Shown: one piece after another, positions 1 through 53,784 of the stretch
Numbering within the stretch: the first letter of the stretch is position 1
Layout of the letters: every line of letters starts with the position of its first letter
Assembly (NCBI GenBank): GCA_008632985.1
Contig: QPGO01000328.1
Coordinates: 1-53,784, forward strand
From: Psammoneis japonica
Lineage: Eukaryota
Direction of reading: 5' to 3'
Length of the DNA: 53,784 nt
The notes under the pieces: model-generated
Seen by the model: the letters and a program-made list of their open reading frames with translations, nothing else
The model's database searches: none
Told to the model about the DNA's origin: nothing
Translations under genes and position numbers: made by a program

Positions 1-722
1 GAGGAAGAGCGCACATGCGCCATTGTGTGCCAAGGATCAGCAAAGTCTGGCGGACAGTTGACAACGATGAATGCAACAAGGTGTGTCGCTTCAATTCATT
101 CGTGTCAGATGTCCCATCACAATGAGAGCATCAATGTGGATGCAAATGACGACGATTCTCTGCATCGCTGCTTGGTTGCTCAGGTGAATGTCTCTCACAA
201 CAACATTGGGGGAGACGGGCCACATGACCAGCACAATCTGGATGTCCACCCGGATTGTGCCGAGTGGAAACGGGTGCACACACTGTCGACCTTGAGTCGT
301 GCATCGACTGTCACGCCCGAGATGCTCTCCAAGAGGTGGAACATTGGCCTGATGGCCACCCAGAACACCTGACAGTGACAACCCAGGCAGGGGTCTGCAA
401 TGTCAAGATCTTGGATTGCATGAGCTCTGGGTTCACGCTCAAGGACAGAAGTGTCTGCGAGCCGGAGGAACACTTGGGCGCCCAGATCAGAAAGTGCCAG
501 TTGTCTGACTTGGAAAGCAACTCATGCTGGGCCATGTCCTCTGACCTTTGTGTGAAATGGGCATTGGCTGATGTTGAGTTGGAGCTCAAGAAAACTGACA
601 GGCGTCTTCCGACAAAGGCGTTGAGGCCCTTGAGCTCAGGACACAGGCCTGAACTGGACGGCTGGCCTGAGTTGAATGCCAAAATGGCCAACCGTCATCA
701 AGGCTTTGTTGGTGTGCTCCAA
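1..722 (+). mobile_element. Ty1/copia (CoDi-like) LTR retrotransposon pol remnant, internally deleted
   Basis: TPEMLSKRWNIGL..TQNT/LTVTTQAG resembles the pre-integrase region. It is joined directly to RT C-terminal motifs EPEEHLGAQI, WAMSSDLCVK, PLSSGHRPELD and RHQGFVGVL (expected EYLG, YVK, GYRPELD, RYQ). Confidence 0.8.
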
Positions 723-724
723 GT

Positions 725-1098
725 TGTTTGTTTTTCTTGAAAAGACATGTTTGTTTTTGTCAAAAAGACATGTTTGTTTTCCTTGAAACAACATGTTTGT
801 TTTCCTTCCTTGAAATGACGTGTTTGTTTTCCTTGAAAAGACATGTTTGTTTTCTTTGAAACAACATGTTTGTTTTCCTTGAAATGACATGTTTGTTTTC
901 CTTGAAATGACATGTTTGTTTTCCTTGAAAAGACATGTTTGTTTTCTTTGAAAAGACATGTTTGTTTTCCTTGAAAAGACATGTTTGTTTTCCTTGAAAA
1001 GACATGTTTTCTTTCCTTGAAATGACATGTTTGTTTTCCTTGAAAAGACATGTTTGTTTTTCTTAAAAAAACATGATTGTTTTCCTTGAAAAGACATG
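725..1098. repeat. 23-bp tandem satellite, array 1 (consensus CTTGAAAAGACATGTTTGTTTTC)
   Basis: About 16 head-to-tail units with a 23-bp period (e.g. TTGAAAAGAC at 971 and 994). Confidence 0.95.
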
Positions 1099-1123
1099 CA
1101 TCTGGGACGCCAACAATCTGGGT
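1099..1123 (+). repeat. Left terminal inverted repeat
   Basis: CATCTGGGACGCCAACAATCTGGGT; the reverse complement of 14933-14957 is CATCTGGGACACCAACAATCCAGGT. Confidence 0.85.
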
Positions 1124-1391
1124 CTGACTGTCTGCCATGATCTGGGTGTTTCTTGACTTTAACGCCAGATCATTGTCAACTTACAAGCCAATTCTCTCCT
1201 CAAATGTGATGTGAGAACTGTGTGAGTTTATGGGCTTCTAAAACCCAAATTGCTTCTCACTTTTAAGTGAGATCATTCCTTTCACATGATGCTGACCTGC
1301 GCCCCAATTAACATTTGGGGTTTCTCGTTCTTTTAACACAAATGTTGCTGCTTGCAATCCACCCTCCTTTTCCACCAACTCATCCTACATT

Positions 1392-2780
1392 TTATCTCTT
1401 TGCCATGTCGTTTTCAAATCCAAGTTCCCAATTGCCACACGTTGTTGCATCTAAACCGTGTCGCAGAATGCATTTTTTAATTTTCGCTTGTCCAGATTTT
1501 GTTGTTTGTTTCAAATTACGGTTGCGCACCAGTTTGGTTGGTGGCCATTGCGGCATTTGCTGCCGCTCCATTGCCTGCAGCCACTGCCTGCAATGGCAGG
1601 TCCTCTCCCATTGGCGCCGCCCATCCTTCCTCTCTCTCCTTTCTTTTTTCCTCTCTTTCGCATTTCTTGTTTTCCTCCTGAGACAAGTTTGTCTTCTCTT
1701 GCCTTCCATTCTTGAACCATGCACCAAATCCCTGGTTGTTCTCTCTGTCTTTCACCACCCACCGACATGGATCATTGTGCTTCTTGATCCCCTCCTTGCT
1801 CCATCCTTGGCTCCTCTTTGCCGATTCCCCCATCGCCTGTGCTGTGTGCTTTGCAGGAGCAGCGTCTTTCACAGATGGCTTTCTTCTCCTTGCAACATTT
1901 TCTTCCTTTTCCAATTTCTCTGCCGTGCCCTTCACCTTGTTGCAGCAGCTCAAGTGCACTGGCAGAGCAAACGCCTCTGACAAAACCGAAAGCCATTCCT
2001 GAAGCATGTCGGTTGTGCTTCTGCCAAACTGCACTTGTCCCACCACCGTCGGCACCACAGTTTCCAAGAACCACGCGCATGTGTCCTTGTCATTTCTTCC
2101 CTTTGTCAAATCTTTGCAAGCCACCAGCGATCCCTCTAAAGCAGCAACTGCACAGATGAAAGCAAAGGAAGAGACACCCATCCCGTCAGACAATCGCCTC
2201 CAACACAATCGCCGGCACGCACACATCTGCTCACCTGCCATTCTCCTCCCAATGTTGTCCTGCACATCATTCCTCTTTCAGTTGAGTTTGGTCCTGAGCA
2301 CCTCTTTGCATTCTTCCCAGAACTTCTCCGGTGAAGACGCCATGCTCCTTGACTCCTGCAGAACCAATTTCATGCAATCTCCTCCCACGGCGAGTTCATG
2401 ATTGAAGATTGCAAACTTGCGACATGGCCAAACACTCTCATTGATGACCTTTGTCAACATCGATGCTGTCAATTTCTTGCCCACCGCCGGCGCACGATCC
2501 AACACAAGACATCCCTCTGTGGGAGTCACCACCGAACTTGAATCGCCACCTGCATGCTGGAATCTGTTCAATTCCCCATGTTCATTTCTTTGTGCATGCA
2601 ACAAGGCCGCGTGGTGACTTCATGCAACACCACACAGATCAATCCAATGATTGTGTTGGTTCATCAGCAACTCTTTGTCATGTCCTTTCTCAATCTCACT
2701 TGCCGCTGGAAGTTGCACTTCCTCCCTCCGTTGCTCCTGTGAGAACCGCATCCTCCATTTTTTTTTACCTTCTCCATGGC
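1392..2780 (-). pseudogene. Transposon accessory ORF remnant, function unknown
   Basis: ORFs 2278..2604 and 1516..2265 read as one interrupted protein (EKFWEECKEVLRTKLN; AWFLETVVPTVVG...EWLSVLSEAFAL) followed by a charged tail. It resembles diatom DNA-transposon accessory proteins as I recall them. Confidence 0.4.
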
Positions 2781-3277
2781 TTCCTGTTGTTTGGAACTTC
2801 CGTCCTTTCCTGTTGCTTCATGAAAGGCAAGTTGCAAAATGAGCGCACTTTGCATGTGATTTTCTTGGTTTTGTTGTTGCTCGCGTGTCCTCTCTTGATT
2901 CAAACAGGTCTTTGTGTCATTTTTGAGTGCTCATTCCCAACCCCATGTTTGCACCTCCATTGATGTTTCACTGTTTTGAATTGTGCACCTTTGTCAGCCA
3001 ATCCAATGCACCAATGAAGATTGCAATGTCATTTGAATCAATGCCAAACAATGTGCCACATCTCTTTGCATTGATGCATGCATTGCGCCTCCTTCATGAT
3101 GCAACATCTGCTTCATTTGGCATGTCAAGTCATGTCAAACCTCCCATTTGTTGTCCCTGTCTCAATGGGTCATTCTCTCTGCTTCCCCGACACCACATCT
3201 CTCCAGTTGCTCTCTCTGTTGCCCAAATTATCCAGCCCACTTTAGTGTCCACTGAAGTGTGTTGTTGTCACTGAGAT

Positions 3278-4066
3278 GTGGTTGTCGTGAGTCATTCCCG
3301 TCATGGGAACGCATGTTCCCTCTGTTGCAATCACATGCCGCCAATTGATGATCAAATTGGTTGTTTTGCTGGTGGTGGTGTGGAATCACATGGTGGTGCG
3401 GCAAGCTTTGCCTTCTCCACCGAGGTCATTTGTAACCCCGCTCTCTTTGCGGCACAAATTCGAAGCCGTTTTAATTTCCTCGACATTGGTGGTGGTGTTG
3501 GCGGTTTTGCGATTGCCTGTCGTCTGTTTGTTCCTGCCTGCAATGCCCACAGCATCAAGTTCCACCGTCCCCGTCATGATCTGGGCTCTCAGTGGTGTGA
3601 TGCCATGTGGCACAACAACGCCAGTCGCTTTCCCACCCTGATCAATCAGGACTTCCTCTCCGAAGACGATGCTGTGCATCGGTTGCACCGTCTGAACAAC
3701 TTAAAGATTTTCTTCAACAACTGCAATGGGCAAATGCTTTTTGACAACAATGCAACACAGAACCAACTTGAGGAGATGCTGTCCAACAAGTGTCCTGAAG
3801 GTGCCATTGTCATTTCACTGGACGTGATGTTTTGTGTTTGTGTGCACAAATGGAGGCATGAATCATTCTTTGTTCCTGCCCATCCAGATGATCTGTCGTG
3901 GGGAGGCGGTGTCGATGGGCACCCACTTCACAAGTGCGCCAAGAAAAGAGACGATGCCATGGAGACAAGGCATTCCACTGGGAACGACCTGGGGTCTGAC
4001 ATCAAATGTGAATTCAAGCCTGCCAAAAGTGGGCAACTTTGCAATTCCCCTTTGTTTGTGATGTGA
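3278..4066 (+). pseudogene. DOT1-like (H3K79) class I SAM-dependent methyltransferase, transposon cargo
   Basis: DOT1-like motifs occur in order: ESHG (SYGE), FLDIGGGVG (FxDLGSGVG), QDFL (GDFL), IFFNN (IFVNN), PEGAIVISL (KEGxRIVS), LSWGG..PLH (VSWT..YY). There is no Tyr in 262 aa. Confidence 0.7.
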
Positions 4067-4191
4067 CTTTCGTCTGTGCAAGCAATGCATTGTCAATTGG
4101 CCCTTCACACAAACCTGCTTTTTACCTGCATCAACTTGCTGCTTCACCAGTTTTGCATTCCAACACCTGCTTGTTCACATGCTTGCCATGT

Positions 4192-5141
4192 TCACATGCT
4201 TGCCATGTCAAAATTGTGGACTGGACATGCCATGTTCCTTCGATCCGAGTTCGTTTTGTCAGGCAAAGCTTGGCGCGACATTCTTGCATCAAAAACAAAT
4301 GCAGTGCCTGCTTCTCCAGCCAGTGATTGTTTTTCCAAACCCAACCTGACCAAGTGTCTTTCACGTTCCTTCTCATTCAATGTCACCTCACAACCATCCG
4401 GCCATGTCTCAGCTGTGCCATTGTGCTCCGTTGCGTTGTTGAGGAACAGAAACATGGTGAAAATTTTGTCACCAGGTGACAATTTGGTTTCCACGCAATC
4501 GCAATGAATTTCCCCTTTGACCAGAAGTTTGATCTTGAACGTGAAGCAGGAGCATTTGCTGCTGTGTGTCGGGACATCTTTCTGCTTGAATCACCTGCCA
4601 GGGGAAAGCCAGGAATTAACTCCAACATTTTCTCTGCCAACCCAATGCCTTCCGCCTTGTCCTTTTTGTTGATGGCAAACTCGCCGACAAAACGGTGTCC
4701 TTCCTTCTCTCCCTCACCACTTGGTGCCTTGTTTGCCAGTGTTGTTGTCTTGTTGAGCAGGGGTGGTGGTGTTTTGAATTTTTGCAAGTGGCCTTTTTTT
4801 CTTTCCTGGTGCTCTTTTTCTTTGGACCCCGCCGTCTCACTCTTGACGACATGAGATTTCATTTCGCCCGGGTGTGTCAGCAACTTGCCATGTTTCTGGC
4901 ATGACGTTGTTGGCCAACGGGCAAATTTCTGGCATCCGTTCACAGAACACTTCTGCGCCATTCTCTGAAAATGCCTGTTCTGCCAAATCAAATGGTGCCT
5001 GGTCTTTTTCTTTAAGTGGAGCAGACCCAATCCAGCGAAAGTCTGCACCCATTGCTTTCCAACAAAAACGGCTTTCTTGCTAAATGTGTGTTGCCAACGG
5101 CAGTCCATCTGTTGTGTGCACCACAGATGTTTTTTTCGCAA
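4192..5141 (-). pseudogene. Zn-finger + 2OG-Fe(II) dioxygenase (PhyH-like DSBH fold), transposon cargo, frameshift near 4515
   Basis: The frame of ORF 4192..4494 extended upstream reads KGEIHCDC (HxD). It continues TMFLFLNNATEHNGTAETWP and GEAGTAFVFDARMSRQALPDKTNSDR (distal His position reads Arg; 2OG-binding Arg present). The N-terminal frame has a CSVNGCQKFARWPTTSCQKHG C-x4-C..C-x2-HG finger. Confidence 0.6.
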
Positions 5142-5228
5142 ACAGCCCCATGTGATGTGTTGACAATGGCAGTCTGTCTGTCGGGTGCACCACAGATGTT
5201 TTTTTCGTAAACAGTCCCATGGGATGTG
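5091..5228. repeat. 69-bp tandem duplication
   Basis: CACAGATGTTTTTTTCG occurs at 5122 and 5191. The copies differ at GCAAAC vs GTAAAC. Confidence 0.75.
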
Positions 5229-5954
5229 ATCTTTGTCGATCCTGTTTGCTGCATGATCTCATCAAATGTGTCATCCCAGCCATCTCAAAAGCATGGAAAA
5301 CAATTTTGTTGCTCACAATCCTGTCAGTGATCTTGTGAGATGTTTTCACATCCCCACAGCGGCAGACACAAAGGAAAAGCTGCCATCCACTGCACATTCT
5401 GCACCACAAACAAACTCATTTGGAATTTTGCACATGACAGACAATTGCAAATGACAGGCATTGCTTTTTTGGCAATGCACCTGTCTGTCAACAGAGCAAT
5501 TTGGCATCACTTTTTTGTTGTTGCAACCATGTGTTGACAAAGCAATTTGGCATCACTTTTCCATTGTCAAACACATCTGATGACAGAAGAATTTGGCATC
5601 AGTTTTTTGTTGACACGTGTGTCTGTCAACACATGCCTTTGGTGCCACTTTTTTATTTTTGCACTTGACGCTGGCCTGTGCAGCATCGTGACATGAAGTG
5701 CATCTCCCGCAGCAAACCACATTCTCCCGAATCTTGTCCAAGTTGCTGATCAACTCATGTTGAGCAGCAAACAGATGACGTTTGGGTGACTCTGTCTCTT
5801 GTCCTCTGTGTCCTTGTCATTCCCTTTGCAAAACAACAACCTCAAAATGATCCCACCCCAAAGAATGCTGCCCAATCCCTTGCCTGTTAGGCCACGTTGC
5901 TGAAATGGAACCGACAAATCTCTTTTTCGCCTGACACATCGTACTTCTCTCCCA

Positions 5955-8900
5955 ATGACATTCCACCTGACTCAACCTGCAGTGTTGACCAATGATCCAT
6001 CTGGCCGTTGTCCCCCACCAATGCATCTGGCCCCGTTTGGCATAGAAAACAGCCTTGACACCAAATTGAGGCCACATTGTTCTCCCACACTTTGGGCAAA
6101 TGAACGCGGTCATGTTCATTTGTCACTCAAAAAAAATGGTTTGACAGATCACTTGATCCATGGCATCATGCTGATGATGTTTGATGCAAAAATCTTTACA
6201 TTCGAGAGCAGTGGGAAGAGCAATGTGTGCAACCCAAACCACCTTGGTGAATTTGCAAAATGGCCAGTGCACCCAAGCCACATTAGATTGGCTTTGAAGG
6301 AAGCCACCCTGCCAGAGCTGGCTCGACGAAAGAAAAAAAGGCATGCAAAAAAATCATTGATGCTTGCTGCTTCCAAAACAAAAAATGCCAAAGATCCACA
6401 GCGGCGCAGGTGAGGGATTGCATCTTGTGCACCACCTCCAATTCCCATCTGTTTCTCACCTGACAAAATCATTGTTGATGTTTCCTAGAATGACACCCAA
6501 GCTGAAGGTCCAACAATTGCAACTGGTGTCGGCTCCTGTGTGGAAAGTGCAAATGACAATGACAATGACACAACATGGGTGGAGACGGATGTCATGGATG
6601 ACAAACAACAAATTTGGGCTGTTGCAGACAGCGAAGAAGATTTGCTGGCAAGGGATTTCATCTGTTGTGCTGCTTCCCTTTCCCATCTGTTCCCCACCTG
6701 ACCAAGTGCATGTTGATGTCTCCCAGAATGACAGCAATGCTCAAAGTCAAACAATCACCACCGGCATCGACTCTGTTGAGGAGGCTGCCCATGACAACGA
6801 CAATGACTCTACATGGGTGGAGACAGATGACATGGTTGACGAACATCCAATTGATGCAAGCAGATTGTTGGCAATTGGCATGGAAGCTGGTGGTGATTTA
6901 AATGGAGTGACAAAGATGCGCGCGACAGCATTCAAACTCAACGCCTGCTGGATCTTGGATGTGACGTTTGCACAATTGACAAGAGGATGTGCTGCACTTC
7001 CTCGCCAAAGCACACAGAGTGCGATGTTCTAAGTTTGCACAGATCAGCACAATGGAAGAGATTGTCCAAAGAGACAAAGTTCGATCACATTTGCTTTGAC
7101 TGCATGTGTTCAAACCCGGCCTGTCTCTTGGCTTCAGCTCCAAAGGGACCTTTTTTCTAAGACACACTCAGGGAGCTGCTGCGGTCGCTGACGGATGATG
7201 GGATGTTCTTCCTGCCTGCACACAATCTTGCATTTTCCAAGTTTTGGATGGAATGGAAGAAACAACGCATGTCGGAAGTGCACCCAATTCGCTTCTTGCG
7301 TGAAGAAGAGCAAGCACACAACGAGGTCCCCATCCTTCGAGATGAGGCACAAGCAGACATCTCTGCCTGCAGAAAGTTTTGTGCAAGGGAAGAATGCATT
7401 GAGGATTGTGAGTTAAAACATGAAGAAGTGAAATGGCTCACAGCAACAGATGAAGCTGCATTGGCGCATTTTCCAGATTTCGGGGGTCCAGTCAAACACA
7501 TTGGATCAACTAGAAGAAGAAAGGACCCTTGCCATGCACCAGTTTTTGCCGGTGACAACTGTGTGTTTTGTCCAACATGCAGTCTCAAGAGACACGAGCG
7601 TTTTCGGCGATGCCCATGTTGCAGGCCAGCTCCCATCCGGAATGCTGTGCAGTTTGATCTTGACTACAAAGACGTGCCTGACTCAGCATGTGGGACAAAA
7701 AACAGCAAGAAAACCAGGGAAGAATCTCTCCTCTAGCAAATCAAACAGTGCAACGCCAATCTTGTCAGCTGTTGGAGGCAGAAGGACCAACCACATGGGG
7801 TTGGTGGCAAGAACTGGGGTTTGTTGTTAACACGTCCCAAAAGCATTGGCAAAAATGCGAACAATGAAAGAGAACTCAAGTGAAAATTCTGCCTGAAACA
7901 ACCTCACCGGAAGTCCAACAAGCTGTCTGACACGTTCGACAACAACATTCCATTCATTGAAAAACCAGGCAGGGCGGGAACGAGGTGTTCCCTTGTCATC
8001 CACTTCAAGCTGCGTGCAACAGCACATGGTGCAATGGGTCCGAATGCTTCAAAGCAAATGTGTCGGCACCTGCAAAGCAAGGCAGAGATTCTACATTTGA
8101 GTGCTGACCACCCGCACAGGGCAAGCGATCCAACTCGTCCATTCATTTTGAACCAAGACACAATGGAGGGAATTGCCGACAATGCCGTCTTCAGGTCGTG
8201 CAAGTTTGACAAAAGAATTCTTGGATTGGGTTTGTCAATGCAGCTCAGAGCCATTGTTGAACAGGGACTCAGCAGTGGGTTGGCAAGAGAGTTTTTACTT
8301 GCAGCAAAGTTTGACCATTCATTTTGAGGGACTGTTGCCAAAGATTTTGATGTGAGTGGAGTGATTGCTCAAGGTTGGAGCCACCATGGTGGGTCAGGTG
8401 TTGCAAGGCCTGGAATGACAGAAAAGGAAAAGGACCTCTCTCCGAGATGCAGACAGTGGGTTTTGCAACTGACCGTGATTTTGGTTCACATTGTGTGCCA
8501 AAAAGCTTTGCAGGGAACACCAAGGTCTTCCCAGGGAGAAATGTTGGAGGAAAGACGAAGGTTGTCTGAGAAATGCCAAGTCTGGTTGGGTTGCCCAGAA
8601 TGATTGCGAGGTGTGTTAAAGCTTGATGAGGCAGGATCTCACATTGCCGGTTTTGCTTTCACACACTTCGACAGGGAAAATGAGTGGGAATTCCTCTTGG
8701 ATGACATTGGCAACGGTGTTGTCTTCATTGATGATTGGCGGGATTGCAACATTGGCAAAGATTTGGTGGACAAGCTGAAAAGGCATTTGGCCCCCATCAC
8801 CAACACCACGTTCAACCATCTGTCGTACAACCGAGAGATTGTCGGAATTCAGTTACGAAAGCTGCTGTTCAAGATGGATTGTGAACATGCAAATGCCCTG

Positions 8901-10117
8901 TTCGAACAACTGGAATCCCTGACAGACAGCTTCAACCTTTCAACTGTGGAGAACAAAGATGACATTCAGTGCGCGACCCAGCATGTCAGGGGTCACCTGC
9001 AGCGATTTGACAGTGGCGACCACAAAGGCATGTTGGGATTGCTTGTTGATGAAGGCAAAGACAGAGACCTCCTCCTGGGATTGATCACCCACAGCTGGTT
9101 CAATTTCACATTCCACCATGAGGGGTGCGTTGCTTTTCACCACGGAGACAAACTGGCAGCATTTGTGGGTGTGGAGCTCAATGGTGCACACCTCTTGTTG
9201 CTCTTGTTGCATTGAGAGAATCTGCAAAACCCAAAAACAAAGAATCAATGAAAACTTTGTTGCAGAAAAATGAGACGGGATTGTTGCACCACCGACTGGT
9301 GTCAATGATGAAGCAATTGAAGAACAATGGTGATGTGAGCGGAATGACGTGTTCGACGTTACAGAGATTTCAACACATGGATCCTTCCTTGACCAACATC
9401 AAGGAGATGCGAATCTGCTTTGTGTTCATTTCCAGTCAATTCGATGGTCTGCGGGCAAAGGACACTGATGGAAGTCACGAATCTGCCAGGGAACTTTTGT
9501 TTTGTCGCGAAGCCAGGAAGAACAAACTGCCAGAGCAGTGGCTGCCAAGCACAAGGTTGGCCGATGTGCGCGGGGCTTTGACGATCCAATCGGCTTCCGT
9601 CATGGGACAAATCCCCCCTCAAAATGCAGCAGTGGTGTGCATGTCCAAGGGTGATTCTGGATTTTATCTGTTTGTCAACATGTGTGTTGTTGGGAAAGAA
9701 GCACATGAGAGAGGCGAACGGATCTCCTCATTGAAGGCAAGGGAAGTTGTTCAAAATGCAATTGAAGTTGCAAGAAAAAATGGTGGAAGACCAACTTGGG
9801 CCAAATGTGACCAACTGGGCTGCAGGGAATGTCGATCGATGAACAACAAGTTTTGCAAGGATCCACACTGCCTCGTGTCAAGCGATCGGGGTGTGTCACC
9901 CGTTCGCTCTGTGGAACATTCGACTGAGTCGACAAGCGGTCTGTGGCCCAATGAATCGGAGCACAGGGTTGAACATTTCATTTGTGATCAATGGCATGAT
10001 TTGTCAACTCATGTCGATGTTGGCTCTTGTGTCAAGTCAAAGCATGACTTGACAAAGCAGAAGGGTTTGCTCCAATTCCGAGAATCGAAACTGAGCGGGA
10101 CCAACCAGTGCTTTTAG
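5955..10117 (+). pseudogene. Degenerate plus-strand cargo ORF(s), unknown function, with Cys-rich (RING-like and Zn-finger-like) segments
   Basis: A chain of protein-like ORFs (7203..7736, 8034..8327, 8604..9215, 9125..10117) includes CVFCPTC...RCPCCR and KCDQLGCREC..KFCKDPHC. Confidence 0.35.
6440..6850. repeat. ~238-bp diverged tandem duplication
   Basis: CCCATCTGTT..CACCTGAC..GTTGATGT..AGAATGAC starts at 6444 and at 6682. The copies differ at CCTAGAATG vs CCCAGAATG. Confidence 0.7.
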
Positions 10118-10298
10118 ATGTGTCAGCATTCCATTGCTCTTCAATGTGCTGACTGACAGAAGTGGCAACATTGCTCTTCAATGCTTTTGCTGACAGAAGG
10201 AGCAACAATGAGTGGTGCCAACAGATGCTGTTGGACAGGTCAACACACCTTTTGCAGCAAACTCATTACGAATGTTTCCTTTTTCCCAAGGTGCATTG

Positions 10299-13200
10299 TC
10301 ATTTCTCCTTGTCTTGCTTCCTGCGTTTGTCTGGGTGAAGCTGGATCACTTTGTTGGACAGGAAACAATTCGGCCAGTCATTGTGTCTGTCTGTGACAAA
10401 CAACATTGAGCTCAAGTGTCCCAATGCTTCAACATTGTCTTCATTGCAGTTGTCAGGAACAAGGACAGAGAAACCACCCGCTGCCATTGCGTCTCTGCCA
10501 GCACACTGAAATTTTGGGATCATCTGAGACTCTCTGCCACGACCAACAATTGTTGTTTCAAGTTCCCAGTGCTCAACCACACCGTTGGAAGACTTGTCAC
10601 GCAACGTCTTTGTCTGTTTCTTGCATGACTGTCCTGTGGCAAGCGGCGTTGTTCCGTCATCAGCCAACACAAAACCATGGAGCACAAATGGGTGCCTTTT
10701 TTTCTGACTGGTTCCCTCTTCATTCAAGACCCTGGGTGTGTTGCACCACAACCCATTGTTGTTGCAATTGGGGTGTCCACACATTAAAATCCCTTTCTCT
10801 GGTGTGGCAAACTCCGAGCAAACAACTGCTTCATCACACTTGACGGAAAGTTCCTCCGTTGGCGACAACAAAAACTCAAGCAGGGTGGAGTCCAATTCTG
10901 CAGTTTCCGGGATGACACGGATCTTGTTGCTGCCTGAACACTGACAGCAAGTTCATGTGGTTCTGTTCACAACAAACAAGGGGTGCATCAATTTTTCTTC
11001 AGAGGAATTTACGCTCGCCTGTCCAACCGTGGAAGGGATGAGAAGGCTGTGTGCCTTCTCAAGAACTGCCATGTCATGCAGACGCACAATGAGTTGGTCC
11101 AAGAAATTGTCTGCACCCAGTGCAACCTGGCAAGTTTTTGCCGGAAGCTCAGCACAGAACTTCAGGTGACTCTCTCCAATCATGGCAGAGAAATTTGCAA
11201 TCTGGCCACAAAGGAAAGAGTCGACAACGAGATGCAGCACAGAGTGGAACTTGGCAGTCCAGAACAAACGAGTGTTCCTTGCACGACGAAGGCATGCTTT
11301 TGTCTTGAACATGAGCAAGACGACTCGGCACTTGAAATCCACCTTTCCTGTTTTTCCACAGAGTCCCTTTCCATGCAGACAAAACAAATGGAAAAGCAGC
11401 GCATGATGCAACAAGTCCAACAATTCATCGACTCCACAATCAACGGATTTTTCGGCTGTCGTTTCGTCATCTGCCATCTTCATAAAAGCTTGAGGAAGTT
11501 TGTTTTCTATTTCCGCACAGATGACAGTGCTTGGCAGTTTTGACTTGGTGAGCAGATGGTGCCGTCCATCCGCACACCTTGCAAAGTTGCCCCAATCATC
11601 TGCCGATTCAACAACAAGACCATGTGGTCCGGGTGTCGACAATTGTTCAGGTGAAGTCTCAACAGCCCGTTGTTTCCATCTCAATGATTTTGTTTCGTCC
11701 CATGCAATCTTCTGGCACAACAAAAAGCGATCGTTGTCTGGTTGCTTGGAAAATGGTTCCCAAAATTCAGAAAGGCCGTGACGATGCATCTGTTGCATCA
11801 CACAGTTTTGGTGATGAAGATCGGATGGGCCGCAGGCAACATCAGACCATGTCTCCTCTTTAGGAAGTGCAGCCGGCACATTCTCATCAACCTGGCTTGT
11901 GTTTGTTGTGCTGGTTTGTTCATTGGATGGTTCAACGGGCTCAGTGTCCTCATCTTGGGTTCACTTTCTGACGATTTGGTCAATTGTTCATCTTGTTGCT
12001 TCTTTCCTTTAAAGCCATCAGCCGTCTTTTTCTTTTTGCTGTCAAAGGATGGATCGCACCTTTTTTCCAGCAGTTTTCTACCAGCATGTGTGTGACCAAT
12101 GATTGCAAGTGCAAGAAGCTTTCCCATCTTTTTGTCACATGCAAGTTGACTGAGTGTGGAAAGTCCCCCATCAATTTGAATTCACGGGCAGTCACGTCTC
12201 TGACCTGGACGACAATGGGATGTGCAGAATGACTCAGATGCAATCCGGTCGCATTCCTCTTTCTGTTTGGTGGACATCTCTCCAATGATTGCCTCCATCA
12301 TTTGAGGGACAATGCCAGCCTCCAATGCATGCATCATGTCAGCAACGGTCATGCCAAATGCACCACATGGGTTGTCGCCCATGTCAAGTGGAAAGTGAGC
12401 ATTGTCCACTGCGTGCTGTCCAAACACTTTTCTCAAAATTTTGGAGCATGCAGTCATTCGGCGAATGAGGGATGAAGCCAGCTCAGTCTCAGCCTTTTTT
12501 TTGATGTCATTGCACGATGTTTCCGGGAAACGCTTTTGACATGCTGGTGCCAACGGCTGTTGTCATCCTCTGGATCTGGACCCAATGCAGCTGCAGCGAG
12601 CAACTCTGTGAAAGCTTGGTTGCAAAATTGGCAGACATGGCTCTTCCACAAATGCGTTCTTGATTGAGGATGTTCCCCAACAGGGAGTTGCAATGCATCA
12701 CAGCTCTGACATGGCGGCATTGAGTGCCTGTTGTTGCACGAACAATGGGTGGATTCGCCTGGCAATGAAGCAGACCATGGAGAGCCTCCTTGAGAATGCG
12801 GCGACAGTTGGCAACAACAAGGCACCCAAGCTTGTCTTTCTTGTCTTTCTTGTCCAAATTGGGTGTGAATCCAAGTGGACGCCAACAACGACAGTCACGG
12901 CATGCTTCCTCTTGAATCATGGTGAGTGAGCGCATTGCAGGCTCCATCCCGTGAGGATTGACCGCACCAACTCCGGTCTTGTCCGAGTGATTGACAAGGT
13001 GAATGTGAAAATCTGATGCCGTTTCCTTGGTGTTGGAGCAACGTTGTTGCCACTCGCCGTCACCCATGTCTTGACTTTGAGTGGACAATTGCCAGTCACC
13101 AGGACAATCCGGGAATGACATCTCAACACCGTCAGCCTGGCCAGCACTGGGATCCAAATCGCCGTCAGTGGGGGGTGGCACACAAGGTGACCAGACATCA

Positions 13201-14514
13201 TTTGGATTGACCTGCAACTTGGAAAGATCACGGAACACTGGCTTGGTGAAGAGATCCTGCAAGGTCTCGGTGAAACTGCAAACCGGAAAAGGTGGGGAGC
13301 GATGACATTTGGGTCCGTCCTTCTGTTGCTGTGTTGGATTGTTGCATTCTAGCATCACAGCAGCAGTGCGGGGGAGAGGAACATTGGGAAATGACCCCAG
13401 GAGTTGCTTCATCGCCACGGCGGTCGTGATGGGTGGCTTTGTCAAATCCAGTCTTTTTTCTGCATGCTCTTCATGCAAAATTCTCACCACTTTGTCAATG
13501 AAGTCAATTGCAACACCTGGCCGACAACACAAATGCAGCAAACGCACCATGGGTGCAATGCTGGGTGAGCAGACTGGAGGCACATCAAAATCCTCATCGG
13601 GTGCAACATCACGCGGTGGGCCAAGAGGGTTGTGTTGATCGAGGGAGGAAACAGGATCTTCTGTTGGACGGGAAATTGAGGGGGGGGCCACAACTGCCAT
13701 CGCGATGGTCGGCTCCAATGAACTCAGGAACATCCACAGGACTGTCCTCTCCAAGGGCGGACACACCATCATCTGCAAACAAAACAAATCGGCGGGCATT
13801 TTGGGAGGCTGCGCTGGCGGCAGCAGCATTGGCGGCTGAACGCAATCGACCAGAGCATCTGACGGAGGGTGGGCGCAGTCCACTTCTGGCAGAGGGAGGA
13901 CAAGCTGGAGAAGAATTGTCCGTTGGTTTGGGAGGAGATGGAGCTGGATTCCAAAGGACTTCGGGGAGGGGAGGAGGGGGTTCGTCGTCAGAGAAACCAA
14001 ACCCAGCAGGATCATCATGGTCATCCAGTGATTCATCGTCTGGAGGGGGAAGTGCATTGGTGGCAGCAGAAGATGCAGCATGCAGGCGAAGGGACATTTC
14101 CTCCTTTTCACGGCAGGGCAAGCACTTCTGTAGATGAAGGGCGACGTTGGAAAAGGGGACACGGCAATGGGGGCATTTGGGTTTGTTGGTGTTGGATCCA
14201 AGGGAGCCGACAGAGGCGGAATCCAGAGGATGAGAGGAAAGAGGTGTTCTGCTGGATGAAGAAGACAATTGGGCTGCATGGCACAGCTGTGTCAATGGGG
14301 GATGGAGACCAGATGCTGTGGTGCAGGGCCGAGACAGGTGACGCTGCACGTTGTTTTCAGAGTCAAGTCCATGTTGTCCACAATGAGGACAACCAAAAGA
14401 CTTGGTGGAAATGGCAGAACGGAGGCAGTCAGTTGTGATGTGCCTGCTGAGGCCACATTCGGAAAAGAAACCGGTTTGTTTGCACCATGGACAAACAAGA
14501 CCATCAGATGACAT
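10299..14514 (-). pseudogene. Plavaka-family transposase with N-terminal C2H2-like zinc fingers, fragmented
   Basis: ATG at 14514 (MSSDGLVCPWC) is followed by three CxxC..H fingers. Core motifs are NHSDKTGVG..EP..SLT..WRPLGFTP, DNAHFPLDMGDNPCGAFG..DMMHALEAG and WTAKFH..LH...CGQIANF..GESHLK..PAKTCQ. Confidence 0.75.
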
Positions 14515-14932
14515 GGCCGATGCACACAGATGAAGGAGTTGAGAAGAGAATCGAAAGGAAACAGCGGGTGCAGCAACAATCACTTGGGGACACAGTGAGG
14601 GCAGAAACACAGAGACACAACATGCAGATGGATGGGAAGGAAGGATGGAGTGGGCAGGGAGAGAAAATTGAGAAGACAATTAGAGTCTAGATTGATGGAC
14701 ACAGGCAGCAATTTTGATCCAGAAAGTTGATCAACACACAATCCAGAAACAAAAACAGAATTAAACACGCACACAAGGCTTGTCGGATGGGGGAGCAAAT
14801 GGTTGAATTGAGGAACACAGATGTTTGTTGTTGAACATTTCAGAAAAGCTGACTTGACAAATCAGCACGATCTTGGATTGAAGGGAGAAAATGTCGGGTT
14901 TTGTTTCAAGAAATCTTGACGGCCAGTGCGAC

Positions 14933-14957
14933 ACCTGGATTGTTGGTGTCCCAGATG
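14933..14957 (-). repeat. Right terminal inverted repeat
   Basis: The reverse complement matches 1099-1123 at 22/25. It is followed by the ATG duplication and the resumed satellite. Confidence 0.85.
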
Positions 14958-15584
14958 ATGTTTGTTTTCCCAAAAAAGACATGTTTGTTTTCTTTGAAAC
15001 AACATGTTTGTTTTTCCTTAAAAGAACATGTTTGTTTTCCTTGAAACAACATGTTTGTTTTTGTTGAAACGACGTGTTTCTTTTCCTTGAAATGACACGC
15101 TTCTTTTCCTTGAAAAGACATGTTTGTTTTTCTTAAAAACACATGTTTGTTTTCCTTGAAATGACATGTTTGTTTCCTTGAAAACACATGTTTGTTTTCC
15201 TTGAAACAACATGTTTGTTTTCCTTGAAAAGACATGTTTGTTTTCCCAAAAAAGACATGTTTGTTTTCTTTGAAACAACATGTTTGTTTTTCCTTAAAAG
15301 AACATGTTTGTTTTCCTTGAAAGAACATGTTTGTTTTCCTTGAAATGACATGTTTGTTTTCCTTGCAACAACTTGTTTGTTTTCCTTGCAACAACTCATT
15401 TGTTTTCCTTGCAACAACTTGCTCTTCGATTTCTTTGAAAGAACATGTTTGTTTTCCTTGAAACAACATGTTTGTTTTCCTTGAAATGACCTGGTTGTTT
15501 TCCTTGAAACAACATGTTTGTTTTCTTTGAAACAACATGTTTGTTTTTCTTGAAATGACATGTTTGGTTTCACTGAAATGACAT
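14958..15584. repeat. 23-bp tandem satellite, array 2 (continuation of array 1)
   Basis: Same unit and orientation as 725-1098, about 27 units. Confidence 0.95.
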
Positions 15585-15649
15585 CACAAGAAAGACAGCG
15601 CAGAACTTTCTCCACACTGCCCAGGCTCTTGTTCCTGGTTTCTGCTGCT

Positions 15650-17911
15650 CAATGTTGTTCAAAGTGCCGGCGCCACTCGGGAGCAAAGGATCTCCTGCCA
15701 TCTTTGCAGCATCCAATGGCAAGGCATCTGCCAGAGCAACATCCGACATGGGCAACACCTGCAGGTGCAAATGACAACAATTGGTCCGTCGGACCTCGCA
15801 CTGAGAAAAGAGTTGGGGCTGGAGTGCAGCATCCATGATGCACTGGTTGTTGTCTCATTGGAGAGGAAGGGCTCCAGAGTGTGTCAGGCAAACTTTCCCT
15901 TGAATTCTGCGCAAGAGTGCACTGACGGAAGCAAACCAACATGATTCCATGTGCGGGAGAACAGCATCTGCATCCCACAAGAAGCCCCCGCCTGTCCCCA
16001 AGTTCAGTTGGACACATGAGACTGCAATGTGCAGCAATTTGTGGGGTTGGTCCTCTCCCAGATGAAGATGTGTGACACCTCTGGAATGCTTGAGCAGCAT
16101 CTGCAATTGAGCAACTCCTTGTTTGATGTCTGGCAATCGAAAACCGCCACAGCCAAGAGCTTGTGGACCACACAAGATGAGTTGTTTTGTGCTTCAGTTG
16201 CACCCACATTTGGCAAATGTGACCCTCGTTGCTTTCTGTTGAGCGGCAAGCAACTCTTCAGGGAGAAAGGTCAAGTCAGTGAGAACACAGGTCATTGAGG
16301 AGAGATGACATGCATGGCAGCATCTCTGTGTTTCCGCATGATCAAGTGGACAAGATCGCTCTTGTGTTGGAGTTTCTTCAACTGAGTTTTCTGGGCACCA
16401 ATTGGAGCCAAGCAGTGTCCAAGGGTTTTGTGCAGAGCACAAGCTGAGAGAGTTGAGTGCCAGAGTGGGGACTTGGGCCTGTCCGCAGAGAAAATTTTGC
16501 CGCCAAGGTTTTTTCATGGTGAGGGCGAATGCATGGCTCTCCGCACTCAGTGAAATCCCACTCAACAGTGTGGAAAGAACACTTTGGCAGCTCAAGTTCA
16601 TGCCCAGCTGCACCCAGCAAATCACACCAGAGTTGATTGTCCTGTTGCAAAAAAAAGGACAGATCAAATGCACAAGGTTGAGGACTTGCTCGGAAGTCAT
16701 TGACTTGTTTGGACGCATCATCTGCACATCCTCGATCAAAGACTTGGATGCAAAATTGGCCGTCAGGGGTTTCAAAATGAGCTCCAATCACTCTGGCATC
16801 AAAAATGTCAAAAAAAATGGCTGCAGAGGGTGTTCCAATGCCACAGGGAATTTCCGCCACCTTGCCCTGTGCCGCACAGAGGCAAATCTTCTGTGTGGGA
16901 GCAACTCAGCTGGGCTGAGCCCAACAGGGTTTGCAGCCAGTGCCTGGCATGATGCAGAGTGCCCATGTTGACTTCAACAACTTGCAAGTGCACGCCGTTG
17001 CTCCAAGAGCAAAGTTCGACCAGCGTGGGAATGTTTCTGTCAAAGCAAGAGGTGCAATCATCATCGCTCATCAGCATTGTCTTTTGAGAAGCACACGACA
17101 TTTCTGACATCAAGTTCTCAAGAAACATGAAAGTCTGGGCAGAAAAAAATGAGTGGCATCCACAAATGCCGGGATTGCACATCCAACGGTGCTCCATTTG
17201 CTGTGCCAATTCTTGCCATTTTGCACTCGTGATGATTTGATGGTCTGCTTTGCACACGTGTGAGACCCGCAGTTGATGGATTTTGTTGTTCCCTTGTTCT
17301 TTAAAGATCGTCATGTTGACAATGTCTTTCCAATGGCTGTGCGAGCATCCCCACTTCAAAGCACAGTCAACGAGGTGAAGCCGTGTCGCAAATGAGGTTT
17401 GCTGTGCCTGGCCCAGGTGCAGTTTGGTTGGAGTCAGATTTCCTTGAGCGTCTTGATCTTTGGAGTGTGAATGAGGGGCATGCAGAGCCTTCCAATGGCC
17501 AAGATGTGGTCCTGATTTCAGCAAGGCAGATGTTGATTCAGGCCATGTCTTCAATTTAGACAACAAAGTGGTGGGAGACAAAGAATTGCTCACAGCTGGA
17601 GGTGTGCATTGACGGAGGTGCTGGACAAGCAACGAGGCAGCAAGATTCAATTGACTGGTGTCATGTTCCCCATTCAACATCAGCTCTGCCATGATGGTGT
17701 TCCCTTCATGCCCCAAGTCCACGGACAGGGGAGGGACAGCAGGAGGTGCACCTTTGGCCTGTCCAAAATGATGTTGACTCTGTGTCTGAAGTGCTGCTGC
17801 TGCATCCTCTGGAGTGTCTGCTGTCATCCAATGTTTGCATGTCTTGGATTGTCTTGAGGATTGGCTGGCACTTGAATGGTCTTGATGCTTGAATCTGCTT
17901 TCTCCTTGCAA
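15650..17911 (-). mobile_element. Non-LTR retrotransposon (diatom LINE, Ambal-like) reverse transcriptase remnant
   Basis: Motifs SGPHLGHWKAL, WKDIVNMTIFKEQGNNKIHQLRVSHVCKADH, DCTSCFDR, LCGTGQGGGNS, GCADD (YADD), QLWCDLL..GHELELPKC and CGPQALGCGGF..QG..LKH. ORF 16808..17911 has no Tyr in 367 aa. The clade name is tentative. Confidence 0.8.
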
Positions 17912-17939
17912 GCGTCAATCTTTCGGAGCACTCTCTTTG

Positions 17940-18600
17940 TCTCTTCTGCTTCCGCACATTGCAGTTTGCAGTGGAGACTGCTGTTGGATGAAAACACGCC
18001 AAGATCCAGCAGCCGGTTTGTGTGGCTGTTCTTCAGTCTTCCAGCCTTCCATGCTTGCTTTTGCGTGTCCAACCAATGTCCAAGTCTCTCTCCATTTTCA
18101 ATGTGAAATGGGGCACTTTTCAGCTTCTCTTGTGCAAAACGAAAAAATTTGAGAAGAGAAAACACAGTTTCTCAATGCTCAGCCAGAATGTCCCAATTGG
18201 CTCAGGCCTTTTTCAGTTGTTCCTGTTGAGAAGCGTCAATTTTCCTTTTCCTTGTGGCACCCCGTTGGTCATTTGGCCATTTTCCAAAGTTCTCCCCATC
18301 CTCTTTGTGGCCCCTTGGCATGTTGCAATGTCCCTCCCATTTTGTGAATTGCTTGAGAAGAGAGGGCATTGTGCCCCATTGATTTTCCCACAAGAGCCAC
18401 TCAACACTGGCCTCCTCAAGTTTTTCTTCTTTTTCAATGCCGAGCTTGCTGAGCTTGTGTTTTGTGGCCATTGGTTGTCCAACCAAATTCCAAGAGCAAA
18501 GCCATCCTCAGCACATTTGCTGGGAACATTGCATCTGCCTTCTCTCTCCAAGCAAACCAAGAGCAGGCTGCAAGCACAACACGGCGCTAATTTCAGCAAC
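17940..18600 (-). pseudogene. Helicase-associated (HA) domain repeat protein remnant
   Basis: Three HA-like units: EREGRCNVP..EDGFALGIWLDNQ; WEGHCNMPRGHKEDGENFGKWPNDQR; ENGERLGHWLDTQKQAWKAGRL..RLLDLG. Confidence 0.75.
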
Positions 18601-18702
18601 ACAGCATCATGGAAATGTGCTCTTTGTGCCAGAGGCATGTGTTTGTGAACAACATGGTTCGATGGCAGCACTGCCAACAGATGCTCTCTTTTTTCTTTTT
18701 TG

Positions 18703-19087
18703 CATGTTTGTTTTCCTTGAAATGACATGTTTGTTTTCCTTGAAAGAACATGTCAGTTTTCCTTGAAACAACACGTTTGTTTTCCTTGAAACGGCGCGTT
18801 TGTTTTCCTTGAAAAGACATGTTTGTTTTCCTTGAAACGACACGTTTGTTTTCCTTGAAAGGACATGTTTGTTTTCCTTGAAACAACGTGTTTGTTTTCC
18901 TTGAAAAACATGTTTGTTTTCCTTGAAAAAACATGTTTGTTTTCCTTCAAAGGACATGTTTGTTTTCCTTGAAAAGACATGTTTGTTTTCCTTCAAAGGA
19001 CATGTTTGTTTTCCTTGAAAAGACGTGTTTGTTTTCCTTGAAAGAACTTGCATGTTTGTTTTCCTTGAAAGAACTTGCATGTTTTCC
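18703..19087. repeat. 23-bp tandem satellite, array 3
   Basis: Same unit and orientation as arrays 1 and 2, about 16 units. Confidence 0.95.
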
Positions 19088-19544
19088 TCCCCAGGATGAC
19101 AAAATGTGTTGTCCATTGTGGATGAACAGAGTGACTGTGAGGCTCACACAATGGGCACAGATGGGAAGCTGAGCACTCCACGAGTGCCGTGGTGACAGGT
19201 CCACGCAGTCAACCAGCAAATGGGAGGCCACCCCATGCTGTTTTGTCTGAATGAGCACATGCTCTGGGCTCAATGCCCCACACTGCTGTGTCCAACACCT
19301 GTTGCACATGTTGGGAACTGATGTGTTTGCAAGTGTGACGCCATTTCCACCACAGCAATTCTCATTGTTCTCATTTTGGAGCAAATTTTCTGCATGCATG
19401 TGCAGAACCCAGCACCCTTTCTGCTGCTGACACCCATGTGGTTCTGCACAGCAACGAACAATTGCTTGTGTCATTTGTTTCATGCCCGCAAAATGGCTCA
19501 ACAACAGATCTTGGCTCTGACAAAGCGAGCAAATGCAGGTCATT

Positions 19545-20340
19545 GATTGAGGGTGCCCGCCCTTGGCTGAGGGTGCCCACCCTTGATTGAGGGCACACCA
19601 TGATCAAATTTGTGGCGGTGCATGTTTTGAGATTTGAGCATGCCGCAATCTTCATCCAAGGGAGGTGTTTTGTCTTTGCAGGTGTTTGAATCAAGATTCA
19701 GAGGACAGAGGGCGGGCTGCCAACCTGACACATGCGCTGGCAATTGTTTGAAAGTTCTGTGCATCCCATGGAGTCTGAGCTGAAACAAAATCTTGGCAAC
19801 AGCAAGGCACTTGAACAAAGAGTGTGCTCCTGTTCTCCACACATTTTGGCCCTCAAATGAGGGTGCCCACCCTCAATTGAGGGTGCTCACCCTTGACTGA
19901 GGGTGCCCACCCTCAATTGAGGGCACACCATGATCAAACCAAGGGCGACCCATGATTTGAGATTTGAGCGTGCCACAATCTGCATCAGAGGGAGGTGTTT
20001 TGTCTTTGCATCTGTTTGAATCAAGATTTGTGGGATGGGCTGCCAACCTGACATGCACGGCAATTGTTGGAAAGTTCCTTGCATCGCATGGAGTCTGAGC
20101 TGAAACAAAATCTTGGCAACAGCAAGGCACTTGAACAAAGAGTGTGCTCCTGTTCTCCGCACATTTTTGCCCTCAAATGAGGGTGCTCACCCTCATTTGA
20201 GGGTGCTCACCCTTGACCGAGTGTGCCTGCCCTTGATTGAGGGCATGCCATGATCAAAAAAAGGGCGGCGCATGATTTGAGATTTTGGTGTGCCATGATC
20301 TGTGTCCGAGGGAGGTGTTTTGTCTTTGCATCTGTTTCAG
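19545..20340. repeat. ~320-330-bp tandem repeat (about 2.5 copies) with nested 20-bp quasi-palindromes
   Basis: GGGCAyrCCATGATCAAA occurs at 19591, 19921 and 20241. Each is preceded by several TGAGGGTGCCCACCCTCAAT-like units. Confidence 0.85.
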
Positions 20341-23231
20341 TCTTGTGCCCCACAAACACCGCAGCTTGTGTTGGCCATTTTGCGGGGAAGAGTGTGCTTG
20401 TGGACCGAGAGACAAGCAGAGTGGGTGCCGGGCCGCTGACGTCTGTTGGAAGCACAACAAACATGCACTGCGAAATCCAGAGCTCGTCTCAAACACTCCA
20501 AATTTGCCTTGCACATCAACCCCTTTCATCCACATTCATTGTGAAACGATTGAGGCGCAGGTCAAGGGGTGAGAGGAGGGCGACAATGACAAACTCAGTG
20601 AAACATGCCGGAATGACGACAGCAGCAGCAGACTCATGCGCCACCGAAGGAGTCGAAATCGACATTCTTGCGTGGAGCGGCACTTGCCAAAATTGCGCCA
20701 ACACACGATGACGCTGCAGACAGCGCCGACAACTTCCCGAGTGACTCGACTTGCAAAAAATGGCAACAACAACTGTGCAAATTCTGTGCAGAATTTCTGG
20801 TTTTTGCACCAGGGGCCAAAAGAATCGCACCGTGCGATTTTTTTGAGCTTTGCCAGCTGGCCTGGCACAGCGACATGTTGCAATCCGTGGGAGGTCTTCT
20901 CTTTCCCACCTCCCAGCTTGGAGTGAGGAACTGCTGGATGGCTGGAGCATCTCGATGACGCAAGCGACACACAGAAATGTCTGAAATGACGTTGACAAAA
21001 TTGCTTTGACATTTTGACTGGGATCCGGCAACTGCAAGAAACAGGAATTCTGGTGAGTGGGCGAAACGGATTCTTCAAAATCCGTCATTCACAAGAATCA
21101 AAACATGGGCACGAGGTCTGATTCCACAGAATTCATTTTCATAAGATTCTTTCATAAGATTCCATGCCAGGATTCAGCAGAATCTCAGATTCTGCAGAAT
21201 CGTCGTAACAGATCCGTCCTGTCAACGTGTGTCGTGCGTGTCTGGCGTTTCTCCTTCTGTGTGAGAGCAGTGCCCACCTGCGAATGCCTTGACGGGGGGG
21301 CACTGGGTCTGGCTATTAGACTCTAGCCTCTGGCAGCACTGAAGCTTGGACCAGCCCGGCATGAGTTGATGCATGCCTGGGTCTCTGTCTTGTTCATTTG
21401 GGAGCATGTTTGATTACAGTCGTCCTTCTAGGTGACTCCGATGAATGATCTAATCGGTGAATGAGACGCCCAAGATTCCAACTGAGACTGCAGATGCTTG
21501 GGCCCAGTGATGGAGCCAACGGACAAATTGTCGAGGGTCGGACGAGGTTGATCGATCAGGTTTGAGCAGGCGAGAGAAACGACAACGTTCCTGTCGAAAA
21601 TCGATAAACTTCCCCGCCATCTCGATCTCCTTGAAAAGAATGTACGCCGACGACGGACTCGACTGCGGCTTCGGGTGTTTTGAATTCTCGAGAATGCACT
21701 GTTGGTCCGTGGTTTTGCTGAAACCAGAATAAGATTGGAAGATTGTTTCAGCCGTGGCCTGCAATCAGGGCTCCTCTGAGCTAGCTCTGAGGGAACCACT
21801 TCCGGTGCAGCGGACAGCACCGTCTCAACCAACAAATCTTTGAACAGGAAGCTGTGGCTTGCATGTCTGCTAATCGAGCTGCCAAGGGAGAAGGCATTGC
21901 TGACATATTTGATCCAGTCTCGAGTGAGTTAGATAACGCCTGTAAACATCGCCATCCAGGCAACTAAGGTTTCACCGTAGGAAGAGAATCGAAAGTTAGC
22001 ATCAATCTCCAACAACTCAATGGTTCGATAGAGCGTGTTAACCTCTCTCTTGACCTCGTCTCCAAGCTTACTATTATCCTTGCTCACCTGCGAAAAAAAT
22101 CTGTGATCGCATCGTAGTGCTTATCACAAGACTGTCCCTGTCGCCATAAATCATTTGAAGACAGACTGTTTCTTGAGCGACATCCACAGCATGGCAATCC
22201 GCTGAGTAAAAAAGCGAGAATGAAAAAATAAACAAGGCATGCGCACATGAAAATGGCAGTAAACTTGAGCGCTTGCTGACGGATATTCAACTGCAGAAAC
22301 AGAAAATGTGTAACAATGAGACGATGTGTCGAAAGGACGCAGACAAAGCACACAACCTTTTGCTTCTCGCCATCTTTTCTTATTTCTTGAGCAGATTCTT
22401 GACACCACGTCGGCGCTCGACATAAGAGCTTATACCGGGGAAGAACCCCTCGATCCGAAAAGACGGGTCATATTTTGGGAAAATCCATCGTTGTAATGTA
22501 AAGCACAATACCTGGTAAGCTGTATTCCAGGATAATGGAGGTGTAATTGCTGTTACAATTTAACAAGAGAATAAACGAATTGCAAAGCCCCTTCTTTGGT
22601 TTCAACACCAGACCACCGCTGTATTTGGTCTTCTTAGATGTTCCATCTTGCCTGTACTTCTTTCTTATGTAGCTTCTAATTTGAGCTCATGAAACTCATT
22701 CAATCTCGGATTATATGCGAACACAAGTTACAAGCGATTCTCGTTAGCTTTTTGGGTGCTGAGCAAAGTTCGCTACACCAGTTGCGCGTCGAACGAGGTG
22801 TGACCAGCCAGCTGACAAAAATGCTTGGACGAAGAAAACCCTGGTGATCCGTCTTGAGCTTCGAAGCCGCCAGGTAAGTGAGAAAATATGTCATCTCACG
22901 AAGCAATTCTTGAGCGCTCAAAGGGGGCATCACGCATCACAAAGCAGTAGCCATAGCACGGCATCAGCTGCCGTCCGATCCCTGGACTTGGAAAACACGG
23001 ATGTGGGCAGCTCAATCAGCACTACCAGAAACAGCGTACAGCGTACACACAAAGGACAAAGAATATGACTCGCTACTTCGACACCATTATCTTTCTCGAG
23101 AGAGACTCTATCTTCCTCAAATCTGAAATGGCATTAGAAGCTACTTCGCATACATACCGTTGCGTTGAATGAATTGATATATCTGAACTGCAGCGACAAA
23201 GGTCTCCCCATACTTTAGGCATTCTTGCCTT

Positions 23232-23492
23232 CTAATCTGACACTTGTATTTTTGATTCAGCACCACGAAAGCCGTCAATGAACCCCGTCGAGAAGACACC
23301 AAAATAAAGAAACGAAAGAATCGTACAAACACCCACCAAGACATGAAAGGTGAATCGCTCATGTCGCTCCAACATGTACAAGCCCGTCCATAAGTTGAAG
23401 CGATAAATGGCCAGTTTAAAGAAGCGAATGATTGGGTTCGTGCTTGATGACTCATAGCAAACCGCATCTGTATTTGTTTTATCGAACGCCAT
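23232..23492 (-). CDS. Serine palmitoyltransferase small subunit-like protein
   Basis: 86-aa ORF with YRFNLWTGLYMLERHERFTF followed by one transmembrane helix, as in the ssSPT family. Composition is normal. Confidence 0.7.
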   Translation of the reverse strand: MAFDKTNTDAVCYESSSTNPIIRFFKLAIYRFNLWTGLYMLERHERFTFHVLVGVCTILSFLYFGVFSTGFIDGFRGAESKIQVSD

Positions 23493-26400
23493 GGTTGGTC
23501 GATTGATAAAAGAAAAGAATCAGCAGTGTACGTACCGGTAGTGCGGTATGCGTGCCGCTTTCCGTCCCAGCTCCATGCGCTTCCACGTGTAAATAATGTT
23601 AACACCCCGTTTTTAACCAAATGCCCACCTCGATCGACTAACAGCAGGGCCCTACACAGATACGATGTTCATGACACTTTCGGGGGCCTAGAATGGGGGT
23701 GAACGTTAGTTACCAACCAATCACTGAATGTTGACTCTCGCACTTTCACGTGCAACAAAGGTGCTCCACGAAAAGCCAGTTCCCGTTTGGAAGCCACCAG
23801 ATGCCGCGAACAATGCACGCCTGCTGCACTCTCGCAAGACATTGGTTTGAGGAGTGTGAGACCGACAATGCTCACATCTTGAGTGTTTTGTGGCTCTGGC
23901 TGCCAGAGCGGGGGTCAAAGTCCAGCCAAAACTTCCAAAAAATTCGAGTCGAGCGGGTCACACGGGATTCAATGCTCGTGACTCGGACAATGAGCCGACC
24001 TTTCTCAACACCGAGATGGACGACAACATCATCACAAACCGATTTCATGGCAACACTCTACTTTCAAATTTGTCTTTGACCTCGTGACAACTGCATTTGA
24101 CCTCTTTCATGCCACAGACAGGCCAAGCAATCCATGAACACTCATCTGCAAGCCACACTCCTCCATTTTCACATTTGATGCCTGTGTCTTTGAGGCCAAT
24201 CTGGAGCAGATGCAAACCAGGGAGGAGCTTTGTTCACTGCCATTTGTCACTCTACAATGTGACAACATCAGAACAATTTTGTCAATGTTGTTTGACTCCA
24301 TTTTTCTTGAACCGCACGCCAACTTCATTCTGCATTTTCACTCCCATCTGCTCAACTCTCTCCCAATCATGAATGCTTGGCTGGGTGCATTGCAGTTGCT
24401 TCATCAAAGTCTTGAATGAGATTTGTCTGGTCAGCGCCATTGCTCAAATGGGCACAATGACATGGTGACAATGTGATGACGACATTGGATTTGTCAATGT
24501 GCTGACACAACAAGAGCCGGCTGCGGCGGCAAGAAAGTTGAGTGAAACAACAAGTGGCGAGCCTTGGACACATTGACAACACCATTTTGATTTTCAGCTT
24601 GCTTTCCTTTTGTCAAACTTGGAGTTTGACTCAGCGGGTGCTGGAAATCCGGCTGGTGGTGGGCATGTGAAGAATCGGCATGAATCATGGCATCACGAAC
24701 GGGCGCAATGGGTGTGTGTGTGCACAAAACTCGACTCGCTGCCATTCTCTGATGGCCCCTTTACAACCCCAAGCAAAAGATGGTGCAACAAACCTGCTGT
24801 GGCAATGGGGCTAGAAACAAAGATTGTTTGGACACCTCATCTGCCGCGCCAATGTCGTCATTGGCTCCGGTGGTTTTTTGACAATTTCTCCATGTTGTCG
24901 CCGCGGTGGTGGTCTGTGTGCTCATCCAGAGTGTGCCTGCCACGCCAGTTTGAAGTTGCTTGAGGCCCGGGTCTCACAGCCGCACCCTCCACTGCCATGA
25001 GTCAAATTCATGCACGCCCAACATGGAACCCAGATCTGGGTTCCTTGCCAAGAAGAATCAAGCATGAAAAAACATGCAACCCCAGTTGTGAAAAGGAACC
25101 CAGGTCCATCTTTTTTTGAAAAAAAAATGGACCCGGGTTCCTTTTCCTGGTCCAATGACATCATGACACAGGAGAAGAACGGATGGCATGGTTTCCCACC
25201 ATGCATGCGACGCATGCGTCGACCATGGTGAAGACCACCGGCAAGTTGAAAGTGGCGTTCATGGAAGCACCTCCACTCCACTGTAGAGAGCTGCTGGCAG
25301 GAGGCGCAACAGCTGTTGACATTGTCCATTGCCGTGCCCGACTGTCAGCAACACAACCTCTTTCAGCTTGTCATTGAATTGCTGGCGTTTCTGCCCGCTG
25401 CACGCAGCTGCATTTCAACAAAGCTGCTGGCCAGTCAGTTGGCAGGATGCTCCAATGAATCATTGCAAGCACCATGTGTCTTGCTGTCAGGAGCTTTCAT
25501 CACATTTCACCTGCTTTGGTTTCCAGACAGTGCCCATGTTTTGCATCCCAGCTGAGATCAGAAAAAATGAGCCGAGCTCAGCAACAGCTTGAAAAGAGCA
25601 AAGACCTGCCAGCATCAAAGAGGAAGAGGTTTTGTTGTGTGCAAAGAAGTTGCCTCACTTTCTACGAAATCAACCGAGTGGAAATTTTTTCTGAGCAAAA
25701 GTGGAGCTGACGCGCTCCAGCTCTGGGTGGGACCTCGCACTGCTGCGCTGTGACATCAACAGTTTTTTGGATCGTGTCGCATGTCGTGCACGTGCATTTC
25801 TCACATTCTACGAAATTGTTTCATGCTCCCTGTTTTGCAAAGCCAAAGGCTTTCCATTTTCAACATTTGTGAGAACAAGAGTGCGCTGGGTGTGTTCTTT
25901 AATGTCTGAAGAACACACCCGGGCAAACTGTCAATGATGTGCTCCAAGCATGAAGGAGGAGACACGTTCGTAAAATTGCCTCTTTTTCTGTTGGCGATCA
26001 TTTGTGTTTTCATTGCAGCACAAAGTTGCTGCGGAGCTCGCACGCAGAATTCTGCGGGCCCAATGTCACACGGAGTCCCACCCAGGACTGGAACCCGTCA
26101 GGTGCCACATGGGGAGCATGTGGGGCGGCAGTTCCTGGTGCACAGCGACTGGCCAGCAAAATCGTTTCATTCTGGAAGCAGTGTGGATGTGGGAGGCCAT
26201 TGTGAGTCTGCATCCCAGGTGGCACATGTGCAACTGCAGCATTGCTTCATCGCAAAACAGAGAAGCTGCTGCAAAATGGAAGAAATTCAATGGACATTCG
26301 TGTGGTGGTTTGCCATTGTGTTGGCGACAATGCACACGCAAGGTGACAGATGATGTTCCTCAACTTGGAGAGGCAGGTGGAGGTGGGACAGAGTCAGGCA

Positions 26401-29400
26401 CTCCACTTGCGCTGGCACCCAACAACGCTGCTCATGGGAAACACCCCGTCGGTTCAGTGAACCACGCGCCAAAATTTTGGGCACATTTCAAGAAATGAGA
26501 GAGGAGAGCAAAGTTGATTTTGATTTGCTGCGTGGGGCACCTGCAGCATGGAACTTGATGTTGCAATGCTGGAGACTGCAGACAGGAAGTGACGGCCTGG
26601 AAAAGGGTTTTGACGAATGCCAGAAATTGTCTGGGAGAGAAATTGTTGTGTGCACTCACAGTGGCGGGTTGGAGGGTGCAACAAACCAGCTTTTGAGATG
26701 CAAACACAAGGGATTGGTGGAGTTGCATGAGATCCAGCTGCCGGGCAGAACCTCAAATGATTCCAACAGAGATGACAACCTGTCAAAAAAGCAGTGTTGC
26801 CGGCATTTGCAAGGCTTTGTGCCAGATTAGATTGAACAGAGCTGCTGCAGAGGTGATGGCAGGGAGCAGTTTTCTGCTGCACACCTTGACAATTCTTCAT
26901 CAACTTTTCAGCACCTGCGGCACTTGCTGCGCGCAGCCGACACAGCTTGGCAATTGCAGCAATCCAGCGTCAATTTTGCGCCCTGTTGCTCTTCCGCAAA
27001 TCATCAAAATCCATCAAAATCCATCCAATCACATGCCACTTGCCATGCCCAATTTGCACTGGTGGGGCCTCTCCACTCTGCCAAAGAGCTGGCACCAACT
27101 AAACTTGCTCCAGGGCCTGGTCCAATGACTTCTGCCTGCTCCCGCAACAGCTTCAAGCTTGGCAAACCAAGCTCCCGTGAACGACTGGCAAGTGACATGC
27201 TCGACTTTGTCACAAAGGATGCAAAGCCTGTGAATTGTGATGAGATGCTTGCAGCAGTTGTGATTGAGGACATGTTGAGTGTGTTTTAACTGTGGGCCAC
27301 AACACTGTCATTTCTGAGTTTAAGGGACTTCACAGAACTCTCCACCAGCTGCAGTTTTGATGTCATTGGAGTTGGTGGAAAGAGCACTTGGTTCGGAACA
27401 AGCAATGGAGAGCACGTGAGAACACGGCGCGCAAATCAGCATCATTCAAATCATCAACAAGGATGTTGGTGCCGCCATGGTGGTGGATGCGCTGCTCTCC
27501 AGACTGGCCATCACCACAACCAGCACACTCACACACCTTGACACAACCTGTTGTGCCTCATTCTGAAGCAGTGAAATGAAAAACAACCTGCAATTGCTTT
27601 GTTCTCCATTGTGGCAACATGAAACTTGTGAGCTTGCCCTGACCCTTTTGAAGCAATTGGGTGAGCAAAACAGGAGCTGTGGAAAGATGCAAATGATGCC
27701 GTTTTGGCTCGCTGCTGCTGGGCATTGTCTCATGATGAGAAATGCCGCACTTTCTGTGCTTCATTGTTCTGCATCTGTGAGGAATGTGCATGAGTGGCTC
27801 TCACGCAGCTTCTGTGCAAAAAGTGCCAAGTGATTGCCAGAGCATCCTCTCAAAAAGGTTGCTGACAACTCTGCAAAAACAAGTTGTGTCATGTGGTGCA
27901 ACAGCTCAAAAGTTGTGCCCATCTTCAAGTGACTCGGCCTGTTGACAATGCTGCCAACAAATGGCTGTGAAAATGTTTTTGTGTGCTGCTTGCCATGTTA
28001 AAATGTTGGCAAGTTTCTTTGTCAAGACAAAGGAGAGACACTTCAAGATTGTTGCAGCTGCTGGCTCTCAACCGGCACTGTTGAGGTTGAGATGGGGTGG
28101 AAACATCTCATGCAACAGAATTGCCCCAGAAGAAATTTTGCCAAGAAAGAAGAGGATGGGCTCAGCAAGGGTGCTGATGACACCCGCCAGAACAAAGAAA
28201 GGGAGAAGTCAATGGCAGCAATGCTGATGGAAGGTGACAAGGAACATTGGTGTGTCTTGAAAGGGTTGAGTTGCCGGTCTTGTGCTCACTTCTTGAGAAA
28301 TGTGTTTGAAAGCTGTGCGGCAAGTTTGGGGTCAGTGAGACAAAGCATGTGTCAGCTGACAAGCACAAAAACTCCAACAGTTTTGTCTGTTGTTGACACA
28401 TGCAGGTCTCAATGGCCGCCACTCCCCCCCACACCAGAAGTGCTCCAGCCCCAGCTCACGCACAAAACGATGCTCCCTTTTGAGCACAATTCATGTGCAA
28501 GCTTCACATGTTGAGGCTGTTCATTGAAAACACTTGTGCACTCTGGCTTTTGTGTTTAATCAGAGCATGAACATTTGAACATTTGTTTCATCATGTGTGT
28601 CAAAAAAATTCTGCAGAAACAACGATGCTGAGTGTGCAACAGCACTCACATTGCAGAGATTCTTGTGCAAGCAGACCACTGCTGTAAAATGCATGAAGAA
28701 ACATTTTGTGTCAACCCACAAATGGCAATGGTGTGTTTGGCAAAAATCATCCTTTTGTGTTGCAACTCGTTCGTCACAATGAAAAAATCAGCGCACAAGA
28801 ACAACGACGATGTTGCAGCACTGGCGCCAATCTTGACTTGTCGGCATTGCAAAACATTGACCTTCAATGAATCCCCATGCTTTTGTCAGTGAAAGCTCAT
28901 TTGCAAGTCAGAGACCATGCGGAAATTGTGTGGGTGTCATTTTTGTGCACGCTTTGGTTCGTGAGTGGGGCCGGAGCACATTGCGCCAAGTGCCCCCTGA
29001 AAGATTGTTGACAAAGCACATCTTCTTTTTGGTGCAGAAAGGGTGGGGCAGGTTTAAGAGTTGAGTGTGTTGATTTTGAAGCCAAGGACTCAACATGCCA
29101 CTCAATGGAGAGCCCCAAGGTTTGATTGACTGGCAGAGCAGAGCAGCGCACAACACAGGGCCCTGTCGGCAGCTTCTTTTTGCAGCTTGTTTTTGAGGAA
29201 TGTGGCTGCCATGTCGCTGGAGAAACGAAACTTGGATGAGCATCAGCTCATGTCATTTGTTGCTTGTTCATCAGTCAAACAGTGTTTTCTCAAATCGTGC
29301 TCTGTTTGTGTCAACAACATCGTTGACGAACCTCCGCCTCTGTGCGCCGAAACTGCGAGAAAAAACTGGGGGGTTTCACATCCGGGGTGAATTCCCCCGA

Positions 29401-29605
29401 TCCGCAACTTTCAACTTCAACATGCTGAGCTGAAACTGCCGCCGCCGTCACCCGTGTGCGCAAGTTGCCAAGCAGTCACCCCTGTGGCAGGGGAGCTGTG
29501 TGTGTGTGCATGGTTGTGCGCGCACGGCTTCGCCGTGTGTTGAGTTTTAATGTCAACATCCACACGAATGTGTGTGTTCCACAAGCAAAAATTCCTGTTC
29601 CACAG

Positions 29606-31544
29606 CTCCCCCAAAACTCTAACCACCAAAAAACCGAGGGGTCGGAAGCGCACTTTTGGGAGCTCTTTTTCTCCGCACAAAAAACACGGGTTTCGTCGAC
29701 TCGACCATGATGATGCCTCGTGGTTCTTCCCCATCGCCTTCCCAGGACGCCGATCCTGCTGACACCATTGCCAGTGACACTGATGCAACAGGTGATGTCA
29801 TCACTCCAGTTCTCGTGGGTGTGACACGTGCAAAATAAGATGCTACAAACTCACACTGTTGTTTGCACGCTCCACCGCCTCCCACAGATGCCATCACGAA
29901 TTCCAACGCCGCACCTGCGTTTCGGGCCCCTGGCATGCCCGATGCTGTTGCTCCTGCCCTCACTGCCGCAGGTGCTGTTGACACTGTCATTGCATTTTGC
30001 CAACAACGTCCACAATGAAATGCCAACAACTCACACTTCTTTCATTCTCGCCCCACCGCCTCCCACAGATGCCATCACGAATTCCAATGCCGCACCTGCG
30101 TGTCGGCCCCCTGGCATGCCCGATGCTGTTGCTCCTGCCCTCACTGCTGCAGGTGCTGTTGACACTGTTGTTGTCTTTTGCCAATGACGTCCACAACGAA
30201 GTGCTTGTAACTCGCACTTCTTTCATTCTTGCCCCGCCGCCTCCCACAGATGCCACCACGAATTCCAATGCCGTGCCTGCGTTTCGGCCCCCTGGCATGC
30301 CCGACACTGTTGATCCCACCCTTGCTGCTGCAGTTGCTGTTGATGCTGTCATTGTTTTTGCTTTGGAAGGAACACAATGGATGACGGATGACGGCGGACC
30401 AGGAAACCCACGCAACCACGGCCTGCTGATGGACGACACATCAATGGACATGAATGGCGCCTCTTGGTTGGCTCTCAAGTGCAGTCTAATCTTTAGAATG
30501 TGCAGACACATTGTGCAGCTCTCTGCAAATTAGAAACCTGATGACAATTGGATGGCAGGCATGCTTTCACAGTTTTTTGGTTTCAAGTTGGAGAGGTCAG
30601 CGAATTGGCATTTGTTTGCAGGCGACTTGGCAAGGTTTCAAATGGTGCATGTGACTTGGACACCACTCTGTTTTCCAGGACTGGGTCATTGTGCACAATT
30701 CCATGAGAGGCCACTCTCGCCATTTGAGTTCCACATGTGATGCACAACACACTGTTTTTGTGTGTTGCTAAAATGGAGGCAGGCAGCAACGTGCTTTTGG
30801 CAAATGCTCACTGTGTTTGTCACCATTGGACCTTCAAAACCAGTGCCTTGTCGACAGCCATGCTGCCACTTTGCATGCCGGCACCTTCTCTGCCCGCATT
30901 CCACCAGCTGCGTCCTCCTTCACATGTTGCTGTGGTTCATCTTGACACTTGCTGTTGGCTCCGATTGGTTCTGCTGGGCTCTGGGTGAGTCTCAATCACC
31001 TCCAGACAGACAAGGTTCTGCTTGGGAACAATCATCCTGAGAAAGGTTGTCACCACACCTCCTGTCATAGATGCTCCTCTGCCACGCCCACTGAACCTTG
31101 AAGTCGGTTTGTTGCTTTTGTTTTTTGACCTGGTTTCGGAGCTGCACCCCAGACCGTTTGAGCGAAGGCTCATCAGCACCTTCCACAACACGGCGATGCG
31201 AACGAGAACCCAGTTTCTCCGGGGACGCAATGACAGGAGTGGACCAATCACGGTGCTGTGTTTGTGTTTCAGGCACAGGATCCGGTGAACAGAAGCCCAA
31301 ATCCTCCGGATGGCAAATCGGCTGTGTTTGGGTAACGACAGCGGGTGTGACGGCACCGGCCAACACAGGAGGGACTGCCGCATCAGATGTGGCAGGCGGG
31401 GATACGTCAGGTGGTGTGGGGGACGAAGAACGGGAGGTCGTCATGGTCGAGTCGACGAAACGCGTGTTTTTTGTGCGGAGAAAAAGAGCTCCCAAAAGTG
31501 CGCTTCCGACCCCTCGGTTTTTGGTGGTTAGAGTTTTAGGGGAG
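29606..31544. repeat. Long inverted repeat pair (~105 bp near-identical arms) about 1.7 kb apart
   Basis: CTCCCC(C/T)AAAACTCTAACCACCAAAAACCGAGGGGTCGGAAGCGCACTTTTGGGAGCTC...GTCGACTCGACCATG occurs at 29606 (+) and 31544 (-). Each copy runs into a related Ser/Pro-rich ORF start. Confidence 0.85.
29850..30365. repeat. 181-bp tandem repeat, about 3 copies
   Basis: CCCACAGATGCCA.CACGAATTCCAA occurs at 29881, 30062 and 30243. Confidence 0.9.
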
Positions 31545-31922
31545 AACATGGTTCAGGATTTTTCCTGCTACTATTAGCATTTGTGTACAAATGCATAAAT
31601 AAATGTGAGAACATTTATATAAAAATATAATGAATAAGATATAAACTGCCACGTAACCATGACATCACCATATTCTCCCCTACCACAGGGGTGCCAAGTA
31701 GTCTACTCCATCGCTCGCTTCTTATGTGGCAGGAGGCGAGGCAGGAGGATCTTTCTCTCGAAGAACACCGCTTCCAATCTGTGGGTGGCTGCCCACATCT
31801 CGTTTTAGGTTCAAAGTCGCTTTTCATATCTATGTTTCAGTTCGCCTGAGTTTTTCTTGTTGTGTGGTTGTGAGATTATTAAGTTCCTCCGTCATTATCA
31901 AAGTAAATAGAGAAGAAACAGC

Positions 31923-33463
31923 ATGAAGTTGTTGTTTGGTGCAACGACGCTATTGTTGTTGCTTTTAGAACCAGCGACAGGTTTTGGCATTGTATCAACG
32001 ACGGGGCAGTGTCGTCACGGCCATGCTGTTTCGTCCTTGGTGGTATTGTCGGAGAGTAGCAGTGGTGGCAGTGCTACTGCAAGCGCAGACGCCTTCTCTG
32101 CCTTTGCCGATAGCCTTGAAGAAGAAGAAGAACCCGAAGGAGAGATGTTTGGTCAAGAAGAAAAAGTAGAGGCTTCGTGGCAAGCTAGTTTGGATGAGAT
32201 TTTAGATCCAACCACATCTCTTGCTCGACGACAAATCCTTCTTAATGATCTCTTGAGCGCAAATGAAGAAATTCGCGATAGCGTACAAGCTGCACTCCGA
32301 GATGGAAAGGTGGGTATTGCATTCTCGTTGCGGCTGCACTGTGTTGATGGGATCCGGTGCCGGAAGTATTTCCTTGTCATCAATGTTTTTCTTCGTTTAT
32401 CTGCTTACCGTTTCCCTCCCGTCGCCTGTTTCTACTTTTCTTCACGTTCATTTTATAGATCGATTCTCTCCTCACACCGAAAAGCAAGAAACTCCAAGAC
32501 GGAACTCGAGCCGTGGCTCGTCAGTTGACGAATGATATTTTACCGGGAATCGCGGCGGCCACTCAGAAATCGCAGCAACCCCCGTCCGATTTACCAACAT
32601 TGCTTCCGAAGGTGGGATCCAGTATTTTCAATGCAATCTCCAATCAAGCAAGGCGCAATCTCGAACTGCTCCAAGGAGATTTGCAGGACCCTTCTCGCAT
32701 TCCAAAGCGACTCACCCGGCAGATTGAAAGCGTGGGAATCGAAGCGAAGAACATCTTTTCGGAAACACCGCAAGGTTTGGTGGGTCCGGCTTATAAAGTG
32801 GTACAAGAGGGAGAGGGCTATGAGATTCGTGAATACGAAGGATACGTGGTGGCCTCAACCAACATGGCAAAGGTGGATGAGCCTTACTCCGTAGACGATT
32901 TGGCAAGTGGAGGAGCCGCCTTCAATACGCTTGCTGCCTATCTGTTTGGAGCCAATGATGAGGGCAAGACCATGGCCATGACGACGCCGGTGGCCACAAC
33001 ATCATTGGGTGAAATGCGCTTTTATCTCCGAAACGACAGTGAGAGCGACGAGAAGGGTTTCCCGGATCCTTTGCAAGAAGATGCTAATGGCTTTTATGAA
33101 AAGGGTGCCGTCAAGATTGTCGATGTACCTCCGGCCCGACTGGCTGTAGCGCGATTCACAGGATTTGTCACCAAGGGTGAAGTATGCCGTCAAAAGGATG
33201 CGCTCCTTTCACGATTGGAGTTGGATGGCATAGAGATTGATGTCCCACATGGAGCTGTTGTGCCGCATGTTGTGTTCCAGTACAATCCGCCCTATACTAT
33301 TCCAATTGTTCGGCGTAACGAAATTGCAGTGCCCGTACGAAGCGATGGAGACGAGTCTGCCAACCTGAAAACCGAATGGCAAGCTACGGATGGCAATGAA
33401 GATGCTGCTACTCCCGACGTAGAGGCTGGAGGCATTGTGGAACCATCCAGTGATGTCGAGTGA
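31923..33463 (+). CDS. SOUL heme-binding family protein, probably plastid-targeted; join(31923..32309,32459..33463)
   Basis: Signal peptide ends ATG-F. A GT..AG intron at 32310-32458 joins the two frames. SOUL motifs are YEIREY, AFNTLAAYLFGAN, MAMTTPV, MRFYL and QYNPPYTIPIVRRNEIAVPV. Confidence 0.9.
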
Positions 33464-34045
33464 ATATCAAGAGCAAATGCAGTAGCATTAGAATTCAAGT
33501 TGATGCCGAGACATTGGATGATAGTGTTATCTAGACAATTTGTGCGCGGCGCTGCAAAATGTAATAAATGTTATGCCTTTAACCTTTAGACCGCATTATG
33601 TTGTTCCTCGTTAACTGTCACGCGACGCAAAAGCAGACAGTTGGAGCACCTGCTGTCGTCCTGATTTTTCCAAATGGCAGTCGATAAGTGCCTTCAATGC
33701 GATGTATAAGGCGCTCCTGCAACGTTTTGGACGTCACAATGTCCTCTATTTCATGTAGCAGATCATGTGCCATGTCATCCGTTGCCTGTCTTTGATGCGA
33801 GGGCTCCTGGGTTGTCGCGTGCGGGTCGTTATCTATAATGTGAATGGAACACGCCACTCTTGACATAGGAGTTCTGCTGATCTACAGTACCAAGATCGTG
33901 ATGGCATGATAACGTAAGTGACTTGCAAGAAATGTTGGTACATAGTTCTTTGAATCTGGCACTATTTTCTTTATTATCAACTACCAATCCAATCCAAATC
34001 ACCGAAAACATTCGACAAGGTAGCACCGAGACTCATACTACTCCT

Positions 34046-35373
34046 CTAGTCTTCTTCCAGGATCTTCTGTATCGCCTCTGGCAACTGACTCATAAAGAGT
34101 ATCTTTTCATTGACGTGTTCTTGGGCAGCTTCATTCATAATGCGCCGCTTATCCAGTTCTCGTTGACTGGACGTGGACCACGATGCGGCTCCTACTGATT
34201 TATCGTCATTGTCGAAGCGAAACCTTGCAGTTTGTCCATACTGTTCGGCAAGCTCCGCCAAGATAGTCTTTGCTCCACAAGCGGAACTACCACCAACATC
34301 ATACGCCAAGTCATCTCCTACATGAATCCAAACTGGTTCACCATTGGCAAATGGTTCATGTGGAGCGTCGCTTCCGTCCTTTTTCCGTTTCAAGGCGGCC
34401 GCAGCCTCGGCGAGTTCTTTGTACTTTGCGTATGCTGCATCGTAGATCCACGTCAATTCCGCGTTTCCGTCCACATTGTCCAGTTCTTGAAAGAACTTTC
34501 GTCTCCCTCCCTGGTCGTCTTCCCAACTCATGCAAAAATCAAAAAACGGTGCAAGTGTAAAGGTCATGAAGAGAGGGTTGGCCCGTCCATCCGTCACTGC
34601 TCCAATAATGACACCGGGATGGTCCTTTTTAATTTGCTCAAAGACTTCTACAACCTCGGGATACAAATTTCGTTCCGCTGCATGGTGTCGTTCCATTTCC
34701 CATGCGTTCAACACCGAAGATACCAAAGAGGGTGACACGGCGTTGCGGGCCCACCTTTTGGAAAAAGAGAAACGAGTAGGATAGAGGATATGCGAGTGAG
34801 ACTGCGAACAAATACAATCACAAAAAACTGGACAAAGACGTACTTTTTAGCATTCTCAACGACAAGAGGTGCCAAGCTGGAAACCGGCGTGGCCCAGTCA
34901 TCGGCGCAGGCTTGTAGCTTTCGTTCAAAAATGACATTTTCCATTGCCCTTCGAATCGCCAGCGTCCTGACTTCGGTATGCGTTAGAACAGCCGCCTCGG
35001 CAGGATCCATTTCTTCTCGAATCTCCTTTCCTGTCTCTACAATGTCAACGGGGTTGATTCCTTCAAAACCGTAACTCTCCATGGCCCTTGCAAACGCAGC
35101 GTTGGCTTCTTCAGAGACTTGTGCTAGCGGGTAAAGAGTGTCGTCTAAATCAAAGGTTAACAGCCCCAATGTCTTTGTGGGTCTCGAGGCGACTACGGTA
35201 GTATCCGTGTCGCTAGCGGAATTAATCACGGCATTAACAACCGCAGTTCTTCTTTGGGGACGGCTCTGATGCAACAGTGCGGTTGGATGTACAAACGCAT
35301 CGACTACTACTGCAGCGTTCAGAGCCAGAGAAAAACTCCCCAAACCCACAGCAACGGGAACAAGAGTGCGCAT
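34046..35373 (-). CDS. HAD-superfamily hydrolase, probably plastid-targeted; complement(join(34046..34754,34844..35373))
   Basis: Signal peptide ends VDA-FVHP. Motifs FDLDDTLY, GAVTDG and WIHVGDDLAYDVGG are present. An 89-bp GT..AG intron restores the frame. Confidence 0.9.
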
Positions 35374-35963
35374 TGTACAGAGTAATAGAGTGATTCAAGG
35401 GAAGTGGGAAGTGTACCAGACAGAATTCAATGCCGGTATACGGATACGTGTAGCTCAGACTCGAGTCGAGAGGTAAAGAAGCCTTCGAAACAATCAATGA
35501 GAATTGCAGCAGCTTGCAACTACTGTATTGTGACACCAAAAGATAGTCGCCGTCCGTCCGAACTCAAGCGAATGACGACATCACGTTGCGCCATCTTTCT
35601 TGGTCCGTCATCGCGCATGATCTGGAAAAAACTCTCATTTACGTAGGTTTCTACGTAGCTTCAGTACCAGCTAAGCCATTGCGCGCGACAGAGTGGAGAG
35701 TGTTTCCCGCAAATTTTTCAGAGTTAGGAAGTTGTGCTGCTTCAACTTCATGTTGTCGCGCGCGAGCGCTCGTTCACAAAGTAAAAAGCACAACACACAA
35801 CATCTCGAAGTCGACGAAAGATCAAACGATCGTAGGGTCTAGAGAGAGTAGAGAGTAGAGTTGTTGTTGTTCTTGTGTTGTTACTGTCGTTGGGTTGTTT
35901 CAGAGTAGCGCGGTGTAACTTTACAGATAGAAATAGAGAGAGTTAGAGGAAGAAAGAGACGTC

Positions 35964-37283
35964 ATGGAACCATCAACATCCACTGCTACCCAGCACCATA
36001 CCGTGCTCTGTCATGACGTGATTGTATGCAACAACAACAAGAACAATTCCAAGCTGCAACCCCGCTGCATCCCATCCAACTTTCAATGTGGAGAACAGAA
36101 GCTGCAAGATGTAGATACATATGATGAGTATGAAAATCCAGGTCGTATTGAATTTTATTGTACGGTACCATCTCCACCAGGTCGCCTTGCATTTCGTTGC
36201 CGAGACAGATCAGTCGGAGTCTTGGATGCCAGTCGAGGCGACAAACATGTATTGACCAATGAGGTTATGCGTATGAAACGTAATAAAAAAAAGGAACAAG
36301 AAGATGAGCAACATCAGGTTGATCCCTTCTTTTTTGATGACGGATACACACTTGCTGGTCGGACGGGCTTTCAAGTATGGGCCGGCTCACGCTTGTTGTT
36401 AGAGTCCTTGTTGTATTCTTATTCAGGTGATAACAACAGCAGTAGAGCTGACCCACCACGGCTGATTTACTGGCAGGAAAGACTACTTTTGGGGAAAGAA
36501 TGCAGAGGCTACATGAATAGGACCACCAACATTTTGGAATTGGGAGCCGGCGTCGGTCTGGTAGGGATCAGCTTGGCAGCGGCGTCAGGTACCAACCATG
36601 TACTGCTCACCGATCTGCCGACCCTCGTAGAGCATTCCGTCGAGCCCAATTTGAAAAGAAATTCTGTAGAGAGTGAAGATGGGGATGATGAATCAATGCA
36701 TTCGCCGCCAGAGTGGTTGTCAGCCTTGGCGTCTTACTCGGAGGTTTATCCGATGAGCTCTCCTGCTGGTGCTGGTTGTGGTACTCGCGGTTTCGCAGCA
36801 GCCACACCACTGGACTGGACCAAGCCGTTACATAATCAATTGCAGCATGTGCGCTACTTGAACAATGTAGACTTGATCGTCGCCAGCGATTGTGTGTGGC
36901 TTACGTCCATGTTGGAAGCATTGCTGGACACGGTTTCAAGCATTTTTGATGCAGCGCCCAAGGCCAGTTTTATTCTGTCTCTGCAGCGACGCGACAACAA
37001 TGATGCTATTGAAAGTAATGGGAGTGGTCTTGTTGGAACTGACTTTAGTACCATGTTTACCACGGTGGAATCGGTCGTTGAGGCCATCCAAATGCGAGGA
37101 TGGCACTGGGAATGTTTGGCGTGGCGGTATACGCTGGTTGAATCAGAGCAAGAGGAGCAAAACAATGACAATGATATTGACGATAACAATGAGGACGGTG
37201 GATCGCTACGCAAGCAAGTATACGTCTTGGAAGTGCGTCGACAAGAAAAAGGAGAAGAGGAAGACGGGATCGGTAGACAATAA
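35964..37283 (+). CDS. METTL21/Methyltransf_16-family protein-lysine methyltransferase
   Basis: Motifs RTGFQVWAGSRLL, ILELGAGVGLVG, VLLTDLP, LDW and DLIVASDCVW in a 439-aa ORF. Confidence 0.85.
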   Translation: MEPSTSTATQHHTVLCHDVIVCNNNKNNSKLQPRCIPSNFQCGEQKLQDVDTYDEYENPGRIEFYCTVPSPPGRLAFRCRDRSVGVLDASRGDKHVLTNEVMRMKRNKKKEQEDEQHQVDPFFFDDGYTLAGRTGFQVWAGSRLLLESLLYSYSGDNNSSRADPPRLIYWQERLLLGKECRGYMNRTTNILELGAGVGLVGISLAAASGTNHVLLTDLPTLVEHSVEPNLKRNSVESEDGDDESMHSPPEWLSALASYSEVYPMSSPAGAGCGTRGFAAATPLDWTKPLHNQLQHVRYLNNVDLIVASDCVWLTSMLEALLDTVSSIFDAAPKASFILSLQRRDNNDAIESNGSGLVGTDFSTMFTTVESVVEAIQMRGWHWECLAWRYTLVESEQEEQNNDNDIDDNNEDGGSLRKQVYVLEVRRQEKGEEEDGIGRQ

Positions 37284-37539
37284 CACCAAGTACGAAATTT
37301 TGCAATCACGAGTTCGTTCCAAGCAAAAAAACGTCGGTGGCATTTCATTGTTTGCACGCTGACTGAGTAACGGTATTCTCTACGATAGTAAAGGATGAGA
37401 CTACAGACAATTCTCCTCTTTGTTAATCTTCTTCCAATAGCATACCGTATTGCACCGTACTTCTTTCTGCTACGAAGTAGCAGTTTGGCCTTTTTCGAAG
37501 GACGTTCATTGTCGCGGAACATGTAGCTCTAAGTCGTTG

Positions 37540-39875
37540 CTACCGCAAGCGAAAAAGCCTTGCATGGCCTCCCGGCGTGCCGCGTCCCTCTTGATTCATC
37601 GGGGCACCAACTGCAACCATGTCTGCGTTGCTTGATAGTGATACCGATGTGCCAAACGCATCTCCTTCATATTCGCCTTCAAGGTCATCGCCAATCTGAG
37701 TCCAAATGCCTTCGTCAAGCTTATAGACTTGAGCATAACCAGTTCCATTCCCAGGCGACCCGACGACGACAGCATTGCCGTCACTCGACAACCCAACCGA
37801 GGTACCAAGCTTACCTCCAAACACTTTCCCATCGATATCTTGACCCACCTGACTCCATTGATTGCTGAAGCGTCGAAAAACTCGAACACTACCAAAATCC
37901 GCGTCTCTTCCCACATTTGCTTCATTGAGAGGAGCCCCAATCGCAACCGTCTTTCCGTCTCGGGAAAGCGCGACAGACGTCCCGACCGTTCCAGTCGCGT
38001 CTCGCCAAAGATTCCCTCGCTGATGAGAGATCGCCACCCAGTACCCTCGTAGGCAAAAATTTGAACCTGACCTATGTGGTCAAAGGGCGAGTCATACTCG
38101 GGCGCCCCTACCGCAAGGACCATGCCATCGCCCGACAAGGACACGGAACGCCCAAATTCCGAGTACTGATACGTTCCGCCGTCATCTAGGACTTGGCCAA
38201 ATTGCTCCCAATCTTCATTGACATAGCGATACACTCGAACCTGTCCTAGTATCATGGAGGTCTCGTGTAGTGGCGCCCCCACGGCAAGAACTGTCCCATT
38301 GCTCGACAACGAAACAGACCAACCAAAGAGTTCGCTCTCACTTTGTTGAAGAGACCTAAAGCCGGTACTAAGGAGTCCAGAAATACGAGTCCCAAACGGC
38401 CGCCAGGTGTTACCTTCAAGGCGATAAACGCTGACATGGCTTGCAGTAGAATTGCTTCTGGGGGAGCCAAACGCCACGACCGTGCCATCCTCGGACAGCG
38501 ATACCGATCGACAGCACTCATTCCCCGGTTCTAGTCCCACAATATTCTGTGCCAGAGAAGTCCAGGCAACATTGTCCACCAGTTGAAACGAAGTCACTCT
38601 TCCTCTGGTGGAACCTTCTCCCTTGTTTCCAATAGCCACTGTAGTTCCATCTCCAGACAACGACAAGGATGAACCAGAAAAGGATTCTCCATTCAAGTCC
38701 CCTCCCACCTGCACCCAAGACGCAGGAGTAAAAACGGTGGGCATTGGAGTGCTTACCGTTGGTCGGGGAGTCGGCGGCAAGCTTGGTTCGGGGGTTGGTT
38801 GCAAGGTGGACTCGAGAGTAGATGCCACACTTGGTGATGGAGTGGAAGCTGAGGTTGGTGGTGGAGTAGACACCAAGGTTGGTCGGGGAGTAGACGGTAT
38901 GGACGAAACTGGTGGCGTGGTCGGCTCCTGAGTGGTGATTGGTTGGTAGCAGTAATCTGTGCCGCTAATGCCAGTACCGGTACAGCCTGGCACTGCTTCA
39001 AATGCTTCTCGCTGATAGCACTTGAGCCCTGACTGACAATCGGCGTCTGAATTGCAAGCGCCCTGACACGCCGCGAGCGGAACGTCGCTGCTTCCAACGA
39101 CCCGAAGACTGCTTTCAGCAGTGCCTCCAGTCCCGCTACCACCACCATCATTCCCGTTGTTGGTTGAGGTTATTGCCACACTAATGCCTACAGCAAGGGC
39201 AACTATACCCAGCAGCACAATTATGAGGACACAAATCGTTCGACGATTCTTCAAGTCAATGGTCCACCACGAAGCATCCTGCCTGTTCTCCTCCTCTTCC
39301 ACGAGCCAAGCTGATGCCAATGCAGGCTCCTCTGGTTGTTGCGGTTGTGATGCTGATTGTACGTGAGCCTCATCAGCACTGCCGTCACCAATAACAATCG
39401 TGCGATTCGATTGCTCGACCACTCCTCCAACACCAGCCACCGCAACAGCACCAGGAGTCACATCCCTGGTGGGAAACTCACCAGCAACAGCCCAATCTAC
39501 TTGCTCTGGGGACGCACGACTCTGTCCCGGTGGTGCAGACACTGCCTCTTGGGGATCCTGTGGGGGAAGAGGTGTTTCTTGGGCTGCTATTGAAAATGCA
39601 GCTGTTGCGGCATGATGATGATCTCGTCTGGTCGTCCTCTTTTTTGACCCGCGTTTCACGTCCGCCTCATTTTTAACGACGGTTCTCGAGGCAACCACGT
39701 GTTCGGAGGAAGTCGCAAAATGCATTTCATACGGACCTTCATCATCTTTATCATCATTGCGTTCTCCATAGCGAGCAGAAGGGACGGCGGGTGGACGACG
39801 AGCAAACTCTTCGTCGTCCACCTCATGATCCCCATAGGTCCTCGAGGTATACAACTTGTTATTCATTTTTTTCAT
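37540..39875 (-). CDS. Type II membrane/cell-surface protein with Cys-rich module, Pro/Thr stalk and FG-GAP-like beta-propeller; 1-bp frameshift near 37982
   Basis: PGAVAV motif, one TM helix and CQGACNSDADCQSGLKCYQR..PGC..TDYCY, then repeated W.Q.G.D..G...G.SVSLS.DG..VAVGAP blades that continue in ORF 37540..38037. Confidence 0.8.
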
Positions 39876-42429
39876 GATGACGGGCAGGAACGAAACGATA
39901 ATGTTTTATGTTCTGTCCACTCTGTTGCAGTGCGATGCGGTTGACTGAAGTGTCCGCGCATCTATCGGCGATCTACCGTACAATATCACGTTGAGCGTCG
40001 TCATAGCAGGCGCGACGTCGAAACAGGGATCGATCCGCGCACGTGGGACTGCGCGGGATAGAACGCGGATGATTGCTTCGCACATCATCCTCGCAACGCA
40101 ACGCATCGCATCGCATCAACACTGCATCAACCATGAACAATGATTCCAAACCTAAACATCGAATGACAATGGACATGACAACAACACATCATTGAGTGCA
40201 ACCACCATTGCAAGTTGTGACTTTGCTGCTTGCTTTTTTTGGCCACATGCTTTTGACCGTTGTTGCTTTTGGAACCTGGGGTGCTGCTCCTTCCACAGAC
40301 CAGGGTTCTGCTCCAGCTGCTGCAGCTGCTGGAAAAATTGAGGATCTCATGCTCTCTGCACTTTTGGCTGTTGTCTTTGGATTTGACCACCAGCCACTGC
40401 GATGCAAAATTTGCGAGTTGCAAATTAATTTACAAAGACAAACAGCTCGTGTTTTTCACAATGACGGGAGCATGTGCGAGGTCTCAGAGCACTTCATTTT
40501 TCTCTTCAAATGAGCAAATGCCACTGTTTCAACAACCACAGGTCTGTGAGTGACATGAAACAATGCACCAATTGGGTTGTTGTCATTTAAAAAAAAAAAA
40601 AGAGTTGTTTGATGTGTTTTGTTTGTGACGAAAGGCAGTGTGCAATCGTCCAAAAAGGTCATTTTTGTTGAAATTTTGAGATGCGTCGGCATGAGTTGCA
40701 GTCAGGAAAAGATGGTTTCCTTTGAAAACAATGATTTCTTGTCCTTTCTTGTGCATCATTTCTTTTCTCAATCAAAGCAGAAAGAACGCCTGCACCTTGA
40801 GTGGCACCAGAGGATGTTGCCTGCGTGGCAAGACGATCTTTGAGGGTGACAACAAGGGTCGTTTCTCAACTTGCCGCATGGCAATTGTGCGGGGATTTGG
40901 AATTTGTTGCAAATTTTGCAATGTTTCAATTTTTTTGATTTGGTGGCCAGGGTGCTGATGTTCAGCCAAGCTGCGCACCTGCTCTCCAAGAAGGGAAAGG
41001 CTTTCTGCATGGCGCGGTGGTCATGAAAAGCGCTCTTTGGCGCGGGGCCTCTGCTGACAAGATCAAGATTGCAGAGCAAAGCATGTTTGTTTTGACAAGG
41101 GAACAAATCACTTGCCAACAGAACAAATTTCCAAGAGTGTTGCCAAACTCCATCCAATGTGTGGAACAAGGTTTGGCCAATGTCGCTGAGCTTGTGGAAA
41201 TGTGGCTGCCCCTGAGTTTGCTGTGTTTGTCACCCCCTTTGTGAAAACACTTGCATGTGCTGCAAAATGCTCTTCCTCTGACTGACCTGTGATGTTGAGC
41301 TGTCTCATGGACAGGAAATGCCAGGCCCAATGGAGGCTGCAATGGACTTCAAGGTTGCCCCTGTGACAACCTGCGGTTGTCAAGAGGGCCAGCCACCAGG
41401 TTCCTGCTGAAAGGTGTGGACACACTGATGCTCAACACTTTGCTGTCCAGTGCTTGCAGGAAGCTGGGAAAATTGTTGATGGACATGTTTTTGGGGTCAC
41501 AAACCTTGCCAACATGCTCATGGAGGAGGTGGCCGGTGAAAAGCTTTCACTCTTGCTGGGTGGTGGCATGGGCTGGGACAGCTGACTCAGTTGGCTGATG
41601 TCTGCTTTGACTTCTTAACTTGTTTTAATTTCATCAGAGGCCGCAACACAGTGGTCTCCACTTTCCTTTGTAAGTTTTTAATGTGCGTTGTCAAAATTGT
41701 CAACAAGCAAAATTTGAAAACTGCCGGCAACAGAGCTCAACAAATTGCAGTTGTTTTTTGCATTTTGTCTGATGTCTCATTGGCTTTTCTTGCACAAGCT
41801 TCAATCAAATGAGTGCAATGTTCAACTTGGTTGGAGTTGGCATCCATGTTTTGTGATGCATGGTTTGGCTTCCTTTTGACAGCCATCAATTTGAACTTGG
41901 TTTCCACTTTGGCCCTCCTCAACTCACATGCGTTTGTGTTTGCATGTGTGCCGTCTGCTTCACACACACACGTGACCCACCCTCCATTGTAAATTGCCTC
42001 TTCATGCTTCCCAGGTTTTCACAGCCCCTTGGTCTGCAGTGTTTTTGGCATTTTTTTCACACATCATGCAAATTTCCACACACTTCACAACAGTGCACCC
42101 TCACCCCAAAAGTCAAAAAAAGCAAGAGCATGTGCTGTTGTGATTCACATAGATTCTGAGCATGGTTGCAAATCTGCAAATCAACAACTGGCCATGGCGG
42201 TGAAATGCTTCACCCCATTGGCTGATGAAAGTGGCTCAACATGCTGTGATGAAACCTGCTGTCCTTCTGGTTGGTCAAGACAGGTTTTGATTGGGGTGCA
42301 GCTTGAGCTTTGTTGTCGTGAGTGTGCTGTCACAAATCTGCCGCATCCAGAATGCTGAGCTGCTGGCACATTGTTGTGTGCACGCACACCACAAACTTGC
42401 TTTTCTGCAGCATTGGCACAATTGCGCAT

Positions 42430-43000
42430 GTCAGAGTTTTGCACCCAGAATCACTGCAATTTGCCACAAATGACACTCTTCAAACAAGGCATGTGCAAAA
42501 AGAGGTTCATTGGTTTTTGATGCTTTCACCAATGGCGCGTCTGTCTTCTCCAATTTTTGTGTCCAGATCCAGAAAGACTGCAGGTGGTGCTTGTTCCTGC
42601 AGCTCTCAGAATCACATGCGCATGAAAAGTTCTTTGCCACATGTGTGACACTCTTCAAAAAAGGCATGCACAAAAAGAGCTTCATTGGTTTTTGATGCGC
42701 TCACTTGCATTGCATCCATGTTCTCCATTTTTTGTCCAGATCCAGAAAAACTGCAGAGGTGGAGAGTGGGGAGGCAACCCACTGGAGGTTGCCTGAGTTG
42801 CCAAGCTCATTTTCAAAGGGTTCCCAAGTCTCTCTGCTGTTTCTGGTCCATGCTCTAAACATGTCGTTGATGAACCGTGTGCAGCACAGGAGGTGTGGGG
42901 CAAACTCAGTCATTGCCACATGACTTTGTGCTTCGTGCAGCACCTGGTGCAGTGTGGCGCACATGCAGGCGGTGCTTGTTCCCACAGCCATTCCAGCAAG
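42430..43000 (-). mobile_element. Penelope-like retroelement reverse transcriptase remnant
   Basis: GMAVGTSTACMCATLH..LHE (G.AMGT..A..YA), LLCCTRFINDMFRAW (YxRFIDD), AVFLDL and KPMKLFLCMP (KPMNLYLY.P). Confidence 0.7.
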
Positions 43001-43109
43001 TGCACTCTGTGGCACTTGAGATGTTTTTTGCTTGCTCGCATGCTTTCTTTCTGTGTTTTCTTTGAGCCACAGGGGTGGAACTGGGTGCTCCACATCACAC
43101 ACACTTTGC

Positions 43110-44485
43110 GGGCGCTCAACATCTCACACTGCACACCGGTGTCCACGTTGCTGCAAAATCAGCAGCGCCAGATGCGCCAACACAACGGCAAGTGCATGTG
43201 TTGCCGTTCATGTCAGTTCATCCACATCATGCTCTCACAACATGCTCCATGCTTTTTGGCAATTAACAAGGTGGGTCAGAGCAACAGCACCTCTGCTGCA
43301 AACTTGCCTGCTCCAGAATCAGTGGCATCGGATGCACTGGTGAGTCCATGTTGCTGCTCCCATGGGTTGTGTTGGTTCATCTGTGTTGTGCTCTCACAAT
43401 GGGCTCCACTCTTTTTGGCAATGAATGAGGTGGAACAGAGTGGCGGCACTTCAAATCATGGAACACCAGCAGCTATCCTGCTGCAAACTCGCCTGGTCCA
43501 GAATCAGTGGTGCCGGATGCACCGGCAAGTCTGTGTTGCTGTTCCTGTTGGCAGTGTTGGTTCATCCACATTGTGCTCTCACAACAAGTTCTGCACTTTT
43601 TGGCAATGAACAAGTGGGGCTGCCAGCAGCGGCACTTCAAGAAAGCAAGCTGCAGCTGCTGGTTGTCTCCATCAGCACCATTCAATTTAAATGCAAACAA
43701 CAAAATGGAGTGTTTGTGGCACAGCGCAAATGATTTTAATTTCAGGTTTTGTGTGGACAGAGGGTGGGCACTCTCACAGGGAAAATGTGCCCCCATTTCA
43801 CAGCAAAGTGAATGGGTGCTCAACATCTCACACCACACACCGGTGTCCACGTTGCTGCAAAATCAGCAGTGCTGGATGCACCAACACAACGGCAAGTGTG
43901 TGTGTTGCCATTTATGTCAGTTCATCCACACCATGCTCTCACAACATGCTCCACACTTTTTGGCAATGAACAAGGTGGGTCAGAGCAACAGCACCTCTGC
44001 TGCAAACTTGCCTGCTCCAGAATCAGTGGCATCGGATGCACTGGTGAGTCCATGTTGCTGTTCCCATGGGTTGTGTTGGTTCATCTGTGTTGTGCTCTTA
44101 CAATGGGCTCCACTCTTTTTGGCAACAAACGAGGTGGAACAGAGTGGCAGCACTTCAAATCATGGAACACCAGCAGCTGTCCTGCTGCAAACTCGCCTGG
44201 TCCAGAATCAGTGGCACCAGATGCACCGGCAAGTCCATGTTGCTGTTCCTGTCAGCAGTGTTGGTTCGTCCACATTGTGCTCTCACAACGTGGGACTGCT
44301 CTGCACTTTTTGGCAATGAACAAGTGGCTGCCAGCAGCGGCGCTTCAAGAAAGCAAGCTGCAGCTGCTGGTTGTCTCTGTCAGCACCATTTGATTTAAAT
44401 GCAAACAACAAAATTTCAATTTGCAGGTTTTGTGGGGACAGAGGGTGGGCACTCTCACAGGGAAAACGTGCCCCCATTTCACAGC
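43110..44485. repeat. ~704-bp tandem duplication built from shorter internal subrepeats
   Basis: GTCCACGTTGCTGCAAAATCAGCAG occurs at 43141 and 43845. GCTCTCACAA..TTTTTGGCAA recurs about three times per copy. Confidence 0.9.
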
Positions 44486-46570
44486 GAAACAAGAAGTGTT
44501 CCTCAGGGGGGGGGGTTCAGGTCAGATCCCACAGCACAAAAATGTTCATCTGTCACAGCTGGCATGTTGTTGTTGCCAGCTGCACAACTGATGAGGTTTG
44601 AAAGCAAAAAAATGGACATCTGCAAAAAGAACAAAAACCACCATGAGAAAGAAGGCGTCGATCACTGTGTTGCGTGCTCTGATGTTCCATGAAGAAATTT
44701 GGTCTGGCCTCTCTTTTTCTTGGCTGGCAACCAGATTGCACCAATCAGGGGAGTGTGAGAACAGCCATTTTTGAGAGAGTTTGCTGGGCAAAGGTGCAAC
44801 AGCACTTTAAGTTGTTTTTTTTTTTTTTTTTTGTGCACACCCAGTGTCATGACACAGATGCTGGTGCACACAGATGGTGGGCTGGATCTCTTTGAAATGC
44901 TCCACACATGTTCCCTTCATTGCCAGGACTGCATTTGTTGTTGCTGTCTCCCAGCATCTTGTTGAGTCAGCCAACAAGGCCAAAAAGGAGGCAAGAAAGC
45001 TGGGGAACAACAAAACAAAAAATGAGCACCACAGCACCAAGCTTGAGCGCAAGAAATGTTGTGCGCTGAAAACCACACTGTGAGATCATGACACTGGCAA
45101 CAAGCAACCTGGCAATGGGAGCCTGCCTTGCTTTCAGCACTTTTTTGACTTTTTGCAAGATTGTCCTTTTGAAGCACTCATCTGAGGAGCTCCAAAGGGA
45201 TGTGTTTTTCTTTTTCCAGCTTTCCACTGCATGTGCTGTTGCACTCATCTGTCACTCTGATGGAACAAACAAGTGGCCTTGCATTGCACTTAGAGACAGT
45301 GTGCTCCAGCACTCTTTGAAAGGTCAAATGTGGTGCAGATGAGCTCATGCTAAAGCAAAATTGTTTTCAGAAAATGACCAGTGCAGGTCTTGATTGTGTT
45401 GCTCCCTGCAGCCCAGGTTTCATGGCTTGATGCTTTGAAGCAAATGTGTCAGATTTCAAGATGAGAAGAGGCACAGGAACATCAGCTCTGCAACTGCTTG
45501 TGGCCATTGTTTTTTGACACATTTCTTGTTGTGCAAGAGTGTGTAAGAAGCCATTTCTTTTTTTTTTTTCCGTTGTGACCTCCTTTGCATGTGCCATTTT
45601 TGGCACTTCATTCCCATCCATGACAGAAATGATGAGCTGCTCTCAATGAAAGTTGGCGTTGCACCCCTGAGTCCTGAGTTCCAGTGCATGTCAGCTCTGA
45701 TTGATTCACCAAGAAGTTTGTCTTGTGCTTGATGATGGCAGTCATCAGCTGCAACAAACAGCTCAATGTTGCGCATCATTTTGTGGCAGCTTGCCAAGCC
45801 AAGATGTGCTCAAACAGTGTGGCAAAAAAGCCACAGTTTGAACATGTTGCTTGTTGTTGACAAGCCATTGTCAGCTGTGAGACCCCCTGCCAAAAGTCCA
45901 ATGAGGAAGTCACATCACACAGCAGTGGCTCTTTTTTTCTCTGCCAGCACATTTCCCTCCAACTCGTCCATCAGAAACAAGCTGGCATTCCTTGTGGGCC
46001 ATCATCTGGCTGTGAATTGAGAATGTCTTGAGTTTTTGATTGTTTTTCAAAGCCTGGAAGTTGCCCAAGCAGCTGCATTGCAGGGAAATGGTGCAACTCA
46101 CACCTTGCACAAAGAAACGCTGCGGATGGCTGACTTGTGTTTCTGCAGCGACCCCCAACCAAAAGCAGCAGGTCAAGCTTTATGTGGACAAGGCAACTGC
46201 CAATCCATCCATGCTTTCATTTTTGCAATGAGCAGCAATGATCTGGAGCACTTTGCCTCAAACTGGCATTTTCAATGTTGCATTCCTTGGCACCAACAAT
46301 GAAGCTTGAGTGAGGATGAAGAGATGCGGCCGATGGCCAGCAATGTGCCACGAAATGATGACGAGGAAAATTAAAATCAAGGGATCCGCAAACATCATTC
46401 TGAGAGCCGCTTGTTATGTCGGCATTTCATCTTGGTTGGATTTGATGAAGCTTATGGTGTAGATGCGATCCCGAAAAAAGCATGGTCTCAGAGACCGGAT
46501 TGAATCGAATAAAGTAGGAGGCTGAAAGAAGGAAGATTGAAACAAGACGATAGTAATTTATCTTCTTTTT

Positions 46571-47577
46571 CTACTTTGACGCCTTTTCATCTTTACTACT
46601 CCCGCCACCCTTGGTAAACATGCCTGCATTCCGCTGGATTTCGTCCTGAATTTGCTCTTCGGTTGCATAAGGCGGTCCAAAGAATCCCGGCCGGGCAAAG
46701 GGAATCTGCAGCCCCTTCTGGACACCATCTCGTTTCATGAGCAAGTCTATCCATGCCTTGAGGTTATTCAAGCCGTCCACATTGACCATGGCCCAAAAAT
46801 GAGTGGAAGCTAAAAGAACAACGACAAACGTGTGAGAAGGAAAAAAGAACTCGAGAAAACATCCACACAATTCTATTTTTCACGTACCATATGTAAAAGT
46901 ATTAATATCGGCAATCGTCATTTCCTTTCCCAACAAGAACGGTCCGCCACTTTGCTGCAATTGCTTGTCCAAAACCTCCAATAACCCACGGCTCTGATTG
47001 GTGTAACGCTCAATGGCATACTCGTTCACCTCACCCTTGGTCTTGAGAATCCTGTTGAAAAACATGGCATTCCCCATGGCGGGAGCAAGACCCGTCGCAC
47101 TAAAGAGCATCCACTGGCGGACGGCCCAGTGTTCCTTGGTATGAGTGGTAGCATCCGGCAAGAGATTAGGATTTTTCTTGTGATACTTGGTCGCCAAGTA
47201 CTCTAGTATCGCGGCAGATCGGCCAACATGACGTCCGTGTCGGCATCGTACAGAGCGGGAATTTGTCCTTTTGGATTAATCTTGAGATACTCCGGAGACC
47301 GCTGCTGTCCCTTTTCGAAATCAATCGTAACGTAATTGTATTCAATTCCCAATTCTTCTGCGCAAATGGGGCCCTTGTATCCATTCATGGTGGCGTACAC
47401 AAACAATGTAATTGGACAACGCTTGGAAGCTTCTTTGAAGGTTTCCATCGTGACAAGTTTGGCAAGAGACGACATCTTGGAAGAGCTACTGCGTTGCGAT
47501 GAAAGGCCAAAGGAGACGAGAACGTTGTGAAATAAAAAAACAAGCACGAGGAGCGGTGCCAAACGTGAGCGCAACAT
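46571..47577 (-). CDS. Glutathione S-transferase (YfcG/YghU/Ure2-like); intron 46810-46887; 1-bp frameshift near 47217
   Basis: ATMNGYK, QRSPEYLKINPKGQIPAL, LA[E]SAAILEYLATKY (needs one extra base), LLEVLDKQL and FLLGKEMTIADI. An N-terminal signal peptide is present. Confidence 0.85.
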
Positions 47578-47953
47578 GTTGTGAGAGCAAGGATGGATCG
47601 AAAGATACCTTCCGCATCACTTCGCACTTCGCTCTTCGATGCGGATTCCATCAGCCCCAACTCCACAACGCCCCAACGCGATCGTCCTCGACGTTCGGCG
47701 AAAATCACGTCGAACAGTTTCATGACGTCATCGATGTCATGTGAAATAAGTAAATTCGAAATTTTGATCGTCACGTTCAAAAACTCCTCGATGACGTGTT
47801 CTTCTTTTTCCGGGTTCTGAAGCAGGCGTCAGCATCCATCTGTTCTTCTGATGGAACGAAATGGCGGTGCATGGTTCCCTGTTGACAGTACGTTGCAATA
47901 GCTTCGAAAGGTTACACACGGTCTAGATGAACCGAGAGAATTGTTTGATAACA

Positions 47954-49032
47954 ATGAAGTCGGCTGTATTGATCTCGGGCCTCGCATGTTGCTCTACGGC
48001 CTTTATGATTGGAAGTCAGCCCACACAGTATCCCTCTCATGAGACACGGAGACTTGCTGCATTCTCTTCAGCTGTTAAACGGGCATCTTCTTCACGATCT
48101 TCTTTGGAGCTCCGTGTATCAACGTTAGTGGACGCTCCCAACACGTACACTGACGATCCAAGCCGAGTCAAGAAGAACTCATGCACCTTGTACACACTGA
48201 ACCCGAAGATGACTTGCCGCAAGATGCAAGATTTATTGCCTTGGTATCAACACTAAAAGACATGTATGCAAAAACAGACTTGGACGCAAGATATTCCACA
48301 TGGCCTCTGACGTATGATGGCGAATGGAAGAACGAGCATTCACCCGCTTTTGGTGGTCGGTTGGGCTTCAACTCGGAGGGGTTTCCGATATTCACCTTGG
48401 GAGCTTTGACATTTTACAAGTTTCCATCCGAAATTAATGGCCTTGAATGCAGTGTTCAAAGCATGAAGCAGAGTGCGCAACGTGTCGGTGTTTCGGTCAC
48501 GCAACAAGACGATCAGCAGCTCTTTCATCCTCCTTGTGCACAGTCCATGATACCTCCATCCATGTTGGAGGCTGTAAAGGCCAATCCATCAAGGGTAACT
48601 TCGAGTGTACTGGATACGTACTTTACGACTGACAACAATGTCAAGGGGATTATTCGAATGCAATCCTATGTCTTTCCGCATCCAACGATTCCCAATCGTT
48701 TCGAGACATGGTTCGTCGGCGGAAAGTGCATTCCGCAAGCCAACCAAGACTTGGAACAATGGCACAAGACGTTTTGTAAGAAGATACCCAATGACCAGGC
48801 GAGCAATTGCATGTCTGCAACAGAATCGTTTAAACCAGATGGCATTGTAAACACTCTGAAAAGGTCCATCCAGGTATTGTTTACCGACAAGCAGACGAAC
48901 CACGAATTGTCTTTTACGTTGCCTGCACCAATCATGGCATTTCAAGACGTGGTGTACTTGGATGAGAATTTGCGAATCACGGTCGGAAACAGAAAGACGA
49001 CGATTATATTCTCAAGACAAGATGAAATGTAG
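47954..49032 (+). CDS. Plastid lipid-associated/fibrillin-like protein; 1-bp frameshift near 48170
   Basis: Signal peptide ends STA-F and is followed by a transit-like region. The C-terminus is FQDVVYLDENLRITVGNR, a PAP/fibrillin-type end. Confidence 0.55.
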
Positions 49033-49520
49033 AGAAGCAGTCTGGAATGGACTGTCTTCTGTTCTTTACTTTTTTGTTCTGTCTGAGGTAGAGGAACCTT
49101 CGAAAAGACACAATTAGGATTTCTATTTACTAGTTCTTTCTTTTTCTTGCCAAAGTATGCTGTTTGCTTATCTCTTTGGTACTGTTGTAGCGTAGACGCA
49201 AACTGGGATGTTTACTTATAATGTCTGTATTGTCTTACCGCACTATCGCATTCTGGCTCGTAGCCATCATGGCGGAGACGACGAGTGAAAGCGTCGACAA
49301 ATAAAATGATCTCTTGCGATAGTTGGGATTGACGCTCAGTTGCTCCCTACGGTAGCTAGAACGCGAAACGTAGCTACACAACAAAAAGCATGACAGGAAT
49401 CTTACTGCGCGCTCCATTTGTATTGGACGACAAGGTACAGACACACTGAACGGCTACAGAATGTGAAATGGTGGACGTGCTTGTTGACCATAGTTATTGC
49501 CCTCATAGTGAATAAAATAG

Positions 49521-51772
49521 TTAGTTCGGATATTCTTCATCTTCATCACAAAGCATGCACGATTGAGCGTGCTCAATGAGAGCATACTCAAAGCCATCGA
49601 CCACGGCATTGAGACTGGCCGAAATGACATTACGATCCACACTGACGGTAGTCCAATGGTCGTCGGAGTCCTTGTCTCGAAACTCCACCATGACTCGTGT
49701 GGCCGCTGCCGTGGCATACTCAGGATCGAGAATACGAACCTTGTAGTCCACAAGCTCGACTCCCGCCAGTGAAGGATGCGACGGAACTAGGGCCTTCTTC
49801 AAGGCGGAAACCAAAGCATCGACTGGACCATTCCCATCACTCACCTCCAACCGATTAATGTAGAGAGGTGGCAATTCCCCATCGGGTGATGGCTATGGTA
49901 CGCGAGCAAGCCAAAGAAAATTTTTAGAAAAACGCGCATCGACATCACCGGCAGTGCAATATAGTATTACTCGTGTGTTCATACCTTATCGTCGAAATTG
50001 GGCGTTCGAACCTTGATTGTAGCGCGTGACGTAGCTCCGTTATTGTCTTTGCAATCAGCAGAACGTAGAGTCCGCAAGGCGGGATCCAGATTGGTATCAT
50101 AGACTTGGGCAGAATAGGTCCAACACCTTGAACGGCGGGGCAGTAGCCTTTAGANNNNNNNNNNNNNNNNNNNNNNNNNNNNNNNNNNNNNNNNNNNNNN
50201 NNNNNNNNNNNNNNNNNNNNNNNNNNNNNNNNNNNNNNNNNNNNNNNNNNNNTGGCATGATGACTAGCCTCCTCTCCTTCGTAACCCGCTTCCTTTACTT
50301 TTCCCAGAATGTTTTGTCGTCCCGACAGCTCACTAATGAGCACCCGTTTCTCATTTCCTACTTGTCCCGGATCGACATGCTGATACGACATGGGCGAACG
50401 TTCCAAAGCGGCAACGTGAAGGCCCCCCTTATGAGCAAAGGCAGAAGCGCCGACATAGGGAGCCGCCTGGTTGGGCGTCCGATTCAATATTTCATCGACA
50501 AAGCGGGACAAGGACGTGATTTGATCCAGGTTTCGATTGCAAGACGTTTTGGAGTTCATGTGCAGTGCAAGTGTTGGTACAATGGAGCATAAATCAGCAT
50601 TACCCGTTCGTTCTCCAATCCCATTGATTGTACCCTGAACCAGACCAACGCCAGCACGGATAGCCGTCAAACTATTGGCAACCGCAAGTCCACAATCGTT
50701 ATGCACATGAATACCAATAGTAACTTTTGATCCAAACTGCTCGACAATCCCTTGAGTCGCCTGCTGAATCTGCCACGGCATGGTTCCTCCATTGGTATCA
50801 CAAAGGACCAATCCCGAAGCCCCCGCATCGACAGCCGCCTTGCAACATTTGAGTGTGTACTCGTCGTCTTGTGCAAAGTACCCGTCAAAGAAATGCTCCA
50901 AATCCACATAGACCTGTCTGCCGTTCTGTACCAAATAGCTAACCGACTCGTAAATCATATCGAGATTCTCTTGCGGCGTTGCTCTTAAAATATCAGTAAC
51001 TTGATATAGATTTGCCTTGGCGACAATACATAGAGTCGGTGCTTGCGATTCCAACAAGGCTTGAATCTGTGGATCGTCCTGTGGTGTAACTCCTTTGCGT
51101 CGTGTGGAACCAAAGGCTGCCAGACACTGGCGTTCGTTCTCGGTAAGCTCGGATTTGGCACGCTGAAAAAACTCGGCATCCTTGGGATTGGATCCCGGCC
51201 ATCCAGCCTCTACTAGATCAACACCAAACTGAACCAGCCGACGAGTGATTTTTAACTTGTCATCACACGAAGCAGAGACGGATTCACCCTGCGTGCCGTC
51301 TGAATTGATATTATGAGAAAGAGATAGCATGAATGCTGTGAGTTTGAGTAAATAAGAAAGAGTCAATCGAGTGCAGTACCAGAGATCAACAAGCACAGGA
51401 CGAACACTATATAACCTCCTGCTCGAGTCAATCAGAACTTCACACAAGTATGCAGAACCCTGCAGATCTATCAAGCATACCTCTCAAAGATGTGTCGTAG
51501 ATTAGCACGTGTTCAGGCCCAACGACCGGTCCATTCGTCCCCTTTAATGCCTCTGATAGCTCTCTACTGTCGTCTTCTAGATTCTGTTGAATCCACTCGT
51601 CATTATTGAGTAGAGTTTTTGATTCCGTATCTTTTAATGTCGAGCCGACGCGTTGATTTCTCAGGGTGTAGCTATGAGATGCCGCTCTTGTTGGATTCGG
51701 TATCCAAGCATTACAAGAAGACACCGCAAGCACCAGTAACAGCGCCGCGAGACTTGTTTTATATGACGCCAT
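49521..51772 (-). CDS. cimA: Citramalate synthase (CimA-type, 2-isopropylmalate synthase family), probably plastid-targeted; intron 51300-51480; interrupted by N gap and indels
   Basis: YDTSLR|DGTQGE, EAGWPGSNPKD, EHFFDG, LCDTNGG, GIHVHND, GERTGNA and AFAHKGGLH. The regulatory domain has GNGPVDAL..LVDYKVRIL..TRV. Signal peptide ends CNA-W. Confidence 0.8.
50155..50252. other. Assembly gap
   Basis: Run of N. Confidence 0.99.
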
Positions 51773-52498
51773 GGAGTACGGTGGTGGTATGGAGAGAGTG
51801 AGGGTGATGTTGATGGCTGCTGTTGTTCGCTGCGTACTATGTCGATGCTCTTCTTCTCTGCCGACCGATTTCAGATTGCCGATGCGGATGATTGTGATGG
51901 GTGGTTGATGTGATGGAGAAGCAGATCTTCGTTCCGTCTTGCGCGCGACAGCTGCCGATCGAATTTGCAGCGTTTTGATTGGCTCACAGCATTTTCTGTT
52001 TTATTTAAGGGTGTATGTATGTTTCTATATCCTCTAATTGAAGGGGCTGTATGATCGAGTAACTTCAATGACCAAGCCCTAATAATTATTTTACTTATAT
52101 TAAGCTCTGAAATTTAAAATGTTTCCATCGGTCATTTCAACAGATTATCCGCGTTGCTTGTGTCGTGGTCGCGCTGTTCTTGTGTCTTGTTGACAGCGCC
52201 GAACGCATGATCGTTGTAACAACAAGAACAAAACACAAAAGAGGTACAGGTAGCGACGTTGTGCTCTACGCTTCTCTAAATCCTTTTGCATTCGGTTTGT
52301 TGGGAGCCTTAGTGTTAAAAAAGAAAGAAAAATTATCTGAGAATACGCATAGAAAAGGAGAGGAACGTTGCGGTATTTTCTGTCGGGATTCGTGATTCTT
52401 TTTTTTTTTTCGGAGAAAGCAGGGAAGTAAGTCGTGCACGAGCATTATCATCAAACCTCAAATTCTGACAGCTTTGTGGTTGGCATTAAGCATAAAAT

Positions 52499-53725
52499 AT
52501 GAGCGAAAACAATGTACGACCGGGATCGGGTTACGCTCGAGGGTCAGGAAGCATGCAATACCACCCCAAATCGCCGCCGCGGCAGCAACAACAAGCTCAG
52601 CCGCTGTGGGGACGTCCGGCTCGTGCAAGTTTGGAAGACCTTATAGAACCGTCAGAGAGGATGGAGTTGCATAGTCGCCTTGATATTGGGCCACACGGAA
52701 TAGAAATGGCTCTTCAACGACAAACGAGCAATGGCGATGTTGCGCCTGGTCTCCCCAGAGATAATCGAAACACACCAGATATCGATGGTTTGCGACCATC
52801 CATGCCATCGCGGCCAGCTACTGACAGAAAAAATACTCTTCGTCCTTACGTGGCAACGAGACCTTCAGATCGAGATTACGGGGTTAATTCAAATTCCCGT
52901 CTTTCAAGTGGTACACATACCGAGCACATACGCCAGAGTAGTTTTGATGCAACGAAATCCTCATCATCGGATCGAGATTATGGGGTTATTTCCAATTCTC
53001 CGCATTCAAGTGGTACAAATACCGAGCACATACGCCAGAGCAGTTATGATGCAACGAAATTCTCATCATCGGATCGCGATTACGGCGTTATTTCCAATTC
53101 TCCGCATTCAAGTGGTACAAATACCGAGCACATACGCCAGAGCAGTTATGATGCAACGAAATCTCATCATCGGATCGCGATTACGGCGTAATTCCAATTA
53201 TCCGCATTCAAGTGGTACACATACCGAGCACTTCGCCAGAGTAGTTGATGCAACGAAATCCTCATCATCGGATCGAGATTATGGGGTAATTCCAATTCTC
53301 ACAATTCAAGTGGTCACATACCGAGTACTTACGCCGAGTAGCTATGATGCAACGAGATCCTCATCATCGGATAGAGATTACGGGGTTAATTTCAATTCTC
53401 CCGTTCAAGCGGGACAAATACGAGCGGATGCGCCAACGCAGTCATGATCCCACCACATCCTCATCGAACGAGTTCTTTCGACGTAGCGGCGGTACCGCTC
53501 GTCCTGCAATGCCCGAACAGAGAGGACATATGCGACATTACAGCCACGACGAACAACAACACGGGATGCATCATCGCTTTCCTTCTCGTGGAGCAGGACA
53601 GCTATCAGAAAGCCACCCCGTCCATGGTGGTGCACTACTGGGAACTCACCTGCCTGACGGATGGAGTTGCCCTCCGAATGGTTCACTTCCACTGCTGCTA
53701 CAAGGGCAGAGTGCGTTTGAGCAAG
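52499..53725 (+). CDS. Unknown low-complexity protein with 34-aa (102-bp) tandem repeats; frameshifted, probably continues beyond the window
   Basis: SDRDYGV.SNSPHSSGT.TEHIRQSSYDATKSSS is repeated about five times from 52868. A possible GTAAG donor lies near 53725. Confidence 0.55.
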
Positions 53726-53784
53726 GTAAGGATGAAGCCGCAATGGTAATGGCCAACAAACGATTCCTATTAATTTTATTGACA

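Follow-up and report, generated by a model that had tools for sequence, protein, structure and literature searches.

Nearly every TA step of the repeat DNA in three blocks of the window (the whole stretch of DNA analysed, 53,784 nt) now reads CA or TG, a loss that is real and extreme. The three TpA-poor blocks (approximately 1-21141, 23712-31528 and 40060-46371) represented 66% of the window and held 120 TA dinucleotides against about 2276 expected (o/e of 0.05-0.06), whereas dinucleotide counts and sliding windows gave an o/e of 0.49-0.62 in the gene regions. All the counts refer to this one 54-kb window, and within it they agreed with the first-pass annotation, which had described three transposable element blocks almost without TpA next to normal genes and had proposed the sliding-window ratio as a check. 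The explanation that we favour as a whole, with a probability of roughly 0.65, is that silent, repeat-rich, diatom-like DNA underwent a region-targeted change of A:T to G:C at TpA, close to saturation, probably through a TadA-like deaminase. The features of the window were as follows.

1..21141, no strand: block B1 (TA 68/1405, counted over 1-20560; o/e of CpG 0.45, CA 1.68, TG 1.62), with a 23-bp satellite, a Plavaka-like transposase remnant, HA-domain ORFs and a 320-bp tandem repeat
725..1098, plus strand: 23-bp satellite array, copy 1 (TRF and self-blastn)
10302..14277, minus strand: decayed remnant of a Plavaka-like DDE transposase, which is spread over three reading frames and has one in-frame stop
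14958-15584 and 18703-19088: further 23-bp satellite arrays (TRF and self-blastn)
21142..23711, no strand: short island G1 between B1 and B2, near-normal TpA (TA 90/184; CpG 0.89)
23712..31528, no strand: block B2 (TA 28/456, counted over 23700-30950; CpG o/e 0.51)
29606..29732, plus strand: left arm of an inverted repeat (127 bp; 91% identity with 31419-31544)
31419..31544, minus strand: right arm of that inverted repeat, the outer side of which falls on the B2/gene boundary
31529..40059, no strand: gene island G2 (TA 329/556, o/e 0.59; CpG 0.95; both normal)
40060..46371, no strand: block B3 (TA 24/415, counted over 40000-46050; o/e of CpG 0.30, CA 1.94, TG 1.72)
43110..44488, plus strand: tandem duplication, two copies of about 700 bp each, 89% identical, diverged mainly at former TA/CG sites (self-blastn)
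46372..53784, no strand: gene island G3 (TA 322/518, o/e 0.62; CpG 1.07)

The edges of the blocks were sharp, the TpA loss ending tens to a few hundred bp from ordinary genes. At the right edge of B1 the first TA, at 21142, followed the longest stretch without TA (18588-21142, 2554 bp), for which log10 P was about -44 at the gene-region density of 0.039 TA per bp. B2 extended from the final dense TA at 23711 to a rise in TA density at 31529-31569; around the right arm of the inverted repeat, three TA in 31000-31500 were followed by 20 in 31529-31723. The left arm was CpG-rich and had retained its CpGs and one TA. The 23-bp satellite arrays had a TRF period of 23, 16-27 copies and 82-87% matches. 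Pfam scanning assigned no family to the ORFs of G1, and it identified a SOUL haem-binding protein, a lysine methyltransferase-like protein and an FG-GAP protein in G2, which was covered by spliced contigs of the public run X2, as well as GST and 2-isopropylmalate synthase in G3. The LeuA ORF of G3 was 64-74% identical to its best 120 matches, and all the organism names among them were diatoms; judged by protein similarity, the genes of the window are diatom-like.

The o/e values of CpA and of TpG were 1.62-1.94 in the blocks versus 1.14-1.30 in the genes, and the GC content was unchanged (0.475-0.499 versus 0.467-0.496). A bias of repair or recombination in heterochromatin, such as GC-biased gene conversion or biased mismatch repair, would also drive A:T to G:C in a strand-symmetric and regional way, but the loss was limited to TpA (inside the blocks the o/e of ApA/TpT was 1.27-1.37 and that of ApT 0.77-0.85) and the strict flanking-base rule described below suggests an enzyme that reads bases, so that we consider this explanation very improbable. 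CpG was also scarce in the blocks (o/e of 0.30-0.51), and in 500-bp windows its loss correlated with that of TpA (Spearman 0.74). The two losses were separable, because in 30950-31520 CpG was kept and TpA was lacking, and the CpG classes each retained 39-49%, independently of context. These results show that a separate decay of CpG to TpG/CpA overlies the TpA process, which accounts for the unchanged GC content. Deamination of 5mC at CpG, known from methylated transposons, is thus present in the blocks as a second process, but it is unable to remove TpA, as had been argued previously.

The direction of the change was read from the Plavaka-like remnant. ORF 12510-14291 (minus strand) had P0121 (E 4e-53) and P0122 (E 2e-43) as relatives, a profile of both recovered 2164 representatives, and tblastn of 149 relatives delimited the remnant to 10302-14277. 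PF18759 (Plavaka) was matched by 9 of 24 scanned relatives, in seven of them above the cutoff. Among 179 conserved columns (at least 10 relatives aligned, consensus of at least 60%), none of the six Tyr columns had retained Tyr in the remnant (five were TGY Cys and one CAC His), whereas the other conserved residues were retained in 121 of 173 columns (Fisher one-sided p = 0.001) and six ordinary relatives had Tyr at 17 of 28 such positions. Comparison with the relatives shows a direction away from TpA and toward CpA/TpG, a polarity read within the window from a single element with six Tyr columns. In our judgement, it is very likely that the mutational process is real, with a direction from TpA to CpA/TpG. 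The signature also occurred elsewhere: the public Plavaka-like proteins P0265 (1200 aa) and P0224 (1127 aa) had one Tyr each and kept none of the conserved ones (0/6 and 0/5), and among five full-length members of the P0265 cluster 8 of the 20 variable columns were Tyr/His/Cys alternations and 3 were Ile/Met/Thr. In the remnant, seven of the 16 conserved Arg columns were also lost, and in four of these the codon has become one for Cys, Gln or stop, as a change of CGN to TGN/CAN would produce, which points to CpG decay.

The peptide motifs quoted in the first-pass annotation were all present at their places, and its reading of the Plavaka Tyr codons as His or Cys held. Its NPCG motif had a different origin, since the relatives have NPRG and the change is Arg to Cys by CpG decay. 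It had assigned the elements to four unrelated classes, among which Plavaka was confirmed through its relatives, but copia, LINE and Penelope were not: a Pfam search of 402 stop-to-stop ORFs of at least 60 aa (114 from the whole window and 288 from the blocks) gave no reverse transcriptase, integrase or other transposable element family. The ORF read as a LINE had no PDB match, nor any among longer proteins, and ESM Atlas returned only weak RVT_1 leads.

Eight repeat pairs in the blocks differed in 335 mismatch columns, which included 36 CA|TG doubles, 45 CG|TG/CA and 16 TA|CA/TG, together with 88 other transitions and 114 transversions; in the control, a tandem repeat from a gene region, the 51 mismatch columns included no CA|TG doubles. 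The 43110-44488 duplication had 10 CA|TG doubles (20 columns), 11 CG|TG/CA and 4 TA|CA/TG among its 42 mismatch columns, the rest being 3 other transitions and 4 transversions. Three pairs noted earlier (GTAAAC at 5207 and GCAAAC at 5138, CCTAG at 6484 and CCCAG at 6722, GCTATC at 43472 and GCTGTC at 44176) were found with matching offsets. CA|TG doubles between adjacent tandem copies imply change after local duplication, and the loss struck the DNA transposon, the satellites and the neighbouring tandem copies alike, showing that resident DNA is mutated in place. This argues against A-to-I hyperediting of element transcripts by an ADAR- or ADAT-like enzyme, fixed through reverse transcription and re-insertion, because the affected sequences include a cut-and-paste-type transposase remnant, 23-bp satellites and tandem duplicates in place, and because the two strands were equal. 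ADARs act on dsRNA and prefer a 3' G, whereas a 3' pyrimidine was preferred here. Although the accessible text of a recent preprint gives a 5' U preference for ADARs, it also reports that the mutations of Bigelowiella natans arise in single-copy integrated DNA (bioRxiv 10.64898/2026.01.13.699255), and we regard RNA editing as a highly unlikely source.

Four contigs of public run X1, assembled independently from k-mers, gave block sequence at single-copy depth (53-60) with at most one differing letter each, and this agreement makes an assembly error unlikely. Among 18 listed block positions that differed between paralogues in the same run, 14 were TA/CG/CA/TG interconversions, including four at which another copy still had TA and two TG|CA doubles. 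An artefact, either a modified base systematically misread in repeats or an assembly or polishing error, would be compatible with two points: the library type of X1 is not on record, and X1 may be the sample behind the window assembly, so that the two may share their sequencing chemistry. Against it, an unrepaired I:T or modified pair should produce strand-discordant reads at every site, and the Tyr to His/Cys signature was also present in unrelated public entries of ENA, NCBI and JGI; we give an artefact very little credence.

In the blocks, the variance of (TG-CA)/sqrt(TG+CA) was 1.0-1.3, as in a binomial, showing that both strands were affected equally at a scale of 250-1000 bp. The strand-symmetric A:T to G:C process proposed previously was upheld by locally balanced TG and CA gains, Tyr-column polarity, CA|TG doubles, sharp edges and the agreement of the single-copy-depth run contigs with the window. 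Taking the neighbouring genes as a stand-in for the ancestral repeat composition, the fraction of TpA left relative to genes was 0.005 for RTAY, 0.06 for YTAY/RTAR and 0.35 for YTAR, and TTAA was the main survivor (38 of 116 remaining TA). By 3' base, 2% of TAT, 4% of TAC, 10% of TAG and 21% of TAA remained, and the products per 1000 rose by 13.06 for YTGY (=RCAR) versus 3.96 for RTGR (=YCAY). This context shows that the putatively edited A lies in 5'-TAY-3': RTAY would be targetable on both strands and is erased, while YTAR, above all TTAA, survives.

From the TAY motif, the candidate agent is a DNA adenine deaminase of TadA/ADAT2 type, which would turn the A:T of TpA to G:C by deaminating A to inosine, copied as G, giving TpG on one strand and CpA on the other. 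This chemistry is a tentative proposal, to which we give slightly less than even odds. The target could instead be thymine: the T of TpA would be oxidised or otherwise modified, for instance by a TET/JBP-type dioxygenase that yields 5-hydroxymethyl- or 5-formyl-uracil, and would pair with G, so that T becomes C on either strand. At a palindromic TpA, the two routes predict identical products with an identical flanking-base rule, and the resulting sequence cannot tell them apart; moreover, Plavaka/KDZ transposons are linked with TET/JBP genes in fungi. However, no enzyme that modifies thymine is known to us to follow a strict TpA and 3' pyrimidine rule, and 5fU miscoding is inefficient whereas 99.5% of RTAY was erased. 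In contrast, the available text of PMC12528748 describes such preferences for TadA-derived DNA editors, YAC for ABE3.1 and YAY over YAR for ABE8e-YA, in line with A to I chemistry on DNA that favours a pyrimidine before and after the A. The thymine route thus appears unlikely, less so than the other alternatives.

The proposed adenine deaminase would differ from known TadA-type activities on DNA, which are engineered or come from single enzymes, in that the process is known from its mutational footprint alone and needs a strict 5' T, CpA piling up unedited. The native site of TadA/ADAT2 is U33-A34 of the anticodon loop, and in eukaryotic ADAT2/3 substrates A34 is followed by A, C or G, which means that the 3' pyrimidine rule would fit a bacterial TadA better than a host ADAT. 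Such a deaminase may be drawn to foreign DNA or silent chromatin and serve genome defence. By the logic of the genetic code, TpA changes create no new stop (TAA to TGA keeps an existing one, and TAA/TAG otherwise become CAA, CAG or TGG), and the elements would therefore be damaged by missense, Tyr to Cys/His and ATA Ile to Met/Thr; signals that contain TA would also be expected to be lost.

RIP in ascomycete fungi likewise disables repeats by hypermutating DNA in place, region by region and through transitions at one particular dinucleotide. It converts CpA to TpA and yields AT-rich, stop-rich DNA, whereas the direction is reversed in the window, as had been pointed out, with GC unchanged and no stop created. 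ADAR and APOBEC3 of animals also direct clustered, deaminase-driven transitions against selfish nucleic acids such as retroelements and viruses, but APOBEC produces strand-coordinated C to T in single-stranded cDNA, and the window changes were A:T to G:C, strand-symmetric and in resident DNA that includes non-retroelements. The claim that no characterised pathway acts in this way is outdated, since Mettrop et al. (bioRxiv 10.64898/2026.01.13.699255) measured de novo TpA to TpG/CpA mutations in MA lines of Bigelowiella natans, 230 of 231 in two viral inserts; according to the accessible text, an adenine deaminase is suspected there and no enzyme is proven. The likeness is close, because only TpA is affected, to TpG/CpA on two strands, in particular foreign or selfish regions of an otherwise ordinary genome, and the long-term footprint comprises clustered TpA-poor, CpA+TpG-rich windows enriched in RT and DDE domains. 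We infer that the block process may be the same phenomenon. The differences are that Bigelowiella natans is a rhizarian alga whereas the genes of the window are diatom-like, and that its footprint is modest (Rho TpA of 0.45 in the NCLDV insert) whereas the window is near saturation (o/e of 0.05) over 35 kb of 54 kb, in transposon and satellite DNA. The diatom-like window would thus be a second lineage with TpA hypermutation. The words 'flanking', 'trinucleotide' and 'diatom' are absent from the accessible main text of the preprint, to which the window adds the TAY rule, the survival of TTAA and the overlay of CpG decay.

The loss had been called repeat-restricted, and it was confined to the repeat blocks, but some depleted stretches were single-copy at 90% likeness in the public run, so that what is targeted may be a domain of silent chromatin and not repetition of sequence. 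Summed contig depth reached 6888 in B2 versus about 58 in genes, and it was 1000-3000 over 41280-44599 in B3. The high-copy element at 29.6-31.5 kb, with normal CpG and almost no TpA, suggests that part of the depletion may have been inherited from master copies already mutated. It would also fit elements that came or evolved TpA-free, for example by escaping a TpA-reading defence or nuclease, with no mutation in place. The practically Tyr-less 1200-aa ORFs of the P0265 cluster, open in five full-length members, speak for the same reading. Open ORFs are expected in any case when TpA changes make no stop, and conserved, presumably functional Tyr positions were gone from the remnant. Satellites, the DNA transposon and unclassified sequence shared the loss within sharp common boundaries, and both the CA|TG doubles of adjacent duplicates and the four sites with TA in other copies speak for change in place, which leaves a purely inherited composition improbable.

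TpA was almost absent from three blocks of the window (B1, about 1-21141; B2, 23712-31528; B3, 40060-46371), where sliding-window counts and block totals gave an observed/expected ratio (o/e) of 0.05-0.06. Against the numbers expected from base composition, only 68 of 1405 TA were present in 1-20560, 28 of 456 in 23700-30950 and 24 of 415 in 40000-46050, whereas the three gene-bearing stretches had 90 of 184, 329 of 556 and 322 of 518 (o/e 0.49-0.62). The refined block boundaries were placed at 21142, 23711/24059, 31529, approximately 40059 and 46372, and the depleted DNA amounted to 35270 of the 53784 bases of the window. The longest run free of TA extended over 2554 bp (18588-21142), a length that has a chance of about 10^-44 at the gene-region density of 0.039 TA per bp. 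A/T dinucleotides other than TpA showed no loss in the blocks, CpA and TpG were in excess (o/e 1.62-1.94 vs 1.14-1.30 in genes), CpG was reduced (0.30-0.51 vs 0.89-1.07) and the GC content was alike (0.475-0.499 in blocks, 0.467-0.496 in genes). Fungal RIP was discarded: it changes C>T at CpA (or another CpN) in duplicated DNA and yields AT-rich sequence with too much TpA, whereas here TpA was nearly absent, CpA was in excess and GC was unchanged.

Outside the blocks, Pfam searches found ordinary genes, namely those of a SOUL protein, a lysine methyltransferase-like protein, an FG-GAP protein, a GST and a 2-isopropylmalate synthase. The synthase ORF, which includes a 98-N scaffold gap (50155-50252), was 64-74% identical to its best 120 hits, and all the organism names among these were diatoms, indicating that the genes of the window are diatom-like and not those of Bigelowiella. 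Contigs from a second public run (X2, labelled 'DNA?') skipped 32308-32456, 34753-34841 and 46810-46887, the ends of which were GT..AG or CT..AC, so that this run has to be considered spliced and cDNA-like. The skips confirmed three short introns: one of 149 nt in the SOUL-side gene, one of 89 nt in a minus-strand gene and one of 78 nt in the GST gene. X2 contigs were almost absent over the blocks, a missing cover that is not evidence of silence. The Rfam and tRNA scans found nothing.

The blocks also contained tandem repeats (period 69, 181 or 320 bp), together with the first six of the features listed here; the last one, in the normal-TpA region, served as control and is probably a repetitive coding segment.

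Repeats and domains in the blocks, and the control repeat
725-1098, first array of a 23-bp satellite in B1 (16-27 units and 82-87% matches in each of the three arrays)
14958-15584, second array of the 23-bp satellite in B1
18703-19088, third array of the 23-bp satellite in B1
17827-18752, minus strand, Helicase-associated (HA) domain PF03457 in three adjoining ORFs of B1 (Pfam)
29606-29732, plus strand, and 31419-31544, minus strand, inverted repeat of 127 bp, 91% identical
43110-44488, tandem duplication of about 700 bp
52868-53465, plus strand, control: 102-bp tandem repeat, 6 copies, 86% matches, inside ORFs

The best of the HA-domain ORFs was 18205-18507 (E 3.8e-10, above the cutoff). The 23-bp satellite formed a long pseudo-ORF in several frames, and no polarity was obtained from the variation among its units. 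When a public DNA run was rebuilt into contigs (X1), the depth summed at 90% likeness was about 58 over the genes and from several hundred to 6888 across much of B2 and B3; although it is no copy number, this depth shows that multi-copy families are present in both blocks. Some other parts of the blocks were covered by X1 at single-copy depth only. The peak summed depth of the run (3600-6900) corresponded to the 1.9 kb between the arms of the 127-bp inverted repeat. Both arms keep about ten CpGs and one TA, though they are located in or beside TpA-free DNA, and the inward-facing end of each one reads ...ACCATGA; the 1.9-kb unit (29606-31544) may be an element in high copy number, the ends or promoters of which are conserved. 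The right edge of B2 was the outer end of the arm at 31419-31544, which fits the element as the target, whereas the single-copy depth over other depleted stretches fits the domain as the target.

The first-pass annotation had assigned the affected DNA to four transposable element classes: copia, LINE, Penelope and Plavaka. The first three labels were not sustained, because none of the 402 ORFs of at least 60 aa searched with Pfam (32 of them rescanned at E<=1; block ORFs taken as stop-to-stop reading frames) contained a reverse transcriptase, an integrase or another transposon family. The supposed LINE, ORF 16811-17914 (minus strand), had no match in PDB by phmmer nor among longer proteins. 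Its Atlas neighbours and those of ORF 42704-43123 (minus strand), the supposed Penelope site, included RVT_1 in 11-26% of their members with scores of 0.91-0.95, which constitutes a lead only; at the latter ORF the leads were a mixture of HTH and RVT_1 with few shared features.

The fourth class was reached through protein relatives. ORF 12510-14291 (minus strand) had two relatives (E 4e-53 and 2e-43), and a profile built from them retrieved 2164 representative proteins. When relatives were scanned against PF18759 (Plavaka), 9 of 24 matched, 7 of them above the curated cutoff; the ORFs of the window itself did not match this family even at E<=1, so that the link to it runs through the relatives. 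As tblastn of 149 relatives covered 10302-14277 (minus strand), spread over three frames and interrupted by one in-frame stop, this region is, as judged by its relatives, a dead Plavaka-like DNA transposon.

This remnant was used to determine the direction of change from tblastn/blastp column tallies, a column being counted as conserved if at least 10 relatives aligned to the codon of the window and their agreement was at least 60%. There were 179 such columns, and the residue was kept in 121 of the 173 non-Tyr columns but in none of the six Tyr columns (Fisher one-sided p = 0.001), where five codons were TGT/TGC (Cys) and one was CAC (His). Six ordinary relatives treated in the same way kept Tyr in 17 of 28 columns. 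The loss of all the conserved Tyr to Cys or His codons implied that the direction was TAY to TGY or CAY. Conserved Arg was lost in 7 of 16 columns, and four of these seven read Cys, Gln or stop, which are the products of CGN>TGN/CAN. One of the motifs that the first-pass annotation had taken for a Tyr>Cys change, NPCG, proved to belong here, since the relatives read NPRG and the change was Arg to Cys.

Differences between repeat copies showed that the DNA had changed in place, once the copies had already been duplicated. In eight repeat pairs inside the blocks there were 335 mismatch columns, comprising 36 adjacent double mismatches of the CA|TG type, 45 CG|TG/CA, 16 TA|CA/TG, 88 other transitions and 114 transversions, whereas the control tandem repeat in the gene region had no CA|TG doubles in 51 mismatch columns. 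A CA|TG double is the trace of a palindromic ancestor (TA or CG) whose copies were changed on opposite strands. In the tandem pair at 43110-44488, the CA|TG, CG|TG/CA and TA|CA/TG classes accounted for 35 of 42 mismatch columns. Likewise, 14 of 18 listed block positions that differed among X1 paralogues were interconversions of TA, CG, CA and TG; TA was kept in another copy at four of them, and two were TG|CA doubles. The three copy pairs given as examples in the first-pass annotation were all correct.

The standardised difference between TG and CA had a variance of 1.0-1.3 in windows of 250-1000 bp, like a fair coin, and this local balance indicated that both strands were affected alike; strand-coordinated editing was tested in the window and none was found. 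Taking the neighbouring genes as the ancestral composition of the blocks, the fraction of TA kept was 0.5% for RTAY, 6% for YTAY/RTAR and 35% for YTAR, and by trinucleotides 2% for TAT, 4% for TAC, 10% for TAG and 21% for TAA. TTAA represented 38 of the 116 surviving TA. The products were also unequal, with a gain of 13.06 per 1000 tetranucleotides for YTGY (=RCAR) vs 3.96 for RTGR (=YCAY), a difference of 9 per 1000; CpG decay accounts for about 4.3 of each product gain. The flank-dependent survival and the products together suggested that a TA before a pyrimidine is resolved at its own A, and that a TA before a purine is resolved via the other strand or is left unresolved, which defines the rule as 5'-T-A-Y-3'. 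As TpA is palindromic, the sequence cannot separate a T from an A target, and a modification of thymine at TpA, instead of adenine deamination, would leave the same dinucleotides; we regard this alternative as quite unlikely.

TpA was thus lost to CpA and TpG regionally, in place, symmetrically on the two strands and following the TAY rule. The sequence types affected were the DNA transposon, satellites and unclassified repeats, with CpG decay on top; the changes were restricted to the blocks with the Plavaka-like transposase, the satellites and the multi-copy families, and the genes between blocks were normal. The core of the first-pass annotation, a strand-symmetric A:T->G:C process acting at TpA in these blocks, was therefore right, as the TA o/e, the loss of all six conserved Tyr and the doubles in the copy pairs indicate. 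ADAR-type RNA hyperediting was rejected because the DNA transposon remnant, the satellites and in-place duplicates were affected, there was no strand bias and the 3' neighbour was a pyrimidine, while such editing would be limited to elements with an RNA intermediate, follow the strand of the transcript and prefer a 3' G. At least one of the tests was in contradiction with each of four further explanations, namely artefact, RNA editing, biased repair and inherited composition.

The fraction of CpG kept was 39-49% in all three flank classes, and this absence of context dependence distinguished the process from the TpA loss. The two losses correlated in space (Spearman 0.74) and were nevertheless separable, given that CpG density was normal in 30950-31520, where only three TA were present. 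The CpG deficit and the 45 CG|TG/CA copy differences match what would be expected from 5mC deamination at CpG. According to the genetic code, a change of TpA to TpG or CpA removes TAA and TAG and never creates a new stop. Blocks had 2.7 TAA+TAG per kb vs 17.2 in genes, and 23.0 TGA vs 17.4. In the absence of new stops the elements would be damaged through missense changes, and signals that contain TA would be expected to disappear as well.

With regard to errors in the sequence, the following X1 contigs had a depth of 53-60, were wholly located in blocks and had at most one differing letter each.

Single-copy-depth X1 contigs in the blocks
28000-28556, in B2
28891-29425, in B2
40662-40915, in B3
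40890-41661, in B3

Another X1 contig crossed from the genes into B3 (33328-40516). This agreement rules out assembly and polishing errors and, since X1 may be the source sample, it speaks only against these, leaving room for a misreading common to the chemistry. Against the misreading of a modified base it can be argued that, if a modified pair were left unrepaired, the reads of the two strands would disagree at every site.

An identical signature was found in unrelated public records. Two of 151 public relatives of the transposase had one Tyr in 1127 (P0224) and 1200 (P0265) residues, the median Tyr content being 2.76%, and kept 0 of 5 and 0 of 6 conserved Tyr, respectively. The P0265 cluster has eight members (ENA/NCBI), P0224 comes from JGI, and their lengths are 1127-1200 aa, with 0-1 Tyr in each. 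Within the cluster, five full-length members from different ENA and NCBI contigs differed at 20 columns, eight of which were Tyr/His/Cys alternations and three Ile/Met/Thr; a His-vs-Cys difference requires two base changes unless there was a common TAY ancestor. On these protein comparisons, the P0265 cluster and P0224 appear to be ORFs of hypermutated Plavaka-like transposons. They probably come from species other than that of the window, because the best match to its isopropylmalate synthase ORF in that collection was only 74% identical. Metagenome scans with P0224 and with alignment A2 for the DNA of these relatives gave no confirmed locus.

To our knowledge, all the well-described eukaryotic hypermutation defences were, before 2026, either cytosine-based (RIP, APOBEC) or RNA-acting (ADAR). 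A recent preprint (bioRxiv 10.64898/2026.01.13.699255) reports 302 nuclear point mutations from Bigelowiella natans mutation-accumulation lines, of which 231 were located in an integrated giant-virus region and a virophage region, 230 of the 231 being A>G or T>C and every one at TpA, with rates near 6e-7 per site per generation and with only some lines affected. It also describes 124 clusters of TpA-poor, CpA+TpG-rich windows and an enrichment of RT/DDE domains in TpA-poor genes, and its authors propose an ADAT2-like deaminase; the words 'diatom', 'flanking' and 'trinucleotide' do not occur in its main text. The window shares with the B. natans process the change of TpA only, to TpG/CpA, and its confinement to selfish-DNA blocks beside normal genes, but here the evidence consists of a long-term footprint and copy differences. 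The finding is real and striking, but the kind of process has already been described in that preprint; what the window adds is a diatom-like lineage, together with a footprint much stronger and a motif sharper than those of B. natans. Searches of the literature outside subscription journals found no earlier description of such a loss of TpA from the repeats of diatoms.

The A in TAY would be deaminated in the DNA, possibly by a TadA-like enzyme recruited to silent chromatin, and the resulting inosine would be read as G on copying; the process may be a genome defence. TadA-derived DNA editors prefer YAC (ABE3.1) and YAY>YAR (ABE8e-YA), according to PMC12528748. The TAY rule of the window agrees with the preference of TadA/ADAT2-like deaminases for a pyrimidine on both sides of the edited A, a resemblance of motif only. 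The gene of such a deaminase would be expected to encode the HxE...PCxxC centre. The stramenopile-specific deaminase-SAM-Tudor proteins described in PMC3239186 are a lead only. We assign a probability of roughly one in three to the reading that SAR eukaryotes (diatoms/stramenopiles and chlorarachniophytes/rhizarians) have an old and widespread genome defence, which deaminates adenine at TAY in their resident DNA. In that case a natural TadA-like DNA deaminase would be recruited to silent chromatin and not to sequence duplication, as a stop-free mirror of RIP erasing Tyr codons and TA signals; it would be saturating in diatom heterochromatin and would have left long Tyr-less pseudo-ORFs, so far unrecognised, in public protein databases (P0224 and the P0265 cluster).

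TpA-specific A:T>G:C change on resident DNA has one prior report, from one rhizarian alga and without an enzyme. The presence of this signature, close to saturation, in a genome resembling that of diatoms suggests more than a peculiarity of one species, and the repeats of a major group of phytoplankton may be shaped by the process. For enzymologists, the TAY rule and the survival of TTAA provide a concrete motif; it is suggestive of a natural adenine deaminase acting on DNA, which would also be of interest for base editing. In such genomes the dating of transposon copies by divergence will be wrong and gene callers will output long Tyr-free ORFs; long 'Tyr-less, His/Cys-rich' proteins can be a cheap handle for surveying the process in public data. 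At the conserved Tyr columns, P0265 had His in five of six and P0224 had Cys in five of five, a split that, over few columns, hints at strand-biased editing in these relatives, unlike in the window.

Follow-up and report, generated by a model that had tools for sequence, protein, structure and literature searches.

A degenerate 13.9-kb transposon with a Plavaka-like transposase and accessory genes in a satellite array of Psammoneis japonica

The window analysed here, a 53.8-kb stretch of Psammoneis japonica DNA (contig QPGO01000328.1), contains a DNA transposon that is bounded by terminal inverted repeats (TIRs), flanked by a 3-bp target duplication and sits in a satellite repeat. The element spans 13,859 bp (1099–14957, both TIRs included). 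We consider it likely that this copy, old and inactivated, represents a large transposon of the cut-and-paste kind, whose family combines a divergent Plavaka-branch DDE transposase with family-level accessory genes.

The left TIR (1099–1123, plus strand), which starts with CATCTGGG, is complementary at 22 of 25 positions to the right TIR (14933–14957, minus strand). This pair heads the list of inverted repeats in the window (25 nt, 88% complementary); the other 24 pairs among the 25 listed of 128 are 70–86% complementary, and none of them coincides with a sequence boundary. With up to three mismatches allowed, a 20-nt TIR core is found at two places only in the window, which are the two arms, and two such matches occurred in none of 100 shuffles at the same tolerance. 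By arithmetic, the chance of at least 22 complementary positions out of 25 at one fixed register is 6e-11. The target DNA outside the element is an array of a 23-bp unit (left half 725–1098, right half 14958–15584), and Tandem Repeats Finder reports one and the same unit on both sides, stopping and resuming exactly at the TIR arms. A phase test on this satellite assigns the target-site duplication, ATG, to 1096–1098 on the left and 14958–14960 on the right: when the insert and one ATG are deleted, a 23-nt stretch over the junction departs from the satellite consensus at 1 position and the two sides share one phase, whereas retaining both ATGs leaves 6 mismatches and retaining neither leaves 7, each with a phase shift. 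Because the deletion of the insert and one ATG restores both the unit and its phase, the 3-bp duplication is real. The ends, the 25-bp TIRs and the ATG duplication had been placed in this way in a preliminary description, and they hold, with the arms at the break of the array and the phase restored. Its reading of two of the three TIR mismatches as a TG/CA pair is also right and can be extended, as all three lie at CpG/TpG/CpA sites, showing CG against CA in one arm, or TG against CA. Contigs that skip the element consist of satellite only and carry no weight as empty sites.

The transposase gene is a pseudogene on the minus strand (10302–14514), with an N-terminal C2H2-like zinc finger and a DDE core. 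Transposase homology spans 10.3–13.7 kb and the N-terminal zinc-finger ORF extends to an ATG at 14514, giving a total of about 4.2 kb, the length first proposed for it. The catalytic residues D1 ('HSDKTGV', 'DKTG') and E ('GESHLK') are kept, and 'LGNIL' has N in place of D2, a position that is Asp in at least 90% of the 18 aligned sequences and reads 'GDGL' in relatives; the DDE triad is present in the family and incomplete in the window copy. The frame changes four times, near 13680, 12640, 12500 and 11950 (the pieces along the gene lie in frames 1, 0, 2, 2, 1 and 1), and two in-frame TGA stops are found at 12182–12184 and 10953–10955. Two of the four frame breaks fall in runs of 8–9 identical bases and could be assembly errors. 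The CpG observed/expected ratio is 0.49 in the element vs. 0.84–1.04 in four host ORFs, and the depletion is uniform by thirds of the element (0.50, 0.47 and 0.53). Since this signature of CpG decay is clean, the element appears to be a target of cytosine methylation in the host genome. With four frame changes, two TGA stops, Asn at D2 and depleted CpG, the window copy is mutationally dead. The element had been called complete at the outset, which stands for its structure and not for its transposase, which is broken and has lost one catalytic Asp.

Further copies are abundant in the host genome. In run X1, from the same organism, 6,419 contigs align to the element at 80% identity or more (900 at ≥99%, 1,583 at 95–99%, 2,491 at 90–95% and 1,445 below 90%) and cover all 30 bins of it. 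The family is thus many-copy in the form of interior copies, the contigs listed measuring about 260–320 bp, which is too short to show both ends; a second copy with these TIRs at its ends and a duplication of its own was not seen among them. At the tabulated difference sites, coverage is 1–20 contigs, mostly 5–20, with cargo and transposase alike. Differences among copies are mainly transitions (311–376 per class vs. 30–55 per transversion class), including TG/CA swaps. Other copies have CGA in place of the window's TGA at 10953–10955, and single-base differences separate them from the window copy at its frame breaks (13680, 12494 and 11956). Summed contig depth is 2–3 times higher over 1.5–5.2 kb and 13.6–14.6 kb than over the middle, a pattern that fits deletion derivatives but would also fit a distinct repeat inserted into the left-hand part. 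In one run X1 contig, 7413 is joined directly to 12421 through an internal deletion.

The CMCT clade comprises CACTA/EnSpm, Mirage, Chapaev, Transib and Plavaka. Sequence comparison supports a grouping of the window transposase with Plavaka-type proteins. The search returned 167 relatives at E ≤1e-3, the best with E 2.9e-54 and 37% identity. Among the 150 relatives listed, 103 match the Pfam Plavaka family (PF18759) at E ≤0.01 (24/40, 63/85 and 16/25); within the first 40, 20 reach the gathering score of 26.3 bits. Matches to any other transposase family, EnSpm-type Pfam families included, are absent from the 150. The preliminary description had called the element Plavaka-type and had pointed to the Pfam Plavaka HMM on the translated 10.3–14.5 kb as a check. 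This check came out negative, as the window's own pieces give no match even at E 10, and the assignment stands through the relatives and profile comparison instead. The nearest relatives (P0005, P0006, P0008, P0010–P0015 and the transposases of loci L006 and L003) likewise lack a Pfam Plavaka match. In hhalign, the window piece with its 7 closest relatives aligns to 10 Pfam-positive Plavaka proteins, drawn from the same hit list as the relatives, with probability 100 and E 1e-127 over 870 columns. A quick tree, built from the matches of the window's own search only, places the window transposase in a clade of 14 rows, 12 of them without a Pfam match, and places P0024 (Pfam-positive) and P0009 (sub-threshold) inside the 17-row and 14-row clades; because EnSpm, Mirage, Chapaev or Transib are absent as an outgroup, this tree leaves a position inside Plavaka unproven. 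According to the part of the published account available (PMC12730594), Plavaka proteins carry the motifs C(2)C and H(3-4)H between D2 and E, and PlavakaB elements have 2–3 bp target duplications and the termini CATCA..TGATG. Of the 18 sequences in our alignment, 6 have C(2)C ('CRAC'-type), the window reads 'SQSC', and no H(3-4)H motif can be placed there with confidence. The window element ends in CATC..GATG (CATCT..AGATG), which agrees with PlavakaB as described there at 4 of the 5 terminal bases, and its 3-bp duplication lies within the 2–3 bp range.

Outside the transposase lie about 9 kb, which had been attributed to accessory or cargo genes, and this attribution is upheld for two of these genes, ORF2 and ORF3, which recur beside related transposases. 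ORF2 (5904–10114, plus strand) is a large gene in several frames, convergent with the transposase, with only a presumed start upstream of 6915. Profile matches to four relatives run colinearly along it (6915–7106, 7176–7523, 7986–8315, 8370–8600, 8616–9200 and 9221–9850), and its pieces match a 1,695-aa ORF of L006, a metagenomic contig, and relatives, with E from 1e-19 to 7e-13, also colinearly. On L006, the ORF2 relative and an intact transposase of 1,302 aa lie tail-to-tail, as ORF2 and the transposase do in the window. The predicted ORF2 product has about 1,300–1,700 aa and no known domain, and appears to be a conserved partner of related transposases. ORF2 and its relatives have no Pfam match, TET/JBP (PF12851) included, at E up to 10, and the ORF2 profile has no match among PDB sequences. 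Among the four relatives, H1190-x-D1192, H1351 and R1361 are invariant, the Arg standing ten residues behind the distal His. ORF3 (1519–2277, minus strand) is a small gene whose predicted product is 27% identical to that of an ORF adjoining the L003 transposase (BLASTP E 4e-9; phmmer E 6e-5 against all window frames), and a possible upstream part at 2281–2619 continues its frame beyond a TGA. For ORF2 and ORF3, synteny comes from one independent locus each (L006 and L003, respectively), the other four loci being too short. Since all 30 bins are covered in the same organism and ORF2 and ORF3 recur beside related transposases, the cargo is not simply private nested junk. Cargo conservation is borne out for these parts; relatives of the DOT1-like and oxygenase-like ORFs were found in none of the loci L001–L006.

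The identities of these two ORFs are weak leads only. The DOT1-like, methyltransferase-like ORF (2927–4063, plus strand; core 3275–4063) has an in-frame TGA at 3272–3274 and a GxGxG-type motif, 'LDIGGGVGG'. It gives no match to Pfam DOT1 (PF08123) at E up to 10, also when the stop is read through with X; its only Pfam matches are Methyltransf_23 (E 0.084) and Methyltransf_2 (E 0.17), its look-alikes in the Atlas, found by a language model at 0.96, are DOT1 clusters, and further sequence searches gave nothing. The 2OG-Fe(II)-oxygenase-like ORF (4195–5258, minus strand) occupies two frames (4386–5258, then 4195–4590) and has an HxD-like 'HCD'. Its 4195–4590 part matches 2OG-FeII_Oxy_3 with E 0.031 and 15.6 bits, below the cut-off of 27; 27 of its 30 Atlas matches from the language model, at 0.94, are PhyH clusters, and neither the PDB search nor the phage search yielded a match in its favour. 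The third ORF of L006 shows no similarity to the oxygenase-like ORFs of the window. The chromatin enzymes announced in the preliminary description thus reduce to sub-threshold Pfam matches and language-model look-alikes. Tandem arrays with short palindromes (5087–5640; a 69-bp unit at 5087–5228 and a 46-bp unit at 5457–5640) sit between the oxygenase-like ORF and ORF2.

From what is expected of such a family, the transposase of an active relative would bind the CATCTGGG... termini and excise the element, which would reinsert across a 3-bp staggered cut, here at ATG in the 23-bp satellite. The accessory load would consist of ORF2, ORF3 and the DOT1-type-like and 2OG/Fe(II)-oxygenase-like ORFs. 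The family would have multiplied in the host genome, and the window copy would then have been worn by CpG-to-TpG decay and small indels; being worn down, it would therefore move only with transposase supplied by another copy. By analogy with fungal Plavaka and their TET/JBP genes, and with the accessory genes of giant Plavaka in red algae, the probable role of the accessory load is to dampen silencing through an action on DNA or chromatin. A bolder proposal, which we regard as doubtful, is that ORF2 represents a new Fe(II)/2-oxoglutarate-type dioxygenase family and a fixed partner of a marine-protist Plavaka branch. A DOT1-type methyltransferase and a PhyH-type oxygenase would join it in a kit, carried by the transposon, for rewriting the element's own DNA or chromatin marks. 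If true, this kit would be the stramenopile counterpart of the fungal TET/JBP genes and the red-algal accessory genes.

There is a small chance that the element is a composite, in which only ORF2 and the transposase (about 5.9–14.5 kb) are Plavaka-like and the left 4–5 kb (ORF3, the DOT1-like and oxygenase-like ORFs and the tandem arrays) came into one lineage of copies as another repeat or as captured host DNA. The summed depth of about 3,200–4,900 over 1516–5243 drops to about 1,100–2,000 over 5244–12700, as a composite would predict, and the lack of DOT1-like and oxygenase-like relatives in L001–L006, together with the dissimilar third ORF of L006, points the same way. However, depth also rises at the right end, as for deletion derivatives that keep both ends, and the contig with the internal deletion is in line with such derivatives. 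Moreover, ORF3, which belongs to the left part, has its homologue directly beside the L003 transposase, the CpG depletion does not vary across the thirds, and among the inverted-repeat pairs listed no internal one better than 70–86% marks a nested insert.

That the transposase belongs to a separate, unnamed CMCT lineage, sister to Plavaka and similar to it only through the shared DDE core, is improbable. The failure of the Pfam model on the window and its closest relatives, the near absence of Pfam matches from the 14-row clade and the sparse C(2)C motif would suit such a lineage; against it, the homology to Pfam-positive Plavaka proteins extends far past the catalytic core, P0024 and P0009 fall within the clades named above, the duplication length and four of the five terminal bases are those of PlavakaB as far as its available description goes, and no relative listed carries an EnSpm-type family. 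The idea that no transposon exists, and that chance inverted repeats or a 13.9-kb block misassembled into the satellite imitate one, is hardly credible. Satellite arrays are hard to assemble and two frame breaks lie in homopolymers, but chance would rarely put such arms at the break points (about 6e-11), and the satellite comes back into exact phase through the duplication. The block also encloses a transposase gene, oriented and spaced from a terminus as expected, and run X1, an independent type of data, shows the block's sequence to be highly repetitive.

The preferred reading, a Plavaka-branch transposon with accessory genes, has counterparts elsewhere. In the accessible part of the report on PlavakaB of Agaricomycotina fungi (Kojima 2025, PMC12730594), these elements share with the window element a DDE transposase related to PF18759 proteins, short TIRs, CATC/GATG termini and 2–3 bp duplications, whereas their fifth terminal base differs (CATCA vs. 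CATCT). The window element also differs in that its transposase branch is below the Pfam threshold, its host is non-fungal, it is far larger, and it has several extra genes, with no TET/JBP domain detected in the element ORFs. According to the same text, a DNA-modifying enzyme (TET/JBP) is encoded by a single additional gene in some fungal Plavaka families, and the KDZ elements also named in the preliminary description are unrelated to the window transposase.

The available portion of a Bostrychia preprint (10.1101/2025.02.11.637652) describes red-algal giant Plavaka elements of 17–19 kb with the accessory genes PAG1–3. Like the window element, they are very large, have about three accessory genes beside the transposase, and contain tandem arrays with inverted repeats beside a gene with a 2OG-oxygenase signal; their copies are mostly degenerate and their families highly amplified. 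That signal is weak, with a phytanoyl-CoA-dioxygenase-type structure as best match, the same type as the look-alikes of the window's oxygenase-like ORF. PAG2 (PF01555 plus SET, PF00856) marks a difference, as these domains are absent from the 52 window ORFs of at least 100 aa and, at E up to 1, from the 101 cargo ORFs of at least 60 aa, and the window has the DOT1-like ORF instead. Giant Plavaka elements with accessory genes are thus already known from red algae and fungi, as these partial sources present them, and the window element is a further member. The Plavaka-flanked giant repeats of Amoebidium, in the part of their description available (10.1101/2024.01.08.574619), are likewise multi-gene and intron-poor, heavily methylated and associated with a Plavaka transposase outside the fungi, but they consist of up to 50 kb of tandem gene clusters, many of them encoding tyrosine recombinases; none was seen in the window element.

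The literature searched, part of it represented by titles, reports Plavaka from fungi, Archaeplastida and one animal relative, and describes none in stramenopiles, diatoms included. Should the host be a diatom, the element widens the known range of the lineage, and large size with accessory genes becomes a recurring Plavaka trait rather than a red-algal oddity. The element yields base-resolved ends, a transposase branch missed by the Pfam model and a domainless conserved partner protein of 1,300–1,700 residues, which is useful for the repeat annotation of protist genomes and offers a concrete candidate for an anti-silencing function.

EnSpm/CACTA sensu stricto was considered as a family and rejected, as its termini are CACTA or CAC..GTG rather than CATC..GATG and its Pfam type is met in 0 of the 150 relatives listed. 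The window element nevertheless shares with it the 3-bp duplication, a CMCT-type DDE transposase, large size, a second large gene beside the transposase and sub-terminal repeats of the terminal motif, the heptamer ATCTGGG occurring three times within 1100–1146 at the left end.

The 13,859-bp element at 1099–14957 is a real, precisely bounded and mutationally dead copy of a Plavaka-like transposon, abundant and with conserved accessory genes. Its terminal inverted repeats (TIRs; 1099–1123 and 14933–14957, 25 nt, 22/25 complementary) form the strongest inverted repeat within the first 17 kb and coincide with both break points of one 23-bp satellite array (725–1098 and 14958–15584). The 20-nt TIR core is absent elsewhere in the window, the pair was reproduced by none of the shuffles, and arms this complementary would arise at one fixed register with a computed probability of about 6e-11. 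An ATG lies directly outside each arm. The target duplication was tested by excising the insert in silico while keeping one, both or no ATG. With one ATG kept, the junction unit has 1 mismatch to the satellite consensus and the phase is equal on both sides, whereas keeping both or none gives 6 or 7 mismatches, respectively, and the phase shifts. Thus, as the preliminary description had claimed, the ends can be resolved to the base, with 25-nt TIRs and an ATG duplication inside the satellite. Its attribution of two TIR mismatches to TG/CA decay also holds and extends to all three, each of which lies at a CG/CA or TG/CA site; therefore, the arms may once have been identical, their present differences arising solely from CpG decay. 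A similarity of 706–724 to the right TIR amounts to a 10-mer and was treated as chance, and the heptamer ATCTGGG, with 9 occurrences window-wide vs. 6.4 expected, is not above chance and is notable solely as a left-end cluster. The satellite itself forms three arrays within 19 kb, the third at 18703–19088, in one common orientation.

The assignment of the element to the Plavaka type stands through the relatives of its transposase rather than through the gene itself. No match to a Pfam transposase family was found among the 52 element ORFs of at least 100 aa, and the direct comparison with the Pfam Plavaka model left eight minus-strand pieces of 10.3–14.7 kb unmatched even at E 10. However, a 395-residue piece (12510–13694, minus strand), searched against 1.8 billion representatives, yielded 167 relatives with E of 1e-3 or lower, the top match having E 2.9e-54 and 37% identity. 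Among the 150 relatives listed of these 167, 103 match PF18759 (Plavaka) with E of 0.01 or lower (24/40, 63/85 and 16/25), and none matches another Pfam transposase family. Moreover, when the window piece and its seven closest relatives were combined into a profile, this could be aligned across 870 columns to a profile built from ten Pfam-positive proteins (E 1e-127). The Pfam model is presumably built mainly on fungal sequences, and our reading of the transposase is that it represents a divergent Plavaka branch, barely within reach of this model. A quick tree of 43 rows, unrooted, places the window transposase as sister to the metagenomic protein P0005 and next to the transposase of the metagenome locus L006, inside a well-supported clade of 14 rows, 12 of which have no Pfam match. 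This tree carries no outgroups, which leaves room for the clade being a sister lineage to Plavaka, a position that we consider unlikely; a divergent branch within the Plavaka lineage is the reading we retain. A PDB sequence search with the transposase profile found nothing, and no homologue of protein P0002 was found among longer proteins. The closest relatives (P0005–P0015) come from metagenome assemblies (ENA, JGI and Logan), where their contigs measure 1.2–9.7 kb and in several cases barely exceed the ORF in length, as assembled transcripts would.

Within the window, colinear alignment of the transposase relatives is confined to 13.7–10.3 kb on the minus strand. There, a profile built from eight full-length relatives falls into six pieces (frames 1, 0, 2, 2, 1 and 1), with in-frame TGA stops at 12182–12184 and 10953–10955; near 13680, a further frameshift cuts off the zinc-finger ORF of the N-terminus (ATG at 14514) from the core. 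Of the catalytic residues, the first Asp ('HSDKTGV') and the Glu ('GESHLK') are retained, and the second Asp, nearly invariant across 18 aligned sequences, has become Asn in the window copy. The frame breaks at 13680 and 12494 sit in 8–9-nt runs of G or T, where either an error of assembly or genuine slippage could have produced them; the TGA stops and the Asp-to-Asn change do not belong to this class. The element had been called complete, which is true of its structure, with two TIRs and an ATG duplication, but not of its transposase, which combines frameshifts, two stops and the loss of the second Asp. In the element, the observed/expected ratio is 0.49 for CpG and 1.64 for TpG/CpA, vs. a CpG ratio of 0.84–1.04 in four host ORFs; such depletion is the pattern that would be expected of methylated DNA.

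Other copies were sought in X1, a public sequencing run of the same organism that contains 43% of the sampled words of 3001–13000 and may be the sample behind the window assembly; no RNA run was listed among those sharing this sequence. When at least 80% identity was required, 6,419 X1 contigs could be placed on the element (900 with at least 99%, 1,583 with 95–99%, 2,491 with 90–95% and 1,445 with less than 90%), covering 30/30 bins. At the difference sites listed, 1–20 contigs (mostly 5–20) cover each site, in cargo and transposase alike. The differences are chiefly transitions, many of them TG/CA swaps, which read as a signature of CpG decay across copies. Less damaged transposase genes are probably present in this genome, since the stop at 10953–10955 reads CGA (Arg) in other X1 copies, and one-base differences in such copies fall at 13680, 12494 and 11956, the frame-break sites of the window copy. 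One contig, fusing 7413 to 12421, is an internal-deletion derivative; the summed X1 depth, which does not equal copy number, is higher at both element ends than in the middle, and this suits deletion derivatives.

The listed X1 contigs on the element are about 260–320 bp long, so that a second TIR-to-TIR copy cannot show. Contigs joining 1071, 1098 or 1099 to 14962–14979 were considered as an empty site and rejected: those that skip the element consist of satellite only, and they are no evidence for an empty allele because the window alone has at least three arrays of the 23-bp satellite, which is very abundant in X1. This abundance follows from the summed depth of 34,174 and 54,419 in the two end bins (about 49 bp of satellite each), far above the 1,100–4,900 inside the element. 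Loose contig ends at 1096/1098 and 14958 likewise run on as satellite. In two other runs, no contig aligned to the element (X2) or satellite alone was found (X3). No further element fragments were found elsewhere in the window by DNA or protein comparison; a tblastn match of the translated tandem-array region 5438–5665 to about 36.3 kb (E 2.6e-4, 28% over 69 aa) was ascribed to chance.

Metagenome contigs were scanned with the transposase relative P0011, which gave six loci. One of these, L006, is a 14.2-kb contig that carries an intact 1,302-aa transposase convergent with a 1,695-aa ORF (P0159). Plus-strand window ORFs at 8328–8600 and 8604–9212 match P0159 with E 9e-13 and 2e-13, respectively. 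A profile of P0159 and three relatives matches the window plus strand colinearly in six pieces: 6915–7106 and 7176–7523 (each E about 1e-3), 7986–8315 (E 8e-17), 8370–8600 (E 7e-13), 8616–9200 (E 9e-17) and 9221–9850 (E 1e-19). This colinearity and the shared convergent layout argue that ORF2, the large accessory gene at about 5.9–10.1 kb, is a family-level partner gene lying tail-to-tail with the transposase. Invariant in the four ORF2 relatives are an HxD, a distal His and, ten residues past it, an Arg, a pattern that would suit an Fe(II)/2OG oxygenase. ORF2 and its relatives have no Pfam domain at E 10 except a weak zinc ribbon, the ORF2 profile found no match in a PDB sequence search, and the ORF2 alignment found no related locus among viral contigs. 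Internal repeats mark the N-terminal part of ORF2 (a 209-nt unit twice, at 6406–6614 and 6644–6852, 75% alike) and also the N-terminal 480 residues of P0159; this part is not conserved between window and L006. Divergent from the ORF2 homologue, L006 also carries a 531-aa ORF (P0164; 11816–13408, plus strand), which by eye ends in a cupin-like HxD...H and has no Pfam match. A three-gene synteny with L006 was dropped, P0164 not being similar to the oxygenase-like ORFs of the window.

ORF3 (1519–2277, minus strand) is 27% identical (E 4e-9) to an ORF adjoining the transposase of another metagenome locus, L003, and is the sole match of that ORF with E below 0.5 among all window frames. The multi-gene cargo that had been proposed is therefore borne out insofar as homologues of ORF2 and ORF3 adjoin related transposases, but each synteny comes from one independent locus (L006 and L003, respectively); the remaining four loci hold little besides the transposase. 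In both the window and L003, an upstream ORF in the same frame precedes this gene behind a single stop (2278–2280 and 1070–1072, respectively), and in L003 that stop is spanned by a plausible intron (GTAAGT...ACAG, about 78 nt). An upstream exon common to both, and with it a shared intron, was not accepted, as the BLASTP similarity of the upstream parts is not significant (E 0.22).

The preliminary description had also raised a cargo of chromatin enzymes, which did not find support: the case consists of sub-threshold Pfam matches and language-model neighbours. The plus-strand ORF at 3275–4063 has a GxGxG-type motif, methyltransferase matches below threshold (E 0.08–0.17), and DOT1 clusters, rich in diatoms, as its language-model neighbours (score 0.96, 20/30 matches). 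The minus-strand ORF at 4195–4590 has an HxD-like motif, a 2OG-FeII_Oxy_3 match below the cut-off (E 0.031) and PhyH clusters as neighbours (score 0.94, 27/30 matches). No homologous proteins were found for the DOT1-like ORF, reading through its stop gained nothing, and PDB sequence searches found nothing for it or for 4386–5258; the one PDB match of the oxygenase-like ORF (E 0.27) is chance. Tblastn of both against phage genomes gave no match. The DOT1-like and 2OG-oxygenase-like identities are thus putative leads. Tandem arrays with short palindromes adjoin the oxygenase-like ORF.

Published PlavakaB families have 2–3-bp duplications and termini CATCA..TGATG, whereas the element here has a 3-bp duplication and CATCT..AGATG, and fungal Plavaka can bear a TET/JBP gene (PMC12730594). 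Red-algal giant Plavaka are given as 17–19 kb with three accessory genes, one of which shows a weak 2OG-oxygenase signal of the PhyH type and has inverted-repeat arrays beside it (10.1101/2025.02.11.637652); the domains of the red-algal accessory gene PAG2 are absent from the element ORFs here. Plavaka has also been reported across Archaeplastida (PMC13519894), in Amoebidium (10.1101/2024.01.08.574619) and in Auxenochlorella. We found no description of a diatom element of this kind in the Plavaka literature as partly accessible, with diatom papers judged partly by title.

Elsewhere in the window, the blocks 15600–18600, 24600–30600 and 39600–45600 resemble the element in low CpG observed/expected (0.24–0.56) and excess TpG/CpA, and are probably other methylated repeats, to judge from composition. 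Their ORFs of at least 140 aa have no Pfam domain, except for a weak helicase-associated-domain match at 18216–18752. No Rfam family or tRNA was found in the window. Host-like genes with CpG near expectation encode SOUL haem-binding (32459–33460), Methyltransf_16 lysine methyltransferase (35937–37280), FG-GAP repeat (37599–39905) and HMGL-like, isopropylmalate/homocitrate synthase-type (49948–51483) proteins; the host genes are intron-poor. This scarcity of introns, the weak helicase-associated-domain match and the diatom-rich DOT1 clusters agree with the diatom host assumed in the preliminary description but are no proof of it. Further tandem repeats lie at 19546–20337 (320-bp unit), 29868–30361 (181 bp) and 52868–53465 (102 bp), and 43110–44490 holds a duplication (about 700 bp, 94% identity).

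Follow-up and report, generated by a model that had tools for sequence, protein, structure and literature searches.

A probable DOT1-superfamily methyltransferase relic carried within a hypermutated Plavaka-like transposon

A 13.9-kb DNA transposon in a contig of Psammoneis japonica appears to carry a dead but full-length gene of the DOT1 methyltransferase superfamily. Our preferred reading, which we hold to be rather probable as a whole, is that this gene was cargo of a Plavaka-kind element and was then hypermutated along with it. The window, by which we mean the whole stretch of 53,784 nucleotides analysed, contains both the element and gene-bearing DNA, and the evidence comes from the ends of the element, its core genes, the homology and predicted fold of the DOT1-like frame, and the pattern of decay.

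Results

Boundaries and target site of the element

The element spans positions 1099–14957 (13.9 kb) and ends in 20-nt terminal inverted repeats (TIRs) matching at 19 of 20 positions, flanked by a 3-bp ATG target duplication (Table 1). The TIRs were seen by eye and confirmed by a pattern search of the window, which at up to three mismatches returned two matches against 0.02 expected by chance; a seed-12 inverted-repeat scan did not report them, their longest stretches of exact identity being 10 and 9 nt. The sole difference between the arms falls at a CpG/CpA position, and positions 21–22 read TG in the left arm and CA in the right, the pattern that separate mutations of a single ancestral TpA would leave. 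Excision of the element together with one ATG restores the satellite unit, and the locus is a textbook insertion into a 23-bp satellite with a 3-bp duplication. A previous sequence-only reading of this DNA had placed the gene inside a TIR-bounded DNA transposon. The 19/20 TIRs, the ATG duplication, the transposase and the restored satellite bear this out, and the gene very likely lies inside a Plavaka-like transposon.

Table 1. Features of the element and its target site (window coordinates)
Feature	Position	Strand	Basis or remark
23-bp satellite array, left half of target; unit TTGAAA(N4)CATGTTTGTTTTCC	725..1098	+	self-BLAST, sequence
Target-site duplication ATG, left copy	1096..1098	.	junction sequence
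Left TIR, CATCTGGGACGCCAACAATC	1099..1118	+	19/20 match to right arm
Frames of unknown function, left arm (253 aa, 113 aa)	1519..2619	-	ORF list; 1519–2277 without Pfam match
Probable DOT1-like SAM methyltransferase gene, hypermutated relic	3275..4066	+	homology, fold, K95, C221, no Tyr
291-aa Cys/His-rich frame of unknown function	4386..5258	-	ORF list; without Pfam match
Second large gene (ORF2), relic in several frames	5904..10114	+	tblastn, tblastx
Probable Plavaka-type transposase, frameshifted relic with N-terminal C2H2-like finger	10308..14679	-	tblastn, homology
Right TIR	14938..14957	-	pattern search, junction sequence
Target-site duplication ATG, right copy	14958..14960	.	junction sequence
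23-bp satellite array, right half of target	14958..15584	+	self-BLAST

The 21-kb block around the element is a repeat mosaic, with a third satellite array at 18703–19088 and a degenerate TIR-like end at about 700–724. Such a mosaic gives some room to a nested or adjacent arrangement, in which the DOT1-like gene came from another mobile element or the TIRs are not the two ends of one element. We consider this very unlikely, since the TIRs pair up, the ATG is duplicated and the satellite unit is exactly restored; in addition, an inverted-pair scan of 1099–6200 gave no credible pair around the gene, the best being 23 nt at 78%.

Core genes and probable assignment to Plavaka

A 594-aa frame at 12510–14291 (−) matches P0036 at E = 4e-53, and the second of the two protein matches (P0036 and P0037) has E = 2e-43; P0037 is 31% identical to the frame. 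The metagenome locus L001 contains an intact tail-to-tail pair of frames, one transposase-like (1302 aa) and one for ORF2 (1695 aa). Residues 206–1301 of this transposase map colinearly onto window positions 13655–10308 (−), and ORF2 residues 502–1366 onto 6921–9188 (+), the main piece at E = 2e-39 by tblastn. P0037 and L001 both show a CRAC string.

Pfam, which was run on 53 of the 114 frames of at least 120 aa in the window, gave a weak zf-C2H2_4 match in 13612–14679 and otherwise no match for the transposase and ORF2 frames of the window, for P0036 and P0037, or for the L001 frames. Scanning ten relatives against the Plavaka model PF18759 (cut-off 26.3 bits) gave 30.6 bits for P0044, a protein sharing 69% identity with P0037, and 26.0, 22.4 and 15.8 bits for P0046, P0048 and P0057. 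In the ESM Atlas, 20 of 30 matches belonged to Plavaka clusters (top score 0.96), and L001 ORF2 gave no usable match. The ends of the element, CATCTGGGAC...GTCCCAGATG with a 3-bp ATG duplication, show CA..TG termini and fit the 2–3-bp duplication size of Plavaka/CMCT transposons. PlavakaB elements are described, in the part of the source available to us, as having 2–3-bp target duplications and termini CATCA..TGATG, and Plavaka is placed there beside EnSpm/CACTA (Kojima 2025, PMC12730594). We file the element as Plavaka-like, the transposase match itself being borderline.

An open, tyrosine-free frame and its relatives

The stop-to-stop frame comprises 263 codons at 3275–4063 (+), followed by TGA at 4064–4066. 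As first described, it is open and Tyr-free: the count of Tyr is 0, beside 16 His (6.1%) and 15 Cys (5.7%), and seven of its relatives have 2.0–5.0% Tyr, 2.0–5.9% His and 1.6–3.0% Cys. Three TpA dinucleotides are left in its 792 nt (observed/expected, o/e, 0.06).

By itself the open frame is weak evidence for a gene, since openness means little in stop-poor DNA. Over three frames, the surrounding block of about 21 kb has 527 TGA, 31 TAA and 14 TAG. A frame at least 263 aa long turned up in 34% of 200 first-order Markov versions of this TpA-poor block, with a mean of 0.415 such frames per simulated block and seven in the real one. The simulations are what could be cited for a chance open frame whose motif-like strings arose by accident, a reading whose probability is nonetheless negligible: an exhaustive search reaches E = 6e-20, the family profile finds the frame at E = 1e-52, and the fold is predicted confidently, with pLDDT above 90 at 138 residues. 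The phmmer and family-profile matches already refute it. It is homology to other proteins, rather than openness, that marks this gene as real.

The exhaustive phmmer search, run against 1.84 billion representatives, returned 21 relatives at E ≤ 1e-3 and six at E ≤ 1e-10, the best at E = 6.3e-20 with 37% identity. A profile of the 21 relatives, with the window row left out, found the frame at E = 1.3e-52; in the rest of the window and the seven related loci described below, its next best match had E = 2.8, and tblastn with the relatives hit this single place in the window. The frame aligns to residues ~30–220 of relatives 222–245 aa long. Since the alignment spans the whole domain, the gene is full-length and intronless, not a fragment.

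Used alone, the frame matched no DOT1 model in Pfam at E ≤ 10 (only Methyltransf_23, E = 0.084), nothing useful in NCBIfam and nothing among PDB sequences. The relatives sit closer to the Pfam DOT1 model (PF08123): eight of 21 match it at E ≤ 0.1 and 13 have no such match, and its cut-off of 23 bits is reached by three (33.2, 29.6 and 23.0 bits, the last exactly at the cut-off). P0022 has a PF08123 score of 28.0 bits. The family borders PF08123, and the decayed window copy fails its gathering score.

Compared with PDB sequences, the family profile gave H3K79/K76 methyltransferases for all of its best 20 matches (E = 8.4e-9 to 2e-6), among them trypanosome DOT1A, the bacterial DOT1L type, human DOT1L and yeast Dot1p; 2b25 followed at 3.7e-6 and the remainder at 3e-4 or worse. 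Three further searches added nothing to the family: a protein search with alignment A1 returned two members, both already known, a related-locus search with alignment A3, whose patterns were poor, found no relative, and neither did a comparison of P0001 with viral contigs. The two named relatives, from a diatom metagenome-assembled genome and a diatom transcriptome, stand alone or have two domains, and neither shows a link to a transposon. P0002, P0003, P0008 and P0022 are about 600 aa long and carry an extra C-terminal domain with weak MTS-type matches that is absent from the window.

Predicted fold and possible substrate

AlphaFold2, supplied with a 22-row alignment, gave a model with pLDDT 79.5 and pTM 0.79, and pLDDT above 90 over 138 residues. 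In a Foldseek comparison with the PDB, every match listed above rank 41 was Dot1 or DOT1L (best E = 2.9e-9), and the first other enzyme among the matches listed was TrmR at rank 41. VIA-align, which is independent of Foldseek and was run on 48,161 representative chains, placed the bacterial DOT1L type 9ne1 first (Z 19.9, 195 of 203 residues aligned, rmsd 2.9) and yeast Dot1p (1u2z) second (Z 17.5, 214 residues aligned). Trm14 (Z 15.6, the best non-DOT1 match) and TrmN (15.2) came next, and human DOT1L stood at rank 6 with Z 15.0, amid generic class I methyltransferases.

By Foldseek, VIA-align and the PDB profile, the solved structures nearest to the predicted class I SAM-methyltransferase fold are DOT1 enzymes. 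The initial assignment of the gene as DOT1-like had been offered with the proviso that non-DOT1 structural matches would overturn it; the Foldseek matches listed ahead of rank 41, the two top VIA-align matches and the 20 best PDB profile matches are all DOT1 enzymes. On sequence and model, the family forms a divergent branch within the DOT1 superfamily, its nearest known kin being the DOT1 H3K79 methyltransferases, and we are highly confident that the gene at 3275–4066 is a DOT1-superfamily relic.

A fold search of viral models (BFVD) gave no specific viral relative, and a viral origin of the gene is unsupported; a Hyperionvirus DOT1-domain protein appeared at rank 7 (E = 1e-5) amid generic methyltransferases.

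Membership of the superfamily leaves the substrate less certain. DOT1L has a long C-terminal nucleosome-binding extension, which this family lacks, and the best structural match is the 203-residue bacterial DOT1L type (Z 19.9) rather than a eukaryotic DOT1 that binds nucleosomes, with tRNA methyltransferases close behind (Z 15.6 and 15.2). P0002 also has a weak N6_N4_Mtase match (E = 0.005). These observations lend some weight to an enzyme with a DOT1-like fold but another substrate (another protein, RNA, DNA or a small molecule), its likeness to DOT1 reflecting shared core ancestry only. Such a reading is possible, if on the unlikely side; the best 20 PDB profile matches are H3K79 enzymes and include the small trypanosome DOT1A, itself a histone enzyme, and the family shows almost no variation at the DOT1-type NN motif. 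A putative H3K79-type histone substrate is, on balance, similarly doubtful.

Conserved motifs and probable loss of function

Read in order, the family alignment shows SHGG(E) at the position of the DOT1 YGE; D-x-G-G/S-G-x-G (motif I); (V/I)-E-(I/L)-D-x-x-R-H; P-x-L-I-x-x-D/S-F; L-K/R-I-F-F-N-N-F/Y-x-G; Q-x-x-L-E-x-x-L-x-x-x-C-x-x-G-T/S-I/V-V-V-S-L-D; W-x-E-E; D-L/I-S-W; and K-Y-T-K. The consensus iFfNNyg corresponds to IFVNNFA of DOT1L in the alignment. The window copy has HGG at the YGE position, DIGGGVGG as motif I, Lys at the position of the strand-2 acid, DF, and FFNN, in the order expected of DOT1; the sequence-only reading had likewise recognized DOT1 core motifs in order between the TIRs. 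In its FFNNCNG string, N148 and N149 are near-invariant across the family. The window copy combines a motif I of the DxGxGxG kind with the DOT1-type NN after strand 4; motif I, DF, NN and both Trp are retained.

Two near-invariant residues are not. The acidic residue that closes strand 2, present in the family, is lost at K95, where 20 of 21 relatives have Glu; its codon, AAG after C, fits a GAG>AAG change at a CpG. At C221, 19 of 20 relatives have Tyr, and TGC fits TAC>TGC at a TpA. Two further columns that are partly Tyr hold His (10 of 20 relatives with Tyr) and Cys (7 of 20; FFNNC for FFNNY) in the window. We take the Glu replaced by K95 to be the SAM-ribose-binding residue known from DOT1L structures. 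With Lys at that position, the window copy is very probably catalytically dead. The proposal that missense changes inactivated the gene with its frame still open agrees with the missing Tyr, K95 and C221.

TpA and CpG depletion across the element

From position 1 to about 21,000, the blocks of the window have TpA o/e of 0.01–0.10, CpG of 0.29–0.55 and CpA/TpG of 1.5–1.8; in the gene-bearing blocks, TpA is 0.60–0.64 and CpG about 1.0. The depletion of TpA is near total across window blocks of 6 to >21 kb and is accompanied by low CpG (0.49). Within the element (1099–14957), o/e is 0.07 for TpA, 1.67 for CpA and 1.61 for TpG, and set against the gene-bearing blocks it bears the signature of TpA-targeted hypermutation. 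TpA o/e is alike in the DOT1-like gene (0.06), the transposase (0.03), ORF2 (0.07) and the left arm (0.08), which indicates that the gene decayed together with the other parts of the element.

The genetic code explains why the frames remain open. A change of TpA to CpA or TpG never makes a stop from a sense codon: TAY becomes CAY or TGY, NTA becomes NCA or NTG, and a codon border NNT|ANN becomes NNC or GNN, and TAA and TAG are themselves partly removed. Because such change cannot create stops, an open but Tyr-free frame is its expected end state and is silent on selection.

Copies in a DNA sequencing run (X1) record the same process. Their differences from the window are transitions at 1932 of 2456 places and include CA<->TG double changes at 2268-9, 6995-6, 8624-5 and 18408-9. 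Double changes of this kind are the mark of separate mutations that struck both strands of a single TpA once the copies had been made.

A comparable signature is reported for integrated viral DNA of Bigelowiella natans, where, in the part of that account available to us, hypermutation affects TpA only, yielding TpG/CpA, and low-TpA genes are enriched in DDE and reverse-transcriptase domains (10.64898/2026.01.13.699255). The window is likewise TpA-poor and rich in CpA and TpG. It differs in that its depletion is far more complete and in that CpG is also halved, a change unmentioned for B. natans in the available part of the same account (10.64898/2026.01.13.699255).

Distribution of the gene among related elements

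Seven related loci, all distant (their matches are 39–58% identical to P0037), were searched by tblastn with 22 family members and with the family HMM, and none of the seven contained a DOT1-like gene. L001 alone has enough flank to judge: it includes the two core genes and extends about 3.5 kb past ORF2, a stretch that has nothing in common with the left arm of the element in the window. The DOT1-like gene appears, from these comparisons, to be no core gene of the wider transposase family and to be lineage-specific cargo.

The search of sequencing runs listed no RNA run with the segment and one DNA run, X1. At ≥80% identity, 10,621 X1 contigs fall on positions 1–20000 (DNA, contigs only), 2151 of them at ≥99% and 1689 under 90%. 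Summed depth was 3412 in the bin of the gene, 3344–4498 in the rest of the left arm, 1165–2008 in the middle of the element and 549–1022 in a flank; summed contig depth is no copy number, and a single copy is seen directly. At 3938, fifteen contigs read A where the window has G; with A the codon would encode Thr, the consensus residue of the family. The element segment is repeated and diverged in this run.

Absence from sister elements had been named at the outset as what would tell against cargo. That objection stands by half: the gene is missing from all seven related loci, and the left arm that holds it is multi-copy in X1. The same facts bear on a one-off capture, in which the element lineage or an ancestor once took up a host DOT1-like gene that stayed a passenger of no consequence. 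The absence of the gene from 7/7 related loci, the dissimilarity of the element's left arm to the L001 region beyond ORF2, and the diatom origin of the named relatives, for which no tie to a transposon is seen, would all suit such an event. On the other side, the gene is full-length and intronless, no fragment; the many diverged X1 contigs over the segment imply that it was copied with the element arm; and Plavaka elements elsewhere retain chromatin-enzyme cargo over the long term, according to the available parts of two reports (10.1101/2025.02.11.637652, PMC12730594). We consider a one-off capture unlikely, and put at about even the chance that the gene was instead stable cargo of an element lineage.

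Discussion

The preferred reading, cargo followed by hypermutation, can be set out as a sequence of events. An intronless gene for a DOT1-superfamily SAM methyltransferase would have been carried in the left arm of a Plavaka (CACTA/EnSpm-related) element whose two core genes, encoding what is probably a DDE-type transposase with a zinc finger and a second, large protein, lay tail to tail. The element would have inserted into the 23-bp satellite, giving the 3-bp duplication. Later TpA>CpA/TpG and CpG>TpG/CpA transitions across the whole element, cargo included, would have stripped all Tyr codons and at least two near-invariant residues, the strand-2 Glu among them, with no stops created. By analogy with the TET/JBP and SET/N6-methyltransferase cargo of other Plavaka elements, the intact ancestor may have been an active protein methyltransferase, probably of lysine, that acted on the chromatin of the element itself or close by and thereby benefited the element.

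Relative to DOT1, DOT1L and Dot1p (PF08123), the family shares the class I SAM-methyltransferase core, DxGxGxG and the NN after strand 4, and has these enzymes as its best profile and structure neighbours. It differs in being very divergent, with HGG(E) where DOT1 has YGE, in being small (222–304 aa) or fused to a second methyltransferase-like domain (~600 aa), and in having no nucleosome-binding tail; the window copy additionally lacks the strand-2 Glu and every Tyr. The bacterial DOT1L type 9ne1 resembles it in size and is its best structure match (profile E = 1.4e-8), at 15% identity and from a prokaryote.

Among transposons, one close comparison is with fungal PlavakaB, which, as far as the available part of the source describes it, has termini CATCA..TGATG (CATCT..AGATG here) and in some elements likewise carries cargo that modifies epigenetic marks (PMC12730594). 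There the cargo is a TET/JBP dioxygenase and the hosts are fungi, whereas here the host is a protist, the cargo is a probable DOT1-like methyltransferase, a second conserved gene of 1695 aa is present, and the transposase family barely reaches the Pfam Plavaka model. The same part of that work proposes that the TET/JBP proteins carried by Plavaka and by further fungal transposons aid escape from methylation-based silencing (PMC12730594). Giant Plavaka elements of red algae, 17–19 kb long, carry accessory genes PAG1-3, PAG2 combining an N6-adenine methylase with SET (10.1101/2025.02.11.637652, available part). Compared by description, they share with the present element a large size (13.9 kb here), genes other than the transposase and associated tandem repeats, and differ in having SET cargo where DOT1-like cargo is found here. 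In the available part of a broader survey, transposon fusions involve mainly Chromo, PHD, SNF2_N and SET, and DOT1 comes up only in connection with giant viruses and prokaryotic roots (10.1101/2021.11.30.470311). We found no report in the literature searched linking DOT1 to a transposon, although Supplementary Table 6 of that survey, which lies outside its available part, could list one.

What the ancestral enzyme did is harder to say. The sequence-only reading had proposed an anti-silencing factor on the premise that H3K79 methylation antagonises silencing. That premise is yeast-based and does not hold everywhere: in brown algae, according to the available part of one study, DOT1 genes are expanded and H3K79me2 accompanies repression (PMC13076208), so the premise is not simply transferable. 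By analogy, an anti-silencing role of the ancestral enzyme can be entertained but is quite unlikely. The stronger form, in which a protist Plavaka lineage encodes a working DOT1-type enzyme that marks its own nucleosomes against heterochromatin or against TpA hypermutation, the window copy having lost that contest, is at the improbable end of what we would consider.

At the level of the DNA, the locus is a clean case of TpA hypermutation erasing a transposon with its frames left open, and open frames in such a hypermutated transposon are a practical warning to gene callers.

Transposons that carry enzymes or factors acting on epigenetic marks include fungal KDZ elements with TET/JBP and VANDAL elements with VANC. 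They are rare and informative, as they reveal which host silencing routes matter. Judged by homology, a DOT1-like methyltransferase would be a new enzyme type among the known epigenetic-enzyme cargo of large Plavaka/CMCT transposons. To our knowledge, DOT1 biology in such protist lineages is barely known. If the reading is true, DOT1-type cargo would suggest that in a protist lineage host and transposon contend over H3K79-type methylation or over some other substrate of DOT1, and a DOT1-based counter-defence would parallel the TET/JBP cargo of fungal elements.

Insertion site and gene content of the element

Self-comparison revealed three 23-bp satellite arrays, all oriented alike; the transposon divides one array into the first and second of these. 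A degenerate TIR-like string on the minus strand, CAACTTGGAGCACACCAACAA, ends at ~724 beside the leftmost array, as if a second related element adjoined the satellite there.

Transposases of this family have a conserved partner, the ORF2 protein, whose gene is arranged tail to tail with that of the transposase both in the metagenome locus L001, where it encodes 1695 aa, and, as a relic, in the window; the protein found no match in Pfam or the ESM Atlas. Two short tandem repeats separate the left-arm frames from the start of ORF2. Red-algal Plavaka elements, too, are reported to have tandem arrays adjoining an accessory gene (10.1101/2025.02.11.637652). Also in the left arm, a 291-aa frame carries Cys/His-rich strings (e.g. 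C-x3-GC-x-K-x-A-x6-C-x2-HG) that, judged by sequence, look like a zinc-binding DNA-binding module, and a Pfam search with the frame returned no match.

Four relatives of the DOT1-like protein (P0002, P0003, P0008, and P0022), each of ~600 aa, combine a DOT1-like domain with a second methyltransferase-like domain, which contains an FEFGAGKG motif and gives weak MTS matches. They share a conserved middle stretch, YPVK..VEEPW; this stretch and the second domain are absent from the window.

Sequence surrounding the element and TpA hypermutation

Outside the element, the window contains four further tandem duplications or arrays and a pair of inverted repeats enclosing ~1.9 kb that may represent a small non-autonomous element. 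Four ordinary host genes are each encoded in one long single frame, and a run of 98 N (50155-50252) falls within the HMGL-like gene.

Features of the window and of locus L001
Feature	Position	Strand	Detail
23-bp satellite arrays	725-1098, 14958-15584, 18703-19088
69-nt unit, in element	5087-5224		x2
46-nt unit, in element	5457-5660		x4
291-aa frame	4386-5258	-	ORF list
ORF2 counterpart	5904-10114	+
ORF2 in L001	4316-9400 (L001)	-
~330-nt tandem unit	19546-20337
~180-nt tandem unit	29826-30361
~700-nt tandem unit	43110-44488
~100-nt tandem unit	52865-53465
Inverted repeats	29606-29732, 31419-31544		127 nt, 91% identity
SOUL haem-binding gene	32459-33460	+	E 5e-32
Methyltransf_16 lysine methyltransferase gene	35937-37280	+	E 8e-20
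FG-GAP repeat protein gene	37599-39905	-
HMGL-like/homocitrate-synthase-type enzyme gene	49948-51483	-	E 2e-38
TpA-depleted blocks	1-21000, 24000-30500, 40000-46000		dinucleotide o/e

Gene blocks of normal composition are interleaved with three blocks in which TpA observed/expected falls to 0.01-0.10, with CpA/TpG raised (1.5-2.15) and CpG lowered (0.17-0.56). This is the signature of TpA-specific hypermutation, as reported for B. natans in a 2026 preprint (10.64898/2026.01.13.699255). In this window the signature is near saturation and is accompanied by loss of CpG.

Follow-up and report, generated by a model that had tools for sequence, protein, structure and literature searches.

A decayed zinc-knuckle PhyH-type dioxygenase gene and a Plavaka-type transposase relic in Psammoneis japonica

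A dioxygenase gene split between two reading frames

The stretch of DNA analysed here (53,784 nucleotides of Psammoneis japonica contig QPGO01000328.1, hereafter the window) carries at positions 4192-4961, on the minus strand, a gene for a protein of about 256 residues that is broken over two reading frames. Its zinc-finger-like start, MAQKCSVNGCQKFARWPTTSCQKHG, lies in minus-strand frame A with an ATG at 4961, and the strings KGEIHCDC and FDARMSRQALPDKTNSDR both lie in minus-strand frame B (4192-4590). When 23 metagenome homologues are combined into a profile, it matches both frame A (E 6e-10) and frame B (E 1.5e-28), and every other six-frame ORF in the window scores E > 1. Since the two profile matches abut at SNFWSKG/EIHCD, the break is the loss of a single base in the run at 4512-4515. 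The gene and the features around it are as follows.

725-1098, 14958-15584 and 18703-19088: direct 23-bp arrays
3335-4066, plus strand: possible relic of a DOT1-like SAM methyltransferase with LDIGGGVGG and FFNNCNG motifs and no Tyr (Atlas DOT1 clusters, 0.96)
4192-4512, minus strand: C-terminal 106 codons (frame B), EIHCDC... to ...MASM, with the stop codon at 4192-4194; core of the double-stranded beta-helix (DSBH); profile positions 308-400, E 1.5e-28
4240-4242, minus strand: conserved Arg (...NSDR...), kept in the window; Arg in 19 of 22 family sequences
4258-4260, minus strand: invariant Asn of ...SLPN... (22 of 22), here GAC (Asp)
4273-4275, minus strand: codon of the distal iron-binding His (22 of 22), here CGC (Arg)
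4495-4506, minus strand: iron-binding HxD motif, here H-C-D-C (HxD at 4498-4506), H-R-D-[FY] in the family
4512-4515, minus strand: frameshift site, a run of four C on the plus strand (four G in the coding sense) with one base lost, where the profile matches abut
4512-4961, minus strand: N-terminal 150 codons (frame A), Met at 4961 to ...SNFWSKG; profile positions 164-310, E 6e-10
4890-4949, minus strand: CCCH zinc knuckle, C5, C10, C21 and H24 of MAQKCSVNGCQKFARWPTTSCQKH; all four ligand columns kept in the window
5087-5658, no strand assigned: tandem repeats with short inverted repeats just upstream of the dioxygenase gene, 69 bp x 2.1 (5087-5228) and 46 bp x about 3-4 (5457-5658)
10956-14291, minus strand: Plavaka-type transposase relic in four frames, collinear, upstream of the dioxygenase gene and on the same strand; found with a profile of 30 homologues of the transposase at related locus L020

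Both frames are open end to end. ORF length is nevertheless no proof of a gene here because TAA and TAG are nearly absent from the window, where chance ORFs average about 35 codons and one of 132 amino acids should arise many times over. It is homology that confirms the gene as real. The initial annotation had proposed a hidden, frameshifted 2-oxoglutarate/Fe(II) dioxygenase with a zinc finger, and this is borne out by the homologue search, the profile matches and the conserved columns; its upper limit of 5141 was set too far upstream, as the family alignment begins at the Met at 4961 (column 1, Met in all 22 family sequences). Elsewhere in the window, neither the gene nor positions 3000-6000 has a paralogue.

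In the product of the intact gene, a CCCH zinc knuckle at the N-terminus is joined by a short disordered linker to an Fe(II)/2-oxoglutarate oxygenase domain of PhyH type, which has an H-x-D...H motif and a conserved Arg. The ligand columns of the knuckle hold C in 16, C in 15, C in 17 and H in 18 of the 22 family sequences, which would be compatible with metal binding, and no Pfam family matched the knuckle in the window ORFs or the scanned homologues. Within the HxD motif, H and D are present in 22/22 family sequences and R in 20/22. By analogy with PhyH-type enzymes, the Arg at 4240-4242 is probably the one that binds 2-oxoglutarate.

The gene had also been described as lying tail to tail with a DOT1-like gene. 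The arrangement holds, in that the plus-strand ORF at 3275-4066 terminates 125 bp short of the stop codon of the dioxygenase gene, within the same high-copy repeat. The DOT1-like identity of this neighbour is only a lead, suggested by a language-model look-alike search of the Atlas, in which the nearest clusters are DOT1 (PF08123; score 0.96, 20 matches), and by a motif I and an NN-motif recognised by eye. In Pfam, the ORF matches only Methyltransf_23 (E 0.084), with no DOT1 match at E <= 0.5. Sequence searches returned no homologue, a comparison with PDB sequences returned only an antibody chain (E 1.1), and a single-sequence AlphaFold2 model reaches a pLDDT of 31.

The homologue family and its predicted fold

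A phmmer search of 1.84 billion representatives with frame B alone returned 34 proteins at E <= 1e-3, the best at E 7.3e-10 and 40% identity, and 23 of the 34 were used to build the family profile. A word-based search with frame A alone (4386-4961) returned nothing at E <= 0.01. One of the 34 matches was set aside as spurious, leaving 33 relatives. The candidates rejected were P0002, a 1940-residue adhesin-like protein with 8 short matched stretches, dropped as spurious, and L025, a bacterial-type contig encoding peptidases, SpoU and other proteins (24% match, E 8e-5), dropped as false. Among viral contigs (IMG/VR), none of 8 pattern matches was confirmed, and a single search pattern found no relative in 185,579 prokaryote species genomes.

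A Pfam scan of 25 homologues (those of at least 190 amino acids, leaving aside nine shorter frame B homologues) lists PhyH (PF05721) in 24, of which 23 reach at least the gathering cut-off of 22 bits. The ORFs of the window have no PhyH match, only one to 2OG-FeII_Oxy_3 with 15.6 bits, where the cut-off is 27. Judged by its match to the family profile (E 1.5e-28), the window copy is a member of PhyH by descent, as a decayed representative. Across all 22 family sequences, whose identity to the first of them (P0013) is only 22-41%, there is no variation in the HxD motif, the distal His or the D, R, N and G columns, and this conservation speaks for a functional enzyme in the family. Intact members include proteins of 277 and 256 residues, from clusters P0013 and P0010.

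An AlphaFold2 model of a homologue (pLDDT 84.6; 91 over the first 20 residues) is predicted to adopt the DSBH fold, closest to PhyH-type structures. The top Foldseek matches are AviO1, PrhA, EvdMO1, SnoN and KanJ, and AviO1 is also matched when the family profile is compared with PDB sequences (2.5e-9). Neither a match to the Tet_JBP profile (PF12851) nor a fold closest to TET/JBP was found, and the fold is not that of AlkB either. The earlier description of the motifs as PhyH-like rather than TET-like stands. The top structural relatives are without exception oxygenases of small molecules (antibiotic sugars, terpenoids or amino acids), and no DNA- or histone-modifying enzyme is prominent among the structure and profile matches. 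The solved PhyH-type oxygenases (AviO1 4xaa, EvdMO1 6ec3, SnoK/SnoN, KanJ, EctD and human PhyH 2a1x) are stand-alone or biosynthetic-cluster enzymes with small-molecule substrates; they are only 12-24% identical to the zinc-knuckle family, and there is no report of a zinc knuckle or a transposon location for any of them.

Repeat copies and decay of the window copy

The stretch 3200-5300 occurs in many dispersed copies among the contigs of X1, the one public run in which this DNA occurs, where 1141 contig pieces map to it at 85-100% identity: 158 at >=99%, 291 at 95-99%, 509 at 90-95% and 183 below 90%. This copy-number comparison covered 3200-5300 in the one run and used contigs instead of raw reads. 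Run X1 contains 0.32 of the sampled words of the window and may thus be derived from a relative, not from the source of the window. No contig pieces of run X2 mapped, and no RNA sequencing run for this stretch was found among public runs.

The window copy itself is dead: it carries the frameshift, its distal His has changed to Arg and an invariant Asn to Asp, and it contains no Tyr codon. Eight of the ten invariant family columns are kept and two are lost (H to R and N to D), leaving the iron triad H-x-D...H incomplete, with HxD kept. By contrast, the X1 majority restores His, Leu and Tyr codons. Position 4274 reads CAC (His) in 3569 of 4018 X1 depth versus CGC in the window, and position 4496 has T in 710 of 1012, so that the codon is TAC (Tyr) and not TGC as in the window. 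The latter agrees with the earlier suggestion that the motif read HRDY before decay, as does the family consensus HRD[FY].

It could be argued instead that the gene is alive, the break being either a homopolymer assembly error or bypassed, and that the window encodes a working oxygenase. The break does fall within a four-base homopolymer, and one X1 contig has an extra C behind 4511 (depth 152 of 416), a fifth base that places SKGEIH in a single frame; moreover, the frames are open throughout and the eight invariant residues kept include HxD and the Arg. However, the majority of X1 depth at the break (264 of 416) is the four-C form, and open frames carry little weight in DNA nearly devoid of TAA and TAG. 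The distal iron-binding His, present in all 22 family sequences and in the X1 majority, is Arg in the window, the invariant Asn is Asp and the Tyr codons are all gone, in a block whose TpA observed/expected ratio of 0.06 marks it as heavily mutated. We consider a living gene very unlikely.

The decayed copy lies inside a 21-kb block stripped of nearly all TpA and much of its CpG. The TpA observed/expected ratio is about 0.05 for the block in which the gene lies and 0.06 at 4001-6000. The Asn to Asp replacement would itself be a TpA-to-TpG change if an ancestral CCT AAC became CCT GAC. The window copy is a clear example of how TpA- and CpG-directed mutation ruins a transposon gene while its reading frames stay open.

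A further alternative is that the oxygenase is part of the process turning TpA into TpG/CpA, or a counter-measure to it, for example through thymine oxidation or modified-base repair. In its favour, the gene lies in DNA stripped of TpA, depletion of the same kind is seen at three related loci (L004, L005 and L024; 0.22-0.31), and for Bigelowiella natans the cause of TpA hypermutation has yet to be identified, an adenosine deaminase being no more than a proposal (bioRxiv 10.64898/2026.01.13.699255). Yet the other 21 of the 24 eukaryote-like loci of the family have ratios of 0.58-1.03, so that carrying the gene does not go with the process, and within the window all foreign and repeat DNA is stripped, whether or not it carries the dioxygenase gene. 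The fold is PhyH-type, not that of TET/JBP or AlkB, and a mutator of its own would bring a transposon no gain. The available evidence speaks against a simple tie between the oxygenase and TpA loss, and we consider this explanation very unlikely.

Transposon context and possible role of the oxygenase

The initial annotation had placed the gene in a Plavaka element, and this is supported by the collinear, frameshifted transposase relic at 10956-14291. Its four pieces lie at 12510-14291 (profile positions 184-507), 12185-12562 (559-634), 11801-12181 (651-714) and 10956-11960 (719-877), with E values from 1.6e-30 to 8e-7. The window ORFs in the relic have no direct Pfam match. Of the 45 homologues found for the L020 transposase, 25 carry PF18759 (Plavaka) and one is named a Plavaka transposase by its source. 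L020 has the dioxygenase and the Plavaka transposase in the same order as the window, with the transposase intact. Plavaka termini are described as having 2-3 bp target-site duplications and TGT..ACA or CATCA..TGATG ends (PMC12730594); element ends were not found in the window, where the 23-bp arrays are direct, not inverted. Because of this, we infer that the dioxygenase gene and the relic 6 kb away belong to one element from the repeat status of 3200-5300 and the collinearity with L020.

The two outcomes named beforehand as refuting the initial annotation did not occur: a DSBH fold is predicted, and homologues of the gene were found in or beside transposons. In L008, inverted 33-nt arms enclose the dioxygenase gene together with a SET gene and a MULE transposase. 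L007 is identical to L008 from the left arm inward and unrelated outside it, indicating one MULE element at two insertion sites. No target-site duplication is evident for the L008 element, and no convincing long inverted repeats were found in L005, L009 or L020. A SET gene adjoins the family gene in 4 of the 24 eukaryote-like loci (L006, L007, L008 and L014), and a transposase-like neighbour is present in only 7 of the 24; 12 of the 24 are under 3 kb, the others having unnamed ORFs only. Differences between near-identical loci (L004/L005 and L006/L007/L008) number only 2-10, and dN/dS between them is therefore uninformative.

Other neighbours were noted as well. In L017, a fragment of a tRNA synthetase adjoins the dioxygenase gene. 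An unnamed neighbour family of 374-401 amino acids (L001, L004, L005 and L024) shows an H-x-D...H-like pattern by eye; as oxygenase kin it was rejected, with an hhalign probability of 0.3% and no PDB or Pfam match.

Positions 4192-4961 thus probably represent the degenerate remains of a passenger (accessory) gene from a large Plavaka-type DNA transposon present in many copies. An alternative is that a host metabolic gene with no role in transposition was picked up by chance (Pack-type capture), or is a mere neighbour in repeat-rich DNA. That the nearest solved relatives are all small-molecule enzymes would fit such an origin, as would the tRNA-synthetase fragment of L017 and the unnamed ORFs that make up most neighbours in the related loci. 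On the other hand, the same combination of zinc knuckle and oxygenase is found with transposases from two superfamilies that are unrelated, Plavaka in L020 and the window and MULE in L008, and in the MULE it lies inside an element whose left end is defined by two insertion sites. The adjoining SET genes, the lack of a prokaryotic relative with the pattern used and catalytic residues that are invariant over 22 divergent sequences, unexpected for inert cargo, also count against it, and we regard the capture of a host gene without a transposon role as unlikely.

As an accessory gene, the family would be much like the epigenetic accessory genes of fungal and red-algal transposons. Transposon-borne TET/JBP dioxygenase genes in fungi were first reported by Iyer and co-workers in 2014. 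They are now described on fungal KDZ, Plavaka, EnSpm, hAT, Harbinger and Helitron DNA transposons (PMC12730594). Like them, the present family is a Fe(II)/2-oxoglutarate dioxygenase carried as an accessory gene by DNA transposons, Plavaka included, and captured by several unrelated superfamilies; in both cases an anti-silencing function is a proposal. In red algae, PAG3 occurs with PAG2 in giant Plavaka transposons of Bostrychia moritziana, and also in Plavaka and Mutator elements of Chondrus crispus (bioRxiv 10.1101/2025.02.11.637652). As described in that account, PAG3 has a ParB-like N-terminal domain, no InterPro domain, and SET plus N6-methylase as its company. Compared with this description, the zinc-knuckle family has a CCCH knuckle that is not ParB-like by any match, members that pass Pfam PhyH directly and, in the window, a possibly DOT1-like neighbour. 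The L008 MULE with its SET gene resembles Mutator-type elements that carry a histone-methyltransferase or anti-silencing gene, as described for the SET-carrying MuDR and HarbingerS transposons of Phytophthora and the VANDAL anti-silencing protein of Arabidopsis; unlike L008, these are given no oxygenase partner in the available account (PMC12730594). A narrow literature search yielded no paper pairing phytanoyl-CoA dioxygenase with a transposon-encoded gene.

These parallels with the fungal TET/JBP genes and the red-algal PAG2/PAG3 genes are the model for an anti-silencing mechanism. The zinc knuckle would tether the oxygenase to the DNA or chromatin of its own element, where it could oxidise a chromatin protein or a nucleic-acid mark, and together with the histone-methyltransferase-type gene of the transposon (DOT1-like here, SET in relatives) it may allow the element to escape silencing. 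By analogy, we hold this combination of tethering, oxidation and a methyltransferase partner to be plausible, while judging its probability to fall somewhat below one half. A still more tentative possibility, and on balance a doubtful one, is that zinc-knuckle PhyH-like oxygenases form an undescribed class of transposon-borne epigenetic enzymes in marine protists, captured repeatedly by the unrelated Plavaka and MULE elements along with histone lysine methyltransferase genes (SET, DOT1-like). They would then be a third oxidative 'eraser', beside JmjC and TET/JBP, acting on the chromatin or DNA of the element, and perhaps the lineage of PAG3.

The window copy is a fossil, and its worth lies in pointing to the family. 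Transposons with chromatin- or DNA-modifying enzymes of their own show selfish DNA fighting silencing, and the oxygenases known as such cargo until now were TET/JBP in fungi and the poorly defined 2-oxoglutarate oxygenase PAG3 in red algae. Together, the locus and the 33 relatives that were kept delineate a small protein, around 250 residues long and easy to express, in which a zinc knuckle is joined to a PhyH-type oxygenase. In uncultured marine eukaryotes it keeps company with Plavaka and MULE transposases and with genes of SET or DOT1-like type. If it proved active on histone peptides, nucleosomes or modified DNA, it would be a new enzyme class for eukaryotic epigenetics.

A split oxygenase gene and its family

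The initial annotation proposed a hidden, frameshifted oxygenase gene in this region, and two open, overlapping frames with the expected content lie on the minus strand:

4383-5258, minus strand: frame A, starting at the ATG at 4961 and holding MAQKCSVNGCQKFARWPTTSCQKHG
4192-4590, minus strand: frame B, holding KGEIHCDC in frame, then FLFLNNATEHNG, then FVFDARMSRQALPDKTNSDRR

Overall TpA in the window is 0.25 of expectation, so that TAA and TAG are rare and a chance open reading frame (ORF) averages about 35 codons. Open frames are weak evidence in such DNA, and homology must therefore carry the case for a gene. A search of 1.84 billion cluster representatives with frame B by itself retrieved 34 proteins (E <= 1e-3), the top homologue at E 7.3e-10 (40% identity) and none below 1e-10. 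Cluster P0002, a 1940-aa adhesin-like protein with 8 short matched stretches, was rejected as spurious. A family profile built from 23 homologues of at least 200 aa matched both frames, A at profile positions 164-310 (E 6e-10) and B at positions 308-400 (E 1.5e-28); all remaining six-frame ORFs in the window scored E > 1. The two matches abut at one missing G: the window reads APASRSRSNFWSKG / EIHCDC at the counterpart of the family's S.RSNSWTKG.IHRDF, and the DNA at the junction (tca aag ggg / (g)aa att cat) has lost one base from a G-run that is the C-run 4512-4515 on the plus strand. The read-through product is about 256 residues, and 217-305 is usual in the family.

The homologues come from metagenome and run assemblies, where they are unnamed or labelled 'hypothetical'; the family search found nothing in viral contigs, nor in prokaryote genomes with the pattern used. 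A Pfam scan of 25 sequences (the longer homologues plus P0002, nine fragments < 190 aa being omitted) listed PhyH (PF05721) for 24, with 23 at or above the 22-bit cut-off, and Tet_JBP for none. The full-length alignment of 22 members (22-41% identity to the first sequence) has as invariant positions M1, one Ala, the H and D of HxD, two Gly, a D, an R, the distal H and one Asn. Most members have a zinc knuckle predicted at the N terminus (C-x4-5-C-x10-12-C-x2-H; ligand columns occupied in 16, 15, 17 and 18 of the 22 sequences), a motif covered by no Pfam family.

An AlphaFold2 model was made for family member P0013, with the family alignment. It has a mean pLDDT of 84.6 and places a double-stranded beta-helix, the fold on which the proposal depended, behind a small N-terminal knuckle modelled with confidence (pLDDT 91); the linker joining them is disordered. 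The top Foldseek matches of this model were AviO1, PrhA, EvdMO1, SnoN, KanJ, a proline hydroxylase, AsqJ and FtmOx1 (E 7e-11 to 5e-9). All-against-all comparison with VIA-align ranked PhyH-type structures (SnoK 17.3, AviO1 17.2, EvdMO1 17.1, KanJ 16.3, human PhyH 14.9, PHYHD1 14.6) above AlkB (11.7), NgTET1 (11.2) and FTO (11.1), and the family profile found AviO1 (2.5e-9) and EvdMO1 (4.8e-7) among PDB sequences. This is a gene for a zinc-knuckle oxygenase of the PhyH type, in keeping with the earlier description 'PhyH-like rather than TET-like'.

Transposon and compositional setting in the window

The features surrounding the gene are as follows:

3335-4066, tail to tail with the dioxygenase gene: ORF with SAM motif-I-like LDIGGGVGG and an FFNNCNG motif, without Tyr
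10956-14291, same strand as the dioxygenase gene: Plavaka-type transposase relic, four collinear pieces, profile match
just upstream of the dioxygenase gene: tandem repeats of 69 bp and 46 bp, with short inverted repeats
725-1098, 14958-15584, 18703-19088: arrays of 16, 27 and 17 copies of one 23-bp unit, all in direct orientation

The Plavaka context proposed initially is supported. The transposase profile was built from relatives of a 1294-aa ORF in the metagenome locus L020; PF18759 is present in 25 of the 45 relatives found, and one relative bears the name Plavaka transposase. The relic pieces cover profile positions 184-507, 559-634, 651-714 and 719-877 (E 1.6e-30 to 8e-7). The Atlas feature search agrees (score 0.97), and the relic ORFs themselves matched no Pfam family. 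The neighbour described as DOT1-like fared less evenly: it falls among DOT1 clusters in the Atlas (0.96) and has the motif-I-like stretch, but Pfam returned Methyltransf_23 alone (E 0.084) and no DOT1, homologue and PDB searches were blank, and a single-sequence structure model was uninformative. Its DOT1-like identity is a lead.

Element ends were not found within the window. The 23-bp arrays frame two stretches, one of 13.9 kb in which the DOT1-like ORF, the dioxygenase gene and the Plavaka relic all lie, and another of 3.1 kb. Between the dioxygenase gene and the relic, the ORF at 7161-7736(+) has by eye a RING-like end (C-x2-C...C-P-C-C-R) and no Pfam match. The ORF at 18205-18507(-) resembles a helicase-associated (HA) domain (W..QW...L..F....GH..VP); it surfaced as a weak by-match (E 3.6) because family member P0019 carries an HA domain.

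Composition, computed in 2-kb steps, is a mosaic:

1-21 kb, 24-30 kb, 40-46 kb: stripped blocks, TpA observed/expected 0.01-0.17, CpG 0.17-0.72, CpA and TpG 1.4-2.1
22-24 kb, 32-40 kb, 48-52 kb: ordinary blocks, TpA 0.57-0.69, CpG about 1, CpA and TpG 0.98-1.29
30-32 kb, 46-48 kb: intermediate, TpA 0.34 and 0.40

The ordinary blocks hold ordinary genes (SOUL, lysine methyltransferase, FG-GAP, HMGL-like). An HMGL-like/homocitrate-synthase-like ORF at 49945-51483(-) contains 98 N (50155-50252), and in another stripped block a segment of about 700 bp is tandemly duplicated, the two units being 89% identical (43110-44488).

A preprint on Bigelowiella natans reports TpA to TpG or CpA hypermutation measured in integrated viral DNA, infers that TpA-depleted transposon-like and other foreign-derived sequences are its long-term trace, and proposes an adenosine deaminase as the agent (bioRxiv 10.64898/2026.01.13.699255). 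The window carries the same TpA-to-TpG/CpA signature as the foreign DNA described there, accompanied by CpG loss. The dioxygenase gene lies inside the first, 21-kb stripped block. That the oxygenase itself has a role in the TpA process is very unlikely.

A dead copy of a repeated gene

In the window copy all four zinc-knuckle ligands are intact, as are 8 of the 10 columns that are invariant in the family. Its lesions, by family alignment, are the frameshift, the change of the distal iron-binding His to Arg (CGC, 4273-4275, minus strand) and of the invariant Asn to Asp (4258-4260, minus strand); in addition, the near-invariant Arg of HRD is Cys, and Tyr is absent from both frames, compared with 2.2% in the family.

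Read evidence comes from contigs of X1, the only public run to contain part of this DNA, which shares 0.32 of sampled words and is possibly from a relative of the window's source. On 3200-5300, 1141 contig pieces cover 30 of 30 bins, with 158 at >=99% identity, 291 at 95-99%, 509 at 90-95% and 183 at <90%; this interval, dioxygenase gene and neighbour included, is therefore a high-copy diverged repeat. The dioxygenase copy is part of this repeat, adjoining the Plavaka relic. Other copies differ at informative sites:

4274: majority T (depth 3569/4018), coding strand CAC, His at the distal site
4277: A (4018/4018), coding strand Leu, like the family
4496: majority T (710/1012), coding strand TAC, Tyr after HxD
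behind 4511: extra C in one contig (152/416), reading frame restored; remaining depth has the 4-C form of the window

The Tyr at 4496 bears out the suggestion that the motif read HRDY before decay. The window copy is dead; its source family was not.

Among the 40 best-supported differences, 14 are CpG in other copies and TpG or CpA in the window, 4 are CpG changes in the reverse direction, and in 4 the other copies retain TpA. Ten form five adjacent doublets of difference between the window and other copies (4129-4130, 4416-4417, 4670-4671, 4746-4747, 5000-5001), TG in one and CA in the other, the mark expected if one ancestral TpA had been changed on different strands in different copies.

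Related loci and a possible role at the element

A metagenome scan gave 25 loci with family homologues; L025 was dropped as bacterial, leaving 24, of which 12 are < 3 kb. The gene order of the window recurs in L020, where the dioxygenase follows an intact Plavaka transposase encoded on the same strand. L008 has 33-nt inverted arms (4463-4495 and 12846-12878); between them lie unnamed ORFs, the zinc-knuckle dioxygenase, a convergent SET-domain gene of 450 aa and a MULE transposase of 957 aa, and outside them a Mutator-like transposase. L007 is identical to L008 from the left arm inward (L007:257 onward) and unrelated outside it. These are therefore one element at two insertion sites, which define its left end, and the dioxygenase is therefore cargo of a mobile MULE; no target-site duplication is evident. 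The MULE-type element (L008:4463-12878, L007:257 onward) is also seen in L006. A SET gene adjoins the dioxygenase in L014, and in L009, L012 and L013 a large convergent ORF recurs whose MULE matches are weak (E 0.006 and 0.0005, both under the cut-off).

TpA depletion recurs in L004, L005 and L024 (0.22-0.31; 0.58-1.03 in the other 21 loci), which probably come from an organism related to the window's. They encode an intact 256-aa member in which GVYTF of the family has become GVCTF; this replacement of Tyr by Cys is of the kind that TpA-to-TpG mutation produces. An unnamed neighbour of 374-401 aa adjoins the dioxygenase in two distant lineages:

L001:425-1627, minus strand
L004:4485-5606, minus strand
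L005:10976-12097, minus strand
L024:406-1527, minus strand

It has a conserved H-x-D-F...H-x-G...R-F-H, by eye that of a cupin- or DSBH-like metal binder, and no Pfam, PDB or profile match.

Published accounts describe comparable cargo. Several fungal transposon superfamilies, Plavaka included, carry TET/JBP dioxygenases thought to oppose silencing, and Phytophthora MuDR and HarbingerS elements carry SET genes (PMC12730594). Red-algal giant Plavaka elements are reported to encode PAG2 (N6-adenine methylase and SET) and PAG3 (ParB-like domain and 2OG oxygenase; best HHpred match 2OPW_A, E 0.016), with tandem inverted-repeat arrays adjoining PAG3, and the PAG cassette occurs on Mutator elements too (bioRxiv 10.1101/2025.02.11.637652). 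Relatives of the window's dioxygenase travel as MULE cargo or sit beside Plavaka transposases and SET genes, rather than being enzymes unlinked to transposable elements. Since 2OPW is PHYHD1, PAG3 may be kin to the zinc-knuckle PhyH-type family.

As for what this cargo does, a small-molecule role for the oxygenase, or its carriage as inert cargo, seems to us rather unlikely. The reading that we favour, and we would like to emphasize that it is a tentative one, is that active copies would work at the element, where they would oxidise either a chromatin component or a nucleic acid, and that this oxidation would resist silencing.
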